Shown: positions 1 through 64,000 of the stretch, one piece after another
Position numbering within the stretch: the stretch's first letter is position 1
Layout of the letters: each line of letters starts with the position of its first letter
From: an uncultured Bacteroidales bacterium
Lineage (GTDB): Bacteria; Bacteroidota; Bacteroidia; Bacteroidales; WCHB1-69
NCBI GenBank assembly: GCA_900319925.1
Contig: ONQE01000001.1
Coordinates: forward strand, 8,452-72,451
Length of the DNA stretch: 64,000 bases
Reading direction: 5' to 3'
The notes under the pieces: model-generated
The model's database searches: none
Told to the model about the DNA's origin: nothing
The model's input: only the letters and a program-made list of their open reading frames with translations
Made by a program: the position numbers and the translations under genes

Positions 1-605
1 AAACAGACGTACGGGCAGGGGTAGTTGAAGTTCTCCAAATAGCGGCCCGTGGCAGTGCCGTCGCTTGAGGGCGTGGAACTCCACCAGAAGGATTCTTCGC
101 CCACTTTCGTGTAGTTGCCGGGATAGCGGTAGCCACTGCGGGGCGGACGCACGAACCGTTTGATAATCCGCATATTCTTGTCTGAAAAGGGAATACGATA
201 CTGGTAGCCCTCCGCGACGCAGCCCTGTGTCATGGCCGTCCACTCCGCATCGTCCGGCAGGTGCCAACCATCGGGACAGACACCCTGCACACTCGCGGAC
301 GTTTTGCCCGTATCGCGCACCGCTGCCGTCCAGGTGTAGAGCAGCCCGTACTTCCGCACCGAATCTTGATTGTTGCTGTAGTCGAAATAGCAGGCAACGG
401 TCGTGTCCTTGTCCGTCACCTCGCCCCGCACAATCGGGCTTCCGTCGGCGTAATGGGTTGTCCGTAGGTTCTCCGCCATCCATCGCATCCCGTTGATTTT
501 CAGCGTGCGGTAGCGGTTCCCGTCGCAGTCGCGCACGGTGACGCACGCGGGGAGCAGGAGTACCAGTGCGCTGAAGAGGGCGAAAAGTTTTGCGGTGGGG
601 TTCAT
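1..605 (-). CDS. FISUMP (Fibrobacter succinogenes major paralogous, TIGR02145-like) domain lipoprotein; 3' end lies outside the window
   Basis: My own minus-strand translation from the ATG at 603-605 gives MNPTAKLFALFSALVLLLPAC (signal peptide plus Cys). It continues with NGMRWMAENL, YGLLYTW and CPDGWHLPDDAEW, which are hallmark FISUMP motifs. The frame stays open to base 1, so it is absent from the ORF track. Confidence 0.75.
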   Translation of the reverse strand, partial: MNPTAKLFALFSALVLLLPACVTVRDCDGNRYRTLKINGMRWMAENLRTTHYADGSPIVRGEVTDKDTTVACYFDYSNNQDSVRKYGLLYTWTAAVRDTGKTSASVQGVCPDGWHLPDDAEWTAMTQGCVAEGYQYRIPFSDKNMRIIKRFVRPPRSGYRYPGNYTKVGEESFWWSSTPSSDGTATGRYLENFNYPCPYVC

Positions 606-627
606 TTTGGAAGATGTTTTTCGTTGG

Positions 628-635
628 CAAAAATA
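628..635 (-). promoter_or_regulatory. Bacteroidota -7 promoter box (TAnnTTTG)
   Basis: Minus strand reads TATTTTTG, 22 nt upstream of the ATG at 605. Confidence 0.55.
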
Positions 636-675
636 CAATTATTTTGCAAAAGTGATGAAGTAATAAAAAAAATTG

Positions 676-683
676 TATCTTTG
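676..683 (+). promoter_or_regulatory. Bacteroidota -7 promoter box (TAnnTTTG)
   Basis: TATCTTTG, followed by two hairpins and a T-run (696-750) before the ATG at 759. Confidence 0.5.
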
Positions 684-720
684 CCGCCGAATCCCCCTTA
701 GGTGGAATATACTAAGGCTC

Positions 721-750
721 GCCCACTCCCAATAAGTGGGCTTATTTTTT
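721..750 (+). terminator. Intrinsic terminator-like hairpin plus T-run
   Basis: GCCCACT cccaata AGTGGGC followed by TTATTTTTT. A second hairpin precedes it (CCTTAG at 696-701 pairing with CTAAGG at 712-717). Confidence 0.5.
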
Positions 751-758
751 GAAAAACA

Positions 759-988
759 ATGAAAACAATGGATAAACAGAAAGTTATTGTCTATGTTGAT
801 GGGTTTAACAATTCCATCGTTCCAACAGCTTGAGTGGTATCAGCACATCAAGAGTGATCAACCTAGAACGTTATGAATCAAGATTCCGCCAGTGCATCTT
901 GCCAGATGTTGTGCATCTCAAGTCTGCTGATTTTGATTTGGCAATTCCTGACAAGTGGAAAGCCTACCAGAACAGGCAAAACATTTGA
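759..988 (+). pseudogene. Remnant of a NYN/LabA-like domain gene with an internal deletion
   Basis: The ATG at 759 gives MKTMDKQKVIVYVDGFN, an N-terminus typical of NYN-domain proteins, with a stop at 831-833. A second frame running to 988 encodes ...ILPDVVHLKSADFDLAIPDKW, which resembles the family C-terminus. The middle of the gene is absent. Confidence 0.35.
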
Positions 989-995
989 TTATCTT

Positions 996-1994
996 TTACC
1001 TCGCATTCTCCTCTATCCACTTCCCGATTTCCGATTCCGAAAGGCCGCCGCCCTCAAAGCGGTTGACCTCCACGTCGTCTTTCAGCAAAACGACGGTCGG
1101 CACTACTTTTACGCCAAAGCGGTTTGCGGTCACGGGGGACTCGTCAATGTCGATTTTGAAGAAGGCAACCGTCTTGCGGTGCTGGCGTGCGAGGTTCTCC
1201 AAACGCGGTTCTAAAAGTCGGCACGGACCGCACCATCTCGCCCCGAAATCCAACAGCACGTATCCCTTCTTCACCTTCTTGTCGAAAACCTCATCGGAGA
1301 TCTTTTCCACATACTTTCCCTCTTTCTGGGTGAGCATCTCGTTGATTTTCAAGCTGTCGCATTCACGATAGACAATTTTGCCCTCCTCGTCCAGAGTGAT
1401 GACAATGGCCTTCTCCTCGTCGGGAAGGGCGAACAGCGCCATATCCACATCTCCGTAGCGCAAGTCCTGTAACTCCTTGGAGGTGCGCATCCTTATCCCT
1501 TTCATCGTCAGCTCGGATTCCGATTTCACCACGAGCCCATATTGAAGGTCTGCGAAAACCCCATAATTGAAAGGTATCTTGAAAGAGGTGTCGATCCAAA
1601 CGGTGCTTTTCCCTTGCATCATTTCCGTTTCAATCTCGTATTCCACCCGGAGACAGGAGTATCCGTTGACGGGAACAAGGGTGTCAGAAAACAGCAGTGG
1701 CGTGTCGTCGGAGCTTTTTTCCATCGTCTTTCTGGTGACAATCGGAGTTCCCATCATGGATTGGATACTCACAAGCTCTTGTGAATCATCCCTATAGATG
1801 ATTTTTGATTTTATATCGGGCATGTCAGACACGACATTATCCCCTTTATAATATTCCACAAACTTCGATTCAGAGGCCATCCCTCCCGACGTTTTTTGCA
1901 CGTATGTCAGCCGGCCCTCGAACGACGGCTGAGCGAAGATGCTGCTGAAGGCGAGGGTGGTCAGCAGGAGGAAGAAAAGGGTAAAGCGTTTCAT
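996..1994 (-). CDS. Secreted protein with a C-terminal thioredoxin domain
   Basis: 332 aa. N-terminal signal MKRFTLFFLLLTTLAFSSIFAQ. The C-terminal roughly 100 aa contain the WCGPC active site. Confidence 0.8.
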   Translation of the reverse strand: MKRFTLFFLLLTTLAFSSIFAQPSFEGRLTYVQKTSGGMASESKFVEYYKGDNVVSDMPDIKSKIIYRDDSQELVSIQSMMGTPIVTRKTMEKSSDDTPLLFSDTLVPVNGYSCLRVEYEIETEMMQGKSTVWIDTSFKIPFNYGVFADLQYGLVVKSESELTMKGIRMRTSKELQDLRYGDVDMALFALPDEEKAIVITLDEEGKIVYRECDSLKINEMLTQKEGKYVEKISDEVFDKKVKKGYVLLDFGARWCGPCRLLEPRLENLARQHRKTVAFFKIDIDESPVTANRFGVKVVPTVVLLKDDVEVNRFEGGGLSESEIGKWIEENAR

Positions 1995-2020
1995 AAAATC
2001 TATTTATTGATAAGTGATTT

Positions 2021-2088
2021 TGACGCGGCAAAGATACGCATTTCCGCAACACGGGCCTCCGCCAAACTCGCGAGAGGCGAATTTTTGT
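2021..2088 (-). promoter_or_regulatory. Conserved upstream element, copy A (includes the -7 box TATCTTTG at 2029-2036)
   Basis: About 68 bp, near-identical to 8212-8278. Contains the inverted repeat GCCTC...GGAGGC and the string CCGCCAAACTCGCG. Lies 27 nt upstream of the thioredoxin-domain gene start. Confidence 0.5.
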
Positions 2089-2113
2089 GGAGGTGTGGTC
2101 TTTAATTGCGTTT

Positions 2114-2683
2114 TTATTCTTTGAGCAACTCGTCGATTTCTTCGTTGAGTTCGTCGAAGCGTTTCTTTACCCGCTTGGAGGTTTTGATTACGACAGGAAT
2201 GGACAAAAGACCGGAGACTAGTAGAGTAAAGAACATTGATCTGTCGTAGAAAAAGAGGTAAACATATATCAACAATGATATTATTATGCCAACAACCTGT
2301 ATGACAATGCGTTTACGCTTCGAATAGGTCGTGCTCTTTTGAATACTATCCCGCAACGAAAGGAGACCTTCGCGACTCTGCGCGTCGGCTTTTCGGAGAC
2401 CGTTGGTGGCGATAAGACTGTCCAACGTAATCCAGCCAAGAAAGAGGTCACTGGGGAGTAAAAGCCACCACGGCCAATATTCACAGAGGATAAAGTTACT
2501 GGCGGTTATGATGACTACCAAAAATATGACGGAAAGCAAGTTCTGCATATAGAGGTGCTTGCTGTGCCGTTTCACCGCACGCTGCCATACCTCCCTGTTG
2601 AAGCTGCTGTGCTGCTCCACATTCTGCTGCAGGTCGTGCAGTTCCTGCTGCAGTTCGCTTTTGATGTCTTCGTACTGTTCCAT
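2114..2683 (-). CDS. 4-TM membrane protein, putative partner or anti-sigma of the upstream ECF sigma (paralog 1)
   Basis: 189 aa. A cytoplasmic helix (MEQYEDIKSELQQELHDLQQNVEQHSSFN) precedes four hydrophobic segments. It starts 15 nt after the sigma gene stop. Its first 28 aa are identical to the ORF at 6079-6657. Confidence 0.6.
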   Translation of the reverse strand: MEQYEDIKSELQQELHDLQQNVEQHSSFNREVWQRAVKRHSKHLYMQNLLSVIFLVVIITASNFILCEYWPWWLLLPSDLFLGWITLDSLIATNGLRKADAQSREGLLSLRDSIQKSTTYSKRKRIVIQVVGIIISLLIYVYLFFYDRSMFFTLLVSGLLSIPVVIKTSKRVKKRFDELNEEIDELLKE

Positions 2684-3252
2684 ATCTGTTTTGAGGTTTA
2701 GTCGGTGAATGATTTGAGTTTCTCGCGTATGCGCACCAAGCGCACGCTGACGTTATCGACGGTGATGCCGAGGATGGCGGCAATCTCGTCGTAGGGCAGG
2801 TCTTCGAGCCAAAGCAGAATCAGTGCGCGGTCGAAGGGATGCAGCCGTGCGATGCGCTTGTGCAGTCGGCTTGCCGCCGGACAGGCCTCCTCGGCGGCGA
2901 AGAGGTCGATGTCCATTTCCAAAGGCATGCAGTCGGGACGGCGGCGGTTGCGCTTGTCGAAGGTCACGCAGGTGTTCAGGGCCACGCGATAGACCCACGT
3001 TTTGGCCGAGCTGCGCCCTTCGAAACTGTCGATGCCCTGCCAGAGGCGTATCAGCACCTCTTGGGCGAGGTCGTCCGCTTCCTGGCGGTCGTTGGCGAAG
3101 AGGTAGCACACAGAGTAGATGGTCTGCCGCTGCTCCTGCATTAACCGCTCGAAGTCGTGCTCTTTCTGTTCTTTGTCTTTTTTCTGCTTCATCTTTCAGA
3201 CGTTGTTTTCCTTTTGACTACGAAGGTGGCGATACACCTCAAACTCAAAAAA
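2597..3252. repeat. Direct repeat copy 1 (about 0.65 kb), paired with 6571-7232
   Basis: Hand alignment shows near-identical DNA. It covers the sigma gene, about 60 bp of its leader and the first roughly 85 nt of the downstream TM gene. Confidence 0.85.
2698..3192 (-). CDS. ECF-type RNA polymerase sigma-70 factor (paralog 1)
   Basis: 164 aa. Region 2-like DDLAQEVLIRLW and region 4 HTH DLPYDEIAAILGITVDNVSVRL. Confidence 0.85.
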   Translation of the reverse strand: MKQKKDKEQKEHDFERLMQEQRQTIYSVCYLFANDRQEADDLAQEVLIRLWQGIDSFEGRSSAKTWVYRVALNTCVTFDKRNRRRPDCMPLEMDIDLFAAEEACPAASRLHKRIARLHPFDRALILLWLEDLPYDEIAAILGITVDNVSVRLVRIREKLKSFTD

Positions 3253-3308
3253 TGGCAATACCAAACTTCTGGGATTTCTCATTCAGGCTGGATTTATAAA
3301 GCCAAAGC

Positions 3309-6025
3309 CTATTGCTGCATCGTCGTCGGCTGCATATCGACACGAGTGTAGATTTCGGGGTGGAAGTACTTTTTCATGAATTCGACCATCTCTTTCTTGG
3401 TAACCGAATTGACGATGTTGTCGTATTCGGAAGGCGCGATAATCGGCTCATCTTGGATAACCTTGCCGCTGATATAGCCTAACCAGAAGCTGTTGGATTG
3501 GATGTTCTTGGCATGGGTGCTGGTCATCTGCTTCTTGATGAGGGCCATGGTCTTATTGTCCGGACCCTTGGCCTTGAAGTCGTTCAAAATCTTGAGGCTG
3601 GCAGTAGCCAATTTGTCTGTCTTCACCGGGTCGCAACCTAAGAGAATCATCAGGGTTATTTCAGGACGAGGCAGTTTGCCGGCGCTCATACTTACCGTCG
3701 GGGAATAGACATCGCCCATCTTTTCACGCACAATCTTGACGAACAGGATGTCTAATGCCTCACCGATCATATCGGTGATGATGGCGTTGCGGTAGCTCCA
3801 GTCGATGGGGTTGGTGATGAACATGCCCATCCAGCCCTGTTCCTCGGTACCGGCATAAACGGTTTGCGTAGAGGCCTTGTCGGGACGCGGTTTCAGTACG
3901 TTGAGGTTGTAGTTCTCTTTCTTACCGGATTCGGTCTTCAGGGAACCGAGATAGAGTTCCACAAATTGTTTCATCTCCGTCTCATCGTAGTTGCCCACGA
4001 AAAAGAAGGTAAAGTCAGCGGGATTGGCGAAACGCTCCTTGTAGATCTGCACGGCGCGATCGAAGTCAGTCTGTTTCAGATATTCCTCATCGTAAGAGAA
4101 GAACTGTTTCATATAGGGGTCGTTATTGTTAGCGGCTTCAACCAACTGGCCCAAGAACTGGTACATCGGTTGTGCTTGGAGCATCTTGATGCCCTCGCGG
4201 CTCTCGTCCATCATCAATTCGAAAGCGTTGGTGTCGATGCGCGGATTGGAGAAGAAAGCGTTAAGATATTGGAAGAAGAGATCCAGGTCTTTCGGGGAAG
4301 AAGAACCGTTGAAACCTTCTGACAACAGTTTGATTTCAGGATAAAGGCTTACGTTTTTGCCCTTCATCTTCTTCGACAGGGAGTTGTAATCCAGACCGGC
4401 TATACCGCCATGGTTGATAATGTCGCAAGCGAAATCAGCGGAAGCCAGATCTTTCACGGGATAGAGCGTTTTGCCGCCCTTGCTGATGGCGGTAAACAGA
4501 ATCTCATCGTTCTTATAGTCGGTTTTCTTCAGATAGACAGTGATGCCGTTAGAGAGCGTCCATTTCTCGGCACCTACGGTCTCGATTGTCTCCACATTTG
4601 TGATTTTGCCGGGCTTCAGTGTCTCCTTTTCGAGGATTTCTTGATCCTTATAGGTATCCACATAAGGTTGTACATTAGTTAAAGACTTGTCTTTCAATAT
4701 AGAAAGGATCTCGTCCTTGCCGGGAACGGTGACGCCTTCTTTGTCTGGGGCGGTGACAACGGCCACCATATTATCTTCCGTCACCCAATTCTTGGCCAAT
4801 GCATTGATTTCCTCCAAGGTAATATCTCCCATCAGCTTTTTGGCGTAATTGTTCTCACGTTTTGCACCCGGGATGGGGTCTTGATGCAGGAAGTTGTTGA
4901 CGTATTCGGAGGCGAAACTGGCAGATTCGGTCTTGTCAGCCTCCTTGGCCGCCTTGTCGTAGAGCTCCAGGAGTTCCTCTTTGGCACGATCGAGTTCGGT
5001 CTGCAGGAAACCGTATTTCAGCACGCGGTAGTCCTCTTGCAGGAGCGCGCGCAGCGCATCGGGAATGCGGTTTTCCTTAGCTATGGCTTCCAAAGCGTAA
5101 GCATCGGTGTTACCGTAAAAGTTGCCATATCCGCCGTTGGCACCCATGAACGGGCACTTCGGGTCCTGGGTCATTTCCGTAAAGCGGGCATCCAGCATGG
5201 TGTTATAGAGGTCGATGCAGAGTTGGTCGCGGAAGTCGCCGATGGTCTTCATCGCGGTGTGTTTGTGCTTGCGGATGAGCTGCCGAACATAGCTTTGATT
5301 TTGCCTTCCACTTCCGCCACGTTGATATCACCTACCACAATCACCGCCTGTAGGTCTGGACGATACCAATCGTTGTAAAAGTCCTTGATGACTTGGTAGT
5401 CAAAGGTTTGCAGAATGTCAAGCTTACCGATGGGCATACGGTCGGCGTAGCGGGAACCTTGCATCAGGATCGGCCAATACTCCTTGCGCATACGGTCCAC
5501 GGCACCGAGACCGAGGCGGTGTTCCTCGATAATGACACCGCGCTCCTCGTCAATTTCTTTGTTGTCGAAGAGCAGACAGGCAGCCCAGCCTCTCATGATT
5601 TTGAGGCCGAGGTCAATGTTGGTAGGATCGTCCGTCGGCATGGGAATCATATAGACCGTCTCGTCGAAGTAGGTGTTGGCGTTGAGGTCGGCACCGAACA
5701 CCACGCCCTTGCTGCGCAAGTGATCCACCACGCTATTGCCAGGGAAACCCTCGATGCCGTTGAAGGCCATGTGCTCGGTGAAGTGCGCCAGACCCTGCTG
5801 GTTATCGTTCTCCTGGTTGGAGCCGACATTCACCGCGAGACGGAACTCCACACGATTCTTCGGGTAGGTGTTCTTGCGGATATAATAGGTCAGACCGTTG
5901 TCCAATTTGCCGATGACCACGTTGGGGTCGGCCTTGATGGGATCGTTCAGGTTCAGGTCACCCTTCTGCGCGAAAACGGCCAACGCACAGATCATCGCCA
6001 TCATAAACAAAAATACTTTCTTCAT
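3309..6025 (-). pseudogene. M16 family zinc peptidase (pitrilysin-like), split into two ORFs
   Basis: ORF 5249-6025 (258 aa) has a signal peptide and the HxxEH motif (HFTEH). ORF 3309-5252 (647 aa) continues the M16 fold in a different frame. The frames meet near 5250-5290. Confidence 0.7.
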
Positions 6026-6060
6026 AAACGTTTGTGTTAAAATAATTGCAACATTTCCTT

Positions 6061-6081
6061 AGACTTAAGACTTGGGACTTA
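6061..6081. repeat. Heptamer array, family F (AGACTTA AGACTTG GGACTTA)
   Basis: Three clear units plus two degenerate ones extending to 6095. Contains the stop codon and last codons of ORF 6079-6657. Lies 36 nt upstream of the M16 start. Confidence 0.5.
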
Positions 6082-6657
6082 AGAGGGTTGGGATTCGTCC
6101 AGTAGCTCGTCGATTTCCTCGCTAAGCTCGTCGTAGCGTTTCGTCACCTCCCGGGTTCTTTTGCGACCAAAGGGACCATTTAAGAATCCAATCCATATAA
6201 TCATGGAGAAGCAGGCTATGCGGTCGTAAAAAAAGAGGAAAACTTCAGACACCAGAAACAAAATGATACCGATTATTCGGATGATGGTGCGTTTGCGCTT
6301 CGAGTAGGTCTTTAAACTTTCTCGCAGCGAGAGGAGACCTTCGCGGCTCTGCACGTCGGCCTTCCGGAGACCAATTATGGCGAAAAGGCTGTCAACCGCT
6401 ATCCAAACAAAGTACAGGTCGCACAAGAGGATAAGCCACCAAGGCCACTTGATGAGAGTGAGAGCGACGGTTAAGGCAATCGTGATGACTACAGCCGCTC
6501 CTGCGAGAAAAGCGTTTAGCCAGTAGAGTTCATTGCTGGACTGTTTCACCGTCTCCCGCCATGCGTCATTGTTGAAGCTGCTGTGCTGCTCCACATTCTG
6601 CTGCAGGTCGTGCAGTTCCTGCTGCAGTTCGCTTTTGATGTCTTCGTACTGTTCCAT
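6079..6657 (-). CDS. 4-TM membrane protein, putative ECF sigma partner (paralog 2)
   Basis: 192 aa with the same architecture as 2114-2683. The N-terminal 28 aa are identical, the membrane part has diverged, and the motif LRKAD.QSREGLLSLR is shared. Confidence 0.6.
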   Translation of the reverse strand: MEQYEDIKSELQQELHDLQQNVEQHSSFNNDAWRETVKQSSNELYWLNAFLAGAAVVITIALTVALTLIKWPWWLILLCDLYFVWIAVDSLFAIIGLRKADVQSREGLLSLRESLKTYSKRKRTIIRIIGIILFLVSEVFLFFYDRIACFSMIIWIGFLNGPFGRKRTREVTKRYDELSEEIDELLDESQPS

Positions 6658-7232
6658 ATCTGTCTTGAGGTTTAATCGGTGAATGATTTGAGTTTTTCGC
6701 GTATGCGCACCAGACGTACGCTGACGTTATCGACGGTGATGCCGAGGATGGCGGCAATCTCGTCGTAGGGCAGGTCTTCGAGCCAAAGCAGGATCAGTGC
6801 CCGGTCAAAGGGATGTAATTTCGCGATGCGCTTGTGCAGGCGGCTGGCGGCAGGACAGGCTTCCTCGTCGGCGAAGAGGTCGATGTCCATTTCCAGCGGC
6901 ATGCAGTCGGGACGGCGGCGGTGGCGTTTGTCGAGGGTCACGCAGGTGTTCAGCGCCACCCGATAGACCCACGTCTTGGCCGAGCTTCGCCCCTCAAAAC
7001 TGTCGATACCCTGCCAGAGGCGTATCAGCACCTCTTGGGCGAGGTCGTCCGCTTCTTGGCGGTCGTTGGCGAAGAGGTAGCACACCGAGTAGATGGTCTG
7101 CCGCTGCTCCTGCACTAACCGTTCGAAGTCGCGCTCTTTCTGTTCTTTGTCTTTTTTCTGCTTCATCTGTCAGACATTGTTTTCCTTTTGACTACGAAGG
7201 TAGCGAAAAACTACACCCTAAACTCAAAAAAA
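6571..7232. repeat. Direct repeat copy 2, paired with 2597-3252
   Basis: See copy 1. Confidence 0.85.
6672..7166 (-). CDS. ECF-type RNA polymerase sigma-70 factor (paralog 2)
   Basis: 164 aa. Differs from paralog 1 at 6 residues by hand count. Confidence 0.85.
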   Translation of the reverse strand: MKQKKDKEQKERDFERLVQEQRQTIYSVCYLFANDRQEADDLAQEVLIRLWQGIDSFEGRSSAKTWVYRVALNTCVTLDKRHRRRPDCMPLEMDIDLFADEEACPAASRLHKRIAKLHPFDRALILLWLEDLPYDEIAAILGITVDNVSVRLVRIREKLKSFTD

Positions 7233-7243
7233 TTGAATCTCCG

Positions 7244-8200
7244 CTATTTACAGCATTCCATTTTTTTCAGCTCCGCCAAACGACGTTGGGCCGTGCGGAG
7301 GGAGAAATGCAGGTCGTCTGCCACCTGCTGCGCATTGGCACTGGGATTCTTTTCCAGATAGTCCCGTAGCCGTCTCAAATCTTCGGAAAGGCCTGCATTG
7401 TGGCTTTCCACATCCGTTTCGTTGAAATCTTCGTGAGAATAGAGTTCTGGATTCCAGGCTTTTAGATGCTTCATGACCTCTTCCGTTTTTGTGGAATAAT
7501 AGTGGATGATTTTGTCCTGCCCGTTCACGTTTATGCACAGCGCAGTGTCATTGTAGCGCACGATGCTGTCTCGCATGACAAGGGTCTGGCGGTTGACCCG
7601 GGTCCAAAGCTCAGAAGGAATCAGCTCCTCCAATTCTGAAAGGGTACCGTTTCGATGTGTTGTTTCTCCGTTTTTCAAGATGAGAACAACTCCGTCTGTA
7701 TCGCAAGTAAAACAGGCAATATCCTTAAAATCAATCAGCTGCTGCTTCCTCTCCGGCGAAATGACCACTAATTTGTCATCAGCGTAGTCAAATGCCCGCT
7801 CCACGTTGTCAATCACAAAGTAATGGTTCCGGTTGATGAGCGCAAACGCATAGATGAACGCCGGGAAGAGGAGGATGGTGGCGATGATGGCCCCAAAAGG
7901 GAGAAACAAGTTCACATGCAAGAACATTAATAGGATGAGAATGAGGTCATACAGCACGTACAGACACATCGGAAAGTTGTCGATGGTGTCGAACAGGATG
8001 GTGTCCCCATCTCTGACCGAACAATGACGGCTGCTTTTGAAAAAGTTGTCCTTGATTGTCAGATTGAACTCTTCCTTTCCCACATTGAGGGTTAGCGGGC
8101 GGAAACGGTAAACCTTTCCGACCAATTCTCCGTCGATGAACACCAGATACGGGGTGATTTTGAAATAGCCGAACGGTTTTTGCTTGATGGTGATTTGCAT
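7244..8200 (-). CDS. Membrane protein with a LytTR-like DNA-binding domain and a C-terminal HTH
   Basis: I moved the start to the ATG at 8198-8200 (MQITIKQ) because the longer ORF covers its own promoter box. Hydrophobic segments lie around residues 95-150. The LytTR-like core is IDFKDIACFTCDTDGVVLILKNGETTHRNGTLSELEELIP..WTRVNRQTLV. The C-terminus reads NAQQVADDLHFSLRTAQRRLAELKK. Confidence 0.6.
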   Translation of the reverse strand: MQITIKQKPFGYFKITPYLVFIDGELVGKVYRFRPLTLNVGKEEFNLTIKDNFFKSSRHCSVRDGDTILFDTIDNFPMCLYVLYDLILILLMFLHVNLFLPFGAIIATILLFPAFIYAFALINRNHYFVIDNVERAFDYADDKLVVISPERKQQLIDFKDIACFTCDTDGVVLILKNGETTHRNGTLSELEELIPSELWTRVNRQTLVMRDSIVRYNDTALCINVNGQDKIIHYYSTKTEEVMKHLKAWNPELYSHEDFNETDVESHNAGLSEDLRRLRDYLEKNPSANAQQVADDLHFSLRTAQRRLAELKKMECCK

Positions 8201-8211
8201 AGTGGTTGGTT

Positions 8212-8278
8212 TAACGCGGCAAAAGTACGTATTCTCGCAACACCGGCCTCCGCCAAACTCGCGGGAGGCGAATTTTGG
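8212..8278 (-). promoter_or_regulatory. Conserved upstream element, copy B (includes the -7 box TACTTTTG at 8220-8227)
   Basis: Near-identical to 2021-2088. Lies 12 nt upstream of the LytTR gene start. Confidence 0.5.
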
Positions 8279-8388
8279 CGGCATTTTCATTCCACATTTG
8301 TGGCTATATTGCCACTTTTGGGGAATGAAAACACACTAAATATTTTGAATCTTCGCCATTTGCCACGTCTCATTAGTTCTTCTAAGGA

Positions 8389-8988
8389 TTACTGTAACGT
8401 CATGTAAAACTTGTCCGTGTTAATCAGTACGATAGCCGCTTTTTTGACGGCCCCGTTTTCGCGCAAATTGGATTTGACCGTTTCAATGGCCGATTTTGAG
8501 ATTTTTGGAAGCATATTGGTCCAAAACACTACAATCAGGTACTCGGAATCGTCATGGATTCCGTAAATGTCTCTGATTTTCGATAGATTCTGCATTTGCG
8601 GAGTGATGGGGACAGCCGTCGCCGGCGGGAACGTTTCAAACCGTTGATCCGTATTCCAGTTCAGGTTGGCGAGTCCGCCCTTTGCCGTGCAATTGATGTG
8701 ATAGGAGAGAAGCGAATCCTTTTTGAGGTAGAGGATTTGAACCGGCTGGACAGCAGTCTGATGTTGCCACAAACTGTCCTGGATGCACGTCCGATAAGCG
8801 TCAAACTGCTCGTACTCACTGACTATAGGTTTGATTTTGAAATCCCGGTCCAGGACAGAAGTAATCATCTGGTCATATTCTTTCTGATCAAACTGCTTTA
8901 TGGGTTTGAAATCGTACAGCACCCTACAGCCTGCCAGCAGTATTGCGATGGCAAGAAACAAGGTGGCAAAACGACTTTCATTCTTCAT
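8389..8988 (-). CDS. Hypothetical lipoprotein
   Basis: 199 aa. Signal peptide with lipobox-like LLAGC. No family recognised. Confidence 0.55.
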   Translation of the reverse strand: MKNESRFATLFLAIAILLAGCRVLYDFKPIKQFDQKEYDQMITSVLDRDFKIKPIVSEYEQFDAYRTCIQDSLWQHQTAVQPVQILYLKKDSLLSYHINCTAKGGLANLNWNTDQRFETFPPATAVPITPQMQNLSKIRDIYGIHDDSEYLIVVFWTNMLPKISKSAIETVKSNLRENGAVKKAAIVLINTDKFYMTLQ

Positions 8989-9002
8989 GATTCTGTGATG
9001 TT

Positions 9003-10175
9003 TTATTTGATCCGTTCCACCACTTTCCAGTCGTCAATCAGCCGTTTCTCCGTATTGAAATTGATGCCGATCTTGGTAAACCCTTCCTCCACTTCGCGAT
9101 TGGGGAACCCCAAAGTGTAGGTGCCGAACTCAGGATCATAGCTCTCGATGGTGAGGTAGCCGCTTTGGAACAGCAGCGGCAGCGGGTTCTCGTCCATGAT
9201 TTCAATGCTGTTCAGTGTGTCAACAGTGAGTTCCTCGCGGGTCATGTCCTCAAGCAAGAAATTGGTCTTCAACAGCTGATGTACCAGAAACGTGGGTGTG
9301 CCCGTTTCGAACCAGTAGTCTTTGAACTGCCCGCTGGCTAATGTGCTCAATAGGCTGAACGGATTGTAAATCCCCACAGTGTCGGGCTGGAAATGGTAAC
9401 CGTCAAAATCGCGTTTCAGGCGGGCATAGCATTCGTCCTTCGTCATGTTGTTGGCGGTGGCAAGTTCGGCCACCCCTTCGTCAAAATTCGTCCGCAACTC
9501 CGCCTCGGAAATGCCGCAAATATCCACATAACGGCTATCCAACGAGATGTCAGTCAGATGGTTGAGGTCGCTAAAGACACTCACCTTGCCGAACTTGGTA
9601 ACTCCCGTGAGGAAGGCAAACTTGATATACTCATCGCAGCTCTTAAGATTACCGTAGAAGGCTTTCAGCGTGGATCGATAGTCCTCCTGCAACTCGGGAT
9701 TGCCAATGGCTTCGAGCATTGGTTTGTCGTATTCATCGACTAAAATGACCACCTTGCGACCGGTTATTTCGCAAGCCTTTTTGATGACGAAATAGAAACG
9801 CTCCTCAACGGCAAGATCGCGTTGGTCCAACCCGTATTTTTCCTCCCATTGTATCAGATATTTGTTCAGCTCTGCGTGCAAAGCGCTTACATCCGTGTAA
9901 TTCCTGGCATTCAAATCCAGATGCAGCACAGGGTATTCACCCCAATCTTTCTCCAATCCCGCGATAGCCAACCCCTCAAACAGTTCCTTTTTACCTTCGA
10001 AATAATCCTTCATGGTAGAGAGTAAGAGACTTTTACCGAATCTTCGCGGACGGCTGAGGCAGTAGTAACTTCCCGTTTCCGCCAACCAATAAATGGCGGC
10101 GGTCTTGTCCACGTATGCATATCCATTTCTTCTGATTTTCTCGAAATTTTGTATTCCTACAGGGTATTTTGTCAT
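9003..10175 (-). CDS. AAA-ATPase-like/PD-(D/E)XK (PF09820/PF08011-type) protein, probably internally deleted
   Basis: The N-terminus MTKYPVGIQNFEKIRRNGYAYVDKT...SRPRRFGKSLLLST is typical of the family. The protein is 390 aa, whereas I recall about 520 aa for this family. The sequence jumps from FPNREVEEGFTK directly to the family C-terminal IGINFNTEKRLIDDW. Confidence 0.6.
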   Translation of the reverse strand: MTKYPVGIQNFEKIRRNGYAYVDKTAAIYWLAETGSYYCLSRPRRFGKSLLLSTMKDYFEGKKELFEGLAIAGLEKDWGEYPVLHLDLNARNYTDVSALHAELNKYLIQWEEKYGLDQRDLAVEERFYFVIKKACEITGRKVVILVDEYDKPMLEAIGNPELQEDYRSTLKAFYGNLKSCDEYIKFAFLTGVTKFGKVSVFSDLNHLTDISLDSRYVDICGISEAELRTNFDEGVAELATANNMTKDECYARLKRDFDGYHFQPDTVGIYNPFSLLSTLASGQFKDYWFETGTPTFLVHQLLKTNFLLEDMTREELTVDTLNSIEIMDENPLPLLFQSGYLTIESYDPEFGTYTLGFPNREVEEGFTKIGINFNTEKRLIDDWKVVERIK

Positions 10176-10201
10176 AGCTGATAGTTCTTAGAATCGGATT
10201 G

Positions 10202-10209
10202 CAAAGATA
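10202..10209 (-). promoter_or_regulatory. -7 promoter box
   Basis: Minus strand reads TATCTTTG, 26 nt upstream of the start at 10175. Confidence 0.55.
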
Positions 10210-10285
10210 GTATTTTTCGATTATTTGCCGGTTTCCCGTTGAGAAATCGAAAGAGGAAGCTTCTCGAGCCAATCAGAAGAGCTTT

Positions 10286-11125
10286 TCAGTACACGAAACG
10301 GCCGCTCGCGACATCGAAGCGGGCAGTGTGGTCGTAGCCGCAACGTTCGAGCTCGACGAGGGCCTCCGGCACGAAGAGCACCAACTCGTCGGCCTTGTGC
10401 GCATCACTGCTGACAATCACCGGGATGTCGGCCTTCCGCGCCTTCATCAGCAGCTCGGTGGAGGGGTAGAAACTGTCACTGCGGCCCTTGTAAAGCCCGC
10501 GTGTGTTCACCTCCACGATGATGTCGTGCCGCTTGATCAGCTGTATCGCCTTGTCGGCCAGCACCTTGTACCATTGCTCGTCTTCCGTGAAGAAGCGGTT
10601 GCGGTTATGCATCTTGATCTTGTCGAAGTGAGCGATGATGTCCATCCGCTGCGTCTCGATCATCTCGAAGGTCTGCTCCCAAAACGCGGTCACGGCCATC
10701 TTGATGTTGTTGTCGAAGAGGTCGCGCAGACCGTTGTCGTAGATCTCCTGCTTGGGGCCGTCGATGAACCAAAGTCCGTCGCCGTGGGGCTGCCGCACCT
10801 GGTGTACGCCGCCGATGAGGTAGTCCAGGCCGTTCTTGTCCTGGCGCTCCGCGAAGTCCGTGGTAACCTCCGGGATGTAGTCGCATTCCAGGGATTTCAG
10901 CAGCGTGAGGTCAGTGGTGCGCTGCAATTCGTCGATTTCCCGGATATAGTCGGGAAGTTTTGCCTCTTCCATAGCGAAGGTGTTCTCGAACGGCACGGGC
11001 GCGTGCGAGGAGAATCCTAACTGGCGGAGACCGCACTTTTCGGCGGCACGCACCTGCTCTTCCAGGGTGCTTTTGCCGTCACAGTAGAGGCTGTGGGTAT
11101 GGTAATTGGCGGGGTAATAGGTCAT
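10286..11125 (-). CDS. PHP-family histidinol-phosphatase (HisJ-type)
   Basis: 279 aa. N-terminal YHTHSLYCDGK metal-binding motif and a length typical of HisJ/PHP phosphatases. Confidence 0.7.
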   Translation of the reverse strand: MTYYPANYHTHSLYCDGKSTLEEQVRAAEKCGLRQLGFSSHAPVPFENTFAMEEAKLPDYIREIDELQRTTDLTLLKSLECDYIPEVTTDFAERQDKNGLDYLIGGVHQVRQPHGDGLWFIDGPKQEIYDNGLRDLFDNNIKMAVTAFWEQTFEMIETQRMDIIAHFDKIKMHNRNRFFTEDEQWYKVLADKAIQLIKRHDIIVEVNTRGLYKGRSDSFYPSTELLMKARKADIPVIVSSDAHKADELVLFVPEALVELERCGYDHTARFDVASGRFVY

Positions 11126-11282
11126 CGTGACTTTTTTTTACTGCGACTGCTTTGCGGGGATTCCGCCCCACACTGCGGCTTACGCCTTGTGTGGGGTTAT
11201 TAGCGCTTCGCGCGTTTTGTCCCTTCGGGACTGTTTAAGGAATTATGTTTTAAGATAGACATCGGTTATCGTTATTGCTTTG

Positions 11283-12590
11283 TTATTCGGTGGCGGGTGA
11301 TTCGGGGTCGGGTGATTCGACATCGGGTGATTCGGGGTCGGGAGGCTCGGGGTTTTGGATGCCGTCGAGGATGTTGAGCATCTGGTCGCTGCGGCCGGCG
11401 TGGGCTTTGTTGTAGAGGTTGCTGAGGAAGACGATGACGACGTTGTCGGAGGGGCGGTAGAGGAACAGGTTCTGGAAGCCGTTCCAGAGGCCGCCGTGGT
11501 AGACCAGCTTGCCGTGCGTGGGACTCTCCTCGATGCGGTAGCCGTAGCCGTAGATGCTGGCCGGGAGTTTGCCGCCGTTCAGCTGGTTCTCGCGCTGCGA
11601 GGCGAGGTCCACCCACTCTTTCGGCAGGATTTTGTAGTCGATGAACATGGCGTTGGCCCAGCGGAGCATATCCTCCGCGTTAGAGTAGATGCCCTTGTCG
11701 CCGAGCACCCCGTTGAGCCGGTCGTATCTCGCGACAACGCCTCCCCTGCGGTGTCCGATGGCAATCGGTATATCCGACGGCAGTGCTTTCACACTCACAT
11801 CTTCCGCTTTCGGGTCCACATCGGCGTACTTCCTGCCGTGTTTGGCATCGATGCCCACGATTTCGGTGAAGAAGCAGGTGGCGTCCATCCCGGCAGGTTT
11901 GAAAATGTTCTCGTGCACATACTCTTCGAAGGGCATCCCGGAGACCTGCGCCACCAACGCCGCCAGAATCGCATAGTTGGTGTTCACATACTCGAACTTG
12001 GTACCCGTGGCGAAGGTCTTGGCATACTTCTGTTTCTCCAAAACCCGCAACAGATGCTCGTTATCCACGAACGCCGCCCCGCCATAGACCGTGTATTTGA
12101 ACTTGAAATATTCGGGGATGCCGGAGGTATGGGTCAGCAGATGCCGAATGGTGACACCGCGATAGGGAAGATTCGGGAAATAGTGCGTGATGGTGTCTTC
12201 CAAGTTGATTTTCCCCTGCGCGCAGAGCTGCAGCACCGCCACCGCGGTGAATTGCTTGGAGATGGAGGCCAAATCGAAGAGGGTGTTTTCCGTTATCTGG
12301 TTGTTCTCGGGAACATCGCGACGAGGCGGCTCACCGGTCAGGCGGAGTTCCCCGTAGGCATACTCGACCAGCACGGTGTCGCGCACTGCCACGAGCATCA
12401 CCCCATTGAGTTTTTCCGACATCTCGTTGGCCACAAATTCCAGCCCCTCAATGTCGTAACGGTCGCCGATGGTGTCCAACAGGTGTTGCCGGTAGCGCTC
12501 TTCCGTGAAAAAAGCCGTGTAGGTGTCCGCCTTGAGATTCACGACGAAGCACATAAACACGGCTATCGGGAACAAAAACTTCTTTAACAT
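11283..12590 (-). CDS. Serine hydrolase of the beta-lactamase (class C/PBP-like) family with a repeat-encoded acidic Pro-rich tail
   Basis: 435 aa. Signal peptide, SxxK motif (SISK) and YxN motif (YVN). The C-terminus PDPESPDVESPDPESPATE is encoded by a 15-bp tandem repeat. Confidence 0.8.
   Translation of the reverse strand: MLKKFLFPIAVFMCFVVNLKADTYTAFFTEERYRQHLLDTIGDRYDIEGLEFVANEMSEKLNGVMLVAVRDTVLVEYAYGELRLTGEPPRRDVPENNQITENTLFDLASISKQFTAVAVLQLCAQGKINLEDTITHYFPNLPYRGVTIRHLLTHTSGIPEYFKFKYTVYGGAAFVDNEHLLRVLEKQKYAKTFATGTKFEYVNTNYAILAALVAQVSGMPFEEYVHENIFKPAGMDATCFFTEIVGIDAKHGRKYADVDPKAEDVSVKALPSDIPIAIGHRRGGVVARYDRLNGVLGDKGIYSNAEDMLRWANAMFIDYKILPKEWVDLASQRENQLNGGKLPASIYGYGYRIEESPTHGKLVYHGGLWNGFQNLFLYRPSDNVVIVFLSNLYNKAHAGRSDQMLNILDGIQNPEPPDPESPDVESPDPESPATE
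11295..11354. repeat. 15-bp tandem repeat, 4 units (GGGTGATTCGGGGTC-like), inside a CDS
   Basis: Hand-parsed units at 11295, 11310, 11325 and 11340. Confidence 0.8.
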
Positions 12591-12603
12591 ATCGTAGTCA
12601 ATC

Positions 12604-12636
12604 TTCGACTTTGACGTTGACCTTTGACTTTGAACC
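12604..12636. repeat. Tandem array with 6-7 bp period (GACTTT GACGTT GACCTTT GACTTT GAACC), family F-like
   Basis: Read in the minus sense as AAGTCAA AGGTCAA CGTCAA AGTCGAA. It ends 14 nt upstream of the start at 12590. Confidence 0.6.
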
Positions 12637-12655
12637 TAATAAAGTACTACCCCAA

Positions 12656-12690
12656 TAACTGCTAACTACTAACTACTAACTGCTAACTAA
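12656..12690. repeat. Heptamer array, family A in reverse orientation (TAACTGC TAACTAC x2 TAACTGC TAACTAA)
   Basis: Five units ending 2 nt from the rho stop codon. Read in the rho sense it is AGTTAGC/AGTTAGT. Confidence 0.85.
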
Positions 12691-12692
12691 AA

Positions 12693-14606
<1,914 letters not shown>

Positions 14607-14710
14607 TTTTTGATGATAAAACTTGCATTGGATTTTTCGCCACGGCACGGAAGGCAATCGACTGCCGACCCTGTTTTGCCCGTCGCGGAGCATCTGTTTG
14701 AATTGCGCTG

Positions 14711-14718
14711 CAAAAATA
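14711..14718 (-). promoter_or_regulatory. -7 promoter box for rho
   Basis: Minus strand reads TATTTTTG, implying a leader of roughly 100 nt. Confidence 0.5.
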
Positions 14719-14806
14719 CAATATTTTTCGAAATACCAACACTTGTGGGAATTTTTTTATTTCACAACCCTATATCCCTGCCCATACATTTCAAGAAAAC
14801 AACCCC

Positions 14807-14883
14807 CTTAACTCTCAACCCTTAAACCTTAAACCTTAACCCATAACCCTTAACCCATAACCCTTAAACCTTAAACCTTAACC
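14807..14883. repeat. Heptamer array, family B (CTTAAAC/CTTAACC/CATAACC), 11 units
   Basis: Hand-parsed with perfect 7-nt phasing. Lies in the divergent rho/T9SS-gene promoter region. Confidence 0.9.
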
Positions 14884-14952
14884 CAAAATTATCAACATTT
14901 CACTATTAAGAATTTTTATGAAAAAAATTTGCCGAGGTTATGATAAAAACAG

Positions 14953-14960
14953 TATTTTTG
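14953..14960 (+). promoter_or_regulatory. -7 promoter box
   Basis: TATTTTTG, 48 nt upstream of the ATG at 15009. Confidence 0.55.
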
Positions 14961-15008
14961 CAGCCTTGTTTAGAATGAACTATAATCAATAATTAAAACA
15001 TCAAAAAA

Positions 15009-16223
15009 ATGAAAAAACTTTACATGCTCATCATGGTTGCCTTAATTGCTGCAACCGCAAACGCGCAGGTCGTCAAAATGGAGGTCGGTGCGAATCAGGA
15101 TCGTCAACTGCCCATCAAGGGCATTGTGAAAGCTGATAAGAGTGCCCCTGCAGAGGGTTGGCTTTTCTATCAGGACTATCTGGAGTCTTACTTTGGTGAG
15201 ACTTGTAACGATGGCAGCGCCTTCTATTTGAAGAGCGACTCCCTGGGTCTTTACGAGTACAGCGACGGCGATTTCGACCACGCTTTCGTCTATTCTGTCA
15301 GCCAGACTTACGATTTCGAATCCGACTTCTTCGAGTATGCATCTATGAGCGGCGATATCTCTTTCAAGTACAGCCCCTCTTTGAATGTTGACTCCGCCTG
15401 CGTTTACACGATGTATCTTCGTGACGAGCAGATGCCCGCCGATGTGATGGATACGCTCGTCATCGGTTTCGTCGCTGACGATGATGCCCCTGCTTATTAC
15501 TACACATCCTATCCGGAAAGCAGCTGCTTCATCAACTTTGACTGGGATCCCAACACCGGTGTTCAGCAGAATGCCCAGGTTGTCAAGATTCCCCTTGGCC
15601 CCAACGATGTCAGCGAGCCTGCTACTGAGCCCAATTCCTATTATCTGAAATTATTCGAGGTTCCGTTGAACATCACCAATGTGACCGACAAACGTTGGAA
15701 CATCGCCTATACCTTCATTTCCGGTGAGAATCCCGCTTTGAACGACACCCTTCATTCCTCTTTCTCCCTCTACACCTTCAACAGCAATGACAACGAAGGC
15801 TACTCTCCCGCTTCCAACAACCCGAACATTTGCAACAACAGAAGCCACGGCGGTATGGTGCGTTCTTTCAGCAACGGTGATGTTGACTACTACTATCCCA
15901 TGTTCTTCTTTGACAACTACAACTTCCCGAAGAATCTGGGTCTGAAGATTTCCTGCACCAACTGTGAAATCGTGAATGTCCCCGAGCTGGAGAAGAACAA
16001 CCCGACCGTCTATCCAAATCCTGCCACCAACAACTTCACTGTCAACCTCGGCAATGACGAGAAGGCTAACATCGAGCTCTTCAACATCGTTGGCCAAATG
16101 GTGTACAGCGAGACCATCACCGGCAGCGCCCAAGTGAACGTCGCCAACCTCCACAGCGGTGTTTATATGCTCAAGGTGAACCAAAACGGCAAGGCCTACA
16201 CCACCAAAGTGGTTGTGAAATAA
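15009..16223 (+). CDS. T9SS-sorted secreted protein of unknown function
   Basis: 404 aa. Signal peptide and a C-terminal Por secretion tail (VYPNPATNNFTV...GVYMLKVNQNGKAYTTKVVVK). Confidence 0.8.
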   Translation: MKKLYMLIMVALIAATANAQVVKMEVGANQDRQLPIKGIVKADKSAPAEGWLFYQDYLESYFGETCNDGSAFYLKSDSLGLYEYSDGDFDHAFVYSVSQTYDFESDFFEYASMSGDISFKYSPSLNVDSACVYTMYLRDEQMPADVMDTLVIGFVADDDAPAYYYTSYPESSCFINFDWDPNTGVQQNAQVVKIPLGPNDVSEPATEPNSYYLKLFEVPLNITNVTDKRWNIAYTFISGENPALNDTLHSSFSLYTFNSNDNEGYSPASNNPNICNNRSHGGMVRSFSNGDVDYYYPMFFFDNYNFPKNLGLKISCTNCEIVNVPELEKNNPTVYPNPATNNFTVNLGNDEKANIELFNIVGQMVYSETITGSAQVNVANLHSGVYMLKVNQNGKAYTTKVVVK

Positions 16224-16246
16224 TTTTGTCTGATACAATATTCTAT

Positions 16247-16280
16247 AAAAAAGGGATGGTCGAGAGACTGTCCCTTTTTT
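16247..16280 (+). terminator. Intrinsic terminator
   Basis: AAAAAAGGGA...TCCCTTTTTT stem ending in a T-run, 24 nt after the stop codon. Confidence 0.65.
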
Positions 16281-16329
16281 AGTTAGCAGTTAGTAGTTAG
16301 CAGTTAGCAGTTAGTAGTTAGTAGTTATA
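16281..16329. repeat. Heptamer array, family A (AGTTAGC/AGTTAGT), 7 units
   Basis: Hand-parsed. Starts immediately after the terminator T-run. Confidence 0.9.
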
Positions 16330-16344
16330 CACTAGCGAGAAACC

Positions 16345-16445
16345 CCATAACCCATAAGCCATAAGCCATAACCCATAACCCATAAGCCATAAACCATAAA
16401 CCTTAACCCATAAACCATAACCCTTAAACCTTAAACCTTAAACCA
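16345..16445. repeat. Heptamer array, family B (CCATAAC/CCATAAG/CCATAAA/CCTTAAC/CCTTAAA), 14 units plus a partial unit
   Basis: Hand-parsed. The last partial unit (CCA) directly abuts the folP ATG at 16446. Confidence 0.9.
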
Positions 16446-17258
16446 ATGTACAAACTATCAGCCAACGCGCCTTTAATTATGGGCATCCTGAATGTGACGG
16501 AAGACTCGTTCTATGACGGGGGCCGCTATACGTCGGAGGAGGCGGTGCGGAGGCGTGCGGCGCAGATTCTGGCGGAGGGCGGCGACATCATCGACATCGG
16601 GGCGATGTCCACACGCCCGGACGCCATGGAAATCCCCGAAGAGGAGGAGAAGACGAGGATTGTGCAGGCGGTGCGGTGCATTCGCGAAGATTTCCCCGAT
16701 GCCGTCCTTTCCGTGGACACCTACCGCGCCAACGTGGCCGAGGCGGCCGTGGAGGCAGGTGCCGACATCATCAACGACATCTCCGGCGGCACCTTCGACC
16801 CCGAGATGATTCCCACCATCGGCCGACTGCAGGTACCCTACGTGCTGATGCACACGCCCGCAAAACCGGCTGAGATGCAGCAACATACGGAATACAACGA
16901 CCTTCTCGGCGAGATGCTGCAGTTTTTCGGGAAACAGATCGCCCTTCTGCATCGGCACGCCGTCCACGACATCATCCTCGACCCCGGCTTCGGTTTCGGC
17001 AAGACCCTCGAACAGAACTACTTCCTGATGAAGAATCTGGAAGTGTTCTCGGAACTCGGATACCCGTTGCTGGTCGGTATCTCCCGCAAATCGATGATCT
17101 ACAAACTGTTGGGGACCACTCCGGAACACGCTCTCAACGGCACCACCGTCCTCAACACCGTCGCCCTGATGAAAGGGGCAAACATTCTGCGCGTCCACGA
17201 TGTGCGTGAGGCGGTCGAAGTGCGAAAAATATTATCTTTGCCGAAAAAATCAAAATGA
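16446..17258 (+). CDS. folP: Dihydropteroate synthase
   Basis: 270 aa. IMGILNVTEDSFYDGGRY plus DIGAMSTRP and GISRKS motifs. Confidence 0.9.
   Translation: MYKLSANAPLIMGILNVTEDSFYDGGRYTSEEAVRRRAAQILAEGGDIIDIGAMSTRPDAMEIPEEEEKTRIVQAVRCIREDFPDAVLSVDTYRANVAEAAVEAGADIINDISGGTFDPEMIPTIGRLQVPYVLMHTPAKPAEMQQHTEYNDLLGEMLQFFGKQIALLHRHAVHDIILDPGFGFGKTLEQNYFLMKNLEVFSELGYPLLVGISRKSMIYKLLGTTPEHALNGTTVLNTVALMKGANILRVHDVREAVEVRKILSLPKKSK
17233..17240 (+). promoter_or_regulatory. -7 promoter box inside the folP 3' end
   Basis: TATCTTTG, 14 nt upstream of the ATG at 17255. Confidence 0.35.
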
Positions 17259-18226
17259 ACCAGAAACCCTTAACCTTATACCTGTGTCTCGCCTTGGTTA
17301 TCCTTCTAACCAGTTGTTTTTCAAGAAGAAACAACCAAGAAGAGGGTGCTGGTGAAGCGGTCGTCTATCCTATGGAGGTGATCAGCGACACTTTGGTGGC
17401 GGATGTGCACAATCAAAACACCCTCTATCCATTGGAGGAGGAGGTTTTGGAATCGTTCTTAGAGAAAGCCCGCGATTTCCAGGGCAAGGGATGGACCGCG
17501 AAGGCCGAATTCCCCGAAAAGTGGGGCGTGGAGTGCGTGGAACGGTTGCCCGACGGCCGCGAGCTGTGGCTCCTGCGGTCGGAGAACCGCGAGTGGGCCT
17601 ACTTAGCCACGACCTCCGGCTTCGGCACCCAGCGCATCCTCGACGTGTTGCCTGCCGCCATCAGCGTGGCCAACCAGCGCGACGAGGAGCTCGAAACCGA
17701 GACCTGGCAGACGCTGCGCCTCCCCGACGGGCAGTTCCGCACCACCAAGGAGTACGAGTGGATCCACTCCGTGTCGAAGGCCACCAAACAACAATTCATC
17801 AGCGACCCTGAGAAATACCACCGCAAGACGCGCTTCGTGGAGCAGTTCCTCATCAACGCGCAGGGCCGCTTCGAGCAGTCGGAGATTGTCGATACCCTAC
17901 CCGACTACAATGCCGTGGTCTTCTATTTCAACCCCGCCGACAAGCCCGAAATGTGGGACGAGACCGTTATGCACCTGCAGGCTTTCTGCGAGGAGAACGG
18001 CGTGATTTACGAGGAGGTGAGCGGCAACTTCAACCGCGTGACCGTGCGCGACTACGAGCTGACCTTTGCTCTGGAGACCGACATCACGCCCTACATCGAC
18101 GCCACCGGCTCCGGCATGGTGATGATGCGCAAAGGCGAGTTACCCAAGTCGGTCAACTTCGGCTCCTACGAGTACATGCAGATGGAGCTGCGCCGCTATT
18201 TCAAAATCCGCGATTTCGAATCATAG
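17255..18226 (+). CDS. Hypothetical lipoprotein
   Basis: 323 aa. Signal peptide ending LTSC. ATGA overlap with the folP stop. No family recognised. Confidence 0.6.
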   Translation: MNQKPLTLYLCLALVILLTSCFSRRNNQEEGAGEAVVYPMEVISDTLVADVHNQNTLYPLEEEVLESFLEKARDFQGKGWTAKAEFPEKWGVECVERLPDGRELWLLRSENREWAYLATTSGFGTQRILDVLPAAISVANQRDEELETETWQTLRLPDGQFRTTKEYEWIHSVSKATKQQFISDPEKYHRKTRFVEQFLINAQGRFEQSEIVDTLPDYNAVVFYFNPADKPEMWDETVMHLQAFCEENGVIYEEVSGNFNRVTVRDYELTFALETDITPYIDATGSGMVMMRKGELPKSVNFGSYEYMQMELRRYFKIRDFES

Positions 18227-18229
18227 CCC

Positions 18230-19555
18230 ATGCTTGCGCGATTTCTCCAGGAACTTCAACGTCTGGCGGGAGCTGACGCCCTGCGGAAATGCTACCTCGT
18301 GGCGGTGAGCGGCGGTGCGGATTCGACCGTCGCGGCTACACTCTTCCATGAGGCTGGACTGCATTTCGCGATGGCGCACTGCAACTTCCACCTGCGCGGC
18401 GCCGACTCCGACCGTGACATGCGATTCGTGCAGGAGATGGCCGAACGCTGGAATGTACCGCTCCTCGTCCGCGAGTTCGACACCTTCTCCGTACAGCGGG
18501 ACTCTGGGAAATCCATCGAGATGGTGGCCCGCGAGCTGCGATACGACTGGTTCTCGGAGATCTTGTCCGGCTACGACCACCTCGTGACCGCCCACCACGC
18601 CACCGACGCCGCCGAAACCCAACTACTCAACCTCACCCGCGGCACCGGACTGAGAGGGCTTTGCGGCATCCCGTCCGTGAACGGGAAAACCATCCGCCCG
18701 ATGCTGTCCTTCACGGCACAGGAAATCCGCCAATACGCTGAGGATCATCATATTGCATACGTTGAAGATTACACCAACCGCGACGAGCATATCGCCCGCA
18801 ACCGCATTCGCCACTCCGTCATTCCGCAATTGGAGGCGATCAATCCGCAGTTCCTACAGACCAACACGCGCACACGTCAAGTTCTGCAACGGCAATACGA
18901 ATATTATCAGAAACATATAGCGGCCGAGATACGGAATATCACCAGCAAAGAGGGTCGGCAGCTTCGCATTGACCGCCAGAAGCTGGCCCACAATGAGGAT
19001 AAAACCTTGATACTCTACGAAATACTGAACGAATACGGTTTCACCGCCGATGCTGTGGAGAAAATTGCGGCCAACGACCAGATGCCCGTAGGCAGATATT
19101 TTTCTTCCGATTCTCACAGATTGCTGATTGACAGGGAATTCTTGATTCTTCAACCTCAATTGGAAGAAAAGGAGCATATCCCGATTGAAATAGGCTCATT
19201 GGAAGACCTGAAAGCTTATTTTCAAGTTGAAGAATTTGATTATCAAGAGGGTATGGTCTTCGATAAAAACCCGAAGATCCTTTATATTCCGAAAGACAAG
19301 TTGACCTTCCCGCTGGAAATCCGGTCCTGGCAGCACGGCGACTCCTTCCACCCTCTTGGCGGAAAAGGCCGCCAGAAAGTCAGCGACTTTTTCACCGACC
19401 ATAAGATAGACCGCTTCGCCAAAGAACGCATCCGTCTTCTTTGTTCAGGCGACAACATACTATGGATCATCGATTTACGTTCCGATGAACGATTCAAAGT
19501 GACACCCAAAACCGAAAGGTACTACCGGTTAAGTCCATTGGCTGTTGGCCATTAA
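18230..19555 (+). CDS. tilS: tRNA(Ile)-lysidine synthetase
   Basis: 441 aa with the PP-loop SGGADSTV. Confidence 0.85.
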   Translation: MLARFLQELQRLAGADALRKCYLVAVSGGADSTVAATLFHEAGLHFAMAHCNFHLRGADSDRDMRFVQEMAERWNVPLLVREFDTFSVQRDSGKSIEMVARELRYDWFSEILSGYDHLVTAHHATDAAETQLLNLTRGTGLRGLCGIPSVNGKTIRPMLSFTAQEIRQYAEDHHIAYVEDYTNRDEHIARNRIRHSVIPQLEAINPQFLQTNTRTRQVLQRQYEYYQKHIAAEIRNITSKEGRQLRIDRQKLAHNEDKTLILYEILNEYGFTADAVEKIAANDQMPVGRYFSSDSHRLLIDREFLILQPQLEEKEHIPIEIGSLEDLKAYFQVEEFDYQEGMVFDKNPKILYIPKDKLTFPLEIRSWQHGDSFHPLGGKGRQKVSDFFTDHKIDRFAKERIRLLCSGDNILWIIDLRSDERFKVTPKTERYYRLSPLAVGH

Positions 19556-19579
19556 ACCTTAAACCCTAAACCTTAAACT
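19552..19579. repeat. Heptamer array, family B (TTAAACC x2, CTAAACC, TTAAACT)
   Basis: Four units. The tilS stop (19553-19555) lies inside unit 1, and the array ends 2 nt before the sufS ATG. Confidence 0.85.
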
Positions 19580-19581
19580 GA

Positions 19582-20784
19582 ATGAATAGAAACGATTTTC
19601 CCATATTGAATGAAAAGGTGTACGGCAAAACCCTCGTCTATTTAGACAATGCCGCCACCACGCAGAAGCCGCAAGTGGTGATTGACGCGCTGAGCGACTA
19701 CTACCGGCGCATCAACAGCAACATCCATCGCGGCGTGCACTGTCTCAGCCAGTTGGCGACCAACGAGTTCGAGCAGGCGCGCGAGGCGGTGCGGCAGTAC
19801 ATCCACGCAGCCTCGACACAGGAGGTCATTTTCACGCGCGGCGCGACCGAGTCCATCAATTTGGTGGCAGCCTCCTTCGGGCGCACCTACCTGCACGCGG
19901 GCGACGAGGTCATCGTTTCCGAAATGGAGCACCACTCGAACATCGTGCCGTGGGAGTTGGCCTGCGAGGACCGCGGCGCGACGTTGAAAGTGCTGCCGTT
20001 CAACGATAAAGGGGAGCTGATGCTCCGGGAATTGGAGACCCTGATAACCGAGCGCACCAAGATTGTGGCCGTGGCGCACGTCTCCAACTCGTTGGGCACC
20101 GTCAACCCGATTGAGGAGGTCATCCGCATCGCGCACAGCCACAATGTACCCGTCCTTATCGACGGAGCGCAGGCCGTAGCGCACTGTCCTGTGGATGTGC
20201 AGGCCCTCGACTGCGACTTCTACTGTTTCTCCGGCCACAAGATGTACGCCCCGATGGGTATCGGCGTAATGTACGGCAAAGCGCAGTGGCTCAACGAGAT
20301 GCAACCGTATCAAGGGGGTGGTGAGATGATCAAGGACGTCACCTTCGAGAAGACGACCTACAACGAGCTGCCCTACAAATTCGAGGCGGGCACCCCGTCG
20401 GTGGGCGATGTCATCGGGCTGCGCAAGGCCATCGAATACATCGGGGGCATCGGGCTGGCAAACATTGCTGCCCACGAGCAGGAGCTGTTGGCATACACCA
20501 CGGAGAAGCTGGCGAGAATCGACGGGATGCGCTTTATCGGCGAGGCGTCGCACAAAACGGGGGTCATCTCGTTCCTCGTGGGCGACACCCATCCCTACGA
20601 TATGGGCGTACTCCTTGACCATCAAGGTATTGCAGTTCGCACGGGACATCATTGCACCCAACCGGTGATGACCCATTTCGGTATTCCCGGCACCATCCGC
20701 GCCTCCTTTGCCCTTTACAACACCTTTGAGGAGGCGGATGCGCTCGTGGATGCGGTCGTGAAAGCGAAAAATATGCTTTCTTGA
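19582..20784 (+). CDS. sufS: Cysteine desulfurase, SufS family
   Basis: 400 aa. PLP-lysine context FSGHKMYAP and active-site RTGHHCTQP. Confidence 0.85.
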   Translation: MNRNDFPILNEKVYGKTLVYLDNAATTQKPQVVIDALSDYYRRINSNIHRGVHCLSQLATNEFEQAREAVRQYIHAASTQEVIFTRGATESINLVAASFGRTYLHAGDEVIVSEMEHHSNIVPWELACEDRGATLKVLPFNDKGELMLRELETLITERTKIVAVAHVSNSLGTVNPIEEVIRIAHSHNVPVLIDGAQAVAHCPVDVQALDCDFYCFSGHKMYAPMGIGVMYGKAQWLNEMQPYQGGGEMIKDVTFEKTTYNELPYKFEAGTPSVGDVIGLRKAIEYIGGIGLANIAAHEQELLAYTTEKLARIDGMRFIGEASHKTGVISFLVGDTHPYDMGVLLDHQGIAVRTGHHCTQPVMTHFGIPGTIRASFALYNTFEEADALVDAVVKAKNMLS

Positions 20785-20837
20785 TTAGTGATTAGTGATT
20801 AGTGATTGGTGATTTGTGACTTGTGATTTGTGATGAA
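20782..20837. repeat. Heptamer array, family C (TGATTAG x3, TGATTGG, TGATTTG, TGACTTG, TGATTTG, TGATGAA)
   Basis: Eight units. The first TGA is the sufS stop codon, and the last units contain the GTG/ATG start of the next gene. Confidence 0.9.
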
Positions 20838-21621
20838 TGTTTCGATGAAAAACAGTTTTGCATTGGTTACCGGAGGGAGTTCCGGTATTGGTCTCGCGTA
20901 CGCGCAGGAGTGGGCGCGGATGGGCTATAACATCTTGATTGTCAGCAATCGTGAGGACTTGAACGCGGAGGCGCAGCGCCTTTTGCAGACGCAGTTCCCC
21001 GAGCATCAAATCCGGACACGTTATCAGGATTTGGCCTCGGACGGCGCAGCGCAGGAGCTGTTCGACTGGTGCGAAAGTGAGCACCTCATCGTGGAGGTGT
21101 TGGTCAACAATGCGGGGATGTTCTATTTCGGGGCGGCAGTGGAGAAGCCTGTTGCGCTGAGCCATACGATGACCATGCTGCACTGCACCACCCCGGTGGA
21201 TTTATGCGTGCTGTTCGGCAAAAAGATGAAAGAGCGGCGGTGCGGATACATTCTCAATGCTGCCTCCATCACGGCGTTCATGAGCTTCCCCACCATCGCC
21301 GCCTATCAGGCCACCAAATCCTACTTGCTGAAGTTTTCCAAGGGTATCCACTATGAACTAAGTCATTACGGAGTAAAGGTGTGTTGCGTGTGTCCCGGTG
21401 CGGTGGACACGGATCTCTACAATCTGCCGGTGAAGATGCGCAAGCGGCTTCGCGCCGTCGGGGTGATGATGTCGCCCGAGCAGATCGCGAAACGCGGTGT
21501 TCGCGCCACCTTGCATGGCCGGAAGGTCAAGATTCCCGGTCCTATCAACTACTTTTTCCTGCTGTTGTGTTTCCTGCTGCCCGGATTTGTCATCAATCTC
21601 GTGAAGAAGAAGTTCGTCTGA
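20833..21621 (+). CDS. Short-chain dehydrogenase/reductase (SDR)
   Basis: TGGSSGIG cofactor motif and YQATK catalytic motif. The start is either the ATG at 20833 or the GTG at 20830. Confidence 0.8.
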   Translation: MNVSMKNSFALVTGGSSGIGLAYAQEWARMGYNILIVSNREDLNAEAQRLLQTQFPEHQIRTRYQDLASDGAAQELFDWCESEHLIVEVLVNNAGMFYFGAAVEKPVALSHTMTMLHCTTPVDLCVLFGKKMKERRCGYILNAASITAFMSFPTIAAYQATKSYLLKFSKGIHYELSHYGVKVCCVCPGAVDTDLYNLPVKMRKRLRAVGVMMSPEQIAKRGVRATLHGRKVKIPGPINYFFLLLCFLLPGFVINLVKKKFV

Positions 21622-21641
21622 ACTTCACCGTATAAAACAGA

Positions 21642-21667
21642 TAGAGACGTGCCGGGGCACGTCTCTA
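21642..21667. terminator. Bidirectional hairpin terminator between convergent genes
   Basis: Perfect 11-bp stem TAGAGACGTGC cggg GCACGTCTCTA. Confidence 0.6.
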
Positions 21668-21691
21668 CGTTTGTTAATAGGGTTCAGGAGA

Positions 21692-22069
21692 TTATCCCAG
21701 CATGGCGGTGTAGGCGGCAGCGTCCATCAGTTCAGCGACTTGGGCAGCGTCCGTCATTTTGATCTTGATGATCCAGCCTTCGCCGTAGGGGTCGCTGTTC
21801 ACGAGGGCGGGCTCGCCTTCGAGGGCCTCGTTGAATTCAACGACTTCACCACCGACGGGCAGCAACAGGTCGGCGACGGTCTTGACGGCCTCGATAGAGC
21901 CGAAAACCTCATCCTTGTCCAGGGTCTCACCCACGGAGGGGATATCGAGGAAAACGATGTCGCCCAACTCGTTGGCGGCGTGAGCGGTAATGCCCACCAA
22001 TGCAAATTCACCATCCACTTTCAACCATTCGTGGTCTTGGGAATACTTCAAATTCTCAGGAATATTCAT
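21692..22069 (-). CDS. gcvH: Glycine cleavage system protein H
   Basis: 125 aa with the lipoyl-lysine context [11 protein letters not shown]. Confidence 0.9.
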
Positions 22070-22093
22070 ACTCTTAAGTTTATAAATGAAAAA

Positions 22094-22651
22094 TTAAACG
22101 GTCATAATCTCTTTTTCTTTGGCTTCCATGATCTTATCGACCTTGGAGATGGCCTCGTCGGTGGCCTTTTGGATATCGGCCTCCAGTTTCTTGACGGCAT
22201 CCTCTTCCACGCCGTCGTCTTTCAGCTTCTTGGCATCGTCATTGGCGGTGCGGCGGATGTTGCGGATGGCCACCTTGGCCTGTTCGGCATCCTGTTTGGC
22301 TTTCTTCACCAGTTCTTTACGGCGTTCCTCTGTCGGGGCGGGAATCACCAGGCGGATGAACTCGCCGTTGTTCTGCGGGGTCACGCCGATGTTAGCCGCC
22401 AGGATAGCCTTCTCGATCACGGGCAGCATATTGCGCTCCCACGGTTGAATCACGATCTGGTGTGCATCCGGGGTGTTCACGTTGGCCACTTGTTCGATAG
22501 GCGTGGGGTTGCCGTAGTAATCGACCTTGATGCCGTCCAGCATTTGCGGGGAGGCCTTGCCGGCACGGACCTTCTGCAAGTCTTTGTCAAAATGCGCCAC
22601 AGTGGCGTTCATGCTCTCTTTCGCTTGTTTCAAGCAGGTTTGTGTATCCAT
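22094..22651 (-). CDS. frr: Ribosome recycling factor
   Basis: 185 aa with the typical Frr sequence (VRAGKASPQMLDGIKVDYYG). Confidence 0.9.
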   Translation of the reverse strand: MDTQTCLKQAKESMNATVAHFDKDLQKVRAGKASPQMLDGIKVDYYGNPTPIEQVANVNTPDAHQIVIQPWERNMLPVIEKAILAANIGVTPQNNGEFIRLVIPAPTEERRKELVKKAKQDAEQAKVAIRNIRRTANDDAKKLKDDGVEEDAVKKLEADIQKATDEAISKVDKIMEAKEKEIMTV

Positions 22652-22663
22652 TCTTGTAATATT

Positions 22664-23098
22664 TTAATCGATGTAATTTGGACTTCTATGTTCGGGTTCT
22701 TCTTCAACCGTCTCTTCTTCGGAAAGATCCTCTTGAACGGCATCTGCCTTCGGGGCCATTTCCGCCTTCAGGCTCTCAATCTCCTGGAGTTGCCTTAGAC
22801 GCATTTTCTTCAGAGAAGTTAATTCTTTCTCTTTATAGGATTTCGTCCACTTATAGACAATCATATAGTGCAGGGCAATACCGAGGAACCAAACGAGGAA
22901 AACGAAGAGGATGGCCATCAGGAAAGTGCTTTCCGCACTGTCTCTGAACAGGAAATACCACACCACCCACAGGAAGGCGTTGACCAAGAAGAAAATGGCG
23001 AAGTGCTTCTTGAAGCCTGTTCTGCGGGAAGCCATTCTCTCCAGTTTGGCCTCTTCCTCGGGGGAGATTTGCGGTATATTGGGATTGCTCTCTTCCAT
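22664..23098 (-). CDS. 2TM domain membrane protein
   Basis: 144 aa. FKKHFAIFFLVNAFLWVVWY plus a second TM segment, followed by a charged tail. Confidence 0.55.
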   Translation of the reverse strand: MEESNPNIPQISPEEEAKLERMASRRTGFKKHFAIFFLVNAFLWVVWYFLFRDSAESTFLMAILFVFLVWFLGIALHYMIVYKWTKSYKEKELTSLKKMRLRQLQEIESLKAEMAPKADAVQEDLSEEETVEEEPEHRSPNYID

Positions 23099-23102
23099 AG
23101 TA

Positions 23103-23807
23103 TCAGTAAATTAGGGTTCCGATGGGTTCGCCGTTGAGAACCTTGATCAGGTTGCCTTTGGTGTTGGCGTCATAGACGTAGATGGGCATCTTGTTGTCCT
23201 GGCAGAGGGCGAAAGCGGTCATGTCCATGATGCGCAAGTTCTTTTGGTAGGCTTCGGCGAGGGTCAGTTCCGTGAATTTCACGGCGTTGGGGTCTTTTTC
23301 GGGGTCGGCGGTATAGACGCCATCGACGCGGGTACCCTTGATGAGCAGGTCGGCTTTGACTTCGAGGGCGCGGAGGGCCGCTCCGGTGTCGGTGGTGAAG
23401 AACGGGTTGCCGGTGCCGCCGGCGAGGAAGGTAACGTAGCCCTCTTCCAACGACTCGATGGCGGTGCGCCAGGAGGTTTTCGCACAGACGCCTTCGATGT
23501 TCACGGCGGAGAGCACGCGAGCTTTGACGCCCATCTCCTCGAGCACGCCCTGGACGGCGAGTGCGTTGATAACCGTGGCGAGCATTCCCATCTGGTCGCC
23601 CTGACGGCGTTCGAAACCGGCAGACGCGCCTTGCACGCCCCGGAAGATGTTGCCGCCGCCGATGACCACCGCCACCTGCACGCCGGCATCCACTGCCGAT
23701 TTGATTTCGTTGGCGTAATGCACAATATGATTGTAACTTACACCATATCCATCGTCGCCCGTCAGCGACTCACCACTCAATTTCAACAATATGCGTTTGT
23801 ACTTCAT
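23103..23807 (-). CDS. pyrH: UMP kinase
   Basis: MKYKRILLKLSGESL. I set the start at the ATG at 23805-23807 because the longer ORF covers the promoter box. Confidence 0.9.
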   Translation of the reverse strand: MKYKRILLKLSGESLTGDDGYGVSYNHIVHYANEIKSAVDAGVQVAVVIGGGNIFRGVQGASAGFERRQGDQMGMLATVINALAVQGVLEEMGVKARVLSAVNIEGVCAKTSWRTAIESLEEGYVTFLAGGTGNPFFTTDTGAALRALEVKADLLIKGTRVDGVYTADPEKDPNAVKFTELTLAEAYQKNLRIMDMTAFALCQDNKMPIYVYDANTKGNLIKVLNGEPIGTLIY

Positions 23808-23826
23808 ATTCCTAAAAATCAGGTCG

Positions 23827-23834
23827 CAAAGATA
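23827..23834 (-). promoter_or_regulatory. -7 promoter box for the pyrH operon
   Basis: Minus strand reads TATCTTTG, 19 nt upstream of the ATG. Confidence 0.6.
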
Positions 23835-23973
23835 CATTTTTTTCGGTTAGATAGTTTTAGTTTAAGTATCAGAATTCAAAAAGCTAAAAACCGAAGAAAT
23901 AATTCATTTTGGTTGCAATAATTCTGTCCCTTTTTCGTTATACTTATAACAAAACGAAATAGATATTTTAACT

Positions 23974-24663
23974 ATGAGACTTATTAACAACATCTTATCT
24001 CTGTTTTACCCGAGGCTGTGCGCGGCTTGTGGTGATGCGTTGCAGCAGAATGAATCCTGTATCTGTCTGGATTGCATGCTGCATCTTCCTGAGACGCAAT
24101 TTCACAAAGAGCACTTCAATCCATTGCGGAGCGTGTTCGACGGGCGCGTGCCCGTGGAGGAGGTCTCTGCGCTGATGAGCTACAAGAAGGCGAACCGCAC
24201 GCAGAAAATCCTCCACAACCTGAAGTACAAGGGGCAGAAGGAGATCGGGGCGGTATTGGGCGAATACTTTGGCGGTCAGCTGATTACAGAGGAGCGATGG
24301 CGTGGCGTCCAGTACATACTCCCGATTCCGTTACATCCGAAGAAGCAGCGTAAAAGGGGGTACAACCAGAGCGAGTGGATTGCGATGGGGCTCTCCAAGG
24401 GGATGGGCATCCCCTACCTCACGGATGTGCTGGTGCGCACGGAGTTCACGGAGACGCAGACCCGGAAGAACCGGTTCGCGCGGTGGCAGAATGTGAAGGA
24501 GGTTTTTGCCGTGCAACATCCTGAGAAGGTGGAACATACGCATGTGTTGGTCTGCGACGATGTGCTCACGACCGGCGCCACCACGGAGGCGGCCATCCGC
24601 AAATTGCTGGAGGTTCCGGGGGTGCGGGTCAGCGTGGCGACCTTGGCGGCCACGACGCTATAG
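23974..24663 (+). CDS. comF: ComF family phosphoribosyltransferase-like protein
   Basis: 229 aa. N-terminal Cys pairs (CAACGD, CLDC) and a PRTase motif VLVCDDVLTTGAT. Confidence 0.75.
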   Translation: MRLINNILSLFYPRLCAACGDALQQNESCICLDCMLHLPETQFHKEHFNPLRSVFDGRVPVEEVSALMSYKKANRTQKILHNLKYKGQKEIGAVLGEYFGGQLITEERWRGVQYILPIPLHPKKQRKRGYNQSEWIAMGLSKGMGIPYLTDVLVRTEFTETQTRKNRFARWQNVKEVFAVQHPEKVEHTHVLVCDDVLTTGATTEAAIRKLLEVPGVRVSVATLAATTL

Positions 24664-24700
24664 AGACATTGTGTACTGTCTGTAACGGTTCAAAAAAAAG

Positions 24701-24860
24701 CTCTAACTCTTGTTCAACTCTTGTTCAACTCTGGTCTAACTCCGATGTAACTCCGATGTAACTCCGATACAACTCCGATCAAACTCCGATATAACTCCGA
24801 TACAACTCCGATCAAACTCCGATCAACTCCGATCAAACTCCGATCAACTCCGATACAGCT
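24701..24860. repeat. 11-bp tandem array (CCGATNNAACT type), about 15 units
   Basis: Hand-parsed. Three leading CTTGTTCAACT/CTGGTCTAACT units are followed by CCGAT(GT/AC/CA/AT)AACT units. Two units are 10 bp. Confidence 0.9.
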
Positions 24861-24930
24861 TCAGACATGAATCCCCTAACGGGGATGTTCTGCTCATATT
24901 ACATTCTAACCTATTAACCCCAAAAAATTG

Positions 24931-24938
24931 TACTTTTG
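24931..24938 (+). promoter_or_regulatory. -7 promoter box
   Basis: TACTTTTG, 4 nt before the ATG at 24943 and about 200 nt before the ATG at 25146. Confidence 0.5.
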
Positions 24939-24942
24939 CCGT

Positions 24943-25146
24943 ATGAAAAAGAGACTGAAACTTGGACTTATTGTTTGCGTATTATTGTGTATATCAACAT
25001 CTTGCGCAAGAAAGATCAGCGGTGCCACCCCGCACCGTCGCGACCGCAACTGCGGCTGCGAGAACCTTTACCCAATGTACAATTTACAATGTACAATGTA
25101 CAATTTACAATGTACCAATCACTATTCACTAATCACCAATCACTAA
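24943..25146 (+). CDS. Possible small lipoprotein-like upstream ORF (67 aa)
   Basis: MKKRLKLGLIVCVLLCISTSC looks like a signal peptide with a lipobox-like end. The C-terminal third is encoded by heptamer arrays. Its stop overlaps the next ATG (TAATG). Nearly leaderless relative to the promoter box, so coding status is uncertain. Confidence 0.25.
   Translation: MKKRLKLGLIVCVLLCISTSCARKISGATPHRRDRNCGCENLYPMYNLQCTMYNLQCTNHYSLITNH
25074..25115. repeat. Heptamer array, family D (AATGTAC/AATTTAC), 6 units
   Basis: Hand-parsed. Confidence 0.9.
25117..25144. repeat. Heptamer array, family C in reverse orientation (AATCACT ATTCACT AATCACC AATCACT)
   Basis: Four units running into the ATG at 25146. 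Confidence 0.85.
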
Positions 25147-25898
25147 TGAAGAAACTACTGTTACTGATAACCGCCGCCCTCATGCTCGCGGCGTGCGGCG
25201 ACCGGAAGACCTCCGTGGTCATCTCGGGCGATATCCAAGACGGTGGCAACAGCAAGATGGTGTTGGCGCTCATCACGACCGACGGATTGAACTTTCTGGA
25301 TTCCACCAACTTGAAGAACGGGCATTTTGAGTTCAAGGTCTCCTCCGACAACGAGCTGGTCAAGGAGCGCGATAACGCCCCGATGCTGTTCCAATTGTTC
25401 CTTTCTGACGACAACTGCCTGTCCACGATGGCCAAAAAGGGCGAGCGTCTGACCATCACCGCCGACGCGAAGGACTTGACCCGCACTTACCACATCTCCG
25501 GCGGCGAGGAGGCGGTGCTGATGCAGCAGTTAGACAGCGCGCTGACCGCCTTTGTGGTTCCTGTGGAGAAACTGCTCGAACCCTACAACGAGAACATTCA
25601 GAATGACTCGGTCCGGGCGGCCATCGAAGCCCAATATGTGCCGATGGTGCAACGGCATCGGCAATATTTAGAGGATTTCATTAAAGAGCACCCGAACAAT
25701 ATGGCCAGCTATATCGCTTTCTACCAGAGCTATAACCGGCGGACTTTCTTCGATCCGCTGCAGGATTTGGAGCTGCTGAAACAGATCAACGCCAACATGT
25801 CGAAGATATACCCCGAGAGCGAATATGTGAAAACGATGATTCATGTGGCGGAGATGATGGAGTCTCGGCAACCCGCCGAACCATCCACACCAAAATAA
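25146..25898 (+). CDS. Lipoprotein, DUF4369-like N-terminal domain
   Basis: MKKLLLLITAALMLAACGD (lipobox). The ORF-track extension back to 24936 is read-through of repeat DNA. Confidence 0.6.
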   Translation: MKKLLLLITAALMLAACGDRKTSVVISGDIQDGGNSKMVLALITTDGLNFLDSTNLKNGHFEFKVSSDNELVKERDNAPMLFQLFLSDDNCLSTMAKKGERLTITADAKDLTRTYHISGGEEAVLMQQLDSALTAFVVPVEKLLEPYNENIQNDSVRAAIEAQYVPMVQRHRQYLEDFIKEHPNNMASYIAFYQSYNRRTFFDPLQDLELLKQINANMSKIYPESEYVKTMIHVAEMMESRQPAEPSTPK

Positions 25899-25901
25899 TT
25901 G

Positions 25902-25909
25902 TATCTTTG
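25902..25909 (+). promoter_or_regulatory. -7 promoter box for guaA
   Basis: TATCTTTG, 26 nt upstream of the ATG at 25936. Confidence 0.6.
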
Positions 25910-25935
25910 CACCTTAATTTTTGGAAAATATAACG

Positions 25936-27456
25936 ATGGAGAAAATCATTATTTTAGACTTCGGTTCCCAGTACACGCAGCTCATCGCGCGCCGCATCCG
26001 CGAGCTAAACACCTATTGCGAAATCCTGCCTTACAACAAGTTCCCGTTCGGAGACCCTGACATCAAGGGGGTTATCCTTTCCGGAAGCCCGTTTTCGGTG
26101 AACGATGCCAACGCCTTCAAACCCGATTTGTCGGAAATCAGAGGCCACTATCCGCTGCTCGGCATCTGCTACGGTGCCCAGTATCTGGCGCAAGTTGGTG
26201 GCGGCACGGTCGGGGCAAGCTCCACCCGCGAGTACGGCCGCGCCCACCTCGCCTTCGTGGAAGAAGACGATGTGCTGCTGAAAGGCGTTCCGCAAGAGAG
26301 CCAGGTGTGGATGTCGCATGGCGATACTATCCTGCAACTTCCTGACAACTACCATATTATCGCCAGCAGCAAAGAGGTGAAAGTGGCGGCTTACCACATT
26401 CTGGAGGAACCCACTTGGGCGGTGCAATTCCATCCTGAAGTCTATCACTCCACCGACGGCACGACCATCCTGCGCAACTTTGTGCAGACCATCTGCGGTT
26501 GCAAGCAGGACTGGACCCCCGAATCGTTCATCGAAAGCACCGTGCGCGAACTGCGCGAGGAGGTCGGCAGCGACAATGTGGTGCTCGGCCTTTCCGGCGG
26601 TGTCGATTCCACCGTGGCGGCCGTGTTGCTCAACAAAGCCATCGGCAAGCAGCTCAACTGTATCTTCGTGGATAACGGCTTGTTGCGCAAAGACGAGTTC
26701 ACCTCCGTGCTGGAACAGTACAAAACCCTGGGACTCAACATCAAAGGCGTAAACGCTTCCCAGCGTTTCTACGACGCTTTGCGCGGCGTGACCGATCCCG
26801 AGAAGAAGCGCAAGGTCATCGGGGCCGGCTTCATCGAAGTGTTCGAGGAAGAGGCTCGTAAGTTGGACAATATCAAGTGGTTGGCACAAGGAACTATCTA
26901 TCCCGACCGCATCGAATCGCTCTCCATCACCGGCATGGTCATCAAGTCGCACCACAACGTGGGCGGTCTGCCGGAGAAGATGAACATGAAGATCATCGAG
27001 CCGTTGAAGCTGCTCTTCAAGGACGAGGTTCGCCGTATTGGCACAGCCTTGGGCATTCCCGAGCGGCTCATCAAGCGCCATCCGTTCCCGGGTCCCGGTT
27101 TGGGTGTGCGCATCTTGGGCGACATCACCCCCGAGAAGGTCCGGATCCTGCAAGAGGCCGATGCCATCTTTATCAACGGATTGTGGGACAACGACTTATA
27201 CGACAAAGTGTGGCAGGCGGGCACCATCCTGCTGCCGATTCAATCGGTGGGCGTGATGGGTGACGAGCGCACCTACGAGAACGCCGTGGCCCTGCGTGCC
27301 GTGCTCTCCACCGACGGCATGACCGCCGACTGGGCGCACCTGCCCTACGAATTCCTCGCCAAGGTCTCCAACGACATCATCAACAAGGTTCGCGGCGTCA
27401 ACCGCGTGGTCTATGACATCAGCTCGAAACCGCCCGCAACGATCGAGTGGGAGTAA
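25936..27456 (+). CDS. guaA: GMP synthase (glutamine-hydrolysing)
   Basis: GATase domain (GICYGAQ), PP-loop SGGVDSTV and C-terminal PPATIEWE. Confidence 0.95.
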
Positions 27457-28060
27457 GAACGGGGAAAGTTGATACTTTGCCACAGAGACCCCTTCGGAGA
27501 AATCCGTCGGGGTCTTTTATCACCTCTGCGGGATCTTCCGGGATTCTCTGTTTGCGGGCAACAGCCAGTACACTCTCCTTATCATTGCTCATAAGCAGAC
27601 GTTCATAAAGCATGGAATTGATTTGCCGCTCCGTTTCACGTGCCGTCCATGCATTGTTGACCGATTCCAACTCATAATACTCCCGCTTGTCGGCATCCTC
27701 AATCTGAATCAGCCTACTATATTGACTCCAATTCAATTGCGAACGCACTGTGTTCGCAATTGGGTAGGTTCTGTAAAACTGACGGCTTTGTTCTAATTGG
27801 CGCACACTGAAACCACCCCCATATTCAGATGTCAAACGCTTCGAAAGGTTCTTGATGATGTACTTGCCATAGTCTGCTCGCTCTTTCCCTTGCTGCTCTT
27901 CTTCAAAGATACGCTTCCCTATGTTCCAATACATCTGCACGCGACAGAAAACAACGCTACGCACGGCATTACTGCGAGCGTTTTCGATTATCCGACAGGC
28001 ATCTTGATAAAGCGTGTCAATAGATTCAATTTTCACAAGTTCAGCCTCGTTCTTTTTCAT
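27419..28060 (-). pseudogene. YhcG/DUF1016-type PD-(D/E)XK nuclease gene, 3'-truncated
   Basis: The N-terminal roughly 185 aa match what I recall of DUF1016 (YWNIGKRIFEEEQQGKERADYG...GGFSVRQLEQSRQFY). The nuclease half is missing. The ORF tail runs through the guaA terminator and 38 nt into guaA. Confidence 0.55.
27486..27519 (+). terminator. Intrinsic terminator of guaA
   Basis: AGACCCC...GGGGTCT stem with an inner CGGA/TCCG helix, followed by TTTTAT. Confidence 0.6.
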
Positions 28061-28085
28061 CTCTAAATTTTTAAGTTGTTGCCTG

Positions 28086-28093
28086 CAAAGTTA
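28086..28093 (-). promoter_or_regulatory. -7 promoter box
   Basis: Minus strand reads TAACTTTG, 25 nt upstream of the start at 28060. Confidence 0.5.
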
Positions 28094-28372
28094 CAAAATA
28101 AAAGCAAAAAATCAAGAGCCAATTATATTTAACTCGCTAAATATCAAAATGATAAAAGTGACATTTTTCGTTTGAAAAGTTGCTGTGTCTGGAAAGAAAG
28201 TTGCAAAGTGCAAGAAATGCACAAAACAGTAATTGGCGATGCCTTGGATTGACTGCCTGGAATTTTGGAAGATTTTATTCGTTAGGGAGCAATTTTCGTT
28301 TACAACACCTCAACCTCGCCCCCGAGCAGCTCACCATCAAGAGCGAGCAGCTCCCTATAGTTGAAAAAATTG

Positions 28373-28380
28373 TATTTTTG
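28373..28380 (+). promoter_or_regulatory. -7 promoter box
   Basis: TATTTTTG, 19 nt upstream of the ATG at 28400. Confidence 0.5.
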
Positions 28381-28399
28381 CGGAACAAAAACGAAGACA

Positions 28400-28831
28400 A
28401 TGGAAAGGTTTGTCAATCTTATCAATGTGAACTGCGTTGTTTTTTGGCAAATGAGGTGGTTACCCATTAACCGCAAGTTAAAAAAGGGGGACTATCTACG
28501 ACAAGCGGAAGCCGATTTTAACGGCGCACCTCGGCACCAATGGTATCTTGTTATGGGACTTCTATGGTTCTTACCAATGGCAGCCCTTGTTGTCAAACTT
28601 ATAGGAGAAAGTTTCTGGACCATAATAACCACATTCGCCCTGTCTATGGCTTTGTCATACCTCTTCCACTGGTATTTCCTGACGTATAAGAGCAAATGGC
28701 GCAAATATTGGAATGAATATGAACATCAAACAAGACGGCAACATGTTGTATGGGCGATAATTACCATTGTGACATATATCCTTTTTTTCGGCTTCTGTAC
28801 AATTGGGGCTTTTTTGATACATAAAGCATAA
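28400..28831 (+). CDS. Hypothetical membrane protein
   Basis: 143 aa from MERFVNL with three or four hydrophobic segments. No family recognised. Confidence 0.45.
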   Translation: MERFVNLINVNCVVFWQMRWLPINRKLKKGDYLRQAEADFNGAPRHQWYLVMGLLWFLPMAALVVKLIGESFWTIITTFALSMALSYLFHWYFLTYKSKWRKYWNEYEHQTRRQHVVWAIITIVTYILFFGFCTIGAFLIHKA

Positions 28832-28897
28832 CTTGACTGGGAAAGCTCTTAATCTATTAAAAAATACATCTCAGACTTTCATAACCTTGTCATATAA

Positions 28898-29047
28898 AAG
28901 GATTTACTCAATCCACGAGAAACGAGAATCCACCACAACCCTTTCCCTGTTCTGCATCTCCAAAACTGCCTCGCCTCCGGCACATACCTCGTGAAGATCA
29001 ACTTCGAGCGAGGGGTGAGCGTGGTGAGGAAGGCGGTGCGGAGTTAG
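28898..29047 (+). pseudogene. Orphan 3' fragment of a T9SS C-terminal sorting domain
   Basis: The frame ends ...LHLQNCLASGTYLVKINFERGVSVVRKAVRS*, which is the terminal strand pattern of a Por secretion tail. There is no upstream gene body. Confidence 0.45.
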
Positions 29048-29076
29048 CAGTTAGCAGTTAGTAGTTAGCAGTTGGT
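29042..29076. repeat. Heptamer array, family A (AGTTAGC x2, AGTTAGT, AGTTAGC, AGTTGGT)
   Basis: Five units. The stop codon of the CTD fragment lies in unit 1. Confidence 0.85.
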
Positions 29077-29142
29077 TCGCAGGGCGATTATTCGCGGAGG
29101 CAAACTTGTCTCGTAATTGGAAGCTTTACTTGTTTTTGGACA

Positions 29143-30283
29143 TTAGAAAGCGAACAGGTCGTCCAATGTGATCACTTTCTGGAATCTTCCACTGTAGATA
29201 CCGTTTTTCAAACCGTAGGTGGTCACCAACGTCATCTGGGGATTTTTCCGACGTTTTGTCTGTTCTGTGATGGCGATGATTTTGTTCCGGAGTTTTTCAT
29301 CATAATCTTTGTCTATGGAAAACTCCCCTTGCACATATTTCATCTCACATACATTGACAACCCTGTCGGCTCTGTCAATGAGCATATCTATCTCTGCCCC
29401 AGGAGTGTTTTCTTCCGAAACGCATCTCCATGGATATATTTCTGTGTGAACCCCTTGGATACCCAAAGCCCGCTTGATTTGCTCCTGATGAGAGAAACAG
29501 ACATCCTCGAACGCTTGTCCGCGCCAGGAATTGAGCTTCGGCAAGTTCTGGTTGTCCTGCCAGAATGTTTTGTTATTGGTGGGGTGTTTTACGGCAAATT
29601 TCAGATAAAACAGGCAGAAAGGGTCGGTTAGTTTGTAATATTTATTCCTTTTGGACTCTCCAAAATTGAAGAACGAGGTGATGATGTCGCACTCTTCCAA
29701 AGAAAGAAGGATGTCTGAAATGTTTCCGCCGTCACTGATACTGAGCTCTTTGCAGATTTGGGGACGCAAAACACCGTAACGGTATTTGCTGATGCATTCA
29801 ACAATCCGCTTGAATTTGTCGTTATCTGCAAACATGGACTGAAACAGCCGATCATACTCTTTTTGCAACTTGTTGCCGCGCTCAAAGAAAACGGTATCCA
29901 CATTCTGAGCCAACGATTTTCCTTTTTCGAACAAAGACAGATAGTAGGGAATACCTCCAACAATCATATAGGACTGAACGATGTCATACCGGTCCATCAG
30001 AATGCCTCTTTTCTGAAAATAGGCTTCTGTCTCGGAAAGCGTAAAAGGATGAATATGAATATCACGCGATGTCCTGTCATAAAGTCCCCCGTTGTTGTTT
30101 ATCAATTTATCCAACATCCACGTAGTGGAACTGCCTGCTACGATAAACAACAGTTTGTGACGACCAGAGGCATATCGATTCCAAAAATGTTCCAAGGCAC
30201 TCATAAAACCTGCGCGGGGGGTGTCTAACCAAGGCAACTCATCAATGTATTTCCGTCTCTCTTGCAACGATGGACGTTCTCAT
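29143..30283 (-). pseudogene. AAA+ (archaeal-ATPase/DUF234-type) ATP-binding protein gene lacking its P-loop region
   Basis: The 374-aa ORF begins at the Walker B-like YIDELPWL. A 13-codon fragment (MRTSIVARETEIH*, 30242-30283) in another frame resembles the family N-terminus (F.GRE.E). About 90 codons, including Walker A, appear to be missing. Confidence 0.5.
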
Positions 30284-30303
30284 AACACGAAATTATTCGG
30301 CGG

Positions 30304-30311
30304 CAAAGATA
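30304..30311 (-). promoter_or_regulatory. -7 promoter box
   Basis: Minus strand reads TATCTTTG, 20 nt upstream of the fragment ATG at 30283. Confidence 0.5.
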
Positions 30312-30418
30312 TAAAAAATACGTTTCGTCGCCAAATAATTTTTCGTTTTCAAAGTATACGGTTTGGTGAGGAAGAGCGTTAATGGATTGAAAAAGCGTCA
30401 CTATGACGGAAAAAGTTG

Positions 30419-30426
30419 TATCTTTG
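30419..30426 (+). promoter_or_regulatory. -7 promoter box for cinA
   Basis: TATCTTTG, 29 nt upstream of the ATG at 30456. Confidence 0.6.
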
Positions 30427-30455
30427 CAGAAAATAATAATCAGAAAAAAAAACCA

Positions 30456-31709
30456 ATGATCCTCATCAACATCGGAGACGAACTCCTCTTAGGACAAGTC
30501 ATCAACACCAACGCCGCCTTCATCGGGCAACAGATGGCCCTGGCGGGCATCGAAATGACAGAATGCGTCACCATCGGCGACGACGAGAATGCTATTCACA
30601 GTGCCATCGAAAATGGATTTGCGAAAACCAACCTGATTGTGGTCACCGGCGGACTCGGACCCACCCGCGACGACATCACCAAAAAGGTCATCTGCGAGTA
30701 CTTCCACCGCGAACTGGTGGTGGACGAGCCGACCTTAGCGTGGGTGCGCGAGATTTTCGCCGCCCGTGGGATGGAACTCACGGAGACCAACAGCCACCAG
30801 GCCGACGTGCCCACAGGCTGCACCGTCCTGAAGAACACCTTGGGTACTGCCCCCGGACTCTGGATAGAGCAGGACGGCAAGATTTTGGTCGCCCTTCCCG
30901 GCGTGCCGTTCGAGATGGAAAAGCTTATCTGTGAAGAGGTTCTGCCGAGATTGCAGGAGATTTTCCACCACGAGCACGCGGTGCTCTACAAGGTACTGCA
31001 ATGTACGGGCATCAGCGAGAGCAACCTCTCTGACCAGCTCACCGACTTCGAGGCGCAGCTGCCGGAAAACATCAAGTTGGCCTACCTGCCGAAACCGGGC
31101 ATCATCCGTCTGCGGCTGACCGCTTCGGGTGCCAACAACGAAGAACTGCAAACTTCTCTGAACCAGCAGTTTGAGAAGCTCAAAGCCGAGGTGGGTTCGT
31201 TAGCCTTCGCCGACGAGGACATCCCGATGGAAGCGGTCATCGGCAAGCTACTGCGCGGGAGCGGTCGGCGTGTGGCCACCGCCGAAAGCTGCACCGGCGG
31301 CTTCATCGCGCACCTGATTACCTCAGTGCCAGGCAGTTCCGAATACTTCCAAGGGAGCGTGGTCTCCTACAGCAACCAGGTGAAGCGCGACATCCTCAAC
31401 GTGCGGGAGGACAACCTCAAGAAACGCGGCGCAGTAAGCGAGCCGGTTGTCAGCGACATGGCCCTCAACGTGATGGACCTCTTGGATGTCGATTACGCCG
31501 TGGCCACCTCCGGCATCGCGGGTCCCGACGGCGGCACGGCCGAGAAGCCCGTGGGTACCGTCTGGATGGCTGTGGCCACCCCTACCCGACTGACGACCAA
31601 AGAGTTCCATTTCGGCAAGCACACCGGTCGTAAGCAGATTATCGAGCGTGCCGCCCATGCCGCCCTCAACATGCTGCGCATTGAAATCGAAAAGGACCTC
31701 CGCCGATGA
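30456..31709 (+). CDS. cinA: Competence/damage-inducible protein CinA (MoCF-like plus nicotinamide-nucleotide amidase domains)
   Basis: MILINIGDELLLGQVINTNA and TAESCTGGFIA. Confidence 0.85.
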   Translation: MILINIGDELLLGQVINTNAAFIGQQMALAGIEMTECVTIGDDENAIHSAIENGFAKTNLIVVTGGLGPTRDDITKKVICEYFHRELVVDEPTLAWVREIFAARGMELTETNSHQADVPTGCTVLKNTLGTAPGLWIEQDGKILVALPGVPFEMEKLICEEVLPRLQEIFHHEHAVLYKVLQCTGISESNLSDQLTDFEAQLPENIKLAYLPKPGIIRLRLTASGANNEELQTSLNQQFEKLKAEVGSLAFADEDIPMEAVIGKLLRGSGRRVATAESCTGGFIAHLITSVPGSSEYFQGSVVSYSNQVKRDILNVREDNLKKRGAVSEPVVSDMALNVMDLLDVDYAVATSGIAGPDGGTAEKPVGTVWMAVATPTRLTTKEFHFGKHTGRKQIIERAAHAALNMLRIEIEKDLRR

Positions 31710-32587
31710 ACGCGCAAATCGCCCGCTTCCGGCAATATTTGGTCTATGAAAAAGGCCTCTCGCCCAAGAGCGTGGAGGCCTATTTGCACGATGTGCAACT
31801 GTTGGCGGACTTTCTGGGCGAGGACAAGATAGCTGACGCCACTTTCGAGGAGTTGCAGAAGTTTCTGAAACACCTATACGAATCGGACTTCAACGCACGG
31901 TCGCAGGCACGGATTGTCTCCGGGATGCGGGCCTTCTACCGCTACCTCATCTACGCCAGCGTGCGGGAGGATGACCCCACGGAGCTGTTGGACGCGCCCA
32001 AAATCGGGATGCATCTCCCTGATGTGCTGACTGTTGAGGAAATCAAAGACATCATAGCGGTTATTGACCTCAGCACCCCGGAAGGTCACCGCAACCGCGC
32101 TATGGTGGAGGTGATGTACGGTTGTGGGCTGCGTGTCAGCGAGTTAGTGACCTTGCGACTCTCCAACCTTTTCTTCGACGACGGCTTCATCAAGGTGGTG
32201 GGCAAGGGCAACAAAGAGCGGCTGATTCCTATCGGGACGACGGCCATGAAGATGGTTAACCTTTACGTTGACGGCAATCGTAAGCTGTTGAAAATCAAAA
32301 AAGGCGAGGAGGATTACGTCTTCTTGAACCGCAGAGGGGCGCACCTCACCCGCGAGATGGTCTTCATGCTCGTGAAGAAGTGGGTGGCAGCGGCCGGCAT
32401 CGACAAAACGGTGAGTCCGCACACGTTCCGGCACTCCTTCGCCACGCACCTCATCGAAGGCGGCGCCGACCTCCGCGCCGTGCAGCAGATGCTCGGCCAC
32501 GAAAGTATCACCACCACCGAGATTTACACGCATCTAGACCAGGACTACCTACGCACGAATATTGCGCTGTTCCATCCGAGATATTAA
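31706..32587 (+). CDS. xerD: Tyrosine site-specific recombinase XerD
   Basis: 293 aa. Catalytic-region motifs HTFRHSFATHL and LGHESITTTEIYTHL. 4-nt overlap with cinA. Confidence 0.8.
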   Translation: MNAQIARFRQYLVYEKGLSPKSVEAYLHDVQLLADFLGEDKIADATFEELQKFLKHLYESDFNARSQARIVSGMRAFYRYLIYASVREDDPTELLDAPKIGMHLPDVLTVEEIKDIIAVIDLSTPEGHRNRAMVEVMYGCGLRVSELVTLRLSNLFFDDGFIKVVGKGNKERLIPIGTTAMKMVNLYVDGNRKLLKIKKGEEDYVFLNRRGAHLTREMVFMLVKKWVAAAGIDKTVSPHTFRHSFATHLIEGGADLRAVQQMLGHESITTTEIYTHLDQDYLRTNIALFHPRY

Positions 32588-32660
32588 AGGGTTACCCGGT
32601 TATAACAGAACATAATGGAGGTGAAAGTGAAGGTAAAATTCGGTTGGTTATAAAAATGTG

Positions 32661-32668
32661 TATCTTTG
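32661..32668 (+). promoter_or_regulatory. -7 promoter box
   Basis: TATCTTTG, 19 nt upstream of the ATG at 32688. Confidence 0.55.
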
Positions 32669-32687
32669 CGGTTGAAAAACGATTGTG

Positions 32688-33368
32688 ATGGAGAACAAAG
32701 CCGAACAGTTTTTGGAAAGATACCGCGAAATTGAGGAGTGGGTGCTCAACAATCTGAACGTCATGGAGATGAAGGATTTGGAGCAGAAACCTCAGTACAA
32801 GGGCATTCGTAGCAACTTGGCGTTCTGCCGATTGCTGCGCAACCTGCTGTCCCACTACGACTGGTCCAAGGGGGGCAGCGATATGGTCATCGTCACGGAT
32901 CAGGCGGTACGGCAGGTCAACAACCTCTACTACGCCCTCAACCCAGTAACGCTCATGCGTGTGGCCATTCGCGCCGGGCAGATTTTCGCCCCTGCCCCGT
33001 CGGATTCCGTGATGGCCGCCGTAAAAGTGATGCAACGTAACGACTACTCCTACATCCCCATCGTGGATAATCATCGGATTGTCGGCGTCTTCAGCACCAA
33101 GACCCTGATGCGCATGGTGGCGGAAAACAACACTATCGCCTTCTCAGAATCATTGAAATTCAGTGAGATAACAGACTATACCCGGTTACGGGAAGATTTT
33201 AACGCCCATTACGGTTTCATCAATCCGAACACCTCTTTGGAGGATGTCAGCCTCAAATTCCAGCGGTCGAAGTCACGGAGAGTACGTTTGGATATGCTGT
33301 TCATCACGGACAACGGTCGTCCGGACGGGATTCTTCAGGGTATGGTCACCCCCGTCGATATTCTCTGA
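32688..33368 (+). CDS. CBS domain-containing protein
   Basis: CBS pair signatures (VMQRNDYSYIPIVDNHRIVGVFS and LFITDNGRPDGILQGMVT). Confidence 0.65.
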   Translation: MENKAEQFLERYREIEEWVLNNLNVMEMKDLEQKPQYKGIRSNLAFCRLLRNLLSHYDWSKGGSDMVIVTDQAVRQVNNLYYALNPVTLMRVAIRAGQIFAPAPSDSVMAAVKVMQRNDYSYIPIVDNHRIVGVFSTKTLMRMVAENNTIAFSESLKFSEITDYTRLREDFNAHYGFINPNTSLEDVSLKFQRSKSRRVRLDMLFITDNGRPDGILQGMVTPVDIL

Positions 33369-33415
33369 CGCAAAGACGTGCTGTGGCGCACGCAACATCC
33401 TTCAACATAGGAGAT

Positions 33416-33853
33416 TTACGGAATCCACTCTGCGTAGGAGGTGTCAGTTTCCCGCAAACGCACGCAGGCAAGAGCCACCGTTTCCGGCAACCGTTTCTGC
33501 AATTTGCCGGCAATATACCCTAACAAGTTCTCGGTAGTGGGTTGGAACTCCACCGTGACAATCTTCTCATAGTGCTGTTTCAGAGCATCCACAAGTTGCG
33601 GATCGGTCTTGGCATTCAACACTAAGGCATGATCCAACAGCGAGATAATCTCCTCATTGACAAGTCGTTTCAAGTCGCCGAAATCCATCACCATACCGTT
33701 CTTGGGCGAGTTTTCATCGCGCAAGGGCTGTCCGGCGAGGGTGATGTCCATTTTATAGGAATGACCGTGTATATTGCGGCACAACCCGTCGTAGTTGCGC
33801 AGCGCATGTGCCATCTCAAACGAGAATTGCTTAGTTATCTTAATGATACTCAT
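33416..33853 (-). CDS. queD: 6-carboxy-5,6,7,8-tetrahydropterin synthase
   Basis: 145 aa. FSFEMAHAL...CRNIHGHSY. Confidence 0.85.
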   Translation of the reverse strand: MSIIKITKQFSFEMAHALRNYDGLCRNIHGHSYKMDITLAGQPLRDENSPKNGMVMDFGDLKRLVNEEIISLLDHALVLNAKTDPQLVDALKQHYEKIVTVEFQPTTENLLGYIAGKLQKRLPETVALACVRLRETDTSYAEWIP

Positions 33854-34944
33854 TGCTTTACGATTTTGAATGTGTGAATGTTCTGTGCCGAAGACACCCT
33901 CATCAAATATAAGCCCGGCGACAATGCGGAAATGTTCAACTCCGCATTGTCCGAAGCGAATTGTTGGGGGGCGAGCACTGTTTTCCCCATGATGTCAACA
34001 ATGTCGATATTTAGAATATCGGATTGGAAATCAACAGCTTGTATGCTTATTGTGGAAGTGGCGGGGTTAGGGTAAACCTGCCAATAGACACGTTCGGCAA
34101 AATTGGACAGACCCGTATGGAACGGAGTTGCGTCATCACCGAAAATCTTCTCGGCCAGCTCGGGATGGTCAATGAAGGGGTTACGGTTTTGCTGGAGCTG
34201 CCAGACGGCATTGTTGCGGTCAATCTCCTTCTGGCTCACCGGATCGAGGGCAGCCCATTGCAACAACAGCTGCTGTGCCCAGGGTTTGAGGTTTCCGCCG
34301 GAGAAGTTGGACTGTGTCTCCACGCCGAGGTTCTTATCTTTGTAGCAGACGGCCATATAGAAGTAGATACGGGCAAAATCGCCCTTGAAGCTGTCGATGG
34401 GCTCGAACACCTGTCCCGCATAACCGGGAATGTTGGAGGTGCCCACTTTGGAACCGTTGCTGCTGGTCCAAGTGGCGTTTATCACCTTGCCAATGGGCAG
34501 ATTGCCACGTTTGGAATTGACAAAGCCGTCTGTAGGGATGAGATGGAAGAGGTCGGTGTACATCGGAGGGGTGCTGCCGCCGAACCAGCTTTTGGGCACG
34601 GAATGCTCGCGATTGTAACAGTCGCCCTCACCCGAATAATTCCCGCACTGGTCGCTGCCGAAAGTGAAATAGTAGGCTGGTGTACCGCCAGGTCTGTCGG
34701 AGTACATATCCCACACCTTGCCGTTGTCCGGACGCGCGTCTGTCGTGTAGAACGATTGCCACAATTGGCTGTACGACAGGGTAGTATGCGTCTTTATGAT
34801 GTTGTACAGCGCTGTTCGCAACGCCTCGCCGGACTGACCCTCTGCTGCAGTGTAGTAGCCTGCGGGCGCCTGAGCGAAGGAAATTGTCGCAACGAACAGA
34901 AAAAGAGTTACAAAAGGGAAAGATATGTTCTTCATCTTACACAT
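33850..34944 (-). CDS. Endonuclease I family extracellular nuclease with a T9SS sorting domain
   Basis: YNREHSVPKSWFGG and LFHLIPTDGFVNSKRGNLPIG motifs. CTD VYPNPATSTISIQ...GLYLMRVSS..FKIVKQ. The start is more likely MKNISF at 34935. Confidence 0.7.
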   Translation of the reverse strand: MCKMKNISFPFVTLFLFVATISFAQAPAGYYTAAEGQSGEALRTALYNIIKTHTTLSYSQLWQSFYTTDARPDNGKVWDMYSDRPGGTPAYYFTFGSDQCGNYSGEGDCYNREHSVPKSWFGGSTPPMYTDLFHLIPTDGFVNSKRGNLPIGKVINATWTSSNGSKVGTSNIPGYAGQVFEPIDSFKGDFARIYFYMAVCYKDKNLGVETQSNFSGGNLKPWAQQLLLQWAALDPVSQKEIDRNNAVWQLQQNRNPFIDHPELAEKIFGDDATPFHTGLSNFAERVYWQVYPNPATSTISIQAVDFQSDILNIDIVDIMGKTVLAPQQFASDNAELNISALSPGLYLMRVSSAQNIHTFKIVKQ

Positions 34945-35965
34945 GGGTAATCTTATAGATCATTTCCTTCAGCAGTTCGGCATCATCATTACTGGAATCC
35001 ACCCCTTTGCTTTTCAAATCGTATTCCCGCAATATGGAGATGATTTTTGTCAGCTGGGGCAGCGAATGGTTGTTTGCGTAGCCCACGTTCCGGGCCATAA
35101 TGTTCGGGGGCAGATTGCCGAATACGATTCTCAAGGAGTCGTTACTCTTGTCGGGCGAGAGGTGGTAGCGAATCATTTTATGATAGAAGGAGTAGAGCAT
35201 CGTGATGGTGCGGATATTGGGGTTCTCTTTGAGATGGAGTGTGAAGTTGAGCATGATATTGTAGGCTTTCGTCAGATTCCGGCTGCCGAGGGCCTCTTGA
35301 AGCTCGAAAATGTTGTACTCCTTGCTGATACCGATATACTTTTCGACAACGTCCGGAGTAATTTCGCTGTTCGGAGGAAGTACGACCTGCAGTTTTTGGA
35401 ATTCGGTGTAGATGCGCGACAGGTCATTGCCGATATGCTCGCCCAGCACGGCGGCGGTCTGTGGATTGAGCCTGAAGTGGAACGTCTTCTCAGCCAAGTT
35501 TTGAATCCATTCGTTAAGTTTCCAGTCCTTCACGCCTTCCGATTCAAAGACCACGCCGTGTTTGCTGTAGGGCTTGACTTGGGCGGCTTTCATCTTGCCG
35601 TATTTATAACATACGATGAAGATGGTCTGTGGACTCGGATTCTCCGCGTATGTACTCAACAACTCAATGTTTTTCAATTCCTTAGCCTCTTTAAGAATCA
35701 CCACACGGTAGGGGCTGCCGAACGGGAACTGTTTGGCGTTGGCAAGCACCATATCAGCGGTAGTGTCCTTACCGTAGAGCACCACCTGGTTGAAGTCGCG
35801 CTCCTCGGGTTCGAGAATGCCCTCCTCGAACATCTTGCAGAGTCTGTCGATGAAAAACGGCTCTTCCCCATGCAGCAGATAGACCGGCGCGAACCGTTTC
35901 TCGCGGATTTGCTGGTCTATCGCGTCAAATGTCACCGATTTGCTGGAACTTTCCTTTTTCGCCAT
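34937..35965 (-). CDS. holA: DNA polymerase III subunit delta
   Basis: 342 aa. N-terminal FAPVYLLHGEEPFFIDRL and a length typical of HolA. Confidence 0.65.
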   Translation of the reverse strand: MAKKESSSKSVTFDAIDQQIREKRFAPVYLLHGEEPFFIDRLCKMFEEGILEPEERDFNQVVLYGKDTTADMVLANAKQFPFGSPYRVVILKEAKELKNIELLSTYAENPSPQTIFIVCYKYGKMKAAQVKPYSKHGVVFESEGVKDWKLNEWIQNLAEKTFHFRLNPQTAAVLGEHIGNDLSRIYTEFQKLQVVLPPNSEITPDVVEKYIGISKEYNIFELQEALGSRNLTKAYNIMLNFTLHLKENPNIRTITMLYSFYHKMIRYHLSPDKSNDSLRIVFGNLPPNIMARNVGYANNHSLPQLTKIISILREYDLKSKGVDSSNDDAELLKEMIYKITHV

Positions 35966-36062
35966 ATTCTGATTCTAAGATTCCCAAGGCTCCGCTTCGC
36001 CCCACCCTGGGCTAACATACGTCGGGCCTACAGCCATATAAATATAGTGTAGTTAAAAGTTG

Positions 36063-36332
36063 TTAAAAATAGTGCTCCGCGACTTGGAAGATGGTTTTCT
36101 CGTCCGGTTCATACAGGTTCTTGACACCAATAGTGATGAAATCGGCGATGCGGTGCTGACGGTACCCTTCGGGAATCTTTCCGGGACTGTCAAGGATGAT
36201 GTCGAAAGTTTCAGGATGGATGCCCACCTCCACATCAGTGGGGTATTTCGTAAAATGGTGCAGGAATTCGTCAATCTTGTCAACCAAAGCGTTGCCAAGG
36301 GCGGCTGCGGTCTCTATTTTCTGTCCGTTCAT
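36063..36332 (-). CDS. Hypothetical small protein (89 aa)
   Basis: Has its own -7 box 21 nt upstream. No family recognised. Confidence 0.45.
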   Translation of the reverse strand: MNGQKIETAAALGNALVDKIDEFLHHFTKYPTDVEVGIHPETFDIILDSPGKIPEGYRQHRIADFITIGVKNLYEPDEKTIFQVAEHYF

Positions 36333-36353
36333 ACTGTCTCAGTTTTTGAGCCG

Positions 36354-36361
36354 CAAAGATA
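36354..36361 (-). promoter_or_regulatory. -7 promoter box
   Basis: Minus strand reads TATCTTTG. Confidence 0.55.
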
Positions 36362-36406
36362 CATTTTTTATGTTGACGGCTTACATGGACCGTCAAGATG
36401 AAGATT

Positions 36407-36868
36407 CTATCCCAATGCCTCTCTCACGTAGTCGATGAACTTCTTCAGATTTGTCCGTCCGTACAACCAAATAACCCGTTCTTTTTCACCCAAACCGCTG
36501 ACAACCACAAAATTGGAGCAACCTCTTTCGTCTTTTTCAGAGGCACAGATTTTCAAGAGGTAGTCTGCGTCGTTGAGTTCAAACACCACCTTGAAATTCT
36601 CCGTGGCTTTGTTTATATCTTGATTGAACTTCTTGTATTTGTGACTTTTATGCTTGGCATCGCAGGAGAGGATTTTCACGAAGGAGGCGTTGTGCGCAAT
36701 CAAATTCAGCCAGACGGGCTTCTGGTCCCCATATTCGAATTTCTCGAAATGGCGTTTGTTATCGTACTTTTTGAACAGTTTGTCCATGTCAGCCGACTGT
36801 GCGAAAGCGCCGCAGGAAAGGGTGATGCAGAGCAACATCAATCCGATTTTGTGCAATACGATTTTCAT
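36407..36868 (-). CDS. Secreted protein, possibly DUF4252
   Basis: 153 aa with a signal peptide. The family assignment is from memory only. Confidence 0.45.
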   Translation of the reverse strand: MKIVLHKIGLMLLCITLSCGAFAQSADMDKLFKKYDNKRHFEKFEYGDQKPVWLNLIAHNASFVKILSCDAKHKSHKYKKFNQDINKATENFKVVFELNDADYLLKICASEKDERGCSNFVVVSGLGEKERVIWLYGRTNLKKFIDYVREALG

Positions 36869-36925
36869 TTTTTTCGATTTATTTGATGAATCCGATTTGC
36901 ATAAACGGTGTTAACGGTCAAAAGT

Positions 36926-38947
36926 TTAATATTCCCGAATTCTGTTCTCGATGGCCACAATGGCGTCGCGGAACTGGGCGGCCTTTTCGAAGTCCAGCTC
37001 CTTCACGGCTTTTTCCATCTCCTTTCGAAGCTGTTTTTTCTTCTTCTCCAACTGTTCCACATTGTATAATGTCAAGTCTTCCGCCGCCATCGGCAGTTTT
37101 TTCTCTTTCCGCTCGTATGTCACGCCCATGCGCTGCTTGTTGCCCTCGCTGGCCATGCCCGTGAGCAGCATCTCGTCCGACTTCACCACACCTTTCGGCA
37201 CAATGTGATGTAACTCGTTGTAGGCTATCTGCTTAGAACGGCGACGGTTTGTCTCGTCAATGGTAGCCTGCATCGATTTGGTAATCTGGTTGGCGTAAAA
37301 GATGACCCTGCCGTTCACGTGGCGTGCGGCGCGGCCGGCCGTCTGTGTGAGCGACCGCACATTGCGCAGGAAACCCTCCTTGTCGGCATCCATGATGGCT
37401 ACCAAGGAGACCTCCGGCAAGTCCAGACCTTCACGCAAGAGGTTCACCCCCACGAGCACGTCGATGGCACCGGCACGCAGGTTCTGCAAAATCTCCACTC
37501 GGTCAAGCGTTTCCACGTCGGAGTGGATGTAACAGGAGCTGACCCCGATATTGATCAGATACGTGTTGAGCTCTTCGGCCATGCGCTTGGTCAAGGTCGT
37601 CACCAACACGCGTTCGCCTTTATCCACAGTGTCTTCGATTTCGTTGAGCAGGTCGTCCACTTGATTAGTGGCGGGGCGCACCTCTATCGGGGGATCCAAC
37701 AGACCGGTCGGCCGGACCACCTGTTCGACCACTACCCCACCCGACTGTTCCAGCTCGTAGTCTGCCGGCGTGGCACTCATATAGATGGTCTGCCCCACCA
37801 GCGCTTCGAACTCGTCGAACTTCAACGGACGGTTGTCCAACGCGGCGGGCAAGCGGAATCCGTACTCCACCAAGTTGATTTTACGGGAACGGTCGCCGCC
37901 GTACATGGCCCCGATCTGCGGCACGGTGACGTGGCTTTCGTCAATCACCAACACGAAATCCTCGGGGAAGAAGTCGAGGATGCAGAACGGGCGCATTCCC
38001 GGCTCGCGCTTGTCGAAGTAGCGGGAATAATTCTCAATGCCAGAACAGTAACCCAACTCCTTCATCATCTCCACATCATACGTCACGCGATCTTCCAACC
38101 GTTTGGCTTCCAAATGTTTGCCAATGGATTTGAAGTAGTCGCGCTGTTCGCCCAAATCCAATACAATCTGGTTGATAGCCTCGTTCATGGTCTGTTGTGT
38201 CGTCACGAAAAGGCTGGCCGGATAGATGACCAGCTTTTCCTCTTTAGAGATGACCCCGCCGGTTGCGGCCTCTATAATCGACAGTGACTCAATCTCATCG
38301 TCCCAGAAGATGATGCGGTAGGCTTGTTCGCTGTAGGGCGGAAAAATATCGACTGTGTCGCCTTTCACACGGAACTGTCCCGGCTGGAGATCCAGTTCCG
38401 TGCGCGAATAGAGACTGGCTACAAATTTGAGCAACAGTGAGTTGCGGTCGATAACCATCCCTGTTTTCAGGTGAATGACATTCCGGGCGAAATCGTCGGG
38501 GTTTCCAATACCGTAAATACAAGAGACTGAAGCCACTACAATCACATCCCGTCTTCCCGACATCAGCGCGGCCGTGGTGTGAAGACGCAGCTTTTCGATT
38601 TCGTCATTGATCGACAAATCCTTCTCAATATAGGTGTTTGTGGTGGGGATGTAAGCCTCCGGTTGATAGTAATCGTAGTAGGAAACGTAATATTCCACAG
38701 CGTTTTCCGGGAAAAACTGCTTGAACTCGCTATATAATTGGGCGGCGAGCGTCTTATTGTGGCTCAATACGAGGGCGGGGCGATTCACTTGACTCAACAC
38801 ATTGGCAATGGTGAATGTCTTTCCAGAGCCTGTCACGCCGAGCAGTGTCTGTGCCTTGTCGCCGCGGTTCAACCCCGCCACCAACTGTTTGATGGCCTCG
38901 GGCTGGTCTCCGGACGGTTGATATGACGATACTAATTTGAAATCCAT
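36926..38947 (-). CDS. uvrB: Excinuclease ABC subunit B
   Basis: 673 aa. Walker A GVTGSGKTFT, helicase motifs and a C-terminal UVR domain (LDFEKAAQFRDAI). Confidence 0.95.
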   Translation of the reverse strand: MDFKLVSSYQPSGDQPEAIKQLVAGLNRGDKAQTLLGVTGSGKTFTIANVLSQVNRPALVLSHNKTLAAQLYSEFKQFFPENAVEYYVSYYDYYQPEAYIPTTNTYIEKDLSINDEIEKLRLHTTAALMSGRRDVIVVASVSCIYGIGNPDDFARNVIHLKTGMVIDRNSLLLKFVASLYSRTELDLQPGQFRVKGDTVDIFPPYSEQAYRIIFWDDEIESLSIIEAATGGVISKEEKLVIYPASLFVTTQQTMNEAINQIVLDLGEQRDYFKSIGKHLEAKRLEDRVTYDVEMMKELGYCSGIENYSRYFDKREPGMRPFCILDFFPEDFVLVIDESHVTVPQIGAMYGGDRSRKINLVEYGFRLPAALDNRPLKFDEFEALVGQTIYMSATPADYELEQSGGVVVEQVVRPTGLLDPPIEVRPATNQVDDLLNEIEDTVDKGERVLVTTLTKRMAEELNTYLINIGVSSCYIHSDVETLDRVEILQNLRAGAIDVLVGVNLLREGLDLPEVSLVAIMDADKEGFLRNVRSLTQTAGRAARHVNGRVIFYANQITKSMQATIDETNRRRSKQIAYNELHHIVPKGVVKSDEMLLTGMASEGNKQRMGVTYERKEKKLPMAAEDLTLYNVEQLEKKKKQLRKEMEKAVKELDFEKAAQFRDAIVAIENRIREY

Positions 38948-38963
38948 TGTTGCGGCAAAAATA

Positions 38964-38995
38964 CAAAAAAACGCCGAGGGTTAGTCGGCGTTTTC
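38964..38995 (-). terminator. Intrinsic terminator of the OMP gene
   Basis: Minus strand reads ACGCCGA ctaaccc TCGGCGT followed by TTTTTTTG. Confidence 0.65.
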
Positions 38996-39015
38996 GTTAG
39001 GTCTATAACTATTGA

Positions 39016-39573
39016 TTAGTGGAATCTGTAACGGAGGCCGACACCGAAGTTGTAGAGACCACCGAGAACAGCGTCGCGTCTTGTGTAATAGGGATTCACC
39101 ATGCCCATTACGTTAATCATCGGGCGCCAGTCAACCGTGAGGTTCAACGGAATACTGAACTGCCATTCAAAACCAATCTGACCACCGACATTCAGGCGGA
39201 AAGGCATGTAAGGTGCATCATAGTAGTCATCGGTATAAATCAGACCATCATAAATAGAACCTTTTCTGCTGAAATGACCATATCCAGAACCATAACCAAA
39301 ACCGACACCAGCAGAGGGACCCACGAACCAGTTCCAAATTCCCTTGATGTTAAATACCCAGTCTAAAGAGACATTGGCATTTGCAGAAGCGAAAGTTGTC
39401 CAGAGATCACCAAAACCGGCAGTCAAATCCAAATACATCCCATCATTCAAAGAATGTTGGTAGGAGAATTCCTCATAATTCCAACCCAGACGACCGCCAA
39501 TGGCACGGGGTTGCGCGAAAGCGACGCTTGCAACGGCAAGCATGACAATCATTGTTGTAAAAATCTTCTTCAT
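39016..39573 (-). CDS. Small outer-membrane beta-barrel protein
   Basis: 185 aa. Signal peptide, alternating aromatic/Gly-rich strands, and a C-terminus GVGLRYRFH. Confidence 0.65.
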   Translation of the reverse strand: MKKIFTTMIVMLAVASVAFAQPRAIGGRLGWNYEEFSYQHSLNDGMYLDLTAGFGDLWTTFASANANVSLDWVFNIKGIWNWFVGPSAGVGFGYGSGYGHFSRKGSIYDGLIYTDDYYDAPYMPFRLNVGGQIGFEWQFSIPLNLTVDWRPMINVMGMVNPYYTRRDAVLGGLYNFGVGLRYRFH

Positions 39574-39725
39574 AATGTTTGAAATTTTGAATTTGAAACC
39601 GCAAAATTAGTCTTTTTTAACACTATTCTCTTTTCTAAACAAAAATAGTTATAAACAGATTCATATTCATAACCTTTTGACCATATATCCTTTTAATGAC
39701 GTGAGCGTGCAACCCAAAAATTTCC

Positions 39726-39733
39726 TATCTTTG
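39726..39733 (+). promoter_or_regulatory. -7 promoter box for metG
   Basis: TATCTTTG, 45 nt upstream of the ATG. Confidence 0.6.
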
Positions 39734-39778
39734 CGCTTTTCATCTGAAAATAGAAATACCAACTAAAATACTGATAAT

Positions 39779-41827
<2,049 letters not shown>

Positions 41828-41876
41828 TTAATAATTTGGTATTATACATTAAGAATTTATATACAATACTACTCAA

Positions 41877-41915
41877 ACGTAGGGACGCAGATTTTAGCGT
41901 CCCTACGTGTTTTCA
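41877..41915 (+). terminator. Intrinsic terminator of metG
   Basis: 12-bp perfect stem ACGTAGGGACGC agatttta GCGTCCCTACGT followed by GTTTTC. Confidence 0.7.
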
Positions 41916-42082
41916 CACAACCTTTTTATATACAGTCCGTTGCATTAAAAGTGCCCTAAAATAGGGAGTTTTCAAAGATATAAACAAAAAAATGAGTATG
42001 AGAAAATTACAGCGTTACCAACATTAAAATGTTCATAAAATGGCGAGTTTTCCAAATAACGCAAGTTACGGTTTCAAATCTT

Positions 42083-42322
42083 GGTGGATAAAAATTGGAA
42101 AAGTTTTGATTCCACAATTTCGTCCATTTTTGAACACATTTTGTCAACTTTTCAACCCGTGGAAAAAACCACTTTTTATCCACTCAAAAAAATTTGAAGA
42201 AAGTTGTCGGGGATGTTTCCCCTCTCAAAATCCGTGAGTTACTATTAACATTATCCACATTCAGCTGTTAATTAAAATTGATAACTCACTTTTCAAAATT
42301 TTCGGGCAAAATAATATCCACA
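42083..42322. other. DnaA-box cluster; candidate oriC core or DnaA-regulated region
   Basis: TTATCCACA at 42251-42259 is a perfect match. One-mismatch boxes: TTATCCACT at 42176-42184, ATATCCACA at 42314-42322, and GGTGGATAA at 42083-42091 (reverse complement TTATCCACC). Weaker boxes at 42158-42166 and 42108-42116. All lie in a 630-bp AT-rich non-coding gap. Confidence 0.4.
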
Positions 42323-42429
42323 TTTCAACAGCCATAATAATCATAGAGAATAAAATTTTATCTCTATTAAAATAACAGATTTTGCTGAATTGGTTTTTGT
42401 TTGACGGCCGCTTACATTCATCTTTTTTG

Positions 42430-42437
42430 TATTTTTG
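42430..42437 (+). promoter_or_regulatory. -7 promoter box for rpiB
   Basis: TATTTTTG, 23 nt upstream of the ATG at 42461. Confidence 0.55.
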
Positions 42438-42460
42438 CGGCCATTATAGAATTATAGGAA

Positions 42461-42886
42461 ATGAAGATTTACATTGGATCAGACCATGCTGGAGTTGACC
42501 TCAAAACGTGCGTGAAAGAACGTTTCGGAGGCCGTTTTGAGTTTAATGATTTGGGGACTTTCACGTCTGAAAGCGTGGATTATCCCGATTTCGCCCATCC
42601 GGTGGCGGAAAACGTGTTGAAGGATAACGGGTCATTCGGCATCCTGATTTGCGGCACAGGCAACGGGATGGCGATCACGGCTAACAAGCATGCCGGCATC
42701 CGTGCCGCGCTGTGCTGGTCGCCCGACATCGCCGCGCTCGCCCGTCAGCACAACAACGCCAACATCATCGTGTTGCCCGCCCGCTTCATCTCTCCTGAAA
42801 CCGCCATTGAAACGTTCGAGGCTTTCTTCAGTGCGCAGTTCGAAGGCGGAAGGCATCAAAGAAGAATAGACAAAATCAACCTCTGA
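42461..42886 (+). CDS. rpiB: Ribose-5-phosphate isomerase B
   Basis: 141 aa. MKIYIGSDHAGVDLK and ICGTGNGM. Confidence 0.9.
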   Translation: MKIYIGSDHAGVDLKTCVKERFGGRFEFNDLGTFTSESVDYPDFAHPVAENVLKDNGSFGILICGTGNGMAITANKHAGIRAALCWSPDIAALARQHNNANIIVLPARFISPETAIETFEAFFSAQFEGGRHQRRIDKINL

Positions 42887-42888
42887 TT

Positions 42889-44001
42889 ATGAAACCGCCC
42901 TTTTCAGACCAGGATTTCGAGAGCATCCGCAGGAAAGCCTACGCCCTTCGTCATAACTACTTTGACGATATGGAGAAGTATTTGCTCAACCTTGAGGCCG
43001 CCCTGCAGCGGAAAGGTCTGGATGTGTTGTGGATCAAGGACAGGGATTCCCTGACCGATTCCATCAACTCACTGGTTGGCAAACTGAATGTCAGACGGAT
43101 GTCTTTCGATACGGAGATTCCGTTCGAGCCGGTTTTCCAGAATCGTGCCGAGATTGTTCCTTTGGAGACAGAGGAAACTTCCTCGGATGATTTGGACTTG
43201 TTGGTCATCAACGCCGATTTGGCGGTTTGTGATTCCGGTTCGCTGGTTTTTTTGGACAGAAAATCGCAATGCTGTTTCAATAAAGTCAAAAATTTGGCGG
43301 TCATTGTCAATATAGACCAATGCGTCGCCTTTCAACAGGATCTCTCCTTCTTCATCGCTTTGAAGTATGCGTTCAAAGAAAACAAGATGCCGTTGGATAT
43401 CAAAGTGGTGCAGGAAAAGGCCAATTACGTGTTGCCTTCCGATTTCTCCTATCTCTCCGACCAGATGTTCACCCAAGAGGCTATGAACATCACGGTAATT
43501 CTCTATCTTAATGATATAGAGGATATTATAACGTCAGAAATCTTGAAGGAGTCATTGTATTGTGTCCAATGCGGACGTTGTCTTGAAGTTTGTCCTGTGG
43601 CCTCTTCGCATGACAATATCTCCCCGATTGATTTGATCAAGTTGAACAGTTTGGACAGGTATAACAAGTCGCAGCATCTTTTCTCCCACACGACGCTTTG
43701 CGGTGCTTGCGAGTCGGTGTGCCCGGTGAAGATTCCGTTGATTCGTTTGATGCTTTCGGAGATGCAGGTGTCGAATATGGTGGTTAAACCATCTCGCGCT
43801 AAAATGCTCTATTCGTTGTTCTCCAAACGTAGTAAACTGAACAAATTCAATAATTCGTTCTTGAAATTTTTCTTCATAAAGCGATTCTTTGGCAGAAATA
43901 AGAACTTGAACCGCTACTTTTCAGGTCAAAACAGTGATTTTTTCAATATAACCTACGAACCTCCATACGAAGACAATCCGAATGAACTCATCAAAGATTG
44001 A
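42889..44001 (+). CDS. LUD-domain/4Fe-4S dicluster protein (LutB-like)
   Basis: 370 aa. Two ferredoxin-type motifs, CVQCGRCLEVCP and CGACESVCP, follow an N-terminal LUD-like region (INADLAVCDSGSLVFLD). Confidence 0.6.
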   Translation: MKPPFSDQDFESIRRKAYALRHNYFDDMEKYLLNLEAALQRKGLDVLWIKDRDSLTDSINSLVGKLNVRRMSFDTEIPFEPVFQNRAEIVPLETEETSSDDLDLLVINADLAVCDSGSLVFLDRKSQCCFNKVKNLAVIVNIDQCVAFQQDLSFFIALKYAFKENKMPLDIKVVQEKANYVLPSDFSYLSDQMFTQEAMNITVILYLNDIEDIITSEILKESLYCVQCGRCLEVCPVASSHDNISPIDLIKLNSLDRYNKSQHLFSHTTLCGACESVCPVKIPLIRLMLSEMQVSNMVVKPSRAKMLYSLFSKRSKLNKFNNSFLKFFFIKRFFGRNKNLNRYFSGQNSDFFNITYEPPYEDNPNELIKD

Positions 44002-47000
44002 ACTCTTGAATGACAAAATCAGGCAGTTTTTGAAGAAATTCTACCTGGACAAACTGTACAAAGGGATTATTCTCTTTGTCATCATTTTATTGGCTACTTT
44101 CATAGCCTTTTCCCTGTTTGAGTACTTCTCCTACTCGAACACGGTAGTCCGTTCTATCCTTTTCTATTCGTTCATTGCCCTTGCCGCTGGGATCGGTATA
44201 GCTTACATTCTCATACCTGCGTTGAAAATCGGCGGACTTGGAAAACAGTTGACCAATGAAGAGATAGCGGATATCATTGGTAGGCATTTCGACCAAATAG
44301 ATGATAAATTACTGAATCTATTTGAGTTACAGAAACAGATGGAGCGTGGTGACTATCAAAGTTACGATTTGCTCACCGCTGCTATTGACAGTAAGATAGA
44401 TTCGTTCAAGGCTTATTCGTTTGTGCAGGCCATACCTGTGGAGAAAACCAAGCGTTTCGCCCTTTGGATGTTGCTTCCGATTGCGATTTTTCTGCTGTTG
44501 TTCTCGATAAAGAAAGAGTTGTTTACGGAACCGACCAAGCGTATCGTACATCATACGGAAGTTTACGAGAAGCCTGCCCCTTATTCGTTCATTATCACCA
44601 ATGACACCTTGAACGCTTTCCAATATGAGGATTTTACAGTCAATGTGAAAGTGGAAGGCAGCGAAGTGCCTGACGAGGTTTATATCAAGTATAAGAACCG
44701 TAACTACAAATGTCAGAAAAACGCCAATTCGGAGTTTTCGTACACGTTTACGAATTTACAGCAAAATGTAGATTTTCAGATTAATACGGATGAAGTGACG
44801 TCCACTGTTTACGAAATCAAGGTCCTGCCAAAACCGGTGATGCTCGGTTTCAATATGTCGTTGCATTATCCGTCGTATCTCAACAAACCGGATGAAGTGT
44901 TGGAGAACGTCAGTAATGTTACGGTTCCTGAAGGTACGCAGATTACTTGGAACTTCATCACCCGTAATTCAGAAAATCTTATACTCATAGTTGATGATAA
45001 TCAAAAGGTTATATCATCTGATAAAGATAATTATCTCGTAAATGTAACCGCCCGCAACTCCTTTACGTATTCTATTCTGAATAAAAATAAATTTATGACA
45101 GGTAAGGATACGCTGACAGATGAGGTGACCGTTATCAAGGACATGTACCCTGAGATTTTCGTGCAGTCCCAGCAGGATTCCGCGTACCATGACCGTGTCT
45201 ATTTCAAAGGTAACATCAAGGATGACTATGGTTTTACTAAATTAGTCTTTGTCTATAACAAACTTGACAAAGATGGTAAATTATTGTCTTCCAATACAGT
45301 AGTGCCTATTAAAATACAAAATGGCGTTACTATTCAGGACTTTTATTACTACTTTGACCAAAGTATGTTCAATCTCAATCCTGGCGAGCAGATTGAATAT
45401 TACTTCCAAGTATTTGATAATGATGGTGTTAACGGTGCAAAATCAACTAAATCATCCGTTCAAAGCTATAGAGTGCGCACGATGGATGAGATAGAGGAAG
45501 ATATGCACAACGCTGAAGAACAGACTAAGTCTGATTATGCTGATTTGTTGAAAGAATCCAAAGATTTAGCCAAGGAAATCGAAAAGATGCAGCAGAAGAT
45601 GCAGCAGGAAAAAGAACTTTCTTGGCAAGACAAGAAGAATTTGGAGAAGTTGATGAAGGATTATCAGAAGCTTCAAGATCAAATCAACGAGCTCAAGCAA
45701 AAGCAGGAAAACCATCAGCAGGTTGAAAACCAGTATAAACAGATTGATGAAGATATCTTGAGAAAGCAGCAGGAGCTTCAAAAACGGATGGATGAAATCC
45801 TTTCGGATGAGATGAAGCAGATGATGAAGGAGCTGGAGCAGATGATGCAGAATATGGATAAGGACAAAATCCAGCAGCAGATGGAGAAGATGAAGCTTTC
45901 TTCGGAAGACATCAATAAATCCTTGGATCAGCAACTTCAGTTGTATAAGCAGTTGGAAGTGGAGAAAAAACTGAATGAAACGGTTAACAAGATGCGTGAC
46001 TTGGCCGATGAACTGCGTAAAAACGCTGCCAAGACTGAAGACAAACAGAACTCCAAAGAATCGCTTCAAAAACAACAGCAGGAGCTTCAAAAGAAGTACG
46101 ATGATTTGAAGAAGGATATTCAGGATTTAAAGCAGATGAACAATGAACTTGAAGATCCGACTGATTTTAAGGATAACCAGGAGCTTCAGAAGGATGCCGA
46201 CCAAAATATGCAGCAGAGTCAGCAGAATTTGGAAAAAGGTAATCGTTCAAAGTCTGCTGACAACAAAAAGAAGGCAGCTGATGATATTGATCAGATGGCC
46301 GAGCAGATGGAACAAGACTTCAACGAAAGCCAGTTGGAAAGCATAACCGAGGATATAGCGACGATACGTCAGATATTGGACAACTTGGTCAAGATTTCCT
46401 TCGATCAGGAGGATGTAATGAAACGTGCTCAAAAGATGTCTTCCTATTCTGCTTCTGCTTCCGATGTTATGCGCAAACAATTCGAGGTGAAGCAGACTAT
46501 GAAGCACATTGAAGATTCTTTGAGTGCGTTAGCGCGTCGTCAGGCTGCTGTGAAGCCTTTCATCCAAAAAGAGGTTACCAAAATCCAGAGTAATATAGAG
46601 ACTTCACAAACGGAGTTACAGAACCGTCGTATGTCCATGGCTGCCAAAAATCAGCAATTTGCTTTGACTTCGATGAATAATCTTGCTTTGATGTTGATGG
46701 AGTCCATGAACGATATGCAGGATCAGCAGAAGCAGAGTCAGTCGAAATGCAACAAGGCAGGTAATGGATCCTGCAATAAGCCTGGTGGAAAAGGTAAGTC
46801 AAAGAAGGCTTCTGCGCGGGAATTGCAACAACAATTAAACCGTCAGATGGAAGCGATGAAGAAGTCTATGGAGCAACAGGCGAAACAGGGTCAGACCGGG
46901 CAGCCAAAGAGTATGAGTGAGCAGTTCGCCAAAATGGCGGCGCAGCAAGAGGCTATCCGGAAGATGTTACAGGACTATCAATCCGAGCAGAAACAATTGA

Positions 47001-47335
47001 ATGGGGTAGGGGATAAGGCATTGGACAAGATCATTGAGGATATGCAAAAGACAGAGAAGGATCTTGTGAATCGTCAGATTACCCAACAGACCATTAATCG
47101 TCAGAAAGACATTACCACACGTTTGTTGCAAAGCGAGCGTGCGGATATGGAACGTGAAAAAGACAATGAGCGTAAATCGAATGAGGCAAGACAGGTACCG
47201 AATATCAATCCTCCCAAGGATTGGAATTTTGACCGTCAGCAGATTCAGCAGAATGAGATGTTGCGTTCTGTGCCCGCGAACTTGAACTATTACTATAAGT
47301 CCAAGGCGAACAACTATTTTTATAACATTGATTAG
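43982..47335 (+). CDS. Large membrane-anchored coiled-coil protein (DUF4175-like)
   Basis: 1117 aa. Two N-terminal TM segments, a beta-rich middle, then roughly 550 aa extremely rich in Q/K/E/M/D. 20-nt overlap with the upstream gene. The family name is from memory only. Confidence 0.6.
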   Translation: MNSSKIELLNDKIRQFLKKFYLDKLYKGIILFVIILLATFIAFSLFEYFSYSNTVVRSILFYSFIALAAGIGIAYILIPALKIGGLGKQLTNEEIADIIGRHFDQIDDKLLNLFELQKQMERGDYQSYDLLTAAIDSKIDSFKAYSFVQAIPVEKTKRFALWMLLPIAIFLLLFSIKKELFTEPTKRIVHHTEVYEKPAPYSFIITNDTLNAFQYEDFTVNVKVEGSEVPDEVYIKYKNRNYKCQKNANSEFSYTFTNLQQNVDFQINTDEVTSTVYEIKVLPKPVMLGFNMSLHYPSYLNKPDEVLENVSNVTVPEGTQITWNFITRNSENLILIVDDNQKVISSDKDNYLVNVTARNSFTYSILNKNKFMTGKDTLTDEVTVIKDMYPEIFVQSQQDSAYHDRVYFKGNIKDDYGFTKLVFVYNKLDKDGKLLSSNTVVPIKIQNGVTIQDFYYYFDQSMFNLNPGEQIEYYFQVFDNDGVNGAKSTKSSVQSYRVRTMDEIEEDMHNAEEQTKSDYADLLKESKDLAKEIEKMQQKMQQEKELSWQDKKNLEKLMKDYQKLQDQINELKQKQENHQQVENQYKQIDEDILRKQQELQKRMDEILSDEMKQMMKELEQMMQNMDKDKIQQQMEKMKLSSEDINKSLDQQLQLYKQLEVEKKLNETVNKMRDLADELRKNAAKTEDKQNSKESLQKQQQELQKKYDDLKKDIQDLKQMNNELEDPTDFKDNQELQKDADQNMQQSQQNLEKGNRSKSADNKKKAADDIDQMAEQMEQDFNESQLESITEDIATIRQILDNLVKISFDQEDVMKRAQKMSSYSASASDVMRKQFEVKQTMKHIEDSLSALARRQAAVKPFIQKEVTKIQSNIETSQTELQNRRMSMAAKNQQFALTSMNNLALMLMESMNDMQDQQKQSQSKCNKAGNGSCNKPGGKGKSKKASARELQQQLNRQMEAMKKSMEQQAKQGQTGQPKSMSEQFAKMAAQQEAIRKMLQDYQSEQKQLNGVGDKALDKIIEDMQKTEKDLVNRQITQQTINRQKDITTRLLQSERADMEREKDNERKSNEARQVPNINPPKDWNFDRQQIQQNEMLRSVPANLNYYYKSKANNYFYNID

Positions 47336-47346
47336 TATAACTGTTT

Positions 47347-47766
47347 ATGATAGAGATTTTACTTACTGATTTGAACAATGAGAATTTTTACAGGGAGACG
47401 CTGAAAACTATCGAATCCATTTGCGATGAGTATTCGATAGGGGAGCATTTCGGTACGTTGTCCATGGCCAACCAGATGATATGTGACTATCTAGAGTCGA
47501 AGTCATCTGTTGTAGCGAATGTGGCGTTTCGTATCGACAGTGATGAAGTGTCATTTGACTATTCTTTGACGAATGGCGACTTCAGTTCCTTCTCCCAGGG
47601 TGATGAAGCGGATAACACAAGTATGTTCGTCTTGAGACGTCTGGCGGATGAGGTTTCCTTTTCAACTGATTATGATACCCTTACAACCACTTTCCACGTG
47701 AAAACAAAAATGACGGTCCATAGAAATCCGCAACGAGTGGCTGTAAAATCTAAAATCTTCAGTTGA
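47347..47766 (+). CDS. Hypothetical protein (139 aa)
   Basis: ORF in operon context. No family recognised. Confidence 0.45.
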   Translation: MIEILLTDLNNENFYRETLKTIESICDEYSIGEHFGTLSMANQMICDYLESKSSVVANVAFRIDSDEVSFDYSLTNGDFSSFSQGDEADNTSMFVLRRLADEVSFSTDYDTLTTTFHVKTKMTVHRNPQRVAVKSKIFS

Positions 47767-47769
47767 TAG

Positions 47770-48816
47770 ATGAAGAACATAGTATCGCTAATATTATGTT
47801 TGTTTTGCTCCATTTGGGTATATGCCCAATCGAGTAGGGTGTTGTTCATTGGTAACAGTTATACTTCAGTCAATAACCTTCCAGAGTTAATCTCTCAAAT
47901 TTATTCATCCACCGGAGAGAGTATGGAATATGTCATGAGTGCTCCCGGTGGCTGTACCTTTCAGCAACATTGCTCGGTATCGCTTCCCTACATTCAGCAA
48001 GGAAATTGGGATTATGTCGTTTTGCAGGAACAGAGTCAGTTGCCCTCCTTTCCAGAGAGCCAGTTTATGCAGGAGTCCTATCCATACGCACAAGAGTTGT
48101 GCTCTTTGATAAGGCAATACAATCCGGATGCAAAGATTATGTTTTATATGACGTGGGGTCGCAAGAATGGTGATCCGCAAAACGGACAGTATTATCCACC
48201 TCTGAATACATACGAAGGTATGGACAGTTTGTTGCATGCTCGCTATTTGATCATGGCAGAGGACAATGATGCTTGCGTTTCCCCTGTCGGAGCCGTATGG
48301 CATTCGATACGTGACCAATATCCTGACATGGAACTATATCAGTCAGACGGCAGTCACCCTTCCTATTTTGGATCATACGTGGCTGCTTGTTCTTTCTATA
48401 CATCCTTTACCGGCCGAAATCCGCTCGATATTCAATGGAATGGTACTCTTGATGGTCCGTCCGCTGATATCGCCAAGAATGCGGCAAAAAGGGTTGTCTA
48501 TGACTTTCTCTCGAGTTGGTGTTTTGAAACAGACACCACGCAAATTGATTCGACGCCCGTGGTTGATAAGATAGTCGATACGGTTTATGTCTATCCTAAC
48601 CCTGCCAATACCACGCTTCATATTCATATTCCTGAATCTTTTGGTTCTGGCGGTTCTCTCATGATTTTGGGTGAGAATGTCATAGCTTACCAGCAAGTGG
48701 GTTTGGATAGCGACATTATCTTGAATGTTTCTCAATTCCCAAGTGGGTTATACTTTTTGGTCGTGAACTTAGGAGGTTTCAAACGTGCGTTTAAGAAGTT
48801 CACCATTGTACATTAG
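47770..48816 (+). CDS. SGNH/GDSL-like hydrolase with a T9SS sorting domain
   Basis: Signal peptide, block I-like FIGNSYT, DGSHP near the end of the catalytic domain, and CTD VYVYPNPANTTLHIHI...GLYFLVV. Confidence 0.6.
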   Translation: MKNIVSLILCLFCSIWVYAQSSRVLFIGNSYTSVNNLPELISQIYSSTGESMEYVMSAPGGCTFQQHCSVSLPYIQQGNWDYVVLQEQSQLPSFPESQFMQESYPYAQELCSLIRQYNPDAKIMFYMTWGRKNGDPQNGQYYPPLNTYEGMDSLLHARYLIMAEDNDACVSPVGAVWHSIRDQYPDMELYQSDGSHPSYFGSYVAACSFYTSFTGRNPLDIQWNGTLDGPSADIAKNAAKRVVYDFLSSWCFETDTTQIDSTPVVDKIVDTVYVYPNPANTTLHIHIPESFGSGGSLMILGENVIAYQQVGLDSDIILNVSQFPSGLYFLVVNLGGFKRAFKKFTIVH

Positions 48817-48818
48817 TT

Positions 48819-49241
48819 ATGATAAGTTTCGATTTTGTTTGTGAAAGCAACTTCAAGCCATCGGTAAAACACAAGATATGGCTTCAGCAAGTAATCCGCA
48901 CAGAAGGGAAAACTCCTGGTGATATTTCCTATATTTTCTGTGGTGACGAATATATGCTGGAGCGAAACATCGCCTTTTTGAATCACGACACTTATACCGA
49001 TATCATCACTTTTGACGAGTGTGTTGGAGATGTTGTATCCGGTAGTATTCTGATCAGTGTTGACAGGGTGGGGGAGAATGCAGTGATGTTTAACAAGACT
49101 TACGAAAATGAGTTTTTACGAGTCCTTGTACACGGAACATTCCATCTTTGCGGTTATAAGGATAAAACGGAATCGGAAGCTAAACTCATGCGCCAAAAAG
49201 AGGATGAGGCCTTGGCATTATTAGCTGATTCAAATTTATAA
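48819..49241 (+). CDS. ybeY: rRNA maturation RNase YbeY
   Basis: 140 aa with the metal motif [11 protein letters not shown]. Confidence 0.85.
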
Positions 49242-49285
49242 CCAATTTACTATCAGAAAATTTCGAATATTTTTCACGTGAAAAG

Positions 49286-51163
49286 ATGAGGGACTGTTAC
49301 GATATCATAGTGGTGGGTGCAGGTCATGCGGGATGCGAGGCCGCCGTTGTTTCGGCCAAGCTTGGGAACAGTGTTCTTCTCATTACGATGAACCTTGCCC
49401 TCGTGGCGCAGATGTCGTGCAACCCGGCTATTGGAGGTATCGCCAAAGGACAAATTGTTCGCGAAATAGATGCGTTGGGTGGTATGACGGGTATTGTGAC
49501 CGACCATACCATGATCCAGTACCGAATGCTCAACCGTTCGAAGGGACCCGCTATGTGGAGTCCGAGGGCACAGTGCGACAAAACAGCCTTTTCCTTGTAT
49601 TGGAAACATATTCTTGAAAATACTCCTAATCTCCATCTTCGTCAAGATACCGTGACCGAATTGTTATTTGATGCGGATAGGGTCATTGGCGTCAAGACGC
49701 AATTGGGTAAGACTGTTCTCTCAAAGAAAGTCATTCTCACTAACGGTACTTTTTTGAACGGACGTATTCATGTCGGGGAGGTTAATTTTTCCGGCGGTAG
49801 GATAGGGGAGAGTGCTTCTTTCATTTTGTCCGACCAATTGAAAGAGCGTGGCATCGTTACGAAAAAACTCAAAACCGGAACCCCTGTCCGAATTGATGGA
49901 CGGACTGTCGATTTCTCCAAAATGGAAGAACAACCCGGTGAAAACCCTCCGGGACGTTTTTCGTTCACCAATACCCCTCCTCTTCACCGGCAGCTCAGTT
50001 GCTGGATTACCTATACCAACGAGCAAGTACACCAAGTACTCCAAAAGGGTTTCGAAAAGTCCCCTATGTTCCAGGGACGCATCCAAGGTGTGGGTCCCCG
50101 TTATTGTCCGTCCATAGAAGATAAAATCGTTCGTTTCGCTGACCGTACACGTCACCAACTCTTTCTTGAACCGGAGGGACGCAATACAAATGAATATTAC
50201 CTCAACGGTTTTTCCTCCTCTCTTCCTGAAGATATTCAGGTGGAGGCCCTCCATCTGATTCCTGGATTGGAACAAGCCGAGATATACCGTCCGGGTTATG
50301 CCATCGAGTATGACTATTTCGACCCGATGCAGTTGCGTTATACGCTTGAATCGAAAATTATCGGAAACCTTTATCTTGCCGGACAGGTGAACGGAACCAC
50401 CGGTTATGAGGAGGCGGCGTGTCAAGGACTCATGGCAGGCATCAACGCACATCTCTCCCTTGCCGAAAAAGATCCTTTGATTTTGACCCGTTCACAGGCT
50501 TACATCGGTGTGCTCATTGACGATCTGATTACGAAAGGTGTCCAGGATCCCTATCGCATGTTCACTTCGCGAGCTGAATACCGCATTTTGTTGCGACAGG
50601 ACAATGCCGACCAAAGGCTTACTCCGATAGGCAATCAGTTGGGTCTGATTGATGCGGAACGCTATGAGGAATTTCTCCACAAATACGATCTGCAGACGCA
50701 AATCACCGACTACCTTCGAAGCCATACTACCCACTTTCAAACGCTCAATGAGCTGCTCGTTAAACGGGAAACTTCTCCCTTGAATCAAAATGTCAAATTG
50801 GAAAATGTATTGCTCCGTCCCCAAATCTCCATTCAGGATCTGATGGATTATGATCGTGAGTTTGCCTATTTCCTGCAACAGATTGGTGCCGATTCAGAAC
50901 AGATTACCAACGCCGAAACGAGTATAAAATACAGCAGCTATATTCAGAAGGAGGAAGAAATGGTGCAACATCTCACCAATCTCGATGCTATTAAGCTGCC
51001 TCTCGATTTGGATTATCCAAACATCAATTCTTTGTCGAAAGAGGCGCGTGAAAAGCTGTCCAAACTCCAACCCGCAAATCTGGGGCAAGCCTCTCGCGTC
51101 AGTGGTGTGAGTCCAGCCGATATTACCGCACTGATGATTTATCTTAGGACTTGTGATTTGTGA
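49286..51163 (+). CDS. mnmG: tRNA uridine 5-carboxymethylaminomethyl modification enzyme MnmG (GidA)
   Basis: 625 aa. FAD motif [12 protein letters not shown]. The last codons and the stop lie inside a heptamer array. Confidence 0.95.
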
Positions 51164-51313
51164 TTTGTGATTAGTGAGGTGTGATTTGTGATTTGTGAAT
51201 TGTGATTTGTGATTTGTGAATTGTGATTTGTGATTAGTGAGGTGTGATTAGTGAGGTGTGATTAGTGAGGTGTGATTAGTGAGGTGTGATTAGTGAGGTG
51301 TGATTAGTGGTAG
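51153..51313. repeat. Heptamer array, family C (GTGATTT/GTGATTA/GTGAGGT/GTGAATT), 23 units
   Basis: Hand-parsed and contains no C at all. It ends in six copies of the 14-mer GTGATTAGTGAGGT. The mnmG stop (51161-51163) is inside unit 2. Confidence 0.9.
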
Positions 51314-51568
51314 ATTATTCTAATGAAAGAAAATCCACTCTAAGTTAGTTATAATACATTGATAATCAATAATATATTATAAAATCATCGATTTTGTTAG
51401 CGATAATCGAAAAAAGGTGTTCTGTGTTTAAGAATCATAAAAAAGCCTGAATTCAGCGATTTTCGGTAAACTATATTGATTATCAATTATTTATACTTTA
51501 CATCCTTTTGGAATGATCTCCGATAAAAAATATTTTGGGTATTTCGGTCGCGTGAATTGAAAAATGCG

Positions 51569-51576
51569 TAATTTTG
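51569..51576 (+). promoter_or_regulatory. -7 promoter box for rubrerythrin
   Basis: TAATTTTG, 54 nt upstream of the ATG at 51631. Confidence 0.5.
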
Positions 51577-51630
51577 CAATCCGTTTCTTGGATAAGATTA
51601 TTTTACCAACAACAGTCAAAAGAATACATT

Positions 51631-52170
51631 ATGGAATTAAAAGGATCCCAAACCGAAAAGAATCTGCAAGCCGCTTTCGCCGGCGAGTCACAGGCCAGAA
51701 ACAAATACTCTTATTACGCCTCCAAGGCGAAGAAGGATGGCTACAACCAAATTGCCGCCATTTTTGAGGAGACGGCAGCCAATGAGAAGGAGCACGCCAA
51801 AATCTGGTTCAAACTTTTGCACGACGGCAAAGTGCCCGACACGGTGACCAACCTGAAAGACGCTGCGGCGGGTGAAAACTACGAGTGGACCGATATGTAT
51901 GCCGGTTTCGCTAAAACTGCCAAGGAAGAAGGTTTCGACCACATTGCCGCACTGTTCAAGATGGTTGGTGAGATCGAGAGACATCACGAGGAGCGTTACA
52001 AAAAACTGCTCGCCAACATTGAGGGCGGTCTTGTCTTCTCCCGCGACAACGATATGGTTTGGCAATGCGCCAACTGTGGCCACATCGTCATCGGCAAAAA
52101 AGCCCCTGAAATCTGCCCGGTTTGCGACCATCCGCAATCCTATTTCCAAATCAAAGCCGAAAATTTCTAA
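51631..52170 (+). CDS. rbr: Rubrerythrin
   Basis: [26 protein letters not shown] diiron domain plus a C-terminal rubredoxin-like CANCG...CPVC. Confidence 0.9.
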
Positions 52171-52203
52171 CCCATTTTTTAATCAACAACAAATCAAACC
52201 ATT

Positions 52204-52755
52204 ATGAAGAAAAAATTCGTATGTACCGTGTGTGGTTATGTACACGAAGGTGATACCCCTCCGGAGAGATGTCCGCAGTGCAAGCAGCCCGCTTCCAAGT
52301 TCAAAGAGCTGGTTGAGGACGGTGCTCTGTCATTTGTCACCGAGCACGTTTTGGGCGTGGCCAAGGACAGCGACGAGGAGATGATCAAAGACCTCAACGC
52401 GCATTTCATGGGCGAAGCCACGGAAGTGGGCATGTACTTGGCCATGAGCCGTCAGGCCGACCGCGAGGGTTATCCCGAAGTGGCCGAGGCGTTCAAACGC
52501 TATGCCTTCGAGGAAGCCGAGCATTGTGCCAAATTCGCCGAGTTATTGGGCGAGGTGGTCTGGGATACCAAGACCAACCTTGAAAAGCGTATGATGGCCG
52601 AAAGCGGCGCTTGTGCGGACAAAATGCGCATCGCCAAACGTGCCAAAGAGATGAACTGGGATGCCATCCACGACACGGTTCACGAGATGGCCAAGGACGA
52701 GGCCCGTCACGGACAGGGTTTCGAGGGTCTTTTCAACCGCTATTTCAAGAAATAA
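52204..52755 (+). CDS. Reverse rubrerythrin (N-terminal rubredoxin-like domain plus ferritin-like diiron domain)
   Basis: N-terminal CTVCG...CPQC followed by ExxH-containing helices ([16 protein letters not shown]). Confidence 0.8.
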
Positions 52756-52775
52756 GCGCGTTATTTCCGAAAAAA

Positions 52776-52809
52776 GAAACGGAGTCATCGTTTGGTGACT
52801 CCGTTTTTT
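52776..52809. terminator. Hairpin terminator between convergent genes
   Basis: GAAACGGAGTCA tcgtttgg TGACTCCGTTTTTT. Confidence 0.7.
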
Positions 52810-52839
52810 GTATCCTTTGACATAACGGGAAACAGCATT

Positions 52840-53949
52840 CTACTGTCTGTCTGTACCCGTTTCTGTCTCGGTGTTCGCTGCGGATGGGGGTGTCGCTCGA
52901 TAACCGCCACTGCGCTTGTTGCCGACGTGTTGGATGAGCTGCTGTTTGCGAAGCTCGGCGATGCAGCGTTCGACAGTGCTCAATGAAAAGGCTGTTTTGG
53001 CGGTGATGTCCGTTGCGTTGCAGTCGGGATTCGCCTGGATGCAGGAAAGGACAGCGTCGATTTTCTCCTGCGGGGGGACGGCGGGTTTGCGCTTTGGTTT
53101 GGACCTTTTATGCGATTTCGGGTTGTTCTTGACCTGTTTTTCGGCTTTGCTTTCACGAAGGTATCCTATAATCCATTCTGCGACTGGTTCGTCTTTTATG
53201 GGATCCAGAATGAAAGAAATCGGTTCCTTCGTCCATGGCATCTTTTTAAGGAACACCTCGCTGCCGTTGCACGACCAGATGTACTGATACGGAATCAAAA
53301 CGCTGGGCGAAACACGGACAAAATCTTCTTCCCCAAACAGTTGCACAAGATGTTTCATGGAGCCGAGCCGGGTAAACCAACGGTCATCCACCGTATAGAT
53401 GCGGGTGAAGTTCCCCTCCTGAACACAATAGTAGATGTCGTCTTTGGGAATCATTAAGAGGTTGCTCTTTTGGTCAACGACATCCACCATCTGAGTGTCG
53501 CGATAGACCACTTGCACTTCCGCCTCCAGAGCCTTTCGCTGTTCCTGCCGCTCCCGGAACATAAACGGGAAGAAGGTGAAGGCCAAGTCACGTGCAGTAA
53601 CGATTATTAAGTGATGTAAAAACAACCTAAAAGAGCCGAATAACTCCACAGCAGCAGCATTACAACGTTTAAAAAACGGCCAGGCGATAGCCATCTCAAT
53701 CAGTCCAGCCATAAAGCAAACGAAAACCACCACCACCCAATAGACAACGGGATGCTTTTTATGAATCAGAGGGTAAAGCAGAAAATAGTTGGCATAAAGG
53801 GTAGCCAGCATCAGCAGCCCTGCGAGCACCTCTTTGACAGCACTTCCCGCGTATGGACGAAGTTGGGAGTAATTGGCAAAGAAGTAGAGCACTATGGCAC
53901 AGAACAAGACGTTCAGCAAAACGGCGAGAAAGATGTTCAGATGTTTCAT
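52840..53949 (-). CDS. Membrane protein with a LytTR-like domain and a C-terminal winged-HTH
   Basis: I set the start at the ATG at 53947-53949 (MKHLNIF). About four TM segments. LytTR-like core IPKDDIYYCVQEGNFTRIYTVDDRWFTRLGSMKHLVQLF..FVRVSPSVLI. A basic linker precedes ATDITAKTAFSLSTVERCIAELRKQQLI. Confidence 0.6.
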   Translation of the reverse strand: MKHLNIFLAVLLNVLFCAIVLYFFANYSQLRPYAGSAVKEVLAGLLMLATLYANYFLLYPLIHKKHPVVYWVVVVFVCFMAGLIEMAIAWPFFKRCNAAAVELFGSFRLFLHHLIIVTARDLAFTFFPFMFRERQEQRKALEAEVQVVYRDTQMVDVVDQKSNLLMIPKDDIYYCVQEGNFTRIYTVDDRWFTRLGSMKHLVQLFGEEDFVRVSPSVLIPYQYIWSCNGSEVFLKKMPWTKEPISFILDPIKDEPVAEWIIGYLRESKAEKQVKNNPKSHKRSKPKRKPAVPPQEKIDAVLSCIQANPDCNATDITAKTAFSLSTVERCIAELRKQQLIQHVGNKRSGGYRATPPSAANTETETGTDRQ

Positions 53950-53973
53950 ATATGTTTCGATATTTTGATTCGG

Positions 53974-53981
53974 CAAAGATA
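53974..53981 (-). promoter_or_regulatory. -7 promoter box
   Basis: Minus strand reads TATCTTTG, 24 nt upstream of the ATG at 53949. Confidence 0.55.
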
Positions 53982-54203
53982 ATGAAATAATTCACAAGGG
54001 TCTTGAAAATCGTCCAATTCCCTCACATATAATCCGTCTAATTCCCTCACAAAGGATTCAAAACAATCCATATTTTCAATATATTGATAATCAATATTTT
54101 ATTATATGATTTAAATCCTTTTGAAGTGTATGGTCTGTCATATTTCAGGCGTGAATGAAAATATTTTCGGGTGTGAGGGATATAAAAGTGTCGCAGAAGA
54201 TAG

Positions 54204-54211
54204 TATCTTTG
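54204..54211 (+). promoter_or_regulatory. -7 promoter box
   Basis: TATCTTTG, 34 nt upstream of the ATG at 54246. Confidence 0.55.
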
Positions 54212-54245
54212 CCGCCAAAAACTGATATAATTGATTGATTCCGTT

Positions 54246-56957
54246 ATGAAAAAGTTGTGTATTATCCAATGGTTGATGTTGATTTCAATTCTAACTGTTG
54301 TGGCACAGGAGCCTGCTCTTCCCTACACGGCCACTTTTTCCACGTCGGAAGGGTGGGTGCTGAACAATGGTGATGCTCAGAATTATTGGATATTAGGTAC
54401 CTCTGGCAGTAACAATGCACTCCTTGTGACCAACAACGGCGCCACCCCCACCTATTCCTACACCCGGAGTAATGTCGCTGCCGAAAAGACATTTGTGGTC
54501 GGGGATGCTGACAAGATTATTGTCTCTTTCGATCTGAAATGCGGCGGCAAGTACAACAAAGACTTTCTGAAGATGTTTTTGGCGCCTCCTTCCCAGATCT
54601 ACGAGGGTGGAATCGCCTACTCGTGGGGTGTCAGCACGGATTCCGTCTATGCGGCCAACTTCAGCGACCACTTCGATATGACCAACACGCCAAACTATCC
54701 TTATATTATCAATTTGACAGATGGCCAAACTATCCATTTGGATGTTCGGATGAACAATCCGATTGCCAATCCCGATACCAACTCAATTGCAAAACTGGTT
54801 TTTGGATGGGTTAATGACTACGGCAGCACTTACGATCACGGAATCCAGCCCGCACCTACCATCACCAATTTGCGTTTGAAAAGAGAGACCTGTACCCCTC
54901 TTACCGGATTGTCCGTCTCCAACATCCAGAGCCATTCAGTAGAGTTGTCGTGGAATATGCCTGAGGGTGGTGCCTCTGACTATATTGTCCAATATGCTAA
55001 AGATGGCCAGAATTGGAACGATGCCTATATCACCACCGTGAACGTGCAGGACACGTCTGTGACGTTGACTGGTTTGCAGTCTATAACGAAATATTGGGTA
55101 AGGGTGGCACGCAATTGCGGTAGCGATACCAGTGTCTGGATCAAACAATCGTTCACTACACTTTGTGAATATATTGACACCCTTCCGTACATCTGCGACT
55201 TATCTCATGTCTCAAGCACTATGCATCCGATTCCTGTTTGTTGGGAAAGAGGCCCAGGAAGCTGCTGCGACCCTGTTATTAGCTATGGTGCTATCAATCT
55301 TTGGATTCCCAACACCATCTCGATGCCGCATTTGAACAGACAGCTCATTGATATAAATACCGTGGAGGTTTCCTTTTCCGCCAGAAGTGAAACGAACAAT
55401 GGCACCTTGATCATTGGTGTGATGACCGATGCCAGTGCAGACTCTACGTTTGTGGCTGTTGACACGCTAAGCCTGACTACATCATACGAGTCTTATGTGG
55501 TTCCGATAAACGGCTACACCGGAGTTGGTGACAGAGTCTCTTTCAAATGTATCGACCACAGCGACATATACGTGAAAGATGTGATCCTTGACTATACGCT
55601 TTCGTGTCCAAGGCCATACGATTTGGAATCGTCCAGTCCTACGCATAACAGTATTGATTTGAGTTGGACGGGAACGAGTTCTTCCTGCAATGTTTACTAT
55701 AAAGCGGATGGTGATGCATCCTATTCGGTGGCATCCAATATTACGGCGGGTGTCGGTCAGCCGTTCACCTTGTCGGGATTGGCTTCCAGTACAATTTATC
55801 AGTGGTATGTGGCGGCTCAGTGCTATGACAGCACCGAAGCAGCAAGCCACGAGCTCAGCTTTTTCGAGACCCTTTGCGACCCCATCAACCAACTGCCTGT
55901 GACGTGGGACTTTGAATACTATAATAATGAAACAAAGATGCCTTTGTGTTGGAAAAACATAGGTGATGCAGATATTAGAGAGGGGAATGCCCATAGCGGG
56001 ACGCATTCAATGCGTTTATACAGCAATAATTCTCCGTGTTTTGTTGTGTTGCCAAAAGTGGAAAATAATCTATATCCTATTGATAATATGCAAATTAGAT
56101 TCTTTGCAATGAATACGGGTACGGTTAGCGATTTTCATGTTCGAGTCATTGGCGGGGTGATTACGAATCCGGAAAACAGTGCTACCTTTATTCCTAACGA
56201 TACAATAGATGTGATTGGTGCGGCAGGTGGAAGTTTCCAGGAATATACGTTACGATTATCTGACTATTACTATTACCCCAATGATGCCTATCCTGCGATA
56301 AAGTTTGTGGGAATTAACGGTACATGGCTTTTGATAGATGACCTTACTTTGGAAGTCGTTGATTCGACCCTTCTTCCAGACTGTCCTTCGTTGACAACTC
56401 TGGAGACAACCAATATTAGTCAGACGACTGCCACGCTGAATGCTGCCTTTGAAAATCCTGACAACATGTCTGTCTCTGCCGTGGGATTCAAATGGAAGGA
56501 TATTTCGAGCAGTGCCTATACGCAGGTTGATTGTTCCGTCTCGAATAACGTTTTTGCGACCGAACTGGACGGTTTGACTGCCAATACAACTTACGCATAC
56601 AAAGCATTTGTCACTTACTACGGAATAACAGTTCTCAGTGAGGAAACAATCTTCACCACCCTGCCCGAAAATGACACCATCGAAGACCATGTTGAAGAGT
56701 ATTTGCTAAGCAGCATCAAGCTATATCCCAATCCGGCAAATGAGTATATCGATGTACAATGTACAATGAACAATGTACAATTGGAGGGCATTGAGGTGAT
56801 AGATGTTTACGGCAAGGTAGTCCATGCCATTGTAGGGGCGAATAATCATTCGCTCCTACAGACCCGCATCAACATTTCAGGATTGGCCGGTGGCATCTAT
56901 TTTGTGCGCGTGACCACCGACAAAGGTGTGGTAATAAAGAAATTTGTGAAGAAATAA
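54246..56957 (+). CDS. Large T9SS cargo protein with alternating FN3-like and LPY..F (choice-of-anchor-J-like) modules
   Basis: 903 aa. Signal peptide, three FN3-like segments (for example LSVSNIQSHSVELSWN...YWVRVARNCG) and CTD LYPNPANEYIDV...GIYFVRVTTDKGVVIKKFVKK. Confidence 0.75.
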   Translation: MKKLCIIQWLMLISILTVVAQEPALPYTATFSTSEGWVLNNGDAQNYWILGTSGSNNALLVTNNGATPTYSYTRSNVAAEKTFVVGDADKIIVSFDLKCGGKYNKDFLKMFLAPPSQIYEGGIAYSWGVSTDSVYAANFSDHFDMTNTPNYPYIINLTDGQTIHLDVRMNNPIANPDTNSIAKLVFGWVNDYGSTYDHGIQPAPTITNLRLKRETCTPLTGLSVSNIQSHSVELSWNMPEGGASDYIVQYAKDGQNWNDAYITTVNVQDTSVTLTGLQSITKYWVRVARNCGSDTSVWIKQSFTTLCEYIDTLPYICDLSHVSSTMHPIPVCWERGPGSCCDPVISYGAINLWIPNTISMPHLNRQLIDINTVEVSFSARSETNNGTLIIGVMTDASADSTFVAVDTLSLTTSYESYVVPINGYTGVGDRVSFKCIDHSDIYVKDVILDYTLSCPRPYDLESSSPTHNSIDLSWTGTSSSCNVYYKADGDASYSVASNITAGVGQPFTLSGLASSTIYQWYVAAQCYDSTEAASHELSFFETLCDPINQLPVTWDFEYYNNETKMPLCWKNIGDADIREGNAHSGTHSMRLYSNNSPCFVVLPKVENNLYPIDNMQIRFFAMNTGTVSDFHVRVIGGVITNPENSATFIPNDTIDVIGAAGGSFQEYTLRLSDYYYYPNDAYPAIKFVGINGTWLLIDDLTLEVVDSTLLPDCPSLTTLETTNISQTTATLNAAFENPDNMSVSAVGFKWKDISSSAYTQVDCSVSNNVFATELDGLTANTTYAYKAFVTYYGITVLSEETIFTTLPENDTIEDHVEEYLLSSIKLYPNPANEYIDVQCTMNNVQLEGIEVIDVYGKVVHAIVGANNHSLLQTRINISGLAGGIYFVRVTTDKGVVIKKFVKK
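56752..56779. repeat. Heptamer array, family D (ATGTACA x2, ATGAACA, ATGTACA), inside a CDS
   Basis: Encodes VQCTMNNVQ within the T9SS sorting domain of the 54246-56957 gene. Confidence 0.8.
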
Positions 56958-56986
56958 CGCTGTTTATAAGTAAATAAAGATTCGCT

Positions 56987-59900
56987 ATGAAAAAGTCTCG
57001 TATAATATGGTGCTTGTTTTTAATGGTCTTATTGTCTATGCCGACAAAGAAGTTGGATGCGCAATCCCCTTGTCCTCCGGTAAGTGGCATCACATTGTCG
57101 TCAGTGACGGAGCACACGGCCGAAATCACGTGGACAGCCGGTGGGAGTGAAAATTACTGGTTTTATTGCTTTACCACAGATTTCACAACACCCGCCCCGG
57201 CACCAGCTAACGAGGGTTGGATGCATACGGACAATCCTCTTCTGTTGGACTCTCTTGCTGATGGTCGTTGTTACAGACTTTGGATCAGGGCCGGATGCGG
57301 TGCGGGAAATGTCAGTTCTGCCCAACCCTTTGAGTTTTGGACGGAGTGCCAAGAGATAACCTTGCCTTACACAGAGGATTTTGACCATCCAGACAGCATA
57401 TTCTACCTCGGTTTCCAAAATTCAGGGCCGCTGCCACACTGCTGGCAGAAACTGAGCCCTTACCTCAATTCGGGTCCCTATTGTACCGGCGACAGCTGTC
57501 TCACGTTTTACAGCACCAACAACGAGTACAAGGTGGCCATTCTGCCGCGCCTTTCCAACGACCTGCTGATTTCCCACCTCAAGATGAGCTTCGACTGCAA
57601 GAAACTGCAATATTACTATCCATCCTCTTTGATTGTAGGTGTTATGGACGACCCCACCGATCTTTCTTCGTTCACATCCGTGGATACCGTTTACACTGCG
57701 GATGTCAATTATTGGGATTGGCAACATCGAGAGGTTTTTTTCGAAAACTACACGGGTACGGGACATTATATCGCTTTGAAGTGTCAGTATTCTTCGCATA
57801 ATTATTTCAAGGTGGACAACTTGACGATAGATACCGCGTTCACTTGCCATACGCCTACAAATCTGATGGCTACAGGTATTTCACCCTCATCCATTTACGT
57901 GACTTGGGAGGATGAGGTCGGTGAGAATGAGTGGCAAGTAGCGTTTGTACCCAGCTATCTCACAGATCCCGACAGTAATCATATTGTTACCGTGCATGAG
58001 AAACATTATCTAGCTACAAATTTGACAGATAGCAATTATGTGTTCTTTGTCCGGACACACTGTTCCAACGGCTGGGGTTACAGCGATTGGGTCTCCATAC
58101 CCGTGACCTCTTTTGCTTATCCGCCCGCCACGGTTCCCTACTCCCATAATTTCGAAGCTGGGAGCGAGAATGCCGCGTGGCGGATAGAGACCGGAAACCC
58201 CGTGAGTCGGTGGCAAATCGGCATTCCTAACGGTTACAGCGACACATTGCTCTTTATTACCAACAACGGCGCGGATGCCACCTACGGCAGCACGATAGCC
58301 GAGACATGGGCGTACCGGGACTTCCAGCTAAGCGGAGCCACCGAGTATGAGGTCAGGTTCAAATGGCTGTGCAACGGGCATCCCTCCTACGCTTATATGC
58401 AGGCAATGGTCGGGAAGCCCGCTCCGATATTGGTTTCCACAAACTATTTCGATGAAGTTTATCCCGAGGGTTCTGTTCTGATAGGTAAATATGCACGACA
58501 GAATGATTGGAAGACAACCCGTTACGTGTTAGGAAGCGAGAATGACAATACGGTGCAACGCCTTTACTTCCGATGGCGTAACGTGTATAATTCCGTGTAT
58601 CCGCCGGGAGCGGTTATCGATAATGTTCAGATTGTCCCGTATCACTGCTCGCGCCCCGTGGATGTCACGTTTGAGGGCGCAACGGCCCATGAGGCTTTCA
58701 TATCCTTCTCTTCGGCGGGACCAGAGCAAGATTCCTGGCAGTATGTACTTTGCCTTGGCGATTATGACCCTGATACGGTTACGAATGTGGTCACGACACA
58801 AGCCACCTCTATTCAAGTTTCTGATTTGCAAGCGAATACGTTCTATACCCTGTATGTGCGGTCGATTTGTAGCAATGGTTACCACTCCGCTTGGTCGGAG
58901 GCAGTGACCTTCTGGACAATGTGTGATCCGATTACCATTCCATACTATGAGAATTTTACCCCCGGAGACAATCAGTCGGGAAATTTTCCCGACTGTTGGT
59001 CGTTCCCTGCTCCCGAGTCAGGCATACAACATCCATCCATCTATACACCAACTCAGGTTTGGGAGGCGGACACCAGTCCTGTTCTCCGTTTTGCGGGTAT
59101 CTACTCCACAGAAGCATTGGCCATACTTCCCGAAGTGCCTTCCGATTATTCGCTCAACAGCCTGCGACTATCATTTTTAATGCGCTCGAATACTGACAGC
59201 ATCCACTTGATTGTGGGAGTGATGTCTGACCCAGATGATTTCTCGACTTTTATCCCAGTGGACTCTGTTCAAATAGTCGAGCATTTTTATGTGGACCGTA
59301 AGGAGGTTTTCTTTGACCATTACCAGGGCTCGGGAACGTACATTGCCATTCTCTCCGATTATGTAGGAGACAACACTTGCCACCTCGATGTGGACGATCT
59401 GGTATTGGAAATCGCGCCCTCATGTCTTGCTCCGTCCGGATTAAAGGCAATCAATATGGGCCAAAACTCGGTAACGCTGTCGTGGACGCCTGCCAATGGC
59501 GAACAAGCTTGGGAAATCGCATACGGCACGGACGATTTCGATCCAGATTCAACGGAGAACATCTGTGTGGTCAATACGAACCCATTCACGCTGACAGGGC
59601 TTTCTGACGGGACTTTCTACGGCATCTACGTGCGTGCCGTGTGCTCGCCAGGGGAATACAGCGAATGGAGCCCGCTCGGCTACGCTTTCACTCGTTGTGC
59701 CCCGGTTTCAGTGCTTGGTCAGCCGTACCAGGAATCTTTCGACAGCTATACAACAGGGATTTCCACATCGCTTTACACGCCTATAGAATACCCCTATATC
59801 TCGTACCCGGACTGCTGGTCGTTCTTGAATCTCCATGCCCTTGTCGGATATCCTGACTGGACTCTTCCAGCTGCGTTTTTGTCCAACTGTAGCACTTTTT

Positions 59901-60802
59901 TTGTTTGGGGCAAAAGTCTGCACCTCGTAAACAGCATGGTCACACCCTTGTATGCGGTTCTTCCGGAATTTGTGGAACATATCCGCTTCCTAAAGCTGAC
60001 CTTCTCTTACAAATATGCACTCCTTCGTTCAACTCTTTCGGTGGGTTATATGACCGACCCTTCTGACGGGAACACCTATCATGAGGTGCAATTCTGTCAG
60101 AATTCGAACTCAAACAATTTTACGACCCTGACCATTGATTACAGTACGCTCAGCCTTGTTGCTGACAGCAACTACTATATTGCGTTTCGGTCGTATGAGC
60201 CCGGTTTCGGGTGGGCGAATGTTGCCCTTGAGAATGTGAAGGTAGAGCTTATCCCGAATGCTTTTCCGGCTCCTACCCAGCTGAATGTCAGCGATATCAC
60301 CACGAATTCGGCTGTGCTGGATTGGACCAACGGAAATGACGAGAACCACTGGATGGTGCAGTATGGAGTTGCCTCCAGGTTTGAATGGACCGACAGTATG
60401 GAGGTTTTCTCGCATCCCGTTTTGCTTGACAGTCTGGCAGCCAACACGGAATACAATGTCCGGGTGAAAGCCGTTTATGGGAATGACCGTACGATGTGCA
60501 GTGATTATACCGCCACGGCGTTCACCACGCTCGATGATACTTCGGTGCCCGATTACGATGGCTTCGGCCAGCGCGTCGCCATCCGGCCCAATCCTGCCAA
60601 ACAATATATTGACGTGGTTTTAGACGAGGTTACAGGGCCTTGCCAGATCGAGTTGTACGACAGCCAAAGACGGAAGGTCGGAGAGATGCCTATGGTCGGA
60701 GAGAGTGTGAGAATCCCTCTTGAGTATCTTGCCTCAGGCGTTTATTTCATCCAAATCAAGGGCGATGATCTAAAGGTCTCCAAGAAATTCATCAAAGAAT
60801 AG
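56987..60802 (+). CDS. Giant T9SS cargo protein, paralogous architecture (5 FN3-like modules)
   Basis: 1271 aa. Signal peptide, and repeated FN3-like segments each ending in a Cys-containing W/F-T-x-C junction followed by an LPY/IPY..F module. CTD IRPNPAKQYIDV...GVYFIQIKGDDLKVSKKFIKE. Confidence 0.75.
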   Translation: MKKSRIIWCLFLMVLLSMPTKKLDAQSPCPPVSGITLSSVTEHTAEITWTAGGSENYWFYCFTTDFTTPAPAPANEGWMHTDNPLLLDSLADGRCYRLWIRAGCGAGNVSSAQPFEFWTECQEITLPYTEDFDHPDSIFYLGFQNSGPLPHCWQKLSPYLNSGPYCTGDSCLTFYSTNNEYKVAILPRLSNDLLISHLKMSFDCKKLQYYYPSSLIVGVMDDPTDLSSFTSVDTVYTADVNYWDWQHREVFFENYTGTGHYIALKCQYSSHNYFKVDNLTIDTAFTCHTPTNLMATGISPSSIYVTWEDEVGENEWQVAFVPSYLTDPDSNHIVTVHEKHYLATNLTDSNYVFFVRTHCSNGWGYSDWVSIPVTSFAYPPATVPYSHNFEAGSENAAWRIETGNPVSRWQIGIPNGYSDTLLFITNNGADATYGSTIAETWAYRDFQLSGATEYEVRFKWLCNGHPSYAYMQAMVGKPAPILVSTNYFDEVYPEGSVLIGKYARQNDWKTTRYVLGSENDNTVQRLYFRWRNVYNSVYPPGAVIDNVQIVPYHCSRPVDVTFEGATAHEAFISFSSAGPEQDSWQYVLCLGDYDPDTVTNVVTTQATSIQVSDLQANTFYTLYVRSICSNGYHSAWSEAVTFWTMCDPITIPYYENFTPGDNQSGNFPDCWSFPAPESGIQHPSIYTPTQVWEADTSPVLRFAGIYSTEALAILPEVPSDYSLNSLRLSFLMRSNTDSIHLIVGVMSDPDDFSTFIPVDSVQIVEHFYVDRKEVFFDHYQGSGTYIAILSDYVGDNTCHLDVDDLVLEIAPSCLAPSGLKAINMGQNSVTLSWTPANGEQAWEIAYGTDDFDPDSTENICVVNTNPFTLTGLSDGTFYGIYVRAVCSPGEYSEWSPLGYAFTRCAPVSVLGQPYQESFDSYTTGISTSLYTPIEYPYISYPDCWSFLNLHALVGYPDWTLPAAFLSNCSTFFVWGKSLHLVNSMVTPLYAVLPEFVEHIRFLKLTFSYKYALLRSTLSVGYMTDPSDGNTYHEVQFCQNSNSNNFTTLTIDYSTLSLVADSNYYIAFRSYEPGFGWANVALENVKVELIPNAFPAPTQLNVSDITTNSAVLDWTNGNDENHWMVQYGVASRFEWTDSMEVFSHPVLLDSLAANTEYNVRVKAVYGNDRTMCSDYTATAFTTLDDTSVPDYDGFGQRVAIRPNPAKQYIDVVLDEVTGPCQIELYDSQRRKVGEMPMVGESVRIPLEYLASGVYFIQIKGDDLKVSKKFIKE

Positions 60803-60852
60803 CCCTTAGGCCGTCTTCATTTGACATTTTAATACGTCATACAACACATAAA

Positions 60853-60886
60853 AAAGGAGCCACTGCAAAGTGACTCCTTTATTTTT
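60853..60886 (+). terminator. Intrinsic terminator
   Basis: AAAGGAGcCACT gcaa AGTGaCTCCTTT followed by ATTTTT. Confidence 0.7.
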
Positions 60887-60888
60887 CG

Positions 60889-60961
60889 TGTTCCAGCTGG
60901 GGCTCGAACCCAGGACCCCATCCTTAAAAGGGATGTGCTCTACCTGCTGAGCTACTGAAAC
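60889..60961 (-). tRNA. tRNA-Lys (anticodon UUU)
   Basis: Hand-folded cloverleaf on the minus strand. Acceptor GTTTCAG/CTGGAAC, D arm GCTC-AGCAGGTA-GAGC, anticodon stem CATCC/GGATG with loop CTTTTAA, T arm CTGGG-TTCGAGC-CCCAG. CCA is not encoded. Confidence 0.85.
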
Positions 60962-61011
60962 TCCTTCAGGGCTTTCTGCGGCAAGAATACCGCGGCTCCT
61001 TTTTGAGGCTG

Positions 61012-61019
61012 CAAAAATA
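61012..61019 (-). promoter_or_regulatory. -7 promoter box upstream of tRNA-Lys
   Basis: Minus strand reads TATTTTTG, about 50 nt upstream of the tRNA 5' end. Confidence 0.4.
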
Positions 61020-61300
61020 CACTTTTTTTGATTATGTCGCCATAGTTTTCTTAATTTTTTCCTGAAACAATAAATAGCTGAAAGTCACCATATTATATAA
61101 TATTCAAAAAAAATCATATTCATTGGGTTCAGAATCATATTTTGTCTATATTTGCAATGTATCTTATTGATAATAAATATGTTAAAAATATAAAACGGCA
61201 AAAACAAAATGATTGCCCATTTTGCAGAAAAGTGGTGGAAAGCTGCCATTTTGCATTGAAATGGGTGACTGGAAACGATTATAACCCAAATGATGATAAG

Positions 61301-61555
61301 ATGAAAAAAATGTTCATTACGCCCCAAAAAGACACGGTGACCCTTTGCCTGCCGTCGGAGTGGGTGGGCAAGCCGCTGGTGTGCACACTGAGCCATCCCG
61401 ACGAGAAAAGCACCTATCCCGACGATTCGGAATTTGTAACCGAAATGCGCGAAGACAGTTTCATTTACAATGCCGAATTGTACAAGCGTAAGCACCACCG
61501 TCCGCGAAAGAAACGCTTGCGTCGCAAACGCGGGGGGAAAAACAAGTACCTATAA
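61301..61555 (+). CDS. Hypothetical small protein with a strongly basic tail
   Basis: 84 aa from MKKMFITPQKD, ending KRKHHRPRKKRLRRKRGGKNKYL. The -7 box TATATTTG at 61147-61154 argues against the longer ORF start. Confidence 0.35.
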   Translation: MKKMFITPQKDTVTLCLPSEWVGKPLVCTLSHPDEKSTYPDDSEFVTEMREDSFIYNAELYKRKHHRPRKKRLRRKRGGKNKYL

Positions 61556-61593
61556 GGCGATGCGGGTATTTTCCGTATCGCTTGCACGGAAAA

Positions 61594-62181
61594 TCAGTGC
61601 AGATCAGCTCCTATGAGGTGCATGAACTCCTGGCGCGTGTTTTCGTTCTTGAGGAATGCGCCGGTGAACTCCGATGTGGTGGTCACGGAGTTCTGCTTCT
61701 GGATGCCGCGCATCGACATGCAGAGGTGCTGGGCCTCGATGACCACGCCCACTCCGAGGGGATTCAGCACTTCTTGGAGGCAGTTCTTGATCTGGGTGGT
61801 GAGTCTCTCCTGAAGTTGCAGCCGGCGGGCGAAGCACTCCACCACACGCGGTATCTTGCTCAGTCCCACGATGGTGCCGTTCGGGATGTAGCCGATATGC
61901 GCTTTGCCGAAAAACGGCAGCAGGTGGTGCTCGCACATCGAATAGATCTCGATGTCCTTCACCACGACGATCTGTTTGTAATCTTCATGGAAAAGGGCGC
62001 TTTCGAGAATCGCTTTCGGATCTTGGCGGTAGCCGTGCGTCAGGAAATCCATCGCCTTGGCCACACGCATCGGGGTTTTCAACAGTCCCTCGCGCTCAGG
62101 ATCCTCGCCCAAATTGCCCAAGATGGCCTTGTAATGTATGGCTAATTGTTCTAAATTCTCCTCTGGAAATTTCGGAATCAT
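61594..62181 (-). CDS. folE: GTP cyclohydrolase I
   Basis: 195 aa with the active-site region [19 protein letters not shown]. Confidence 0.9.
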
Positions 62182-62293
62182 ATTTATAACGTTAAAAATT
62201 GCTAATTTTGATATGTCTTTCTACCGAGCTCTTACCCCTTTCGGGGTTGCTCAAGGAAAAAGTTATTATGAAACAAAGCTTTATGTACACATT

Positions 62294-62941
62294 TTATACC
62301 CATTGCCCATTGATAAACGGGTTGTTTCTCCGTTCGTTCCCCACGCTGGTCGGGTCGCCGTGGCCGGAAAGGATGGTTACCTCGTCGGGCAGGGTCAGGA
62401 TTTTCTCGCGGATGCTCTGCAGAAGCTTCTCGCCGTTGCCGGTGGGCAGGTCGCTGCGGCCTACACTCAACTCGAAAATCAAATCGCCGGTGAAAATCAC
62501 CTGGTTGTCGGCGCTGTACAGACAGACGCTGCCTTCGCAGTGGCCGGGCGTGTACAACACGTCCAGATGCTGGTTGCCGAATGTCAGGGTTTCGCCCTCC
62601 TGAATGTAGCGGTCCGGGGCGGGCATATCCTCCAATTCGAAACCGAAGACCGTCGCGTAGGCGTATGCGCGGTTGTATTCCTTCATTCCCGCCTCGTGCA
62701 GCAGGATGTCAACACCGTATTCTTTCTTGCACCACGGATTTCCCGCTATGTGGTCGAGATGCGGATGTGTATTGATGATGTACTTGATATCCAGATGGTT
62801 GTCGGCCACATATTCACGGATTTGTCCGTCTTCGTAAAACCGGCAGTTGCCAGGATCGACAATCACCGCCTCTCTTGTCTCGTCCGACAAGATATAAGTG
62901 TTCACCATCAACGGGTTGAAGTGAAACGTCTTGATTTCCAT
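62294..62941 (-). CDS. MBL-fold metallo-hydrolase
   Basis: Start at the ATG at 62939-62941 (MEIKTFHFNPL). HxHxDH motif (HPHLDH). Confidence 0.8.
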   Translation of the reverse strand: MEIKTFHFNPLMVNTYILSDETREAVIVDPGNCRFYEDGQIREYVADNHLDIKYIINTHPHLDHIAGNPWCKKEYGVDILLHEAGMKEYNRAYAYATVFGFELEDMPAPDRYIQEGETLTFGNQHLDVLYTPGHCEGSVCLYSADNQVIFTGDLIFELSVGRSDLPTGNGEKLLQSIREKILTLPDEVTILSGHGDPTSVGNERRNNPFINGQWV

Positions 62942-63005
62942 ATTCACAAATTTTAACTTGGAACTAGTTACTGCCTCTCGTAACGCTTTATGCTTTTTTA
63001 ACAGG

Positions 63006-64000
63006 TTAAAAGGCAGGTCTGTTCGGATCTGCGGCATATACTTCTTTCACTTTGTGGCCATTCTCGAAGATGGCGCTGTAATACAATTTTCCTTGCGGTG
63101 TCCAGCTCGACCATTTGCCGTGTTTCACACGGTTTTTGAATGCTCCCTGCGTGTGCTTCACGCCGTTGTCGTAGTATTCGGTGAAGGGGCCTTCCGGCAC
63201 GTTGTGAACGAAATTCTGTTGCCGGACCATCTTTTCATGCATGTTGAAGAACACCCATTTGCCCTCCTTCATGTCGTTGGTGTATTTGCCCTTGGACAGG
63301 ATGTGCCCGTTTTGGGCGTATTCGTTCCAGACACCGTTTTTCACGTTGTTGACATATTTCCCCTGACGGTGCATCTTGCCCGACTCTTCCCAGTAAATCG
63401 TGGAGAGCCCGTGCAATTCGCCGTCTTTGTAGTTGTTCTCGTACTTTTTGTAGCCGTTCTCGAACCAGCCTTCCCAATAGCCGTCCATCACAGCATCTTT
63501 GAACGTGCCGCGGTCTTTAACCTTGCCGTTCGGGAAGTAGGCGGTCCATAGTCCGTTTTCCTTGTCGTTCACGAACGTGCCCTCGCGTTGCAGTTTGCCG
63601 TCTTCGAACCATGCTTTCCATAGGCCTTCGCGTTTTCCGTTCACGTAATTGCCTTTGCGCCATACGCTTCCGTTTTCATAGAAGTAGGTCCACACGCCGT
63701 TCTGCAGTCCGTTGTCAAAGTTGCCTTCGCTGCCCAGGCGGCCTTCGGAATCGTAGAATTTCCATAGCCCTTGCTGGAGTCCGTGCACCAGCTTGCCTTC
63801 CATCTCCTTCTTGCCGCCGCGTTGCCACCAGCAAGCGTCGCCTTCGAGCAACCCCATATCGTAGGTGCCTTCGAAGTACTTCTCCCCGTTGTCGAAATAC
63901 TCAACGACGTGACCGTGAACGCTGTCCGCGATGTACATCACTTTCTTGTATAGCTGACCGTTAGGATGGTAGAAAGTCCATTCGCCGTCGCGCTGACCGT
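63006..64000 (-). CDS. MORN-repeat-variant (YwqK-like) protein; 5' end lies outside the window
   Basis: Repeated G.W..Y..NG motifs throughout. My own translation shows the frame stays open beyond the ORF-track start to base 64000 (..GQRDGEWTFYHPNGQLYKKVMY..). Confidence 0.7.
   Translation of the reverse strand, partial: GQRDGEWTFYHPNGQLYKKVMYIADSVHGHVVEYFDNGEKYFEGTYDMGLLEGDACWWQRGGKKEMEGKLVHGLQQGLWKFYDSEGRLGSEGNFDNGLQNGVWTYFYENGSVWRKGNYVNGKREGLWKAWFEDGKLQREGTFVNDKENGLWTAYFPNGKVKDRGTFKDAVMDGYWEGWFENGYKKYENNYKDGELHGLSTIYWEESGKMHRQGKYVNNVKNGVWNEYAQNGHILSKGKYTNDMKEGKWVFFNMHEKMVRQQNFVHNVPEGPFTEYYDNGVKHTQGAFKNRVKHGKWSSWTPQGKLYYSAIFENGHKVKEVYAADPNRPAF

Follow-up and report, generated by a model that had tools for sequence, protein, structure and literature searches.

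A directly repeated ECF sigma factor module with divergent four-helix membrane partners in uncultured rumen Bacteroidales

What keeps two copies of a sigma factor gene, together with the first helix of the membrane protein encoded behind each, alike while the remainder of that membrane protein has diverged? The question is raised by a locus in the window, the 64-kb stretch of DNA from an uncultured rumen Bacteroidales bacterium that is analysed here. All genes of the locus lie on the minus strand: sigma-B (6672-7166), partner-B (6079-6657), an M16 peptidase gene (3309-6025), sigma-A (2698-3192) and partner-A (2114-2683). Two direct repeats, at 2597-3252 and 6571-7232, are 93.4% identical (613/656, with 43 differing positions and 6 gap columns), and each holds a leader of 60-65 nt, the gene for a 164-aa ECF sigma factor, a 14-nt spacer and the first 29 codons of a gene for a four-TM protein of ~190 aa. 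The edges of the repeat block are sharp at both ends; by blastn 2550-3252 aligns with 6524-7231 (91.3% over 709 columns, E = 0), and tblastn finds no more than these two copies of the module in the window. An earlier note on this DNA had described the arrangement, which is real, and had offered an interpretation that we can uphold in part. It called the blocks near-identical; their similarity is strong, but 93.4% identity is better termed high similarity. It also took the repeats to permit deletion or inversion of the interval between them: since they are direct, deletion or duplication is possible, whereas inversion is not.

Such a structure might have arisen in assembly or binning, for instance by the joining of two strains in one chimeric contig: the source is probably a MAG, and short-read assemblers have difficulty with repeats of about 660 nt. 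We find this barely credible, because the 43 differing positions indicate that the copies were not collapsed and because the same gene order recurs elsewhere. Window positions 2019-7234 have collinear counterparts of 93-98% identity in the independent assemblies L017 and L031, so the arrangement is not an assembly artefact of the window, and the order is partly retained in two more (L008 and L013). The full comparison set consisted of 40 modules on 32 related rumen contigs, all of them MAG or metagenome contigs; 33 modules are complete and 24 were treated as core modules. An exact 31-nt junction pattern served to retrieve loci L013-L032; this inflates the apparent conservation of the junction and has no effect on the decoupling of sigma from partner type described below.

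Both sigma copies have the composition by which ECF (group 4) sigma-70 factors are defined, namely sigma2 and sigma4 domains only, about 160-200 aa and a score above the TIGR02937 threshold. Pfam and NCBIfam domain matches are found in each (Sigma70_r2 62 bits, Sigma70_r4_2 40-41 bits, TIGR02937 89-91 bits), those of copy B reaching E = 5e-17, E = 1.6e-10 and 91 bits (cut-off 42.9), respectively. Their PDB relatives are AlgU, SigW and SigE, and the closest solved relatives of copy A are AlgU and SigW (E about 1e-15). The TIGR02937 superfamily cut-off is the only one they reach at NCBIfam level: the nearest named model, the GFO_1088/PG0214 ECF sigma equivalog NF058625, scores 72-75 bits against a cut-off of 130, and sigma factors adjoining distant relatives of the partner score 68-84 bits with it. 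The two coding sequences differ at 37/495 nt (7.5%), and comparing them returned the count of 6/164 differing residues given previously (96.3% protein identity; H12R, M18V, F78L, N82H, A100D, R116K). The dN/dS of 0.055 shows that the sigma factor is under functional constraint.

Low dN/dS might by itself suggest that the modules are old, independent paralogues whose similarity reflects purifying selection on the sigma factor and the helix, the more so as the N-terminal helix is conserved as protein across the family. That reading is already contradicted by the distribution of synonymous change and is highly improbable. Modules A and B have a dS of 0.35 over the sigma gene, of 0 over partner codons 1-29 and of 1.43 over the remaining partner codons, and one of 14 spacer positions differs. 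This is a four-fold change in synonymous divergence across the junction (30/109 against 68/107 synonymous sites, Fisher p = 1.5e-7), and the uniform divergence that the earlier note had named as the mark of old paralogues is not what is found. The decoupling of the sigma phylogeny from partner type, the site patterns within sigma and a hybrid junction in L001, all described next, also stand against common descent without exchange.

Sigma copies bear no imprint of the partner to which they are attached. Among the 24 core modules the mean sigma nucleotide distance is 5.28% between modules of the same partner type (n = 70) and 5.11% between modules of different type (n = 206; Mantel r = -0.003, p = 0.49); in the 33 complete modules the values are 8.46% and 8.56%, and the corresponding distances between the attached cores are 11% and 50%. 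Nor does sigma distance depend on what lies upstream or downstream or on the contig, pairs on the same contig differing by 5.25% and pairs on different contigs by 5.15%, and no residues specific to one partner type were found in sigma across modules. Along a sliding profile, pairs of like and unlike type show equal divergence from -39 to about +590, beyond which only the unlike pairs jump, to 20-63%; the junction region from +381 to +590 is the least diverse stretch of the block. Type-2 cores differ from one another with a dS of 0.021 and the sigma factors attached to them with a dS of 0.233.

Within sigma, 832/1830 informative site pairs (45%) fail the four-gamete test. In L001, a related MAG, the two modules share a perfect tract of 678 nt that ends in partner codon 38, and the type-1 partner there carries type-2 codons 30-38, so that the end point of the shared tract differs from that in the window. 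The homogenised block thus has lower dS than the adjacent sequence and a history incongruent with its flanks, as expected of gene conversion. The window's one perfect tract, of 94 nt, is marginal as standalone proof of conversion given the background divergence of 6.6%, and the argument therefore rests on the comparative data. Recombinational homogenisation of the sigma copies is strongly supported, and to that extent the proposal of recent gene conversion across sigma and helix is borne out by the dS values, the decoupling and the L001 hybrid; in the window, however, the conversion is not especially recent: the two copies there (7.5% nt) lie as far apart as sigma genes drawn at random from the population pool (mean 5%, dS up to 0.45). 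Copies are no more alike within a genome than between genomes, and identical copies occur only in L001. The pattern is that of a population-wide shared pool and not of strict homogenisation within each genome. The 678-nt tract of L001 could also reflect repeat collapse in the assembly graph.

Downstream of the junction, diversity is organised into types. The membrane cores fall into at least seven discrete types about 50% apart, with nucleotide divergence of 1-8% within a type and 20-63% between types. Partner A has a type-2 core (2114-2596, minus strand) that is 97-99% identical to those of L001, L002, L004, L017, L023 and L028; the core of partner B (6079-6570, minus strand) clusters with 14 further type-1 modules. 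Across assemblies the slot before the M16 gene holds type 1, 2 or 4 and the slot after it type 1, 2, 3 or 4. The C-terminal tail follows a different rule. Partner A ends in EEIDELLKE and partner B in the slot-specific EEIDELLDESQPS, and a tail of the form ELL(N/D)ES(R/Q)PS is found in 10/10 modules that precede M16, with three core types, and in 0/23 others. The tail thus follows the downstream slot and not the core type, which makes the core a cassette exchanged between two constant flanks: the types are discrete, conserved sequence lies on either side, and the flank variants segregate independently of type. Neither a diversity-generating retroelement nor a site-specific invertase is a plausible source of the variability, as no reverse transcriptase or recombinase is present among the neighbours tested and the repeats are direct. 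Plasmid or phage cargo was likewise not indicated, with no blastn match in PLSDB or INPHARED and no meaningful PADLOC match.

Could the modules instead be redundant dosage duplicates, the cores of which have drifted because TM helices tolerate substitution, with types that carry no distinct signal specificity? The variable positions do lie mostly in TM helices, the outer loops are tiny, and dN/dS between types is about 0.27, giving no sign of positive selection. However, discrete types are conserved over many assemblies with a within-type dN/dS of 0.19, and several types in one genome stay distinct beside homogenised sequence, which argues for selection against hybrid cores; we regard drift among redundant copies as distinctly unlikely.

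The unit is therefore best described as a constant 5' block (leader of roughly 65 nt, sigma, 14-nt spacer and partner N-helix), a variable four-TM core and a short constant 3' tail (EEIDELL), and homologous recombination runs through both constant flanks, by intragenomic gene conversion and/or exchange between strains. It follows that the sigma copies form one allele pool whatever their partner, and that cores move as cassettes between slots.

What is the partner? Its codons 1-29 (6571-6657 in partner B, MEQYEDIKSELQQELHDLQQNVEQHSSFN; 2597-2683 in partner A; both minus strand) encode an amphipathic helix that AF2 places at residues 3-25 and that shows 90-100% conservation in all partner types. 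Identity of the first 28 residues had been reported; it in fact extends over 29 (0/87 nt different). From residue 30 on partners A and B share 52% amino-acid identity and, as the earlier note had also seen, retain four hydrophobic segments and the loop GLRKAD.QSREGLLSLR, to which the tail EEIDELL can be added. The helix is thus not the only shared part: the family as a whole also conserves the cytoplasmic loop and the C-terminal tail, the latter containing a second crossover zone. The AF2 model of partner A, of moderate confidence (pLDDT 72), has helices at 30-66, 72-97, 104-118, 122-146 and 148-188. K/R-rich regions lie at the N-terminus, in the loop at 95-125 and in the tail, the outer loops measure 7 and 4 aa, and the strongly conserved positions are all on the predicted cytoplasmic face. 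The N-helix bears a hydrophobic stripe that is conserved also in distant relatives.

Sequence and structure searches assign the partner to no known family. Pfam, NCBIfam, PADLOC and the PDB gave no family match and nothing above sub-threshold noise (DUF2207_C, 18-21 bits, cut-off 33; LeoBC, E = 0.008); Foldseek with the AF2 model returned nothing below E = 0.68 in the PDB, and a profile search of the PDB nothing below E = 3.9. A zf-HC2 or other recognisable anti-sigma signature, the absence of which had been pointed out before, was not detected in the HMM searches of Pfam and NCBIfam or in the PDB either: the N-terminal 60 aa match no class I anti-sigma profile (zf-HC2, RsiW, RseA, RskA or FecR type) in Pfam or NCBIfam at E = 10, and the N-domain has no Cys and hence no HxxxCxxC motif.

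The partner gene is co-oriented with the sigma gene and next to it, at a distance of 14 nt in all 40 modules, and the pair is kept across divergent taxa: distant relatives of the partner, 12-29% identical to that of the window, lie immediately behind an ECF sigma gene of 158-162 aa in 7/7 cases, and in one of them a Peptidase_M50 (site-2-protease-type) gene follows. Pairing maintained at such divergence makes functional coupling likely, and the partner is most likely a new family of multipass anti-sigma factors, with 48 representative clusters among 1.84 billion. In the ECF classification a membrane protein at position +1 is itself a criterion for a putative anti-sigma factor (PMC7826278).

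It is conceivable that the partner is some other co-transcribed membrane protein, one that acts as an effector, tethers sigma to the membrane or activates it, or resembles an immunity protein, and that its 5' end is conserved by hitch-hiking on sigma conversion tracts or through translational-coupling or RNA signals. The missing anti-sigma signature in Pfam, NCBIfam and the PDB would suit such a role, the low diversity between +381 and +590 also fits constraint at the nucleotide level, and class I anti-sigma domains are longer than the cytoplasmic N-domain of about 48 aa. Against this, the sigma-partner pair persists in every distant relative, the N-helix is conserved there as protein with its hydrophobic stripe, and the +1 position itself speaks for an anti-sigma factor. 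We therefore hold a different role to be unlikely.

Taken together, these considerations make it probable, on balance, that the window contains two units of a multi-copy array of ECF sigma and putative anti-sigma genes with recombining constant flanks, exchangeable cores and fan-in on one sigma factor; from the sequences compared, the array appears to be specific to one lineage of uncultured rumen Bacteroidales. According to this model, the partner would be a multipass anti-sigma factor in which the conserved cytoplasmic N-helix, loop helix and C-terminal helix hold sigma at the membrane, the N-helix contacting it, and the core, which is nearly wholly embedded in the membrane, would be the signal-receiving or protease-sensitive part. 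The two partners would sense different signals. With sigma copies and N-helices that are in effect all the same, a single sigma pool and a single regulon would receive the input of the different cores; the regulon would probably include the secreted M16 peptidase encoded directly behind, along with other envelope proteins.

In the canonical pairs of ECF sigma and membrane anti-sigma factors under regulated intramembrane proteolysis, E. coli sigmaE-RseA and B. subtilis sigmaW-RsiW, as here, a sigma2 + sigma4 protein of about 160 aa is followed immediately by a co-oriented partner gene, the product of which has a cytoplasmic N-terminal helical segment and then one or more membrane spans; the M50 gene beside one distant relative extends the likeness. 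The partners described here differ in having four TM segments, almost no extracytoplasmic domain, an N-domain of about 48 aa and neither zf-HC2, RseA_N nor another anti-sigma signature, and in belonging to a multi-copy unit with effectively identical sigma. NrsF of Caulobacter sigmaF is a six-TM multipass putative anti-sigma factor. Proteins of its type resemble our partners in being polytopic, in being encoded straight after an ECF sigma gene and in presumably sensing at or within the membrane, but Pfam, NCBIfam and PDB profile searches detected no sequence relationship. Four-TM putative anti-sigma factors occur in only 3/157 groups of ECF classification 2.0 (PMC7826278). Clostridium thermocellum has multiple sigmaI-RsgI pairs, and its sigmaI paralogues are described as fine-tuning cellulosome regulation (PMC6056542). 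The rumen array is comparable in having several paralogous operons per genome with differing anti-sigma sensor parts, but its sigma copies are homogenised into one allele pool and it is the TM bundle that varies. The variable parts of RsgI proteins are large extracellular domains.

Exchange of deeply diverged sensor types by recombination in conserved flanks is also a feature of the Staphylococcus aureus agr groups and Bacillus comQXP pherotypes, where a hypervariable membrane-sensor segment is swapped. Both of these, however, are two-component quorum-sensing loci present as single copies, and their peptide signal co-varies; the rumen array keeps several types side by side as paralogues within a genome, its output is a sigma factor, and a ligand gene that co-varies is not visible. 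As in tufA/tufB and rRNA operons, in which bacterial duplicates evolve in concert by gene conversion, synonymous sites are kept similar by recombination and polymorphism is mosaic, but in the array the homogenised stretch has a definite end within the adjoining gene, and right after it diversity is maintained. Literature searches on gene conversion or cassette exchange in sigma/anti-sigma systems and on ECF systems of rumen Bacteroidales returned nothing relevant, and as far as we searched we could not find a homogenised sigma factor with swappable four-helix partners described for ECF regulators.

A bolder extension of the fan-in model is that, at the level of the population, the array serves as a cassette system for diversifying a sensing domain within the membrane, each core type recognising a different membrane-active agent and all reporting to one sigma. 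Candidate agents would be bacteriocins or other membrane-inserting peptides, ionophores, plant compounds, and proteins of phages or effector proteins. The subset of cores would differ between strains, each having 2-3 or more, kept by balancing or frequency-dependent selection, while recombination would keep the output module universal. We consider this speculative and rather unlikely; if true, an ECF sigma factor would here form the basis of a specificity system resembling innate immunity or agr, of a kind not described before.

ECF sigma/anti-sigma pairs are usually treated as insulated one-to-one modules and are used as such in synthetic biology. The locus is a natural case in which the output half, sigma and the presumed sigma-binding helix, is actively kept identical, and discrete, exchangeable types are retained for the input half. 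Whether members of the same group in one genome are redundant or specialised is a question left open by ECF classification 2.0 (PMC7826278). With organisms that are uncultured and functional statements that are all inferred, the reach of our conclusions is limited; nevertheless the locus provides a clear instance of a gene divided by selection and recombination where two domains meet, a small and previously unannotated family of multipass anti-sigma candidates, and a clean system for asking what a nearly loop-less TM bundle can sense.

The surroundings of the modules are partly constant as well. Homology begins in every module, whichever gene lies upstream, with a leader or promoter-like block, which in module B (7167-7232, minus strand) reads TTTTTGAGTTTAGGGTGTAGTTTTTCGCTACCTTCGTAGTCAAAAGGAAAACAATGTCTGACAG and then ATG; an alignment of 19 module upstream regions shows that module A (3193-3252, minus strand) has a variant with a 5-nt deletion that several modules behind M16 have in common. 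Within the window the motif GTAGTT-N-YGTAGTC has a single occurrence, at 7190-7214, and thus in module B only. A scan with a sigma-70-type promoter consensus was uninformative for Bacteroidota. The M16 (insulinase-family) gene starts 53 nt past partner B and encodes a signal peptide with Peptidase_M16 and M16_C domains; on the minus strand it is broken into ORFs 5249-6025 and 3309-5252 by a window-specific frameshifting deletion of 112 nt near 5279, where intact orthologues of 942 aa exist in L001, L004 and L010 and where the alignment of all related loci breaks (5278/5281).

Behind partner A, at 2019-2113 (minus strand), lies a post-module element consisting of a hairpin (CCTCCGCCAAA...TTTGGCGGAGG, degraded here) and then a TAnnTTTG promoter-like box; it follows 12 modules of types 1, 2, 3 and 6. 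The fold has -39 to -40 kcal/mol and z about -4 in L005 and L008, and z = -2.3 only in the window; Rfam has no match in the region. The element also contains GGAAT-N14-CGTC, with a spacing too short for a classical ECF promoter. Two further genes on the minus strand travel with the array. One, downstream of the element at 996-1994, encodes a secreted thioredoxin-domain protein (WCGPC; Thioredoxin E = 8e-23) and lies behind modules in L001, L002, L005, L007, L019 and L028. The other, at 7244-8200, encodes a membrane LytTR/HTH protein (LytTR E = 5e-7) and adjoins modules in L005, L008, L013, L017, L020 and L028. Upstream of this LytTR gene, at 8210-8281 (minus strand), is a partial second copy of the post-module element that is 86-88% identical to 2019-2090, is without the left hairpin half and has no module before it. 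In L005, L008, L017 and L028 the same LytTR gene stands directly behind a module and its post-module element, and the partial copy in the window is likely a deletion scar.

The genes concerned all lie on the minus strand and follow one another, in transcription order, as a membrane LytTR/HTH protein (8200-7244), sigma-B (7166-6672), partner-B (6657-6079), an M16 peptidase (6025-3309), sigma-A (3192-2698), partner-A (2683-2114) and a secreted thioredoxin-domain protein (1994-996). Alignment of 2550-3252 with 6524-7231 by blastn gave 91.3% identity over 709 columns, with sharp edges ~60-65 nt 5' of the sigma ATG and at partner codon 29/30; there is no third copy in the 64-kb window. By segment, the sigma genes differ at 37 of 495 nucleotides (6 of 164 residues), the 14-nt spacers at 1 nt and the first 87 nt of the partner genes at none. 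Both comparisons bear out the duplication of a sigma gene and the 5' end of its partner that had been proposed from the sequence alone. The earlier note described blocks 2597-3252 and 6571-7232 as near-identical, which overstates a real repeat of 93.4% identity, and counted 28 identical leading partner residues where there are 29. Because two related rumen loci, L017 and L031, align collinearly with the window at 93-98%, the arrangement is genuine.

Divergence between the two modules is uneven. By the Nei-Gojobori method sigma-A and sigma-B differ with dS 0.35 and dN 0.017, partner codons 1-29 with zero divergence, and the remainder of the partner with dS 1.43 and dN 0.39. Synonymous differences occupy ~30 of 109 sites in sigma versus 68 of 107 in the rest of the partner (Fisher p = 1.5e-7), a contrast that rejects old paralogues with uniform divergence, the alternative that the earlier note had set against its own proposal of recent gene conversion.

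A scan of species-representative genomes yielded 12 loci, all in MAGs of uncultured rumen Bacteroidales, and a metagenome scan by a 31-nt junction pattern added 20, giving with the window 40 modules, 33 of them complete. Past residue 48 the partner cores fall into seven types (partner-B being type 1 and partner-A type 2), and a single pool of sigma/N-helix alleles is kept across all modules by recombination. Among 24 closely related modules, sigma nucleotide distance was 5.28% for pairs of the same partner type and 5.11% for pairs of different type (Mantel r = -0.003, p = 0.49); across all 33 complete modules the values were 8.46% and 8.56%, with partner-core differences of 11% and 50%. Upstream context, downstream context and contig were likewise unrelated to sigma distance. 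In a sliding profile, same-type and different-type pairs are alike from -39 to ~+590 (3-12% divergence); beyond ~+590, different-type pairs diverge by 20-63% and same-type pairs by 1-8%. All four gametes are present in 832 of 1830 informative sigma site pairs (45%), and the six residues that distinguish sigma-A from sigma-B are unremarkable polymorphisms that occur in all combinations and with every partner type. Type-2 cores from different assemblies have a dS of 0.021, and their attached sigmas ten-fold more (0.233). The two modules of MAG L001 have a perfect common tract of 678 nt, from -53 to partner codon 38, although repeat collapse in this short-read MAG could produce such identity; its type-1 partner carries codons 30-38 of type 2, and tract end points therefore vary. 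The cores are discrete, constrained types, with a within-type dN/dS of 0.19 (0.055 for sigma). Recombination does homogenise sigma, as proposed, but not recently at this locus: the window copies are as distant as any two drawn at random from the pool, so that conversion is a continuing process across the population.

The N-terminal helix, earlier taken as the only constant part of the partner, is matched by a constant C-terminal flank. The last residues go with the downstream slot and not with the type of core: modules preceding M16 (types 1, 2 and 4) end in ...ELL(N/D)ES(R/Q)PS* in 10 of 10 cases, against 0 of 23 others, and ...ELLKE* with a conserved hairpin element is found behind types 1, 2, 3 and 6. 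Slot occupancy itself varies, the order being sigma-pB / M16 / sigma-pA in the window, L017 and L031 (the last with a second, diverged M16 behind pA), sigma-pA / M16 / sigma-pB in L001, sigma-pA / M16 / sigma-p4 in L004 and sigma-pB / M16 / sigma-p3 / LytTR / ... / sigma in L008, with two modules and no M16 between them in L005. The membrane core therefore behaves as a cassette. Of the two flanks between which it is swapped, the 5' one is long (leader, sigma and N-helix) and the 3' one short (the sequence coding for EEIDELL). Arrays also gain and lose units. Repeats in direct orientation allow deletion or duplication, in keeping with the variable arrays, and do not allow the inversion also suggested earlier.

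Each window sigma is an ordinary ECF factor of two domains (Sigma70_r2 and r4_2; TIGR02937 at 89-91 bits) with AlgU and SigW as nearest solved relatives; neither reached a named equivalog, the best being NF058625 (PG0214/GFO_1088) at 72-75 bits, where the cut-off is 130. For the partner there was no family match in Pfam, NCBIfam, PADLOC or PDB and no structural relative by Foldseek. AF2 predicts helices at 3-25, 30-66, 72-97, 104-118, 122-146 and 148-188 (pLDDT 72), and by hydropathy and K/R counts the cytoplasmic parts are the 48-aa N-terminus, the loop at 95-125 and the C-terminal tail, so that only 7 and 4 residues lie outside.

An indexed search returned only 158 partner homologues, all unnamed and from Bacteroidales or rumen sources, in ~9 clusters with 31-60% identity in their C-parts. 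The N-terminal 29 residues are common to all clusters at roughly 90-100% identity, as are W33, LY44-45, PWW71-73, the GLRKADVQSREGLLSLR loop and the EEIDELL tail. In the family alignment A1, P0117 joins a divergent N-terminus to a core identical with the P0076 type, and the C-terminal third of P0102 matches P0026, their middle parts being of different types; these mosaics point to possible extra crossover points within the core. In an exhaustive profile search covering 1.84 billion representatives, 48 clusters matched at E <= 1e-3. Distant full-length relatives (12-29% identity) retain the architecture: the N-helix is amphipathic and bears a hydrophobic stripe, there are four TM segments, and the tail is IDEL-like. 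An ECF sigma gene (158-162 aa) lies immediately upstream in 7 of 7 distant relatives looked up, one of which has a Peptidase_M50 gene with TPR next downstream. Conservation of the sigma-partner gene pair at such depth is the chief reason to regard the partner as a probable dedicated sigma regulator. ECF classification 2.0 treats a membrane protein encoded at position +1 as a putative anti-sigma factor, and four-TM putative anti-sigma factors occur in only 3 of 157 ECF groups (PMC7826278).

The partner would tether and inhibit sigma through its conserved cytoplasmic elements, and a signal or protease may act on the variable TM bundle. Because sigma and N-helix are interchangeable, different cores would feed a single sigma pool and regulon. 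Conversion tracts may end where divergence blocks homologous pairing and where selection acts against hybrid TM bundles. In the literature searched we found neither a system in which sigma copies are homogenised and anti-sigma cores exchanged nor any mention of the partner family, and no plasmid or phage record resembled the module. For the population genetics we take the agr hypervariable region to be the nearest analogue. Also among the nearest analogues are the several sigmaI-RsgI pairs that C. thermocellum carries (PMC6056542).

The window M16 gene (3309-6025, minus) carries a 112-nt deletion between short CATCC microhomologies within 5249-5282, and the resulting frameshift splits it into ORFs of 258 and 647 aa with an ATGA overlap. 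L001, L004 and L010 have an intact gene of 942 aa, and the deletion is specific to the window, where it represents either a pseudogene or an assembly error. The second M16 of L031 (6472-9300), behind a type-2 partner, is intact at 942 aa and 81-87% identical to the first, so the peptidase too is duplicated in some arrays. M16 starts 53 nt past the partner with no hairpin element between, and is probably co-transcribed with it.

Behind many modules lies a conserved element of ~95 nt (window 2019-2113 and 8210-8281; L005 11846-11950; L008 8776-8880), comprising a 16-bp-stem hairpin (CCTCCGCCAAA.TTCGC...GCGAG.TTTGGCGGAGG) without a T-run and then a TAnnTTTG box; thioredoxin-domain, LytTR or lipoprotein genes follow it. 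The copy at 8210-8281 lacks its left arm and has no module ahead, and resembles a scar left by the loss of a module. In the LytTR protein (318 aa) the central segment is hydrophobic, and the LytTR DNA-binding domain is accompanied by an HTH_24-like region at the C-terminus; translation probably begins from the ATG at 8200, since the listed start at 8290 falls inside the repeated element. Its gene moves around with the sigma modules, lying ahead of sigma-B in the window and behind a partner gene in L005, L008, L017 and L028. Candidate sigma targets are the genes that accompany the array, those of the thioredoxin-domain, LytTR and lipoprotein products.

A 41-codon ORF (MNP..KLFALFC.LALLLPACVTV...RYRTLKINGMR*) lies directly against the constant leader in some modules (upstream context U2), at about 9300-9440 in L001, about 10600-10720 in L005 and in L029; behind the second module of L004 its sequence runs on (...KINGMRWMAENL). 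It looks like the truncated 5' end of a lipoprotein gene, cut at the module start, and may resemble the Fibrobacter-type paralogous domain. Elsewhere in the window, ORF 11283-12590 (minus) encodes a Beta-lactamase-family (PF00144) protein, whose C-terminal tail of PEPPDPESPDVESPDPESP type is specified by a 15-nt tandem repeat (11285-11342, 3.9 copies). The heptamer TAACTAC is repeated in tandem 4.9 times at 12656-12689, in the intergenic region between this gene and that of a Rho termination factor (12693-14693).

Follow-up and report, generated by a model that had tools for sequence, protein, structure and literature searches.

Why does a bacterial chromosome carry tandem arrays of seven-nucleotide units at one gene junction after another, and do these arrays have a function of their own? 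The question is raised by a stretch of 64,000 nucleotides from an uncultured Bacteroidales bacterium, which was analysed at its full length and is called the window here. The original prediction had described at least 13 arrays with about 100 units in strict 7-nt phasing. Tandem Repeats Finder, run on the window, recovered the arrays in the predicted places, and together with our own period scan it gave 13 period-7 arrays with approximately 98 units and 669 nt, i.e. approximately 11% of the intergenic DNA of the window. In the period scan, periods 4-6, 8-10 and 13 yielded no segment in the window compared to 13 at period 7, and 50 simulated Markov-1 windows contained no array. Twelve of the 13 arrays are found outside genes, while DNA outside called genes makes up 9.4% of the window (binomial P = 6e-12, with ORF-based gene calls); the array at 56752 is situated in frame within the C-terminal domain of a T9SS protein. 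The identities of the neighbouring genes rho, folP, tilS, sufS, mnmG, the T9SS protein gene, the SDR gene and the rubrerythrin gene were verified.

Three arrays are read on the minus strand. Within the array at 6061-6084 (AGACTTA, 3.4 units by Tandem Repeats Finder, TAAGTCY in gene sense) lies the stop of ORF 6079-6657, and the start of ORF 5249-6025 follows 35 nt downstream; in the relative L012, units of this family make up an array of 5 units. An irregular array with 6/7-nt units (12603-12633; GTCAAAG/GTCAAC in gene sense), which is free of stop codons, precedes the beta-lactamase-like gene 11283-12590 by 12 nt, counted to its start, and the orthologous site carries regular heptamer arrays in the relatives L011 and L015. 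The third one, a family A array at 12656-12689 (TAACTAC, 4.9 units), has the sequence AGTTAGY on the sense strand of rho and begins 3 nt past the rho stop codon; in other strains it comprises 4 units, which are of other variants. In the divergent spacer between rho and the T9SS gene, approximately 11 G-free units of CCTTAAM/CCATAAC occupy 14805-14884 on the plus strand, with 3 additional units (21 nt) in other strains. This array is upstream of a TTTG..TAnnTTTG promoter at 14928-14960, the only canonical Bacteroidetes-type promoter found, and hence it is probably untranscribed.

All following arrays with an assigned strand are on the plus strand. Between the T9SS gene and folP, a clade-conserved, terminator-like hairpin with A and T tracts on its flanks (16246-16281, plus strand) is followed by a family A array (AGTTAGY, 6.7 units by Tandem Repeats Finder, 16281-16327), which starts within the T tract of the hairpin, and by a family B array (CCATAAV/CCTTAAA, 14.4 units, 16345-16445) with 35% C and 3% G, which is predicted to be unpaired and adjoins the folP ATG at 16446. 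Another family B array (3.9 units, 19552-19578) fills the whole 26-nt spacer between tilS and sufS, includes the tilS stop TAA (19553-19555) and does not differ among the strains compared. Family C (TGATTAG/TGATTTG, 7.6 units, 2% C) extends at 20782-20834 from the sufS stop TGA (20782-20784) to the start of the SDR gene at 20833, and two alleles of 61 and 45 nt exist among strains. A family D array (CAATGTA/CAATTTA, 6.1 units, 25073-25115), stop-free in every frame, codes for the tail of ORF 24943-25146, which had been labelled a C-terminal-domain fragment and turned out to be a small, lipoprotein-like ORF. It is followed at 25117-25147 by 4.4 G-free units of AATCACT (Tandem Repeats Finder), the reverse complement of family C, which lead into the ATG at 25146 of a DUF4369 lipoprotein gene. 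In a gene-poor, low-GC and strain-variable stretch, 4.6 units of the family A sequence AGTTAGC are found at 29042-29073; a stop codon had been claimed just upstream, but among ORFs of at least 30 amino acids no gene convincingly ends there. The segment at 47744-47758 (2.1 units by Tandem Repeats Finder and the period scan) is trivial. The longest array (51144-51309) consists of approximately 24 units of GTGATTT/GTGATTA/GTGAGGT/GTGAATT with a 14- and 42-nt higher order and 1% C, and the mnmG stop TGA (51161-51163) is located within it. Finally, the family D array ATGTACA (4.3 units, 56752-56781) contributes the residues DVQCTMNNVQL to the T9SS C-terminal sorting domain encoded by ORF 54231-56957; at this position the adjacent paralogue is shorter by 4 residues. 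Taken together, arrays begin in or at stop codons as predicted, with those of sufS, tilS, mnmG and ORF 6079-6657 inside arrays and that of rho 3 nt away, and they run up to the starts of folP, sufS (19582), the SDR gene and the DUF4369 lipoprotein gene.

The arrays are near three-letter sequences. As expected from the original prediction, G amounts to 0-3% in family B and C to 1-2% in family C. One base nearly missing over up to 166 nt looks more like design than tolerance, which speaks against the reading that we prefer below. The proposed distinct families exist, and GTGATTA of family C and AATCACT at 25117 are the same unit, present in both orientations within the window. As a correction to the statement that most units carry stop codons, family D and the 12603 array are free of them. 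Furthermore, same-composition scrambled heptamers form arrays in 3, 26 and 9 viral contigs compared to 16 for AGTTAGY, i.e. they are about as frequent, and this makes the recognition of one specific motif less likely.

The arrays of the window recur in independent metagenome assemblies of the species from the rumen, with unit numbers that vary by multiples of 7 nt. Ahead of folP, 7 units of family A in the window correspond to 5 in other strains, and approximately 14 units of family B to approximately 19. In strains whose MnmG proteins are identical, the mnmG array region measures 170, 177, 191 (window), 216 or 219 nt between fixed anchors, and 170, 177, 191 and 219 nt represent multiple-of-7 alleles. 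Such steps beside identical flanking proteins are typical of strand slippage or unequal exchange, and their occurrence in independent assemblies indicates that the arrays are not artefacts and change by slippage. Hence, the slippage-prone character was borne out, and the suggested search for unit-number heterogeneity was successful at the folP, rho/T9SS and mnmG loci. Arrays can also be gained or lost along with neighbouring sequence: strains L001-L007 lack the 25073-25115 array, and approximately 150 nt of unique sequence replace the 25073-25147 arrays in strains that are 97-98% identical overall. That the arrays originate from assembly or sequencing errors is extremely improbable. It must be mentioned that the longest array contains N gaps in two assemblies and an irregular 4-nt unit in one, which shows that long arrays are difficult to assemble, and copy numbers of arrays beyond the assembly k-mer, such as 51144-51309, are possibly mis-assembled in short-read contigs. 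But the same arrays and flanks recur in over 20 independent contigs, which come from different samples, orthologous arrays exist in the genomes of more than 15 other species, and arrays below read length also vary by exact multiples of 7.

Related uncultured rumen Bacteroidales contain 2.0-2.4 arrays per 10 kb compared to 0.26-0.34 elsewhere in Bacteroidota, and no other period is commoner than 7 in any of the groups compared. Arrays favour spacers past the 3' end of a gene and are nearly absent from divergent spacers and coding sequence; they are present in 29% of the co-directional, 27% of the convergent and 7% of the divergent spacers, as counted with ORF-based gene calls. These comparative counts are not independent of phylogeny. 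At the orthologous T9SS-folP junction the conserved hairpin is followed by arrays, with units that differ between species, in 13 of 17 related species (by our own reading of the spacers, with two arrays being weak), while array-free sister species have a 66-nt spacer. Thus, the position of arrays at a given junction is retained from species to species, but the sequence of their units is replaced. This persistence could mean selective maintenance and not inheritance alone, which is another point against the preferred reading.

The arrays are not oriented at random. Downstream of stop codons the sense strand is the C-poor, G/T-rich one, and upstream of start codons it is the G-poor, C/A-rich one, with C>G 21:4 before starts and G>C 37:16 after stops (Fisher P = 9e-6). 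Approximately two thirds of the arrays are nearest a stop codon, and their polarity is mostly opposite to that of start-adjacent arrays. When polarity was scored by spacer position with duplicates removed, P was 4e-4, for other Bacteroidota 0.03, and independent metagenome and viral loci gave P = 7e-6 and 3e-7. The consistent orientation that had been proposed is therefore reproduced in three separate locus samples, as a bias of 70-85%, short of absolute. For family A, said to follow stops in sense in 3 of 3 cases, AGTTAGY has the orientation of the upstream gene in 66 of 81 cases downstream of stops in independent metagenome and viral contigs, but the case at 29042 was lost with its missing stop. 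The G>C bias past stops is explained neither by the background after stop codons (19% G, 20% C) nor by constraints on the initiation region; this again does not fit well with the preferred reading, and a bias beyond background implies some further selective or mutational force.

We regard it as the best explanation, with a probability of roughly 0.6, that these are slippage-driven heptanucleotide microsatellites which proliferated in one uncultured rumen Bacteroidales lineage and were filtered by selection, without a dedicated function. The arrays would be tolerated in promoter-less spacers, filtered by selection at the transcript level, and purged where reading frames would break or promoter geometry would change. 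Position and polarity would then reflect selection on effects on neighbouring genes. Beside start codons only the G-poor, A-rich and structure-free version would be tolerated; its composition agrees with that of ordinary initiation regions in these genomes (42% A, 13% G). After stops, avoided Rho loading on untranslated spacer RNA would be the most economical guess for the C-poor strand. If unit number influenced expression at all, this would be incidental.

As an alternative, the arrays may play a dedicated part in the control of Rho or in translation. As polar Rho-control elements, C-poor RNA leaving genes would be a poor Rho substrate and G-poor RNA entering genes a loading site; untranslated or antisense transcription into genes would be terminated, sense transcripts would be rescued by ribosomes at the adjacent start, and unit number would tune the amount of Rho loaded. 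We consider this proposal unlikely, although Rho and insulator ideas fit the array composition. A C-rich, G-poor and unpaired composition is classically ascribed to rut sites, and the folP leader array (101-144 nt, 35% C, 3% G, predicted unpaired) is rut-like in this sense. The polarity is dyad-symmetric, so that either strand of co-directional and convergent spacers reads G/T-rich and then C/A-rich. Arrays are as frequent in convergent spacers, where no start codon is present, as in co-directional ones, and they are scarce in divergent spacers, into which no transcript runs from a gene upstream. The window also carries a full-length rho gene. The same polarity in the Shine-Dalgarno-using Xanthomonas and Nostoc (PMC4692102) calls for a universal cause such as Rho. 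However, many arrays comprise 30-45 nt compared to the approximately 60-80 nt Rho is thought to need, the 14805-14884 array is apparently outside any transcript, little RNA may arrive at the 16281 family A array downstream of its strong intrinsic-terminator-like hairpin, and the bias is not absolute. To a similar degree we doubt selected translation leaders, in which start-adjacent G-poor arrays would act as structure-free, A/C-rich landing pads with a length set by unit number. Initiation in Bacteroidia is Shine-Dalgarno-independent and tuned by mRNA structure, with AUG depletion near start codons and a favoured A at -3 (Baez 2019, PMC6847099). In favour of such leaders, 15 of 16 arrays ending at most 15 nt from starts in the window and relatives have C>G in sense, the folding energies predicted for them are zero or close to it, they resemble the general initiation region in composition and contain no ATG, in line with the AUG depletion, and a parallel proposal exists for TAACTGA repeats (MacGregor 2015, PMC4679880). 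Nevertheless, the original idea of unstructured leaders is weakened, since divergent spacers, which comprise two 5' leaders, are the array-poorest (7% versus 27-29%), most arrays are nearest stops, largely with the opposite polarity, and 14805-14884 is upstream of its promoter. Moreover, the favoured A at -3 is missing from the array-adjacent start codons of the window, a 12-15-nt leader suffices at the folP junction of the sister species, and Shine-Dalgarno users share the polarity.

Contingency loci, in which slippage would switch or grade the expression of neighbouring surface-protein genes as in phase variation, had also been suggested and appear very improbable. Unit numbers do differ from strain to strain, some of the genes next to arrays encode T9SS cargo or lipoproteins (15009-16223, 25146-25898, 54231-56957), and the small ORF 24943-25146 continues through two arrays. 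But most neighbours, i.e. rho, folP, tilS, sufS and mnmG, are housekeeping genes, no array lies between promoter elements, and only family D occurs in coding frame (56752-56781 and the tail of ORF 24943-25146), with no reading-frame array where a 7-nt step truncates a sizeable protein. Variability is highest in the array downstream of mnmG (51144-51309), which lies approximately 260 nt upstream of the likely -7 box of the next gene, and the verdict for Xanthomonas was equally negative (Rehm 2015, PMC4692102). Slightly less credence still is given to palindromic REP-like or terminator-like elements, whose paired inverted arrays would form long DNA or RNA hairpins that stabilise or terminate transcripts. 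In relatives, the left G/T-rich and right C/A-rich arrays within a spacer are often reverse complements that fold into long hairpins (z = -3.3 to -8 versus shuffles, with -8 for L014 14144-14222), inverted AGTTAGY/RCTAACT pairs occur in metagenome contigs, and Xanthomonas has 70-75 inverted pairs per genome (Rehm 2015, PMC4692102). However, arrays are mostly single and predicted to be unpaired; in the window, the 9 array clusters show no excess of structure over shuffled sequence (z = -1.2 to +1.6), in line with the predicted lack of RNA structure, and z falls below -3 in only 7 of 63 clade clusters.

The preferred reading of slippage-driven microsatellites also has to be seen against known systems. 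The repeat class was previously described in Xanthomonas, cyanobacteria, Beggiatoaceae and some Bacteroidetes, and the arrays of the window are long simple sequence repeats similar to the cyanobacterial STRR. Heptamer repeats of Xanthomonas and Nostoc show matching polarity, intergenic bias, depletion between divergent genes, length variation and inverted pairs, and a function was not found (Rehm 2015, PMC4692102). The assumption that such repeats had not been described in Bacteroidota was mistaken, since five Bacteroidetes carry intergenic heptamer direct repeats (MacGregor 2015, PMC4679880), and the TAACTGA repeats treated in that study were proposed as translation leaders. Hence, the repeats are the example of a new lineage for an already described repeat class and nothing new in kind.

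Tandem Repeats Finder and an independent autocorrelation scan recovered 13 period-7 arrays in the window, comprising about 98 units and 669 nt, at the places where the original prediction had located them. Zero arrays with periods of 4-6, 8-10 or 13 were returned by the autocorrelation scan of the window, and period-7 arrays appeared in 0 of 50 Markov-1 simulated windows. The head-to-tail unit copies exceed chance length, as in the heptanucleotide "long SSR" class, which was reportedly delineated by Mrazek et al. in 2007 for head-to-tail units of 5-11 nt that are longer than chance. Twelve of the 13 arrays fall into the 9.4% of the window that lies outside called genes (P = 6e-12), i.e. they show a non-coding bias. 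Taken together, the arrays occupy about 1% of the window and about 11% of its intergenic DNA; in the clade formed by the window and related rumen Bacteroidales, arrays account for 15-16% of the DNA of co-directional and convergent spacers. Each array is close to a three-letter sequence, as had been stated for families B and C, with 0-3% G in family B (CCATAAV/CCTTAAM) and the AATCACT arrays and 1-6% C in families A (AGTTAGY) and C (GTGATTA and its variants). The Rfam scan of the entire window detected one tRNA only and no known RNA family that overlaps any array. CRISPR, iterons and MITEs were considered and rejected, because there are no unique spacers between the repeats, no terminal inverted repeats and too many different units for one binding protein.

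The genes at the array junctions are the expected ones, i.e. rho, the gene of a T9SS-sorted protein, folP, tilS, sufS, an SDR gene and mnmG, to which guaA, a rubrerythrin gene and the genes of two large fn3/T9SS proteins can be added. The stop codons of sufS, tilS, mnmG and the ORF 6079-6657 lie within arrays and that of rho lies 3 nt away from one; arrays also reach straight to the ATGs of folP, sufS, the SDR gene and a DUF4369 lipoprotein gene. The original prediction had to be corrected for the array at 29042, where no ORF of at least 30 aa terminates despite the stop codon claimed there, for a supposed CTD fragment, which is actually a small lipoprotein-like ORF (24943-25146), and for family C, whose unit GTGATTA recurs in reverse-complement form as the AATCACT array at 25117. 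The proposed rotation of stop codons through the reading frames applies to 8 of the 13 arrays, which close all three frames, but family D (AATGTAC-type units) and the irregular array at 12603 are devoid of stop codons.

Some repeats do enter coding sequences. In the gene of a 908-aa fn3 protein, the four-unit AATGTAC array at 56752-56781 is in frame and encodes DVQCTMNNVQL within the T9SS C-terminal sorting domain; the neighbouring paralogue is 4 residues shorter at that position. The small ORF 24943-25146 starts with a lipoprotein-type signal peptide, MKKRLKLGLIVCVLLCISTSC, and its last approximately 24 codons derive from AATGTAC and AATCACT arrays. At its 3' end, the beta-lactamase-like gene contains an in-frame 15-nt repeat of 3.9 copies (11285-11342). 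An 11-nt tandem array, AACTCCGATNN, at 24702-24857 has about 14 units with a 33-nt higher order, is situated between a ComF-like phosphoribosyltransferase gene and the small lipoprotein-like ORF, and is followed by a CCCC..GGGG hairpin. Among strains, the anchored stretch holding this array measures 148, 160 or 181 nt.

FolP, MnmG and DUF4369 proteins identical to those of the window were found on dozens of independent contigs from rumen metagenomes, which come from strains with 97-99.7% DNA identity to the window. Arrays were found in all of these strains, and their unit numbers differ by multiples of 7 nt, with 25073-25147 as the exception. Upstream of folP, family A (16281-16327) has 7 units in the window and 5 elsewhere, and family B (16345-16445) about 14 compared with 19; the array in the spacer between rho and the T9SS gene (14805-14884) lies in a region that differs by 21 nt between strains; and the region of the mnmG array (51144-51309) measures 170, 177, 191 or 219 nt between fixed anchors beside identical MnmG proteins. 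Such step-of-7 alleles next to identical proteins demonstrate slippage-type mutation, and they bear out the suggestion that the tracts are slippage-prone and heterogeneous in unit number among strains. Moreover, the conspecific contigs L001-L007 lack the arrays at 25073-25147; unique sequence of about 150 nt takes their place, and the DUF4369 gene begins with other codons. Hence, arrays can also be gained or lost together with neighbouring sequence. In the same contigs, the ORF 24943-25146 ends in unrelated unique sequence. That the arrays are assembly or sequencing artefacts is practically out of the question given their recurrence in independent assemblies, and only the copy numbers of arrays that exceed the assembly k-mer should be treated cautiously. 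Two scaffolds have N gaps inside the mnmG array. In practice, the arrays represent ready strain-typing markers for rumen metagenomes, and at the same time they cause contig breaks and scaffold gaps.

Several further differences between the strains were noticed. Rho is annotated with 666, 637 or 608 aa, which at first sight resembles in-frame repeat variation; this was rejected, as the lengths reflect different start-codon calls on otherwise nearly identical proteins. The longest rho ORF of the window starts at 14693, whereas the calls in other strains and the alignment indicate 14606 (MSDETLN...) and hence 637 aa, including a K/P/E-rich N-terminal insertion of about 260 residues before the conserved Rho domains. 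A REP-like palindrome, CCCCAC..GCGGCTTACGCC..GTGGGG, is present in the rho/beta-lactamase-like spacer of other strains (L002:6040-6170) and absent from the window; it also occurs in the folP-upstream spacers of related species (L011, L015), and in relatives it is either single or present in triplicate, as tandem copies of about 57 nt. Other strains possess an insertion of approximately 970 nt (window 7231-7233 vs. L001:759-1728), located between the sigma-70 and LytTR genes and coding for a PIN_3 toxin and a 93-aa partner, which the window lacks. The window has a full-length 390-aa gene at 9003-10175, of which other strains retain a 73-aa remnant (L001:3499-3720) with AAA-ATPase-like and PDDEXK_9 matches and about 950 nt less sequence. 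The gene-poor segment 27400-30300 (GC 0.42) contains a DUF1016 fragment and an ATPase/PDDEXK-like gene, varies in content by strain, with a nucleotidyltransferase/HEPN pair at this site in one of them, and appears to form a small, variable island of the defence or mobile type. Finally, the sigma-70-family regions 2550-3232 and 6456-7231 are paralogous; the same L001 stretch matches them at 91% and 93% identity.

For the distribution among relatives, we used one genome per species from a FolP scan; about 30 of the genomes obtained were MAGs of uncultured rumen Bacteroidales, and 50 belonged to other Bacteroidota. The density of period-7 arrays per 10 kb amounts to 2.0 in the window and 2.4 in the 16 closest species, and to 0.26 in the next 14 species and 0.34 in other Bacteroidota; in each group, period 7 ranks first among the periods, alone or jointly. 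The T9SS-folP junction has the same layout across species, i.e. a conserved terminator-like hairpin followed by a variable heptamer-array insert, the units of which are CCATAAV, CGCAAAT, AATAACC, AACAGCT or ATAAACT depending on the species, and sometimes REP-like palindromes take the place of arrays. Array-less sister species have a T9SS-folP spacer of 66 nt. Thus, unit number is polymorphic within the species, and length and sequence vary at the same junction between relatives. Some relatives carry GGGTTGA-type arrays. In a metagenome scan, (AGTTAGY)4 was detected on at least 120 contigs. The 136 loci retrieved with this pattern from metagenomes and viruses span a GC content of 0.19-0.69. Family A as a specially favoured motif was rejected, because the AGTTAGY pattern was found on 16 viral contigs and three scrambled heptamers on 3, 26 and 9. 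As scrambled versions are about as common as AGTTAGY, the unit vocabulary looks driven by composition rather than by one special motif.

In agreement with the original prediction, the orientation of the arrays relative to the flanking genes is not random, both in the window with 30 related loci and in independent metagenome and viral loci. In the first sample, arrays nearest a start codon have more C than G in the sense strand in a ratio of 21:4, and those nearest a stop codon more G than C in a ratio of 37:16 (Fisher P = 9e-6). Read on either strand, co-directional and convergent spacers begin with G/T-rich and end with C/A-rich arrays (P = 4e-4 after duplicate removal), an order that recurs in other Bacteroidota (P = 0.03). 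In the independent metagenome and viral loci, AGTTAGY stands in sense after stops in a ratio of 66:15 and its complement in sense before starts in a ratio of 18:9 (P = 7e-6); 166 other heptamer arrays on those contigs gave polarity counts of 37:8 and 39:18 (P = 3e-7). The excess of C over G before starts can be attributed to background composition, which is 42% A and 13% G upstream of start codons. The same explanation was rejected for the G>C bias after stops, because the sequence there has a background of 19% G and 20% C. Replication-strand asymmetry was also rejected as the cause of polarity, because a single spacer can contain both polarities next to each other on one strand.

None of the 9 array clusters of the window folds better than shuffled sequence (z = -1.2 to +1.6), nor do they form REP-like palindromes, and the RNA was thus rightly proposed to be unstructured as far as the window is concerned. 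In relatives, the array on the left of a spacer is often the reverse complement of that on the right, and the two form long hairpins (z = -3.3 to -8); some orthologous spacers there do have the REP-like property of a hairpin-forming palindrome. Such pairing was rejected for the window, where both arrays of a spacer are predicted to stay unpaired and nothing but the terminator-like hairpin is strongly structured. Directly after the T9SS gene, 16224-16281 comprises the motif TTTTGnCTGATACAATATT followed by an A-tract, a hairpin and a T-tract, which is conserved clade-wide, and family A at 16281 starts in the T tract of this strong hairpin. A canonical folP promoter was not found between this structure and the folP start codon. 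The scan with sigma-70 promoter and terminator consensus sequences, which are unsuited to Bacteroidetes promoters, gave no excess over shuffled sequence, and the search for the Bacteroidetes-type promoter TTTG..TAnnTTTG gave two full matches only. The array 14805-14884 is located upstream of the sole canonical promoter of this type near any array and, judged from this position, is probably not transcribed.

Based on the observed mutation mode, distribution and polarity, we favour, with a probability of roughly 0.6, the reading that the arrays are slippage-driven heptameric microsatellites, which are tolerated after the 3' ends of genes and the orientation of which, we infer, is filtered by selection at the transcript level. 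This reading agrees with the persistence of arrays at junctions with turnover of units, with their gain and loss together with flanking sequence, with their exclusion from genes and divergent spacers, and with the lack of a special motif. Strand slippage would change unit number in 7-nt steps, and purifying selection on the neighbouring genes would keep arrays out of genes and of promoter-rich divergent spacers. Next to start codons, the G-poor, A-rich, structure-free orientation fits the requirements of initiation in Bacteroidia, which does not depend on Shine-Dalgarno sequences and is modulated by mRNA structure (Baez, 2019). It is doubtful that the arrays serve primarily as translation leaders; they do adjoin start codons, but divergent spacers are depleted and about two thirds of the arrays are nearest a stop codon. 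Phase variation by changes in unit number between close strains is very unlikely, because positions and neighbouring genes do not fit, and a role as REP-like hairpins, which would apply to some relatives but not to the window, is no more credible.

Control by Rho through polar arrays would account for the dyad-symmetric polarity, for convergent spacers being rich and divergent ones poor in arrays, and for the recurrence of the rule in the Shine-Dalgarno users Xanthomonas and Nostoc. A rut site consists of at least about 60-80 nt of nascent RNA that is rich in C, poor in G and unstructured. The array 16345-16445, with 101 nt, 35% C, 3% G and predicted to be unpaired, resembles such a site, as does 14805-14884, but many arrays are shorter than a loading site (the other G-poor arrays mostly have 27-45 nt), and we consider Rho control an unlikely main explanation. 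A more general version, namely that three-letter arrays are orientation-dependent gene-boundary marks for the transcription machinery, i.e. for Rho, appears improbable. Under this proposal, transcripts that leave a gene would carry the C-poor strand, a poor substrate for Rho, those that run into a gene, no matter from which side, would carry the G-poor strand as a Rho loading pad neutralised only by a loading ribosome, and slippage would retune termination and coupling at each junction via unit number. If true, the arrays would represent a widespread unrecognised regulatory layer, given that the same polarity exists in rumen Bacteroidales, other Bacteroidota, metagenome contigs and, according to Rehm (2015), in Xanthomonas and Nostoc.

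Among known systems, phase-variable contingency loci, e.g. the SSR tracts of Haemophilus and Neisseria, share with the microsatellites described here the slippage-driven unit-number changes between close strains. However, the unit has 7 nt instead of 1-5 nt, the neighbours are mainly housekeeping genes, and the arrays are located between stop and start codons, none of them between promoter elements and all outside reading frames except family D (56752-56781 and the tail of ORF 24943-25146), of which the sole array in a large gene is in frame and short. The STRR sequences of heterocystous cyanobacteria, which are used for fingerprinting, had been named as closest analogue. They are likewise dispersed tandem heptanucleotides of several families, mostly non-coding and strain-variable. 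Their units are CCCCAGT, TTGGTCA and CAACAGT, none of which is matched by a unit of the window; the one-mismatch look-alikes CAACAGC and ATGGTCA occur in relatives and are absent from the window. Furthermore, the host belongs to another phylum, being assigned to Bacteroidales by T9SS domains and by its closest loci in rumen Bacteroidales MAGs. Hence, the STRR analogy fails in sequence and host.

The assumption that such repeats had not been described in Bacteroidota does not hold either, since TAACTGA and other intergenic heptamer direct repeats were reported from Beggiatoaceae, cyanobacteria and five Bacteroidetes, with TAACTGA often just upstream of starts in one orientation and occasionally after a stop in reverse (MacGregor, 2015; PMC4679880). 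In Gramella, Aequorivita and Elizabethkingia, TAACTGA and other heptamer arrays share spacers (MacGregor, 2015). The arrays of the window are intergenic heptamers as well, and family A, when read on the opposite strand as TAACTGC/TAACTAC, differs from TAACTGA by one base; tandem TAACTGA with at most 1 mismatch was not found in the window. Unlike TAACTGA, which stands mostly forward a few nt before starts, family A never precedes a start codon in the window, and on the independent contigs 66 of 81 stop-proximal arrays are reverse and 18 of 27 start-proximal ones forward. Compared to the five described Bacteroidetes, the density is far higher here, and the scrambled controls oppose a special motif.

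The closest correspondence exists with the heptameric repeats GGGAATC/GGGGAYT of Xanthomonas and Nostoc (Rehm, 2015; PMC4692102). These are 68-93% intergenic, near the upstream ORF, often in convergent inverted pairs in Xanthomonas and under-represented between divergent ORFs; their G-rich strand is the coding strand downstream of ORFs and the non-coding strand upstream, and they neighbour genes of every functional class, with no function identified (Rehm, 2015). The arrays described here share the 7-nt unit, the intergenic position (about 90%) near ORF ends, the polarity, the inverted pairs and the rarity between divergent ORFs, as 29% of co-directional, 27% of convergent and 7% of divergent spacers contain arrays. 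However, the units of the window are A/T-rich without G tracts, which makes the G-quadruplex idea inapplicable, and many unit families coexist in one genome of an uncultured rumen Bacteroidales instead of one dominant unit. Both studies refer to Mrazek (2007) with regard to a general excess of heptanucleotide long SSRs and to the idea of polymerase slippage (Rehm, 2015; MacGregor, 2015), and the arrays show all tested defining features of this heptanucleotide long SSR or intergenic heptameric class. The polarity rule, C-poor when leaving a gene and G-poor when entering one, now covers the clade of the window, other Bacteroidota and mixed metagenome contigs in addition to Xanthomonas and Nostoc (Rehm, 2015). 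What the present data add is a new host lineage, a high density of arrays, a large number of unit families side by side and three further samples in which the polarity rule is replicated; an uncultured rumen Bacteroidales lineage thereby joins the few bacteria with spacers packed with heptamer microsatellites.

What the first reader, a model, noticed from the sequence alone, without database searches (positions are those of the whole stretch)
16281..16445. Two heptamer families arranged as a 3' module and a 5' module fill the spacer up to the folP start codon
After the T9SS gene stop the order is: terminator hairpin, 7 units of family A (16281-16329), a 15-nt unique linker, then 14 units of family B (16345-16442) plus a partial unit CCA ending at the folP ATG. 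About 98 nt immediately upstream of folP are therefore pure repeat, made only of C, A and T apart from four G residues. This is the clearest case that family A trails genes and family B leads genes.
Basis: seen in the sequence. Interest (0 to 1): 0.7.

Follow-up and report, generated by a model that had tools for sequence, protein, structure and literature searches.

The report
Hypermutable heptamer repeats upstream of folP
The spacer before folP really is filled by two runs of 7-base tandem repeats, but these are fast-changing, slippage-prone simple repeats of a kind already described in other bacteria, here unusually dense in a group of uncultured rumen Bacteroidales, and relatives do without them at this gene.

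Summary
A conserved terminator hairpin is followed by (AGTTAGY)x7, a 15-nt linker and (CCWTAAN)x14.4, which ends at the folP ATG.

Period-7 arrays are about 100-fold above chance in the window. They are 7-8 times denser in this rumen Bacteroidales clade than in more distant relatives, and almost all are intergenic.

Near-identical strains differ only by whole units: A has 7 or 5 copies, B has 14, 19 or 6. In related species the same spacer holds other heptamers, unrelated inserts or nothing.

"A trails, B leads" is a tendency, not a family rule. G/T-rich arrays sit next to stop codons and A/C-rich arrays next to start codons. Paired arrays always run G/T-rich then A/C-rich (24:0). The same rule was published for heptamer repeats in Xanthomonas and Nostoc.

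Array B gives folP a leader with almost no G and no predicted structure, which suits Shine-Dalgarno-independent initiation in Bacteroidia.

Most likely these are near-neutral slippage repeats, filtered by what a start region tolerates. They are a new member of a known kind. One oddity remains: the "unique" linker recurs after A arrays in unrelated spacers.

The parts
15009..16223 (+). Upstream gene: T9SS-secreted cargo protein with a C-terminal sorting domain
   Evidence: Pfam Por_Secre_tail, E 3.2e-16. The same gene end (…KVVVK*) precedes folP in L001-L017, L021 and L025.
16221..16228 (+). TAATTTTG, which matches the Bacteroidetes -7 promoter box TAnnTTTG and overlaps the stop codon (speculative promoter)
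   Evidence: The motif is enriched in the window (51 against 32.6 expected) and usually sits 20-55 nt before starts. It is present in about 10 of 19 relatives. No transcript data.
16246..16281 (+). Intrinsic-terminator-type hairpin: A-run, 16-bp stem including A:U pairs, T-run
   Evidence: dG -21.7 kcal/mol, z -6.4. It is conserved in relatives with compensatory stem changes.
16281..16329 (+). Array A: (AGTTAGY)x7, G/T-rich on the sense strand
   Evidence: Copy number is 7 here and 5 in L081-L084 and L191.
16330..16344 (+). Linker CACTAGCGAGAAACC. The core CACTRGCGAGAAAC recurs after A arrays in other spacers.
   Evidence: Exact motif after (AGTTAGY)n in L122 (two spacers), L187, L191 and L081-84. 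L122 and L187 share no other similarity with the window.
16345..16445 (+). Array B: (CCATAAN/CCTTAAN)x14.4, A/C-rich with 3 G, ending at the folP ATG
   Evidence: RNA minimum free energy is 0 kcal/mol. Copy number is 14.4 here, 19.4 in L081-84 and 6.4 in L191.
16446..17258 (+). folP (dihydropteroate synthase)
   Evidence: Pfam Pterin_bind, E 1.2e-72.
12603..12688 (-). Same two-part layout on the minus strand. The rho stop is followed by (AGTTAGY)x4.7 at 12656-12688, then the linker GGGGTAGTACTTT at 12641-12653, then a (TCAAAG/GTCAAAG) array at 12603-12633, then the ATG of the beta-lactamase-family gene at 12590.
   Evidence: L191 has +7 nt in the second array.
14805..14884 (+). B-type array (CCCTTAA/CCTTAAA/CCCATAA) in the divergent rho / T9SS-cargo spacer, upstream of both TAnnTTTG boxes (14711 minus strand, 14953 plus strand)
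   Evidence: Close strains have +21 and about +28 nt here.
19550..19578 (+). B-type array (CCTTAAA)x4 filling the 26-nt tilS / cysteine-desulfurase spacer and overlapping the tilS stop
20778..20834 (+). Array C (TGATTAG/TGATTTG)x8, G/T-rich, running from the stop of the desulfurase gene to the ATG of the SDR gene
25073..25143 (+). Arrays (CAATGTA)x5.5 and (AATCACY)x4 abutting the ATG at 25146 of a lipoprotein gene
29040..29073 (+). Array A (AGTTAGY)x4.6 starting at the stop codon of a T9SS-CTD gene fragment
51144..51309 (+). Long array C (GTGATTT/GTGATTA/GTGAGGT) starting at the stop of gene 49286-51163

Best explanation
The two arrays are long heptanucleotide simple-sequence repeats. They are generated and resized by slipped-strand mispairing in 7-nt steps. 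They belong to a lineage-wide burst of such repeats in a clade of uncultured rumen Bacteroidales.

They are probably near-neutral filler of non-coding DNA rather than dedicated regulatory modules. Copy number drifts between strains, unit sequence turns over between species, and relatives manage folP without them.

Their orientation is not free. Next to a start codon, mostly arrays whose sense strand is A/C-rich and nearly free of G persist. Such RNA cannot fold and carries no spurious AUG, GUG or UUG. That fits Bacteroidia, whose ribosomes ignore Shine-Dalgarno sequences and whose initiation is tuned by mRNA structure.

In this species array B therefore acts as a completely unstructured, SD-free leader or intercistronic spacer for folP. 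Array A is the G/T-rich array that, by the general rule for heptamer repeats, sits on the stop/terminator side. It has no demonstrated role.

Shown: the repeat nature, excess over chance, clade specificity, unit-step polymorphism, turnover, the position/strand bias, and the lack of predicted structure.

Inferred: the slippage mechanism, transcription of the arrays as part of the folP mRNA, and selection on leader quality.
For: - **Period specificity.** Period-7 arrays reach 9.1 nt/kb in the window and 11.4 nt/kb in L001-L016. They reach 1.3-1.6 nt/kb in more distant Bacteroidota. Other periods are not enriched (simulation).
- **Location.** 3 of 64 clade arrays lie inside a long open frame, and two of those are the leader arrays at 25073-25143; only 56750-56781 sits in a confirmed coding region.
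- **Unit-step polymorphism.** Strains at about 98.6% identity over 6.8 kb, with identical FolP, differ from the window by +21, -14 and +35 nt exactly in three arrays. L191 differs by +7, about +28, -14 and -56 nt.
- **Turnover.** The folP spacer of 16 related species keeps the gene end and hairpin. After that it carries TCGCAAA, CAATAAC, GCCAACA, ACTATAA or TTAGCYN arrays, or unrelated inserts. L017, L021 and L025 have short spacers without arrays.
- **Structure.** B-array RNA has a minimum free energy of 0. The folP -50..+30 region folds at -0.3 kcal/mol, the least structured of 45 genes in the window (median -8.8).
- **Position bias.** Start-adjacent arrays are A/C-rich 13 times and G/T-rich 3 times.
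- **Background composition.** Leaders in this genome are generally A-rich and G-poor.
- **Literature.** Bacteroidetes lack SD use; initiation depends on mRNA structure, and AUG is depleted near starts (PMC6847099). Heptamers are the commonest long SSR class in prokaryotes, and polymerase slippage was proposed as the cause (Mrazek 2007, as summarised in PMC4679880). The same position/strand rule and the same length variation between close relatives were reported for GGGAATC/GGGGAYT repeats, with no function found (PMC4692102).
Against: - An unstructured folP start region is not conserved. The -50..+30 energy ranges from 0 to -27.7 kcal/mol among relatives. In L004, L012, L007 and L009 the two arrays pair into long hairpins. 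The leader-quality argument therefore explains orientation, not presence.
- G/T-rich arrays do abut some starts (20778-20834; L003 10818; L008 12272).
- The "G/T-rich after stop" half of the rule is not explained by this model.
- Non-array intergenic DNA shows no such composition bias.
- Neutral slippage does not explain why only period 7 expands, nor why only in this clade.
- The same 14-nt linker follows A arrays in unrelated spacers. That implies copying between loci or a functional motif, which simple in-situ slippage does not predict.
- Copy numbers come from short-read metagenome assemblies. Two Logan contigs break inside array B.
- No transcript or expression data exist.
Confidence: 0.55

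Rival explanations
1. Expression tuning knobs. The arrays are selected because slippage changes leader length or hairpin geometry, giving heritable and reversible changes in expression of the neighbouring gene. The model is the (ATCTTTC)n repeat in the hmw1A 5'UTR of Haemophilus influenzae.
For: - Unit-step alleles occur among close strains: B has 6, 14 or 19 copies and A has 5 or 7.
- The arrays abut start codons.
- In relatives the two arrays form long 5'-leader hairpins (L004 -29.9 kcal/mol, z -6; L012 -36.2, z -4.4). This resembles the hmw1A hairpin that RNase III processes (PMC12721329).
Against: - The genes involved are housekeeping genes (folP, rho, tilS, cysteine desulfurase, SDR), not surface or contingency genes.
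- In the window species B is unpaired, so adding units changes only the length of an unstructured leader.
- Arrays also lie upstream of promoters and after terminal stops (14805, 51144).
- Four independent assemblies share one allele, so switching is not very fast.
Confidence: 0.15
2. Binding sites for a sequence-specific RNA- or DNA-binding protein. This would be a post-transcriptional regulon of the kind proposed for TAACTGA repeats, with S1, Csp, CsrA or RRM-type proteins as candidates.
For: - The complement of A (TAACTGC/TAACTAC) is one mismatch from TAACTGA, which sits directly upstream of start codons in Beggiatoaceae, cyanobacteria and some Bacteroidetes (PMC4679880).
- (AGTTAGY)n occurs in more than 120 metagenome contigs with GC from 0.28 to 0.69.
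- Conserved linkers follow A arrays.
Against: - At least a dozen unrelated heptamer units behave alike in the same genomes.
- The unit at one orthologous spacer is replaced between species.
- Copy number is unconstrained.
- No control heptamer was scanned, so the breadth of A's distribution has no baseline.
Confidence: 0.08
3. Polar transcription elements acting through Rho. C-rich, G-poor, unstructured arrays such as B would be Rho-loading (rut-like) sites that couple transcription of the downstream gene to its translation. G-rich arrays after stops would be anti-rut spacers that prevent polarity.
For: - B is 101 nt with 35% C and 3% G, no predicted structure, and CC dinucleotides every 7 nt.
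- Arrays are polarised with respect to gene ends.
- rho is encoded 1.5 kb away and is itself flanked by arrays.
Against: - A strong rut site directly in front of an essential gene would be costly.
- The same position rule holds in Nostoc (PMC4692102), and cyanobacteria lack Rho (my own knowledge).
- The rule is symmetric with respect to ORF direction, which a transcription-direction mechanism does not readily give.
- No termination data exist.
Confidence: 0.07
4. A copied intergenic cassette. (AGTTAGY)n plus a conserved 3' flank, with or without a following A/C-rich array, spreads between spacers by gene conversion between arrays or by an unrecognised mobile mechanism. On this view arrays are inherited modules rather than being born in place.
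For: - CACTGGCGAGAAAC follows A arrays in the folP spacer, in two different spacers of contig L122, and in L187.
- GGGGTAGTACTTT follows A in the rho-bla spacer (window, L006, L191) and in the folP spacer of L009.
- L122 and L187 have no other similarity to the window.
- rc(A) is the commonest sequence just downstream of A, in at least 9 loci, and is never upstream.
Against: - No terminal inverted repeats, target duplications or transposase are present.
- There is no conserved 5' flank.
- Similarity stops after 14-17 nt.
- Only a handful of copies were seen, because only 64 kb of this genome is available.
- The idea explains origin, not function, and is compatible with the main explanation.
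Confidence: 0.1
5. Assembly artefact: the arrays or their copy-number differences are produced by short-read assemblers.
For: Two Logan contigs end inside array B. The arrays approach read length.
Against: - The same arrays appear in the window and in at least 6 independent assemblies.
- Four of those assemblies give an identical 5/19 allele with a distinctive internal order of unit variants.
- Arrays occur at the same spacers in 16 species-level genomes.
Confidence: 0.02

Closest known systems
Long simple sequence repeats of 5-11 nt in prokaryotes, with heptanucleotides the dominant class (Mrazek, Guo & Shah 2007, as summarised in PMC4679880)
   Same: - Tandem 7-nt units far longer than chance.
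- Patchy lineage distribution.
- Intergenic location, because 7 is not a multiple of 3.
- Length changes by whole units, with polymerase slippage as the proposed cause.
   Different: - That survey did not cover rumen Bacteroidales.
- Here many unrelated A/T-rich units coexist and occupy about 9% of the non-coding DNA in the window.
GGGAATC repeats of Xanthomonas and GGGGA(C/T)T repeats of Nostoc (Rehm et al. 2015, PMC4692102)
   Same: [quoted passage not shown]
- The G-rich strand lies close to the 5' neighbouring ORF whatever that ORF's direction. This means the coding strand just after, or overlapping, the stop codon, and the non-coding strand just before the start.
- Inverted pairs occur.
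- Neighbouring genes are ordinary metabolic genes.
- Function is unknown.
   Different: - Those units are G-tract repeats that form G-quadruplexes, with a preferred copy number of 4.
- The units here have at most 2 G per 7 nt, cannot form G4, and reach 14-19 copies. The rule therefore does not depend on G4 potential.
TAACTGA direct repeats of marine Beggiatoaceae, some cyanobacteria and five Bacteroidetes (MacGregor 2015, PMC4679880)
   Same: - Heptamer repeats immediately upstream of start codons where no Shine-Dalgarno sequence is present.
- Not predicted to fold.
- Indels in 7-nt steps between strains.
- Mixed with other heptamers in Bacteroidetes.
- A's complement differs from TAACTGA by one base.
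   Different: - In Beggiatoaceae one unit dominates, with 2-6 copies.
- Here the TAACTGA-like unit is mostly in the opposite orientation, after stops, and the start-proximal arrays are other units.
(ATCTTTC)n 5'UTR repeat of Haemophilus influenzae hmw1A (PMC12721329)
   Same: A heptamer SSR between the promoter and the start codon, transcribed, variable in copy number, and forming a long leader hairpin with a partner region (as in relatives L004, L007, L009 and L012).
   Different: - hmw1A is a phase-variable adhesin with a demonstrated dependence on copy number and RNase III.
- Here the gene is a housekeeping gene, no hairpin forms in the window species, and there are no expression data.
STRR heptamer repeats of heterocystous cyanobacteria (my own knowledge; Mazel et al. 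1990)
   Same: Several families of tandem heptamers scattered through intergenic regions of one lineage, with function unknown.
   Different: Different units and a different phylum. No homology is implied.
G-poor, CA-rich translational leaders such as TMV omega and CA multimers (my own knowledge)
   Same: B works like these in composition: a long, G-deficient, unstructured leader made of short direct repeats next to the start codon.
   Different: No evidence exists that B enhances translation, and there is no sequence relationship.

Membership tests
Heptanucleotide long simple sequence repeat (LSSR) | Head-to-tail copies of a 5-11 nt unit, significantly longer than the composition predicts | tested here: met
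   TRF reports 6.7 and 14.4 copies. The window has 580 nt of period-7 arrays against a mean of 5.7 in Markov simulations.
Heptanucleotide long simple sequence repeat (LSSR) | Copy number changes by whole units between close relatives (slippage signature) | tested here: met
   Indels of -14, +35, +21, -56 and +7 nt are confined to arrays at 97-98.6% identity.
Heptanucleotide long simple sequence repeat (LSSR) | Excluded from coding sequence because the unit is not a multiple of 3 | tested here: met
   3 of 64 clade arrays fall inside a long open frame, two of them the 25073-25143 leader arrays; only 56750-56781 is in a confirmed coding region.
G-rich heptamer repeats of Xanthomonas/Nostoc (PMC4692102) | The G-rich strand is proximal to the 5' neighbouring ORF: coding strand after the stop, non-coding strand before the start | tested here: met
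   pairs 24:0; start-adjacent arrays A/C-rich 13:3; A arrays trail a stop 61:33, with 39/61 within 9 nt.
G-rich heptamer repeats of Xanthomonas/Nostoc (PMC4692102) | Unit with a G-tract able to form a G-quadruplex (GGGAATC / GGGGAYT), with a preferred copy number of 4 | tested here: not met
   The units AGTTAGY and CCWTAAN have no G-runs, and their copy numbers are 7 and 14.
TAACTGA repeat system (PMC4679880) | Unit TAACTGA | tested here: not met
   A's complement is TAACTGC/TAACTAC (one mismatch). B is unrelated.
TAACTGA repeat system (PMC4679880) | Forward orientation within a few nt upstream of a start codon, in place of a ribosome-binding site | tested here: inconclusive
   B meets the positional feature because it ends at the ATG. 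At folP, A is in the reverse orientation and about 117 nt from the ATG. The TAACTRC orientation before starts occurs elsewhere (L007 6898).
Phase-variable contingency-locus SSR (hmw1A type) | Associated with surface, virulence or restriction-modification genes | tested here: not met
   The neighbours are folP, rho, tilS, a cysteine desulfurase and an SDR.
Phase-variable contingency-locus SSR (hmw1A type) | Expression depends on repeat number | not testable with these tools
   No expression data are available.
Phase-variable contingency-locus SSR (hmw1A type) | The repeat forms a leader hairpin with a partner region | tested here: not met
   B is unpaired in the window species (minimum free energy 0). 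The feature is met in relatives L004, L007, L009 and L012.
Intrinsic (Rho-independent) terminator (16246-16281 only) | Stable GC-containing hairpin followed by a T-run | tested here: met
   dG -21.7 kcal/mol, z -6.4, followed by T6. It is conserved with compensatory changes. Actual termination was not tested.
Rho utilisation (rut) site | At least 70-80 nt of C-rich, G-poor, unstructured, untranslated RNA | tested here: met
   The composition and lack of structure of B fit. This is a resemblance only.
Rho utilisation (rut) site | Rho-dependent termination downstream | not testable with these tools
   No transcript 3'-end or Rho-inhibition data are available.
Known structured RNA families (Rfam 15) | Match to a covariance model | tested here: not met
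   No match in the spacer at E <= 1. In the whole window the only match is one tRNA. None in 7 related loci.
MITE / REP-type mobile intergenic element | Terminal inverted repeats, target-site duplication, and many dispersed near-identical copies | tested here: inconclusive
   No terminal inverted repeats or target duplications were seen. Only the array plus a 14-nt flank recurs, in 4 spacers. The whole genome is not available.

The most novel reading that the evidence does not exclude
The arrays are parts of a recurrent, polar intergenic cassette with this order: stop or terminator, (AGTTAGY)n, a conserved linker (CACTGGCGAGAAAC or GGGGTAGTACTTT), an A/C-rich heptamer array, then the ATG. The cassette would be copied between spacers and selected as a directional element. 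Its G/T-rich half would close off the upstream unit. Its A/C-rich half would provide an SD-independent ribosome landing pad whose length is reset by slippage. If so, the orientation rule shared with Xanthomonas and Nostoc would reflect a general, still unknown mechanism acting on heptamer repeats at gene boundaries.
Probability: 0.15. Interest if true: 0.7.

Novelty: new member of a known kind. Interest (0 to 1): 0.35.

Why it matters
**What it adds**
- Heptamer tandem repeats are the commonest long simple repeat in bacteria, yet neither the preference for 7 nt nor their strict placement at gene boundaries has been explained.
- This clade shows that the published position/strand rule holds for A/T-rich units that cannot form G-quadruplexes. 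It also holds in a phylum that does not use Shine-Dalgarno sequences. That removes two of the explanations offered so far.
- The clade offers natural allelic series (6, 14 and 19 units in front of an essential gene) for testing whether such leaders affect expression.

**Practical consequences**
- These arrays break short-read assemblies of rumen Bacteroidales.
- They extend spurious ORF calls.
- They could serve as strain markers.

**For folP itself** the finding is ordinary. The repeats are dispensable in relatives.

Tried and rejected
- **Known RNA element or riboswitch in the folP leader.** No Rfam match, even at E <= 1.
- **Sigma-70-type promoter or terminator scan.** Counts were no higher than in shuffles, and the scan missed the hairpin because of its internal A:U pairs.
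- **A and B as degenerate inverted complements forming a hairpin.** Rejected for the window. The sense fold leaves B unpaired. The antisense fold is stable (-41 kcal/mol), but that stability is not significant (z -1.4) and comes mostly from G·U self-pairing of the B complement.
- **Selection for sense-strand RNA hairpins in relatives (G·U against A·C asymmetry).** Sense and antisense energies show no consistent bias across 13 array pairs.
- **Arrays simply echoing local base composition.** Non-array DNA has A 36%, T 32%, C 17%, G 15% before starts and A 33%, T 30%, C 20%, G 17% after stops. There is no switch from G/T-rich to A/C-rich.
- **Stop codons in all three frames as the point of the arrays.** This holds for A, B and C units but not for TCGCAAA, GCCAACA or CAATGTA (by inspection).
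- **Avoidance of upstream AUG as the sole orientation filter.** The CAATGTA array before ATG 25146 carries AUGs, and several complements lack NTG.
- **A conserved need for an unstructured folP start region.** Rejected. Relatives range from 0 to -27.7 kcal/mol.
- **Universality of the G/T-rich then A/C-rich order.** The opposite order exists in Mucilaginibacter loci L058 and L078.
- **Sigma-54-type reading of the linker TGGCGAGAAAC.** The spacing does not fit (by inspection).
- **Literature search for heptamer repeats in Bacteroides or Prevotella.** Nothing relevant was returned.
Full report
**Observation**

The sequence is as described.
- The T9SS-cargo gene (15009-16223; Por_Secre_tail) stops at 16223.
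- A hairpin spans 16246-16281, with an A-run before it and a T-run after it. Its dG is -21.7 kcal/mol, with z = -6.4.
- Array A follows at 16281-16329, with seven units of AGTTAGC/AGTTAGT, the last degenerate.
- A 15-nt linker, CACTAGCGAGAAACC, follows.
- Array B spans 16345-16445, with fourteen CCATAAN/CCTTAAN units plus CCA.
- The ATG of folP lies at 16446 (Pterin_bind, E 1e-72).
- Tandem Repeats Finder reports both arrays.
- B holds 3 G residues, not 4.

**Not chance; specific to period 7 and to one clade**

- The window holds 12 period-7 arrays (580 nt). Periods 8-10 have none, and second-order Markov simulations give a mean of 5.7 nt.
- Including one 6-mer and two 11-mer arrays, repeats make up 817 of 8,860 non-coding bases.
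- FolP's closest relatives in one-genome-per-species contigs are uncultured rumen Bacteroidales MAGs, at most 84% identical.
- Period-7 density is 9.1 nt/kb in the window and 11.4 nt/kb in the 16 loci with FolP at least 74% identical; all 16 carry arrays. It is 1.3 nt/kb at 62-74% identity and 1.6 nt/kb in more distant Bacteroidota. No other period is enriched.
- Arrays are almost always intergenic.

**Context**

- No Rfam family matches the spacer, even at E <= 1.
- The Bacteroidetes -7 box TAnnTTTG is enriched in the window (51 against 32.6 expected). It typically lies 20-55 nt before start codons.
- The only copy near folP, TAATTTTG at 16221-16228, overlaps the cargo gene's stop codon and lies upstream of the hairpin.
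- The hairpin is conserved in relatives, with compensatory stem changes.
- In L017 and L021 only about 20 nt separate the hairpin's T-run from the folP ATG. I infer that folP is transcribed through the hairpin and that anything inserted after it is part of the folP mRNA. This is not shown.

**Hypermutability**

- Contigs encoding a FolP identical to the window's (L081-L084, four assemblies) are about 98.6% identical over 6.8 kb.
- Apart from a 3-nt coding indel and 1 nt in the A-run, they differ only by +21 nt in array 14805, -14 nt in A and +35 nt in B.
- L191 is 97-98% identical. It differs by +7, about +28, -14 and -56 nt in the four arrays it shares with the window.
- B therefore has 14.4, 19.4 or 6.4 units, and A has 7, 5 or 5.
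- Two Logan contigs end inside B, so short-read copy numbers need caution. Even so, four independent assemblies give the same allele.

**Orthologous spacers**

In 16 related species the cargo-gene end and the hairpin are kept, but what follows differs.
- L006 has AGTTAGY followed by an unrelated insert; L009 has AGTTAGC, then ACTATAA, then CAATAAC.
- L007 and L012 have TTGGCAA/AGTTAGY, then GCCAACA/GCTAAAA.
- L004 and L014 have GATTTAC/GGTTTGC, then TCGCAAA.
- L001 and L003 have TTAGCYN, then AAAAGCA/AATAGCC.
- L005 and L011 have CAATAAC.
- L002, L006, L008 and L013 carry unrelated hairpin-bearing inserts.
- L017, L021 and L025 have short spacers without arrays.

The arrays are therefore dispensable for folP, and they turn over quickly.

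**Position and strand rule**

I classed arrays as K (G/T-rich) or M (A/C-rich) on the sense strand of the nearest gene.
- Start-adjacent arrays (within 40 nt) are M 13 times and K 3 times.
- Stop-adjacent arrays are K 16 times and M 12 times. Many of those M arrays fill a short spacer and so also abut a start (Fisher p = 0.025).
- Adjacent array pairs always run K then M on the top strand. This property is unchanged by reverse complementation. The counts are 8/8 in the clade and 16/16 (plus 2 neutral) in metagenome loci.

A metagenome scan for four or more AGTTAGY units gave more than 120 contigs, with GC from 0.28 to 0.69. Among 124 arrays:
- the left neighbour is a gene that the array trails in sense orientation 61 times against 33 (p = 0.005);
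- in co-directional spacers, sense outnumbers antisense 30 to 15;
- in 39 of the 61 trailing cases the array begins within 9 nt of the first base of the stop codon;
- the right-hand gene is typically about 66 nt away;
- second arrays lie downstream 32 times (20 M, 5 K) and upstream 6 times.

The commonest downstream partner is the reverse complement of A. It is never found upstream.

The opposite order does occur in Mucilaginibacter loci. Gene calls here are heuristic (longest ORFs), and orthologous arrays are not independent, so the p-values are rough.

**Folding**

- B RNA has a minimum free energy of 0.
- The folP -50..+30 region folds at -0.3 kcal/mol. This is the least structured of 45 genes in the window, whose median is -8.8.
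- Upstream regions in this genome are generally A-rich and G-poor.
- In relatives the K and M arrays pair into long hairpins: L004 -29.9 (z -6), L012 -36.2, L007 -32.5, L009 -34. Elsewhere the A/rc(A) pairs give -47 and -53 kcal/mol.
- FolP start-region energies among relatives range from 0 to -27.7 kcal/mol.
- Sense and antisense energies show no consistent bias.
- Absence of structure is therefore a property of this species' allele, not a conserved requirement.

**The linker is not unique**

- CACTGGCGAGAAAC directly follows (AGTTAGY)n in two different spacers of contig L122 and in L187. Neither contig is otherwise similar to the window.
- GGGGTAGTACTTT follows A behind rho (window 12641-12653 on the minus strand, L006, L191) and in the folP spacer of L009.
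- Either an array plus its flank is copied between spacers, or the motifs are functional. I could not tell which.

**Comparison with what is known**

- Heptanucleotides are the dominant long SSR class in prokaryotes, and slippage was proposed as the cause (Mrazek 2007, summarised in PMC4679880).
- TAACTGA repeats sit just upstream of SD-less start codons in Beggiatoaceae, cyanobacteria and five Bacteroidetes, with 7-nt indels between strains (PMC4679880). A's complement is one mismatch from that unit.
- Rehm et al. (PMC4692102) described the same rule as found here for GGGAATC/GGGGAYT repeats. The G-rich strand lies close to the 5' neighbouring ORF irrespective of its direction. [quoted passage not shown] They also reported length and sequence variation between close species, ordinary neighbouring genes and no function found.
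- The hmw1A (ATCTTTC)n leader repeat is the one experimentally dissected heptamer case (PMC12721329).
- Bacteroidetes do not use SD sequences. Initiation there is tuned by mRNA structure, and AUG is depleted near starts (PMC6847099).

**Mechanism**

Best supported: these are slippage-generated, near-neutral heptamer repeats. Their orientation next to start codons is filtered by what a Bacteroidia start region tolerates, namely G-poor, unstructured RNA free of AUG, GUG and UUG. B is an extreme example.

Unexplained by this model:
- why only period 7 expands;
- why only in this clade;
- why G/T-rich arrays sit at stops;
- why the linkers recur.

The rivals are listed with their tests: tuning knobs, a specific binding protein, Rho-linked polarity and a copied cassette. 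The Rho idea is weakened because the same rule holds in Rho-less cyanobacteria (my own knowledge) and because B itself is rut-like in front of an essential gene.

**Verdict**

- This is a new member of a known kind.
- Interest is modest. The useful points are that the rule extends to non-G4 units in an SD-independent phylum, and that natural allelic series exist for experiments.

Noticed in passing
window 56750-56781: A heptamer array, (ATGTACA)x4.3, lies inside the coding region of ORF 54231-56957, in its T9SS C-terminal sorting-domain part (…IDVQCTMNNVQLEG…). This is a rare in-gene array, where a one-unit slip would shift the frame.
   Followed up: partly
window 24702-24857: Two 11-nt tandem arrays, AACTCTTGTTC x2.5 and AACTCCGATAC x11, both A/C-rich. 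They lie after the stop of gene 23974-24663 and upstream of a TAnnTTTG box at 24931. They are the only non-heptamer long arrays in the window.
   Followed up: no
window 24943-25145: A 67-codon ORF with a lipoprotein-like signal peptide reads through the heptamer arrays at 25073-25143. It ends in TAATG, overlapping the ATG (25146) of the next lipoprotein gene. It could be a real upstream ORF or an accident of stop-free repeats.
   Followed up: no
window 12693-14693 (rho): Rho is 666 aa, with a long N-terminal extension that contains internal repeats (for example 13698-13746). Gene calls for the same gene in near-identical contigs give 608, 637 and 666 aa, which is 29-aa steps.
   Followed up: no
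window 16221-16228: TAATTTTG, a Bacteroidetes -7 promoter-box match, overlaps the stop codon of the T9SS-cargo gene and lies upstream of the terminator hairpin. It is kept in about 10 of 19 relatives. It could start a very short transcript or an attenuated folP leader.
   Followed up: partly
window 16330-16343 and 12641-12653; L122 (two spacers), L187, L009 5844, L006: Two short non-repeat motifs, CACTGGCGAGAAAC and GGGGTAGTACTTT, recur immediately 3' of (AGTTAGY)n arrays in unrelated intergenic spacers.
   Followed up: partly
L002 about 5720-5960; L006 about 5830-5970; L100 after its A array; L008 and L013 folP spacers: Other recurrent intergenic elements occur in the clade. One is an approximately 70-nt unit (…CCTTAAGCAGYCCCGAAGGGACAAGA…AACCCCACA…TGTGGGG), present as three tandem copies in L002. 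Another is a GTAGGGGCGAATAATYATTCGCCCCTAC hairpin. Neither matches Rfam.
   Followed up: partly
L087-L206 (metagenome contigs): (AGTTAGY)n arrays of four or more units occur in more than 120 contigs with GC from 0.28 to 0.69, from rumen, soil, freshwater, marine and termite-gut samples. They often overlap a stop codon and are often followed by their own reverse complement, giving hairpins of -47 to -53 kcal/mol. No control heptamer was scanned.
   Followed up: partly
window 15033-15929 compared with L191: The T9SS-cargo gene upstream of folP is much more divergent between close strains than its neighbours. It has many in-frame indels and about 87% identity, against 97-98% in the flanking genes.
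   Followed up: no
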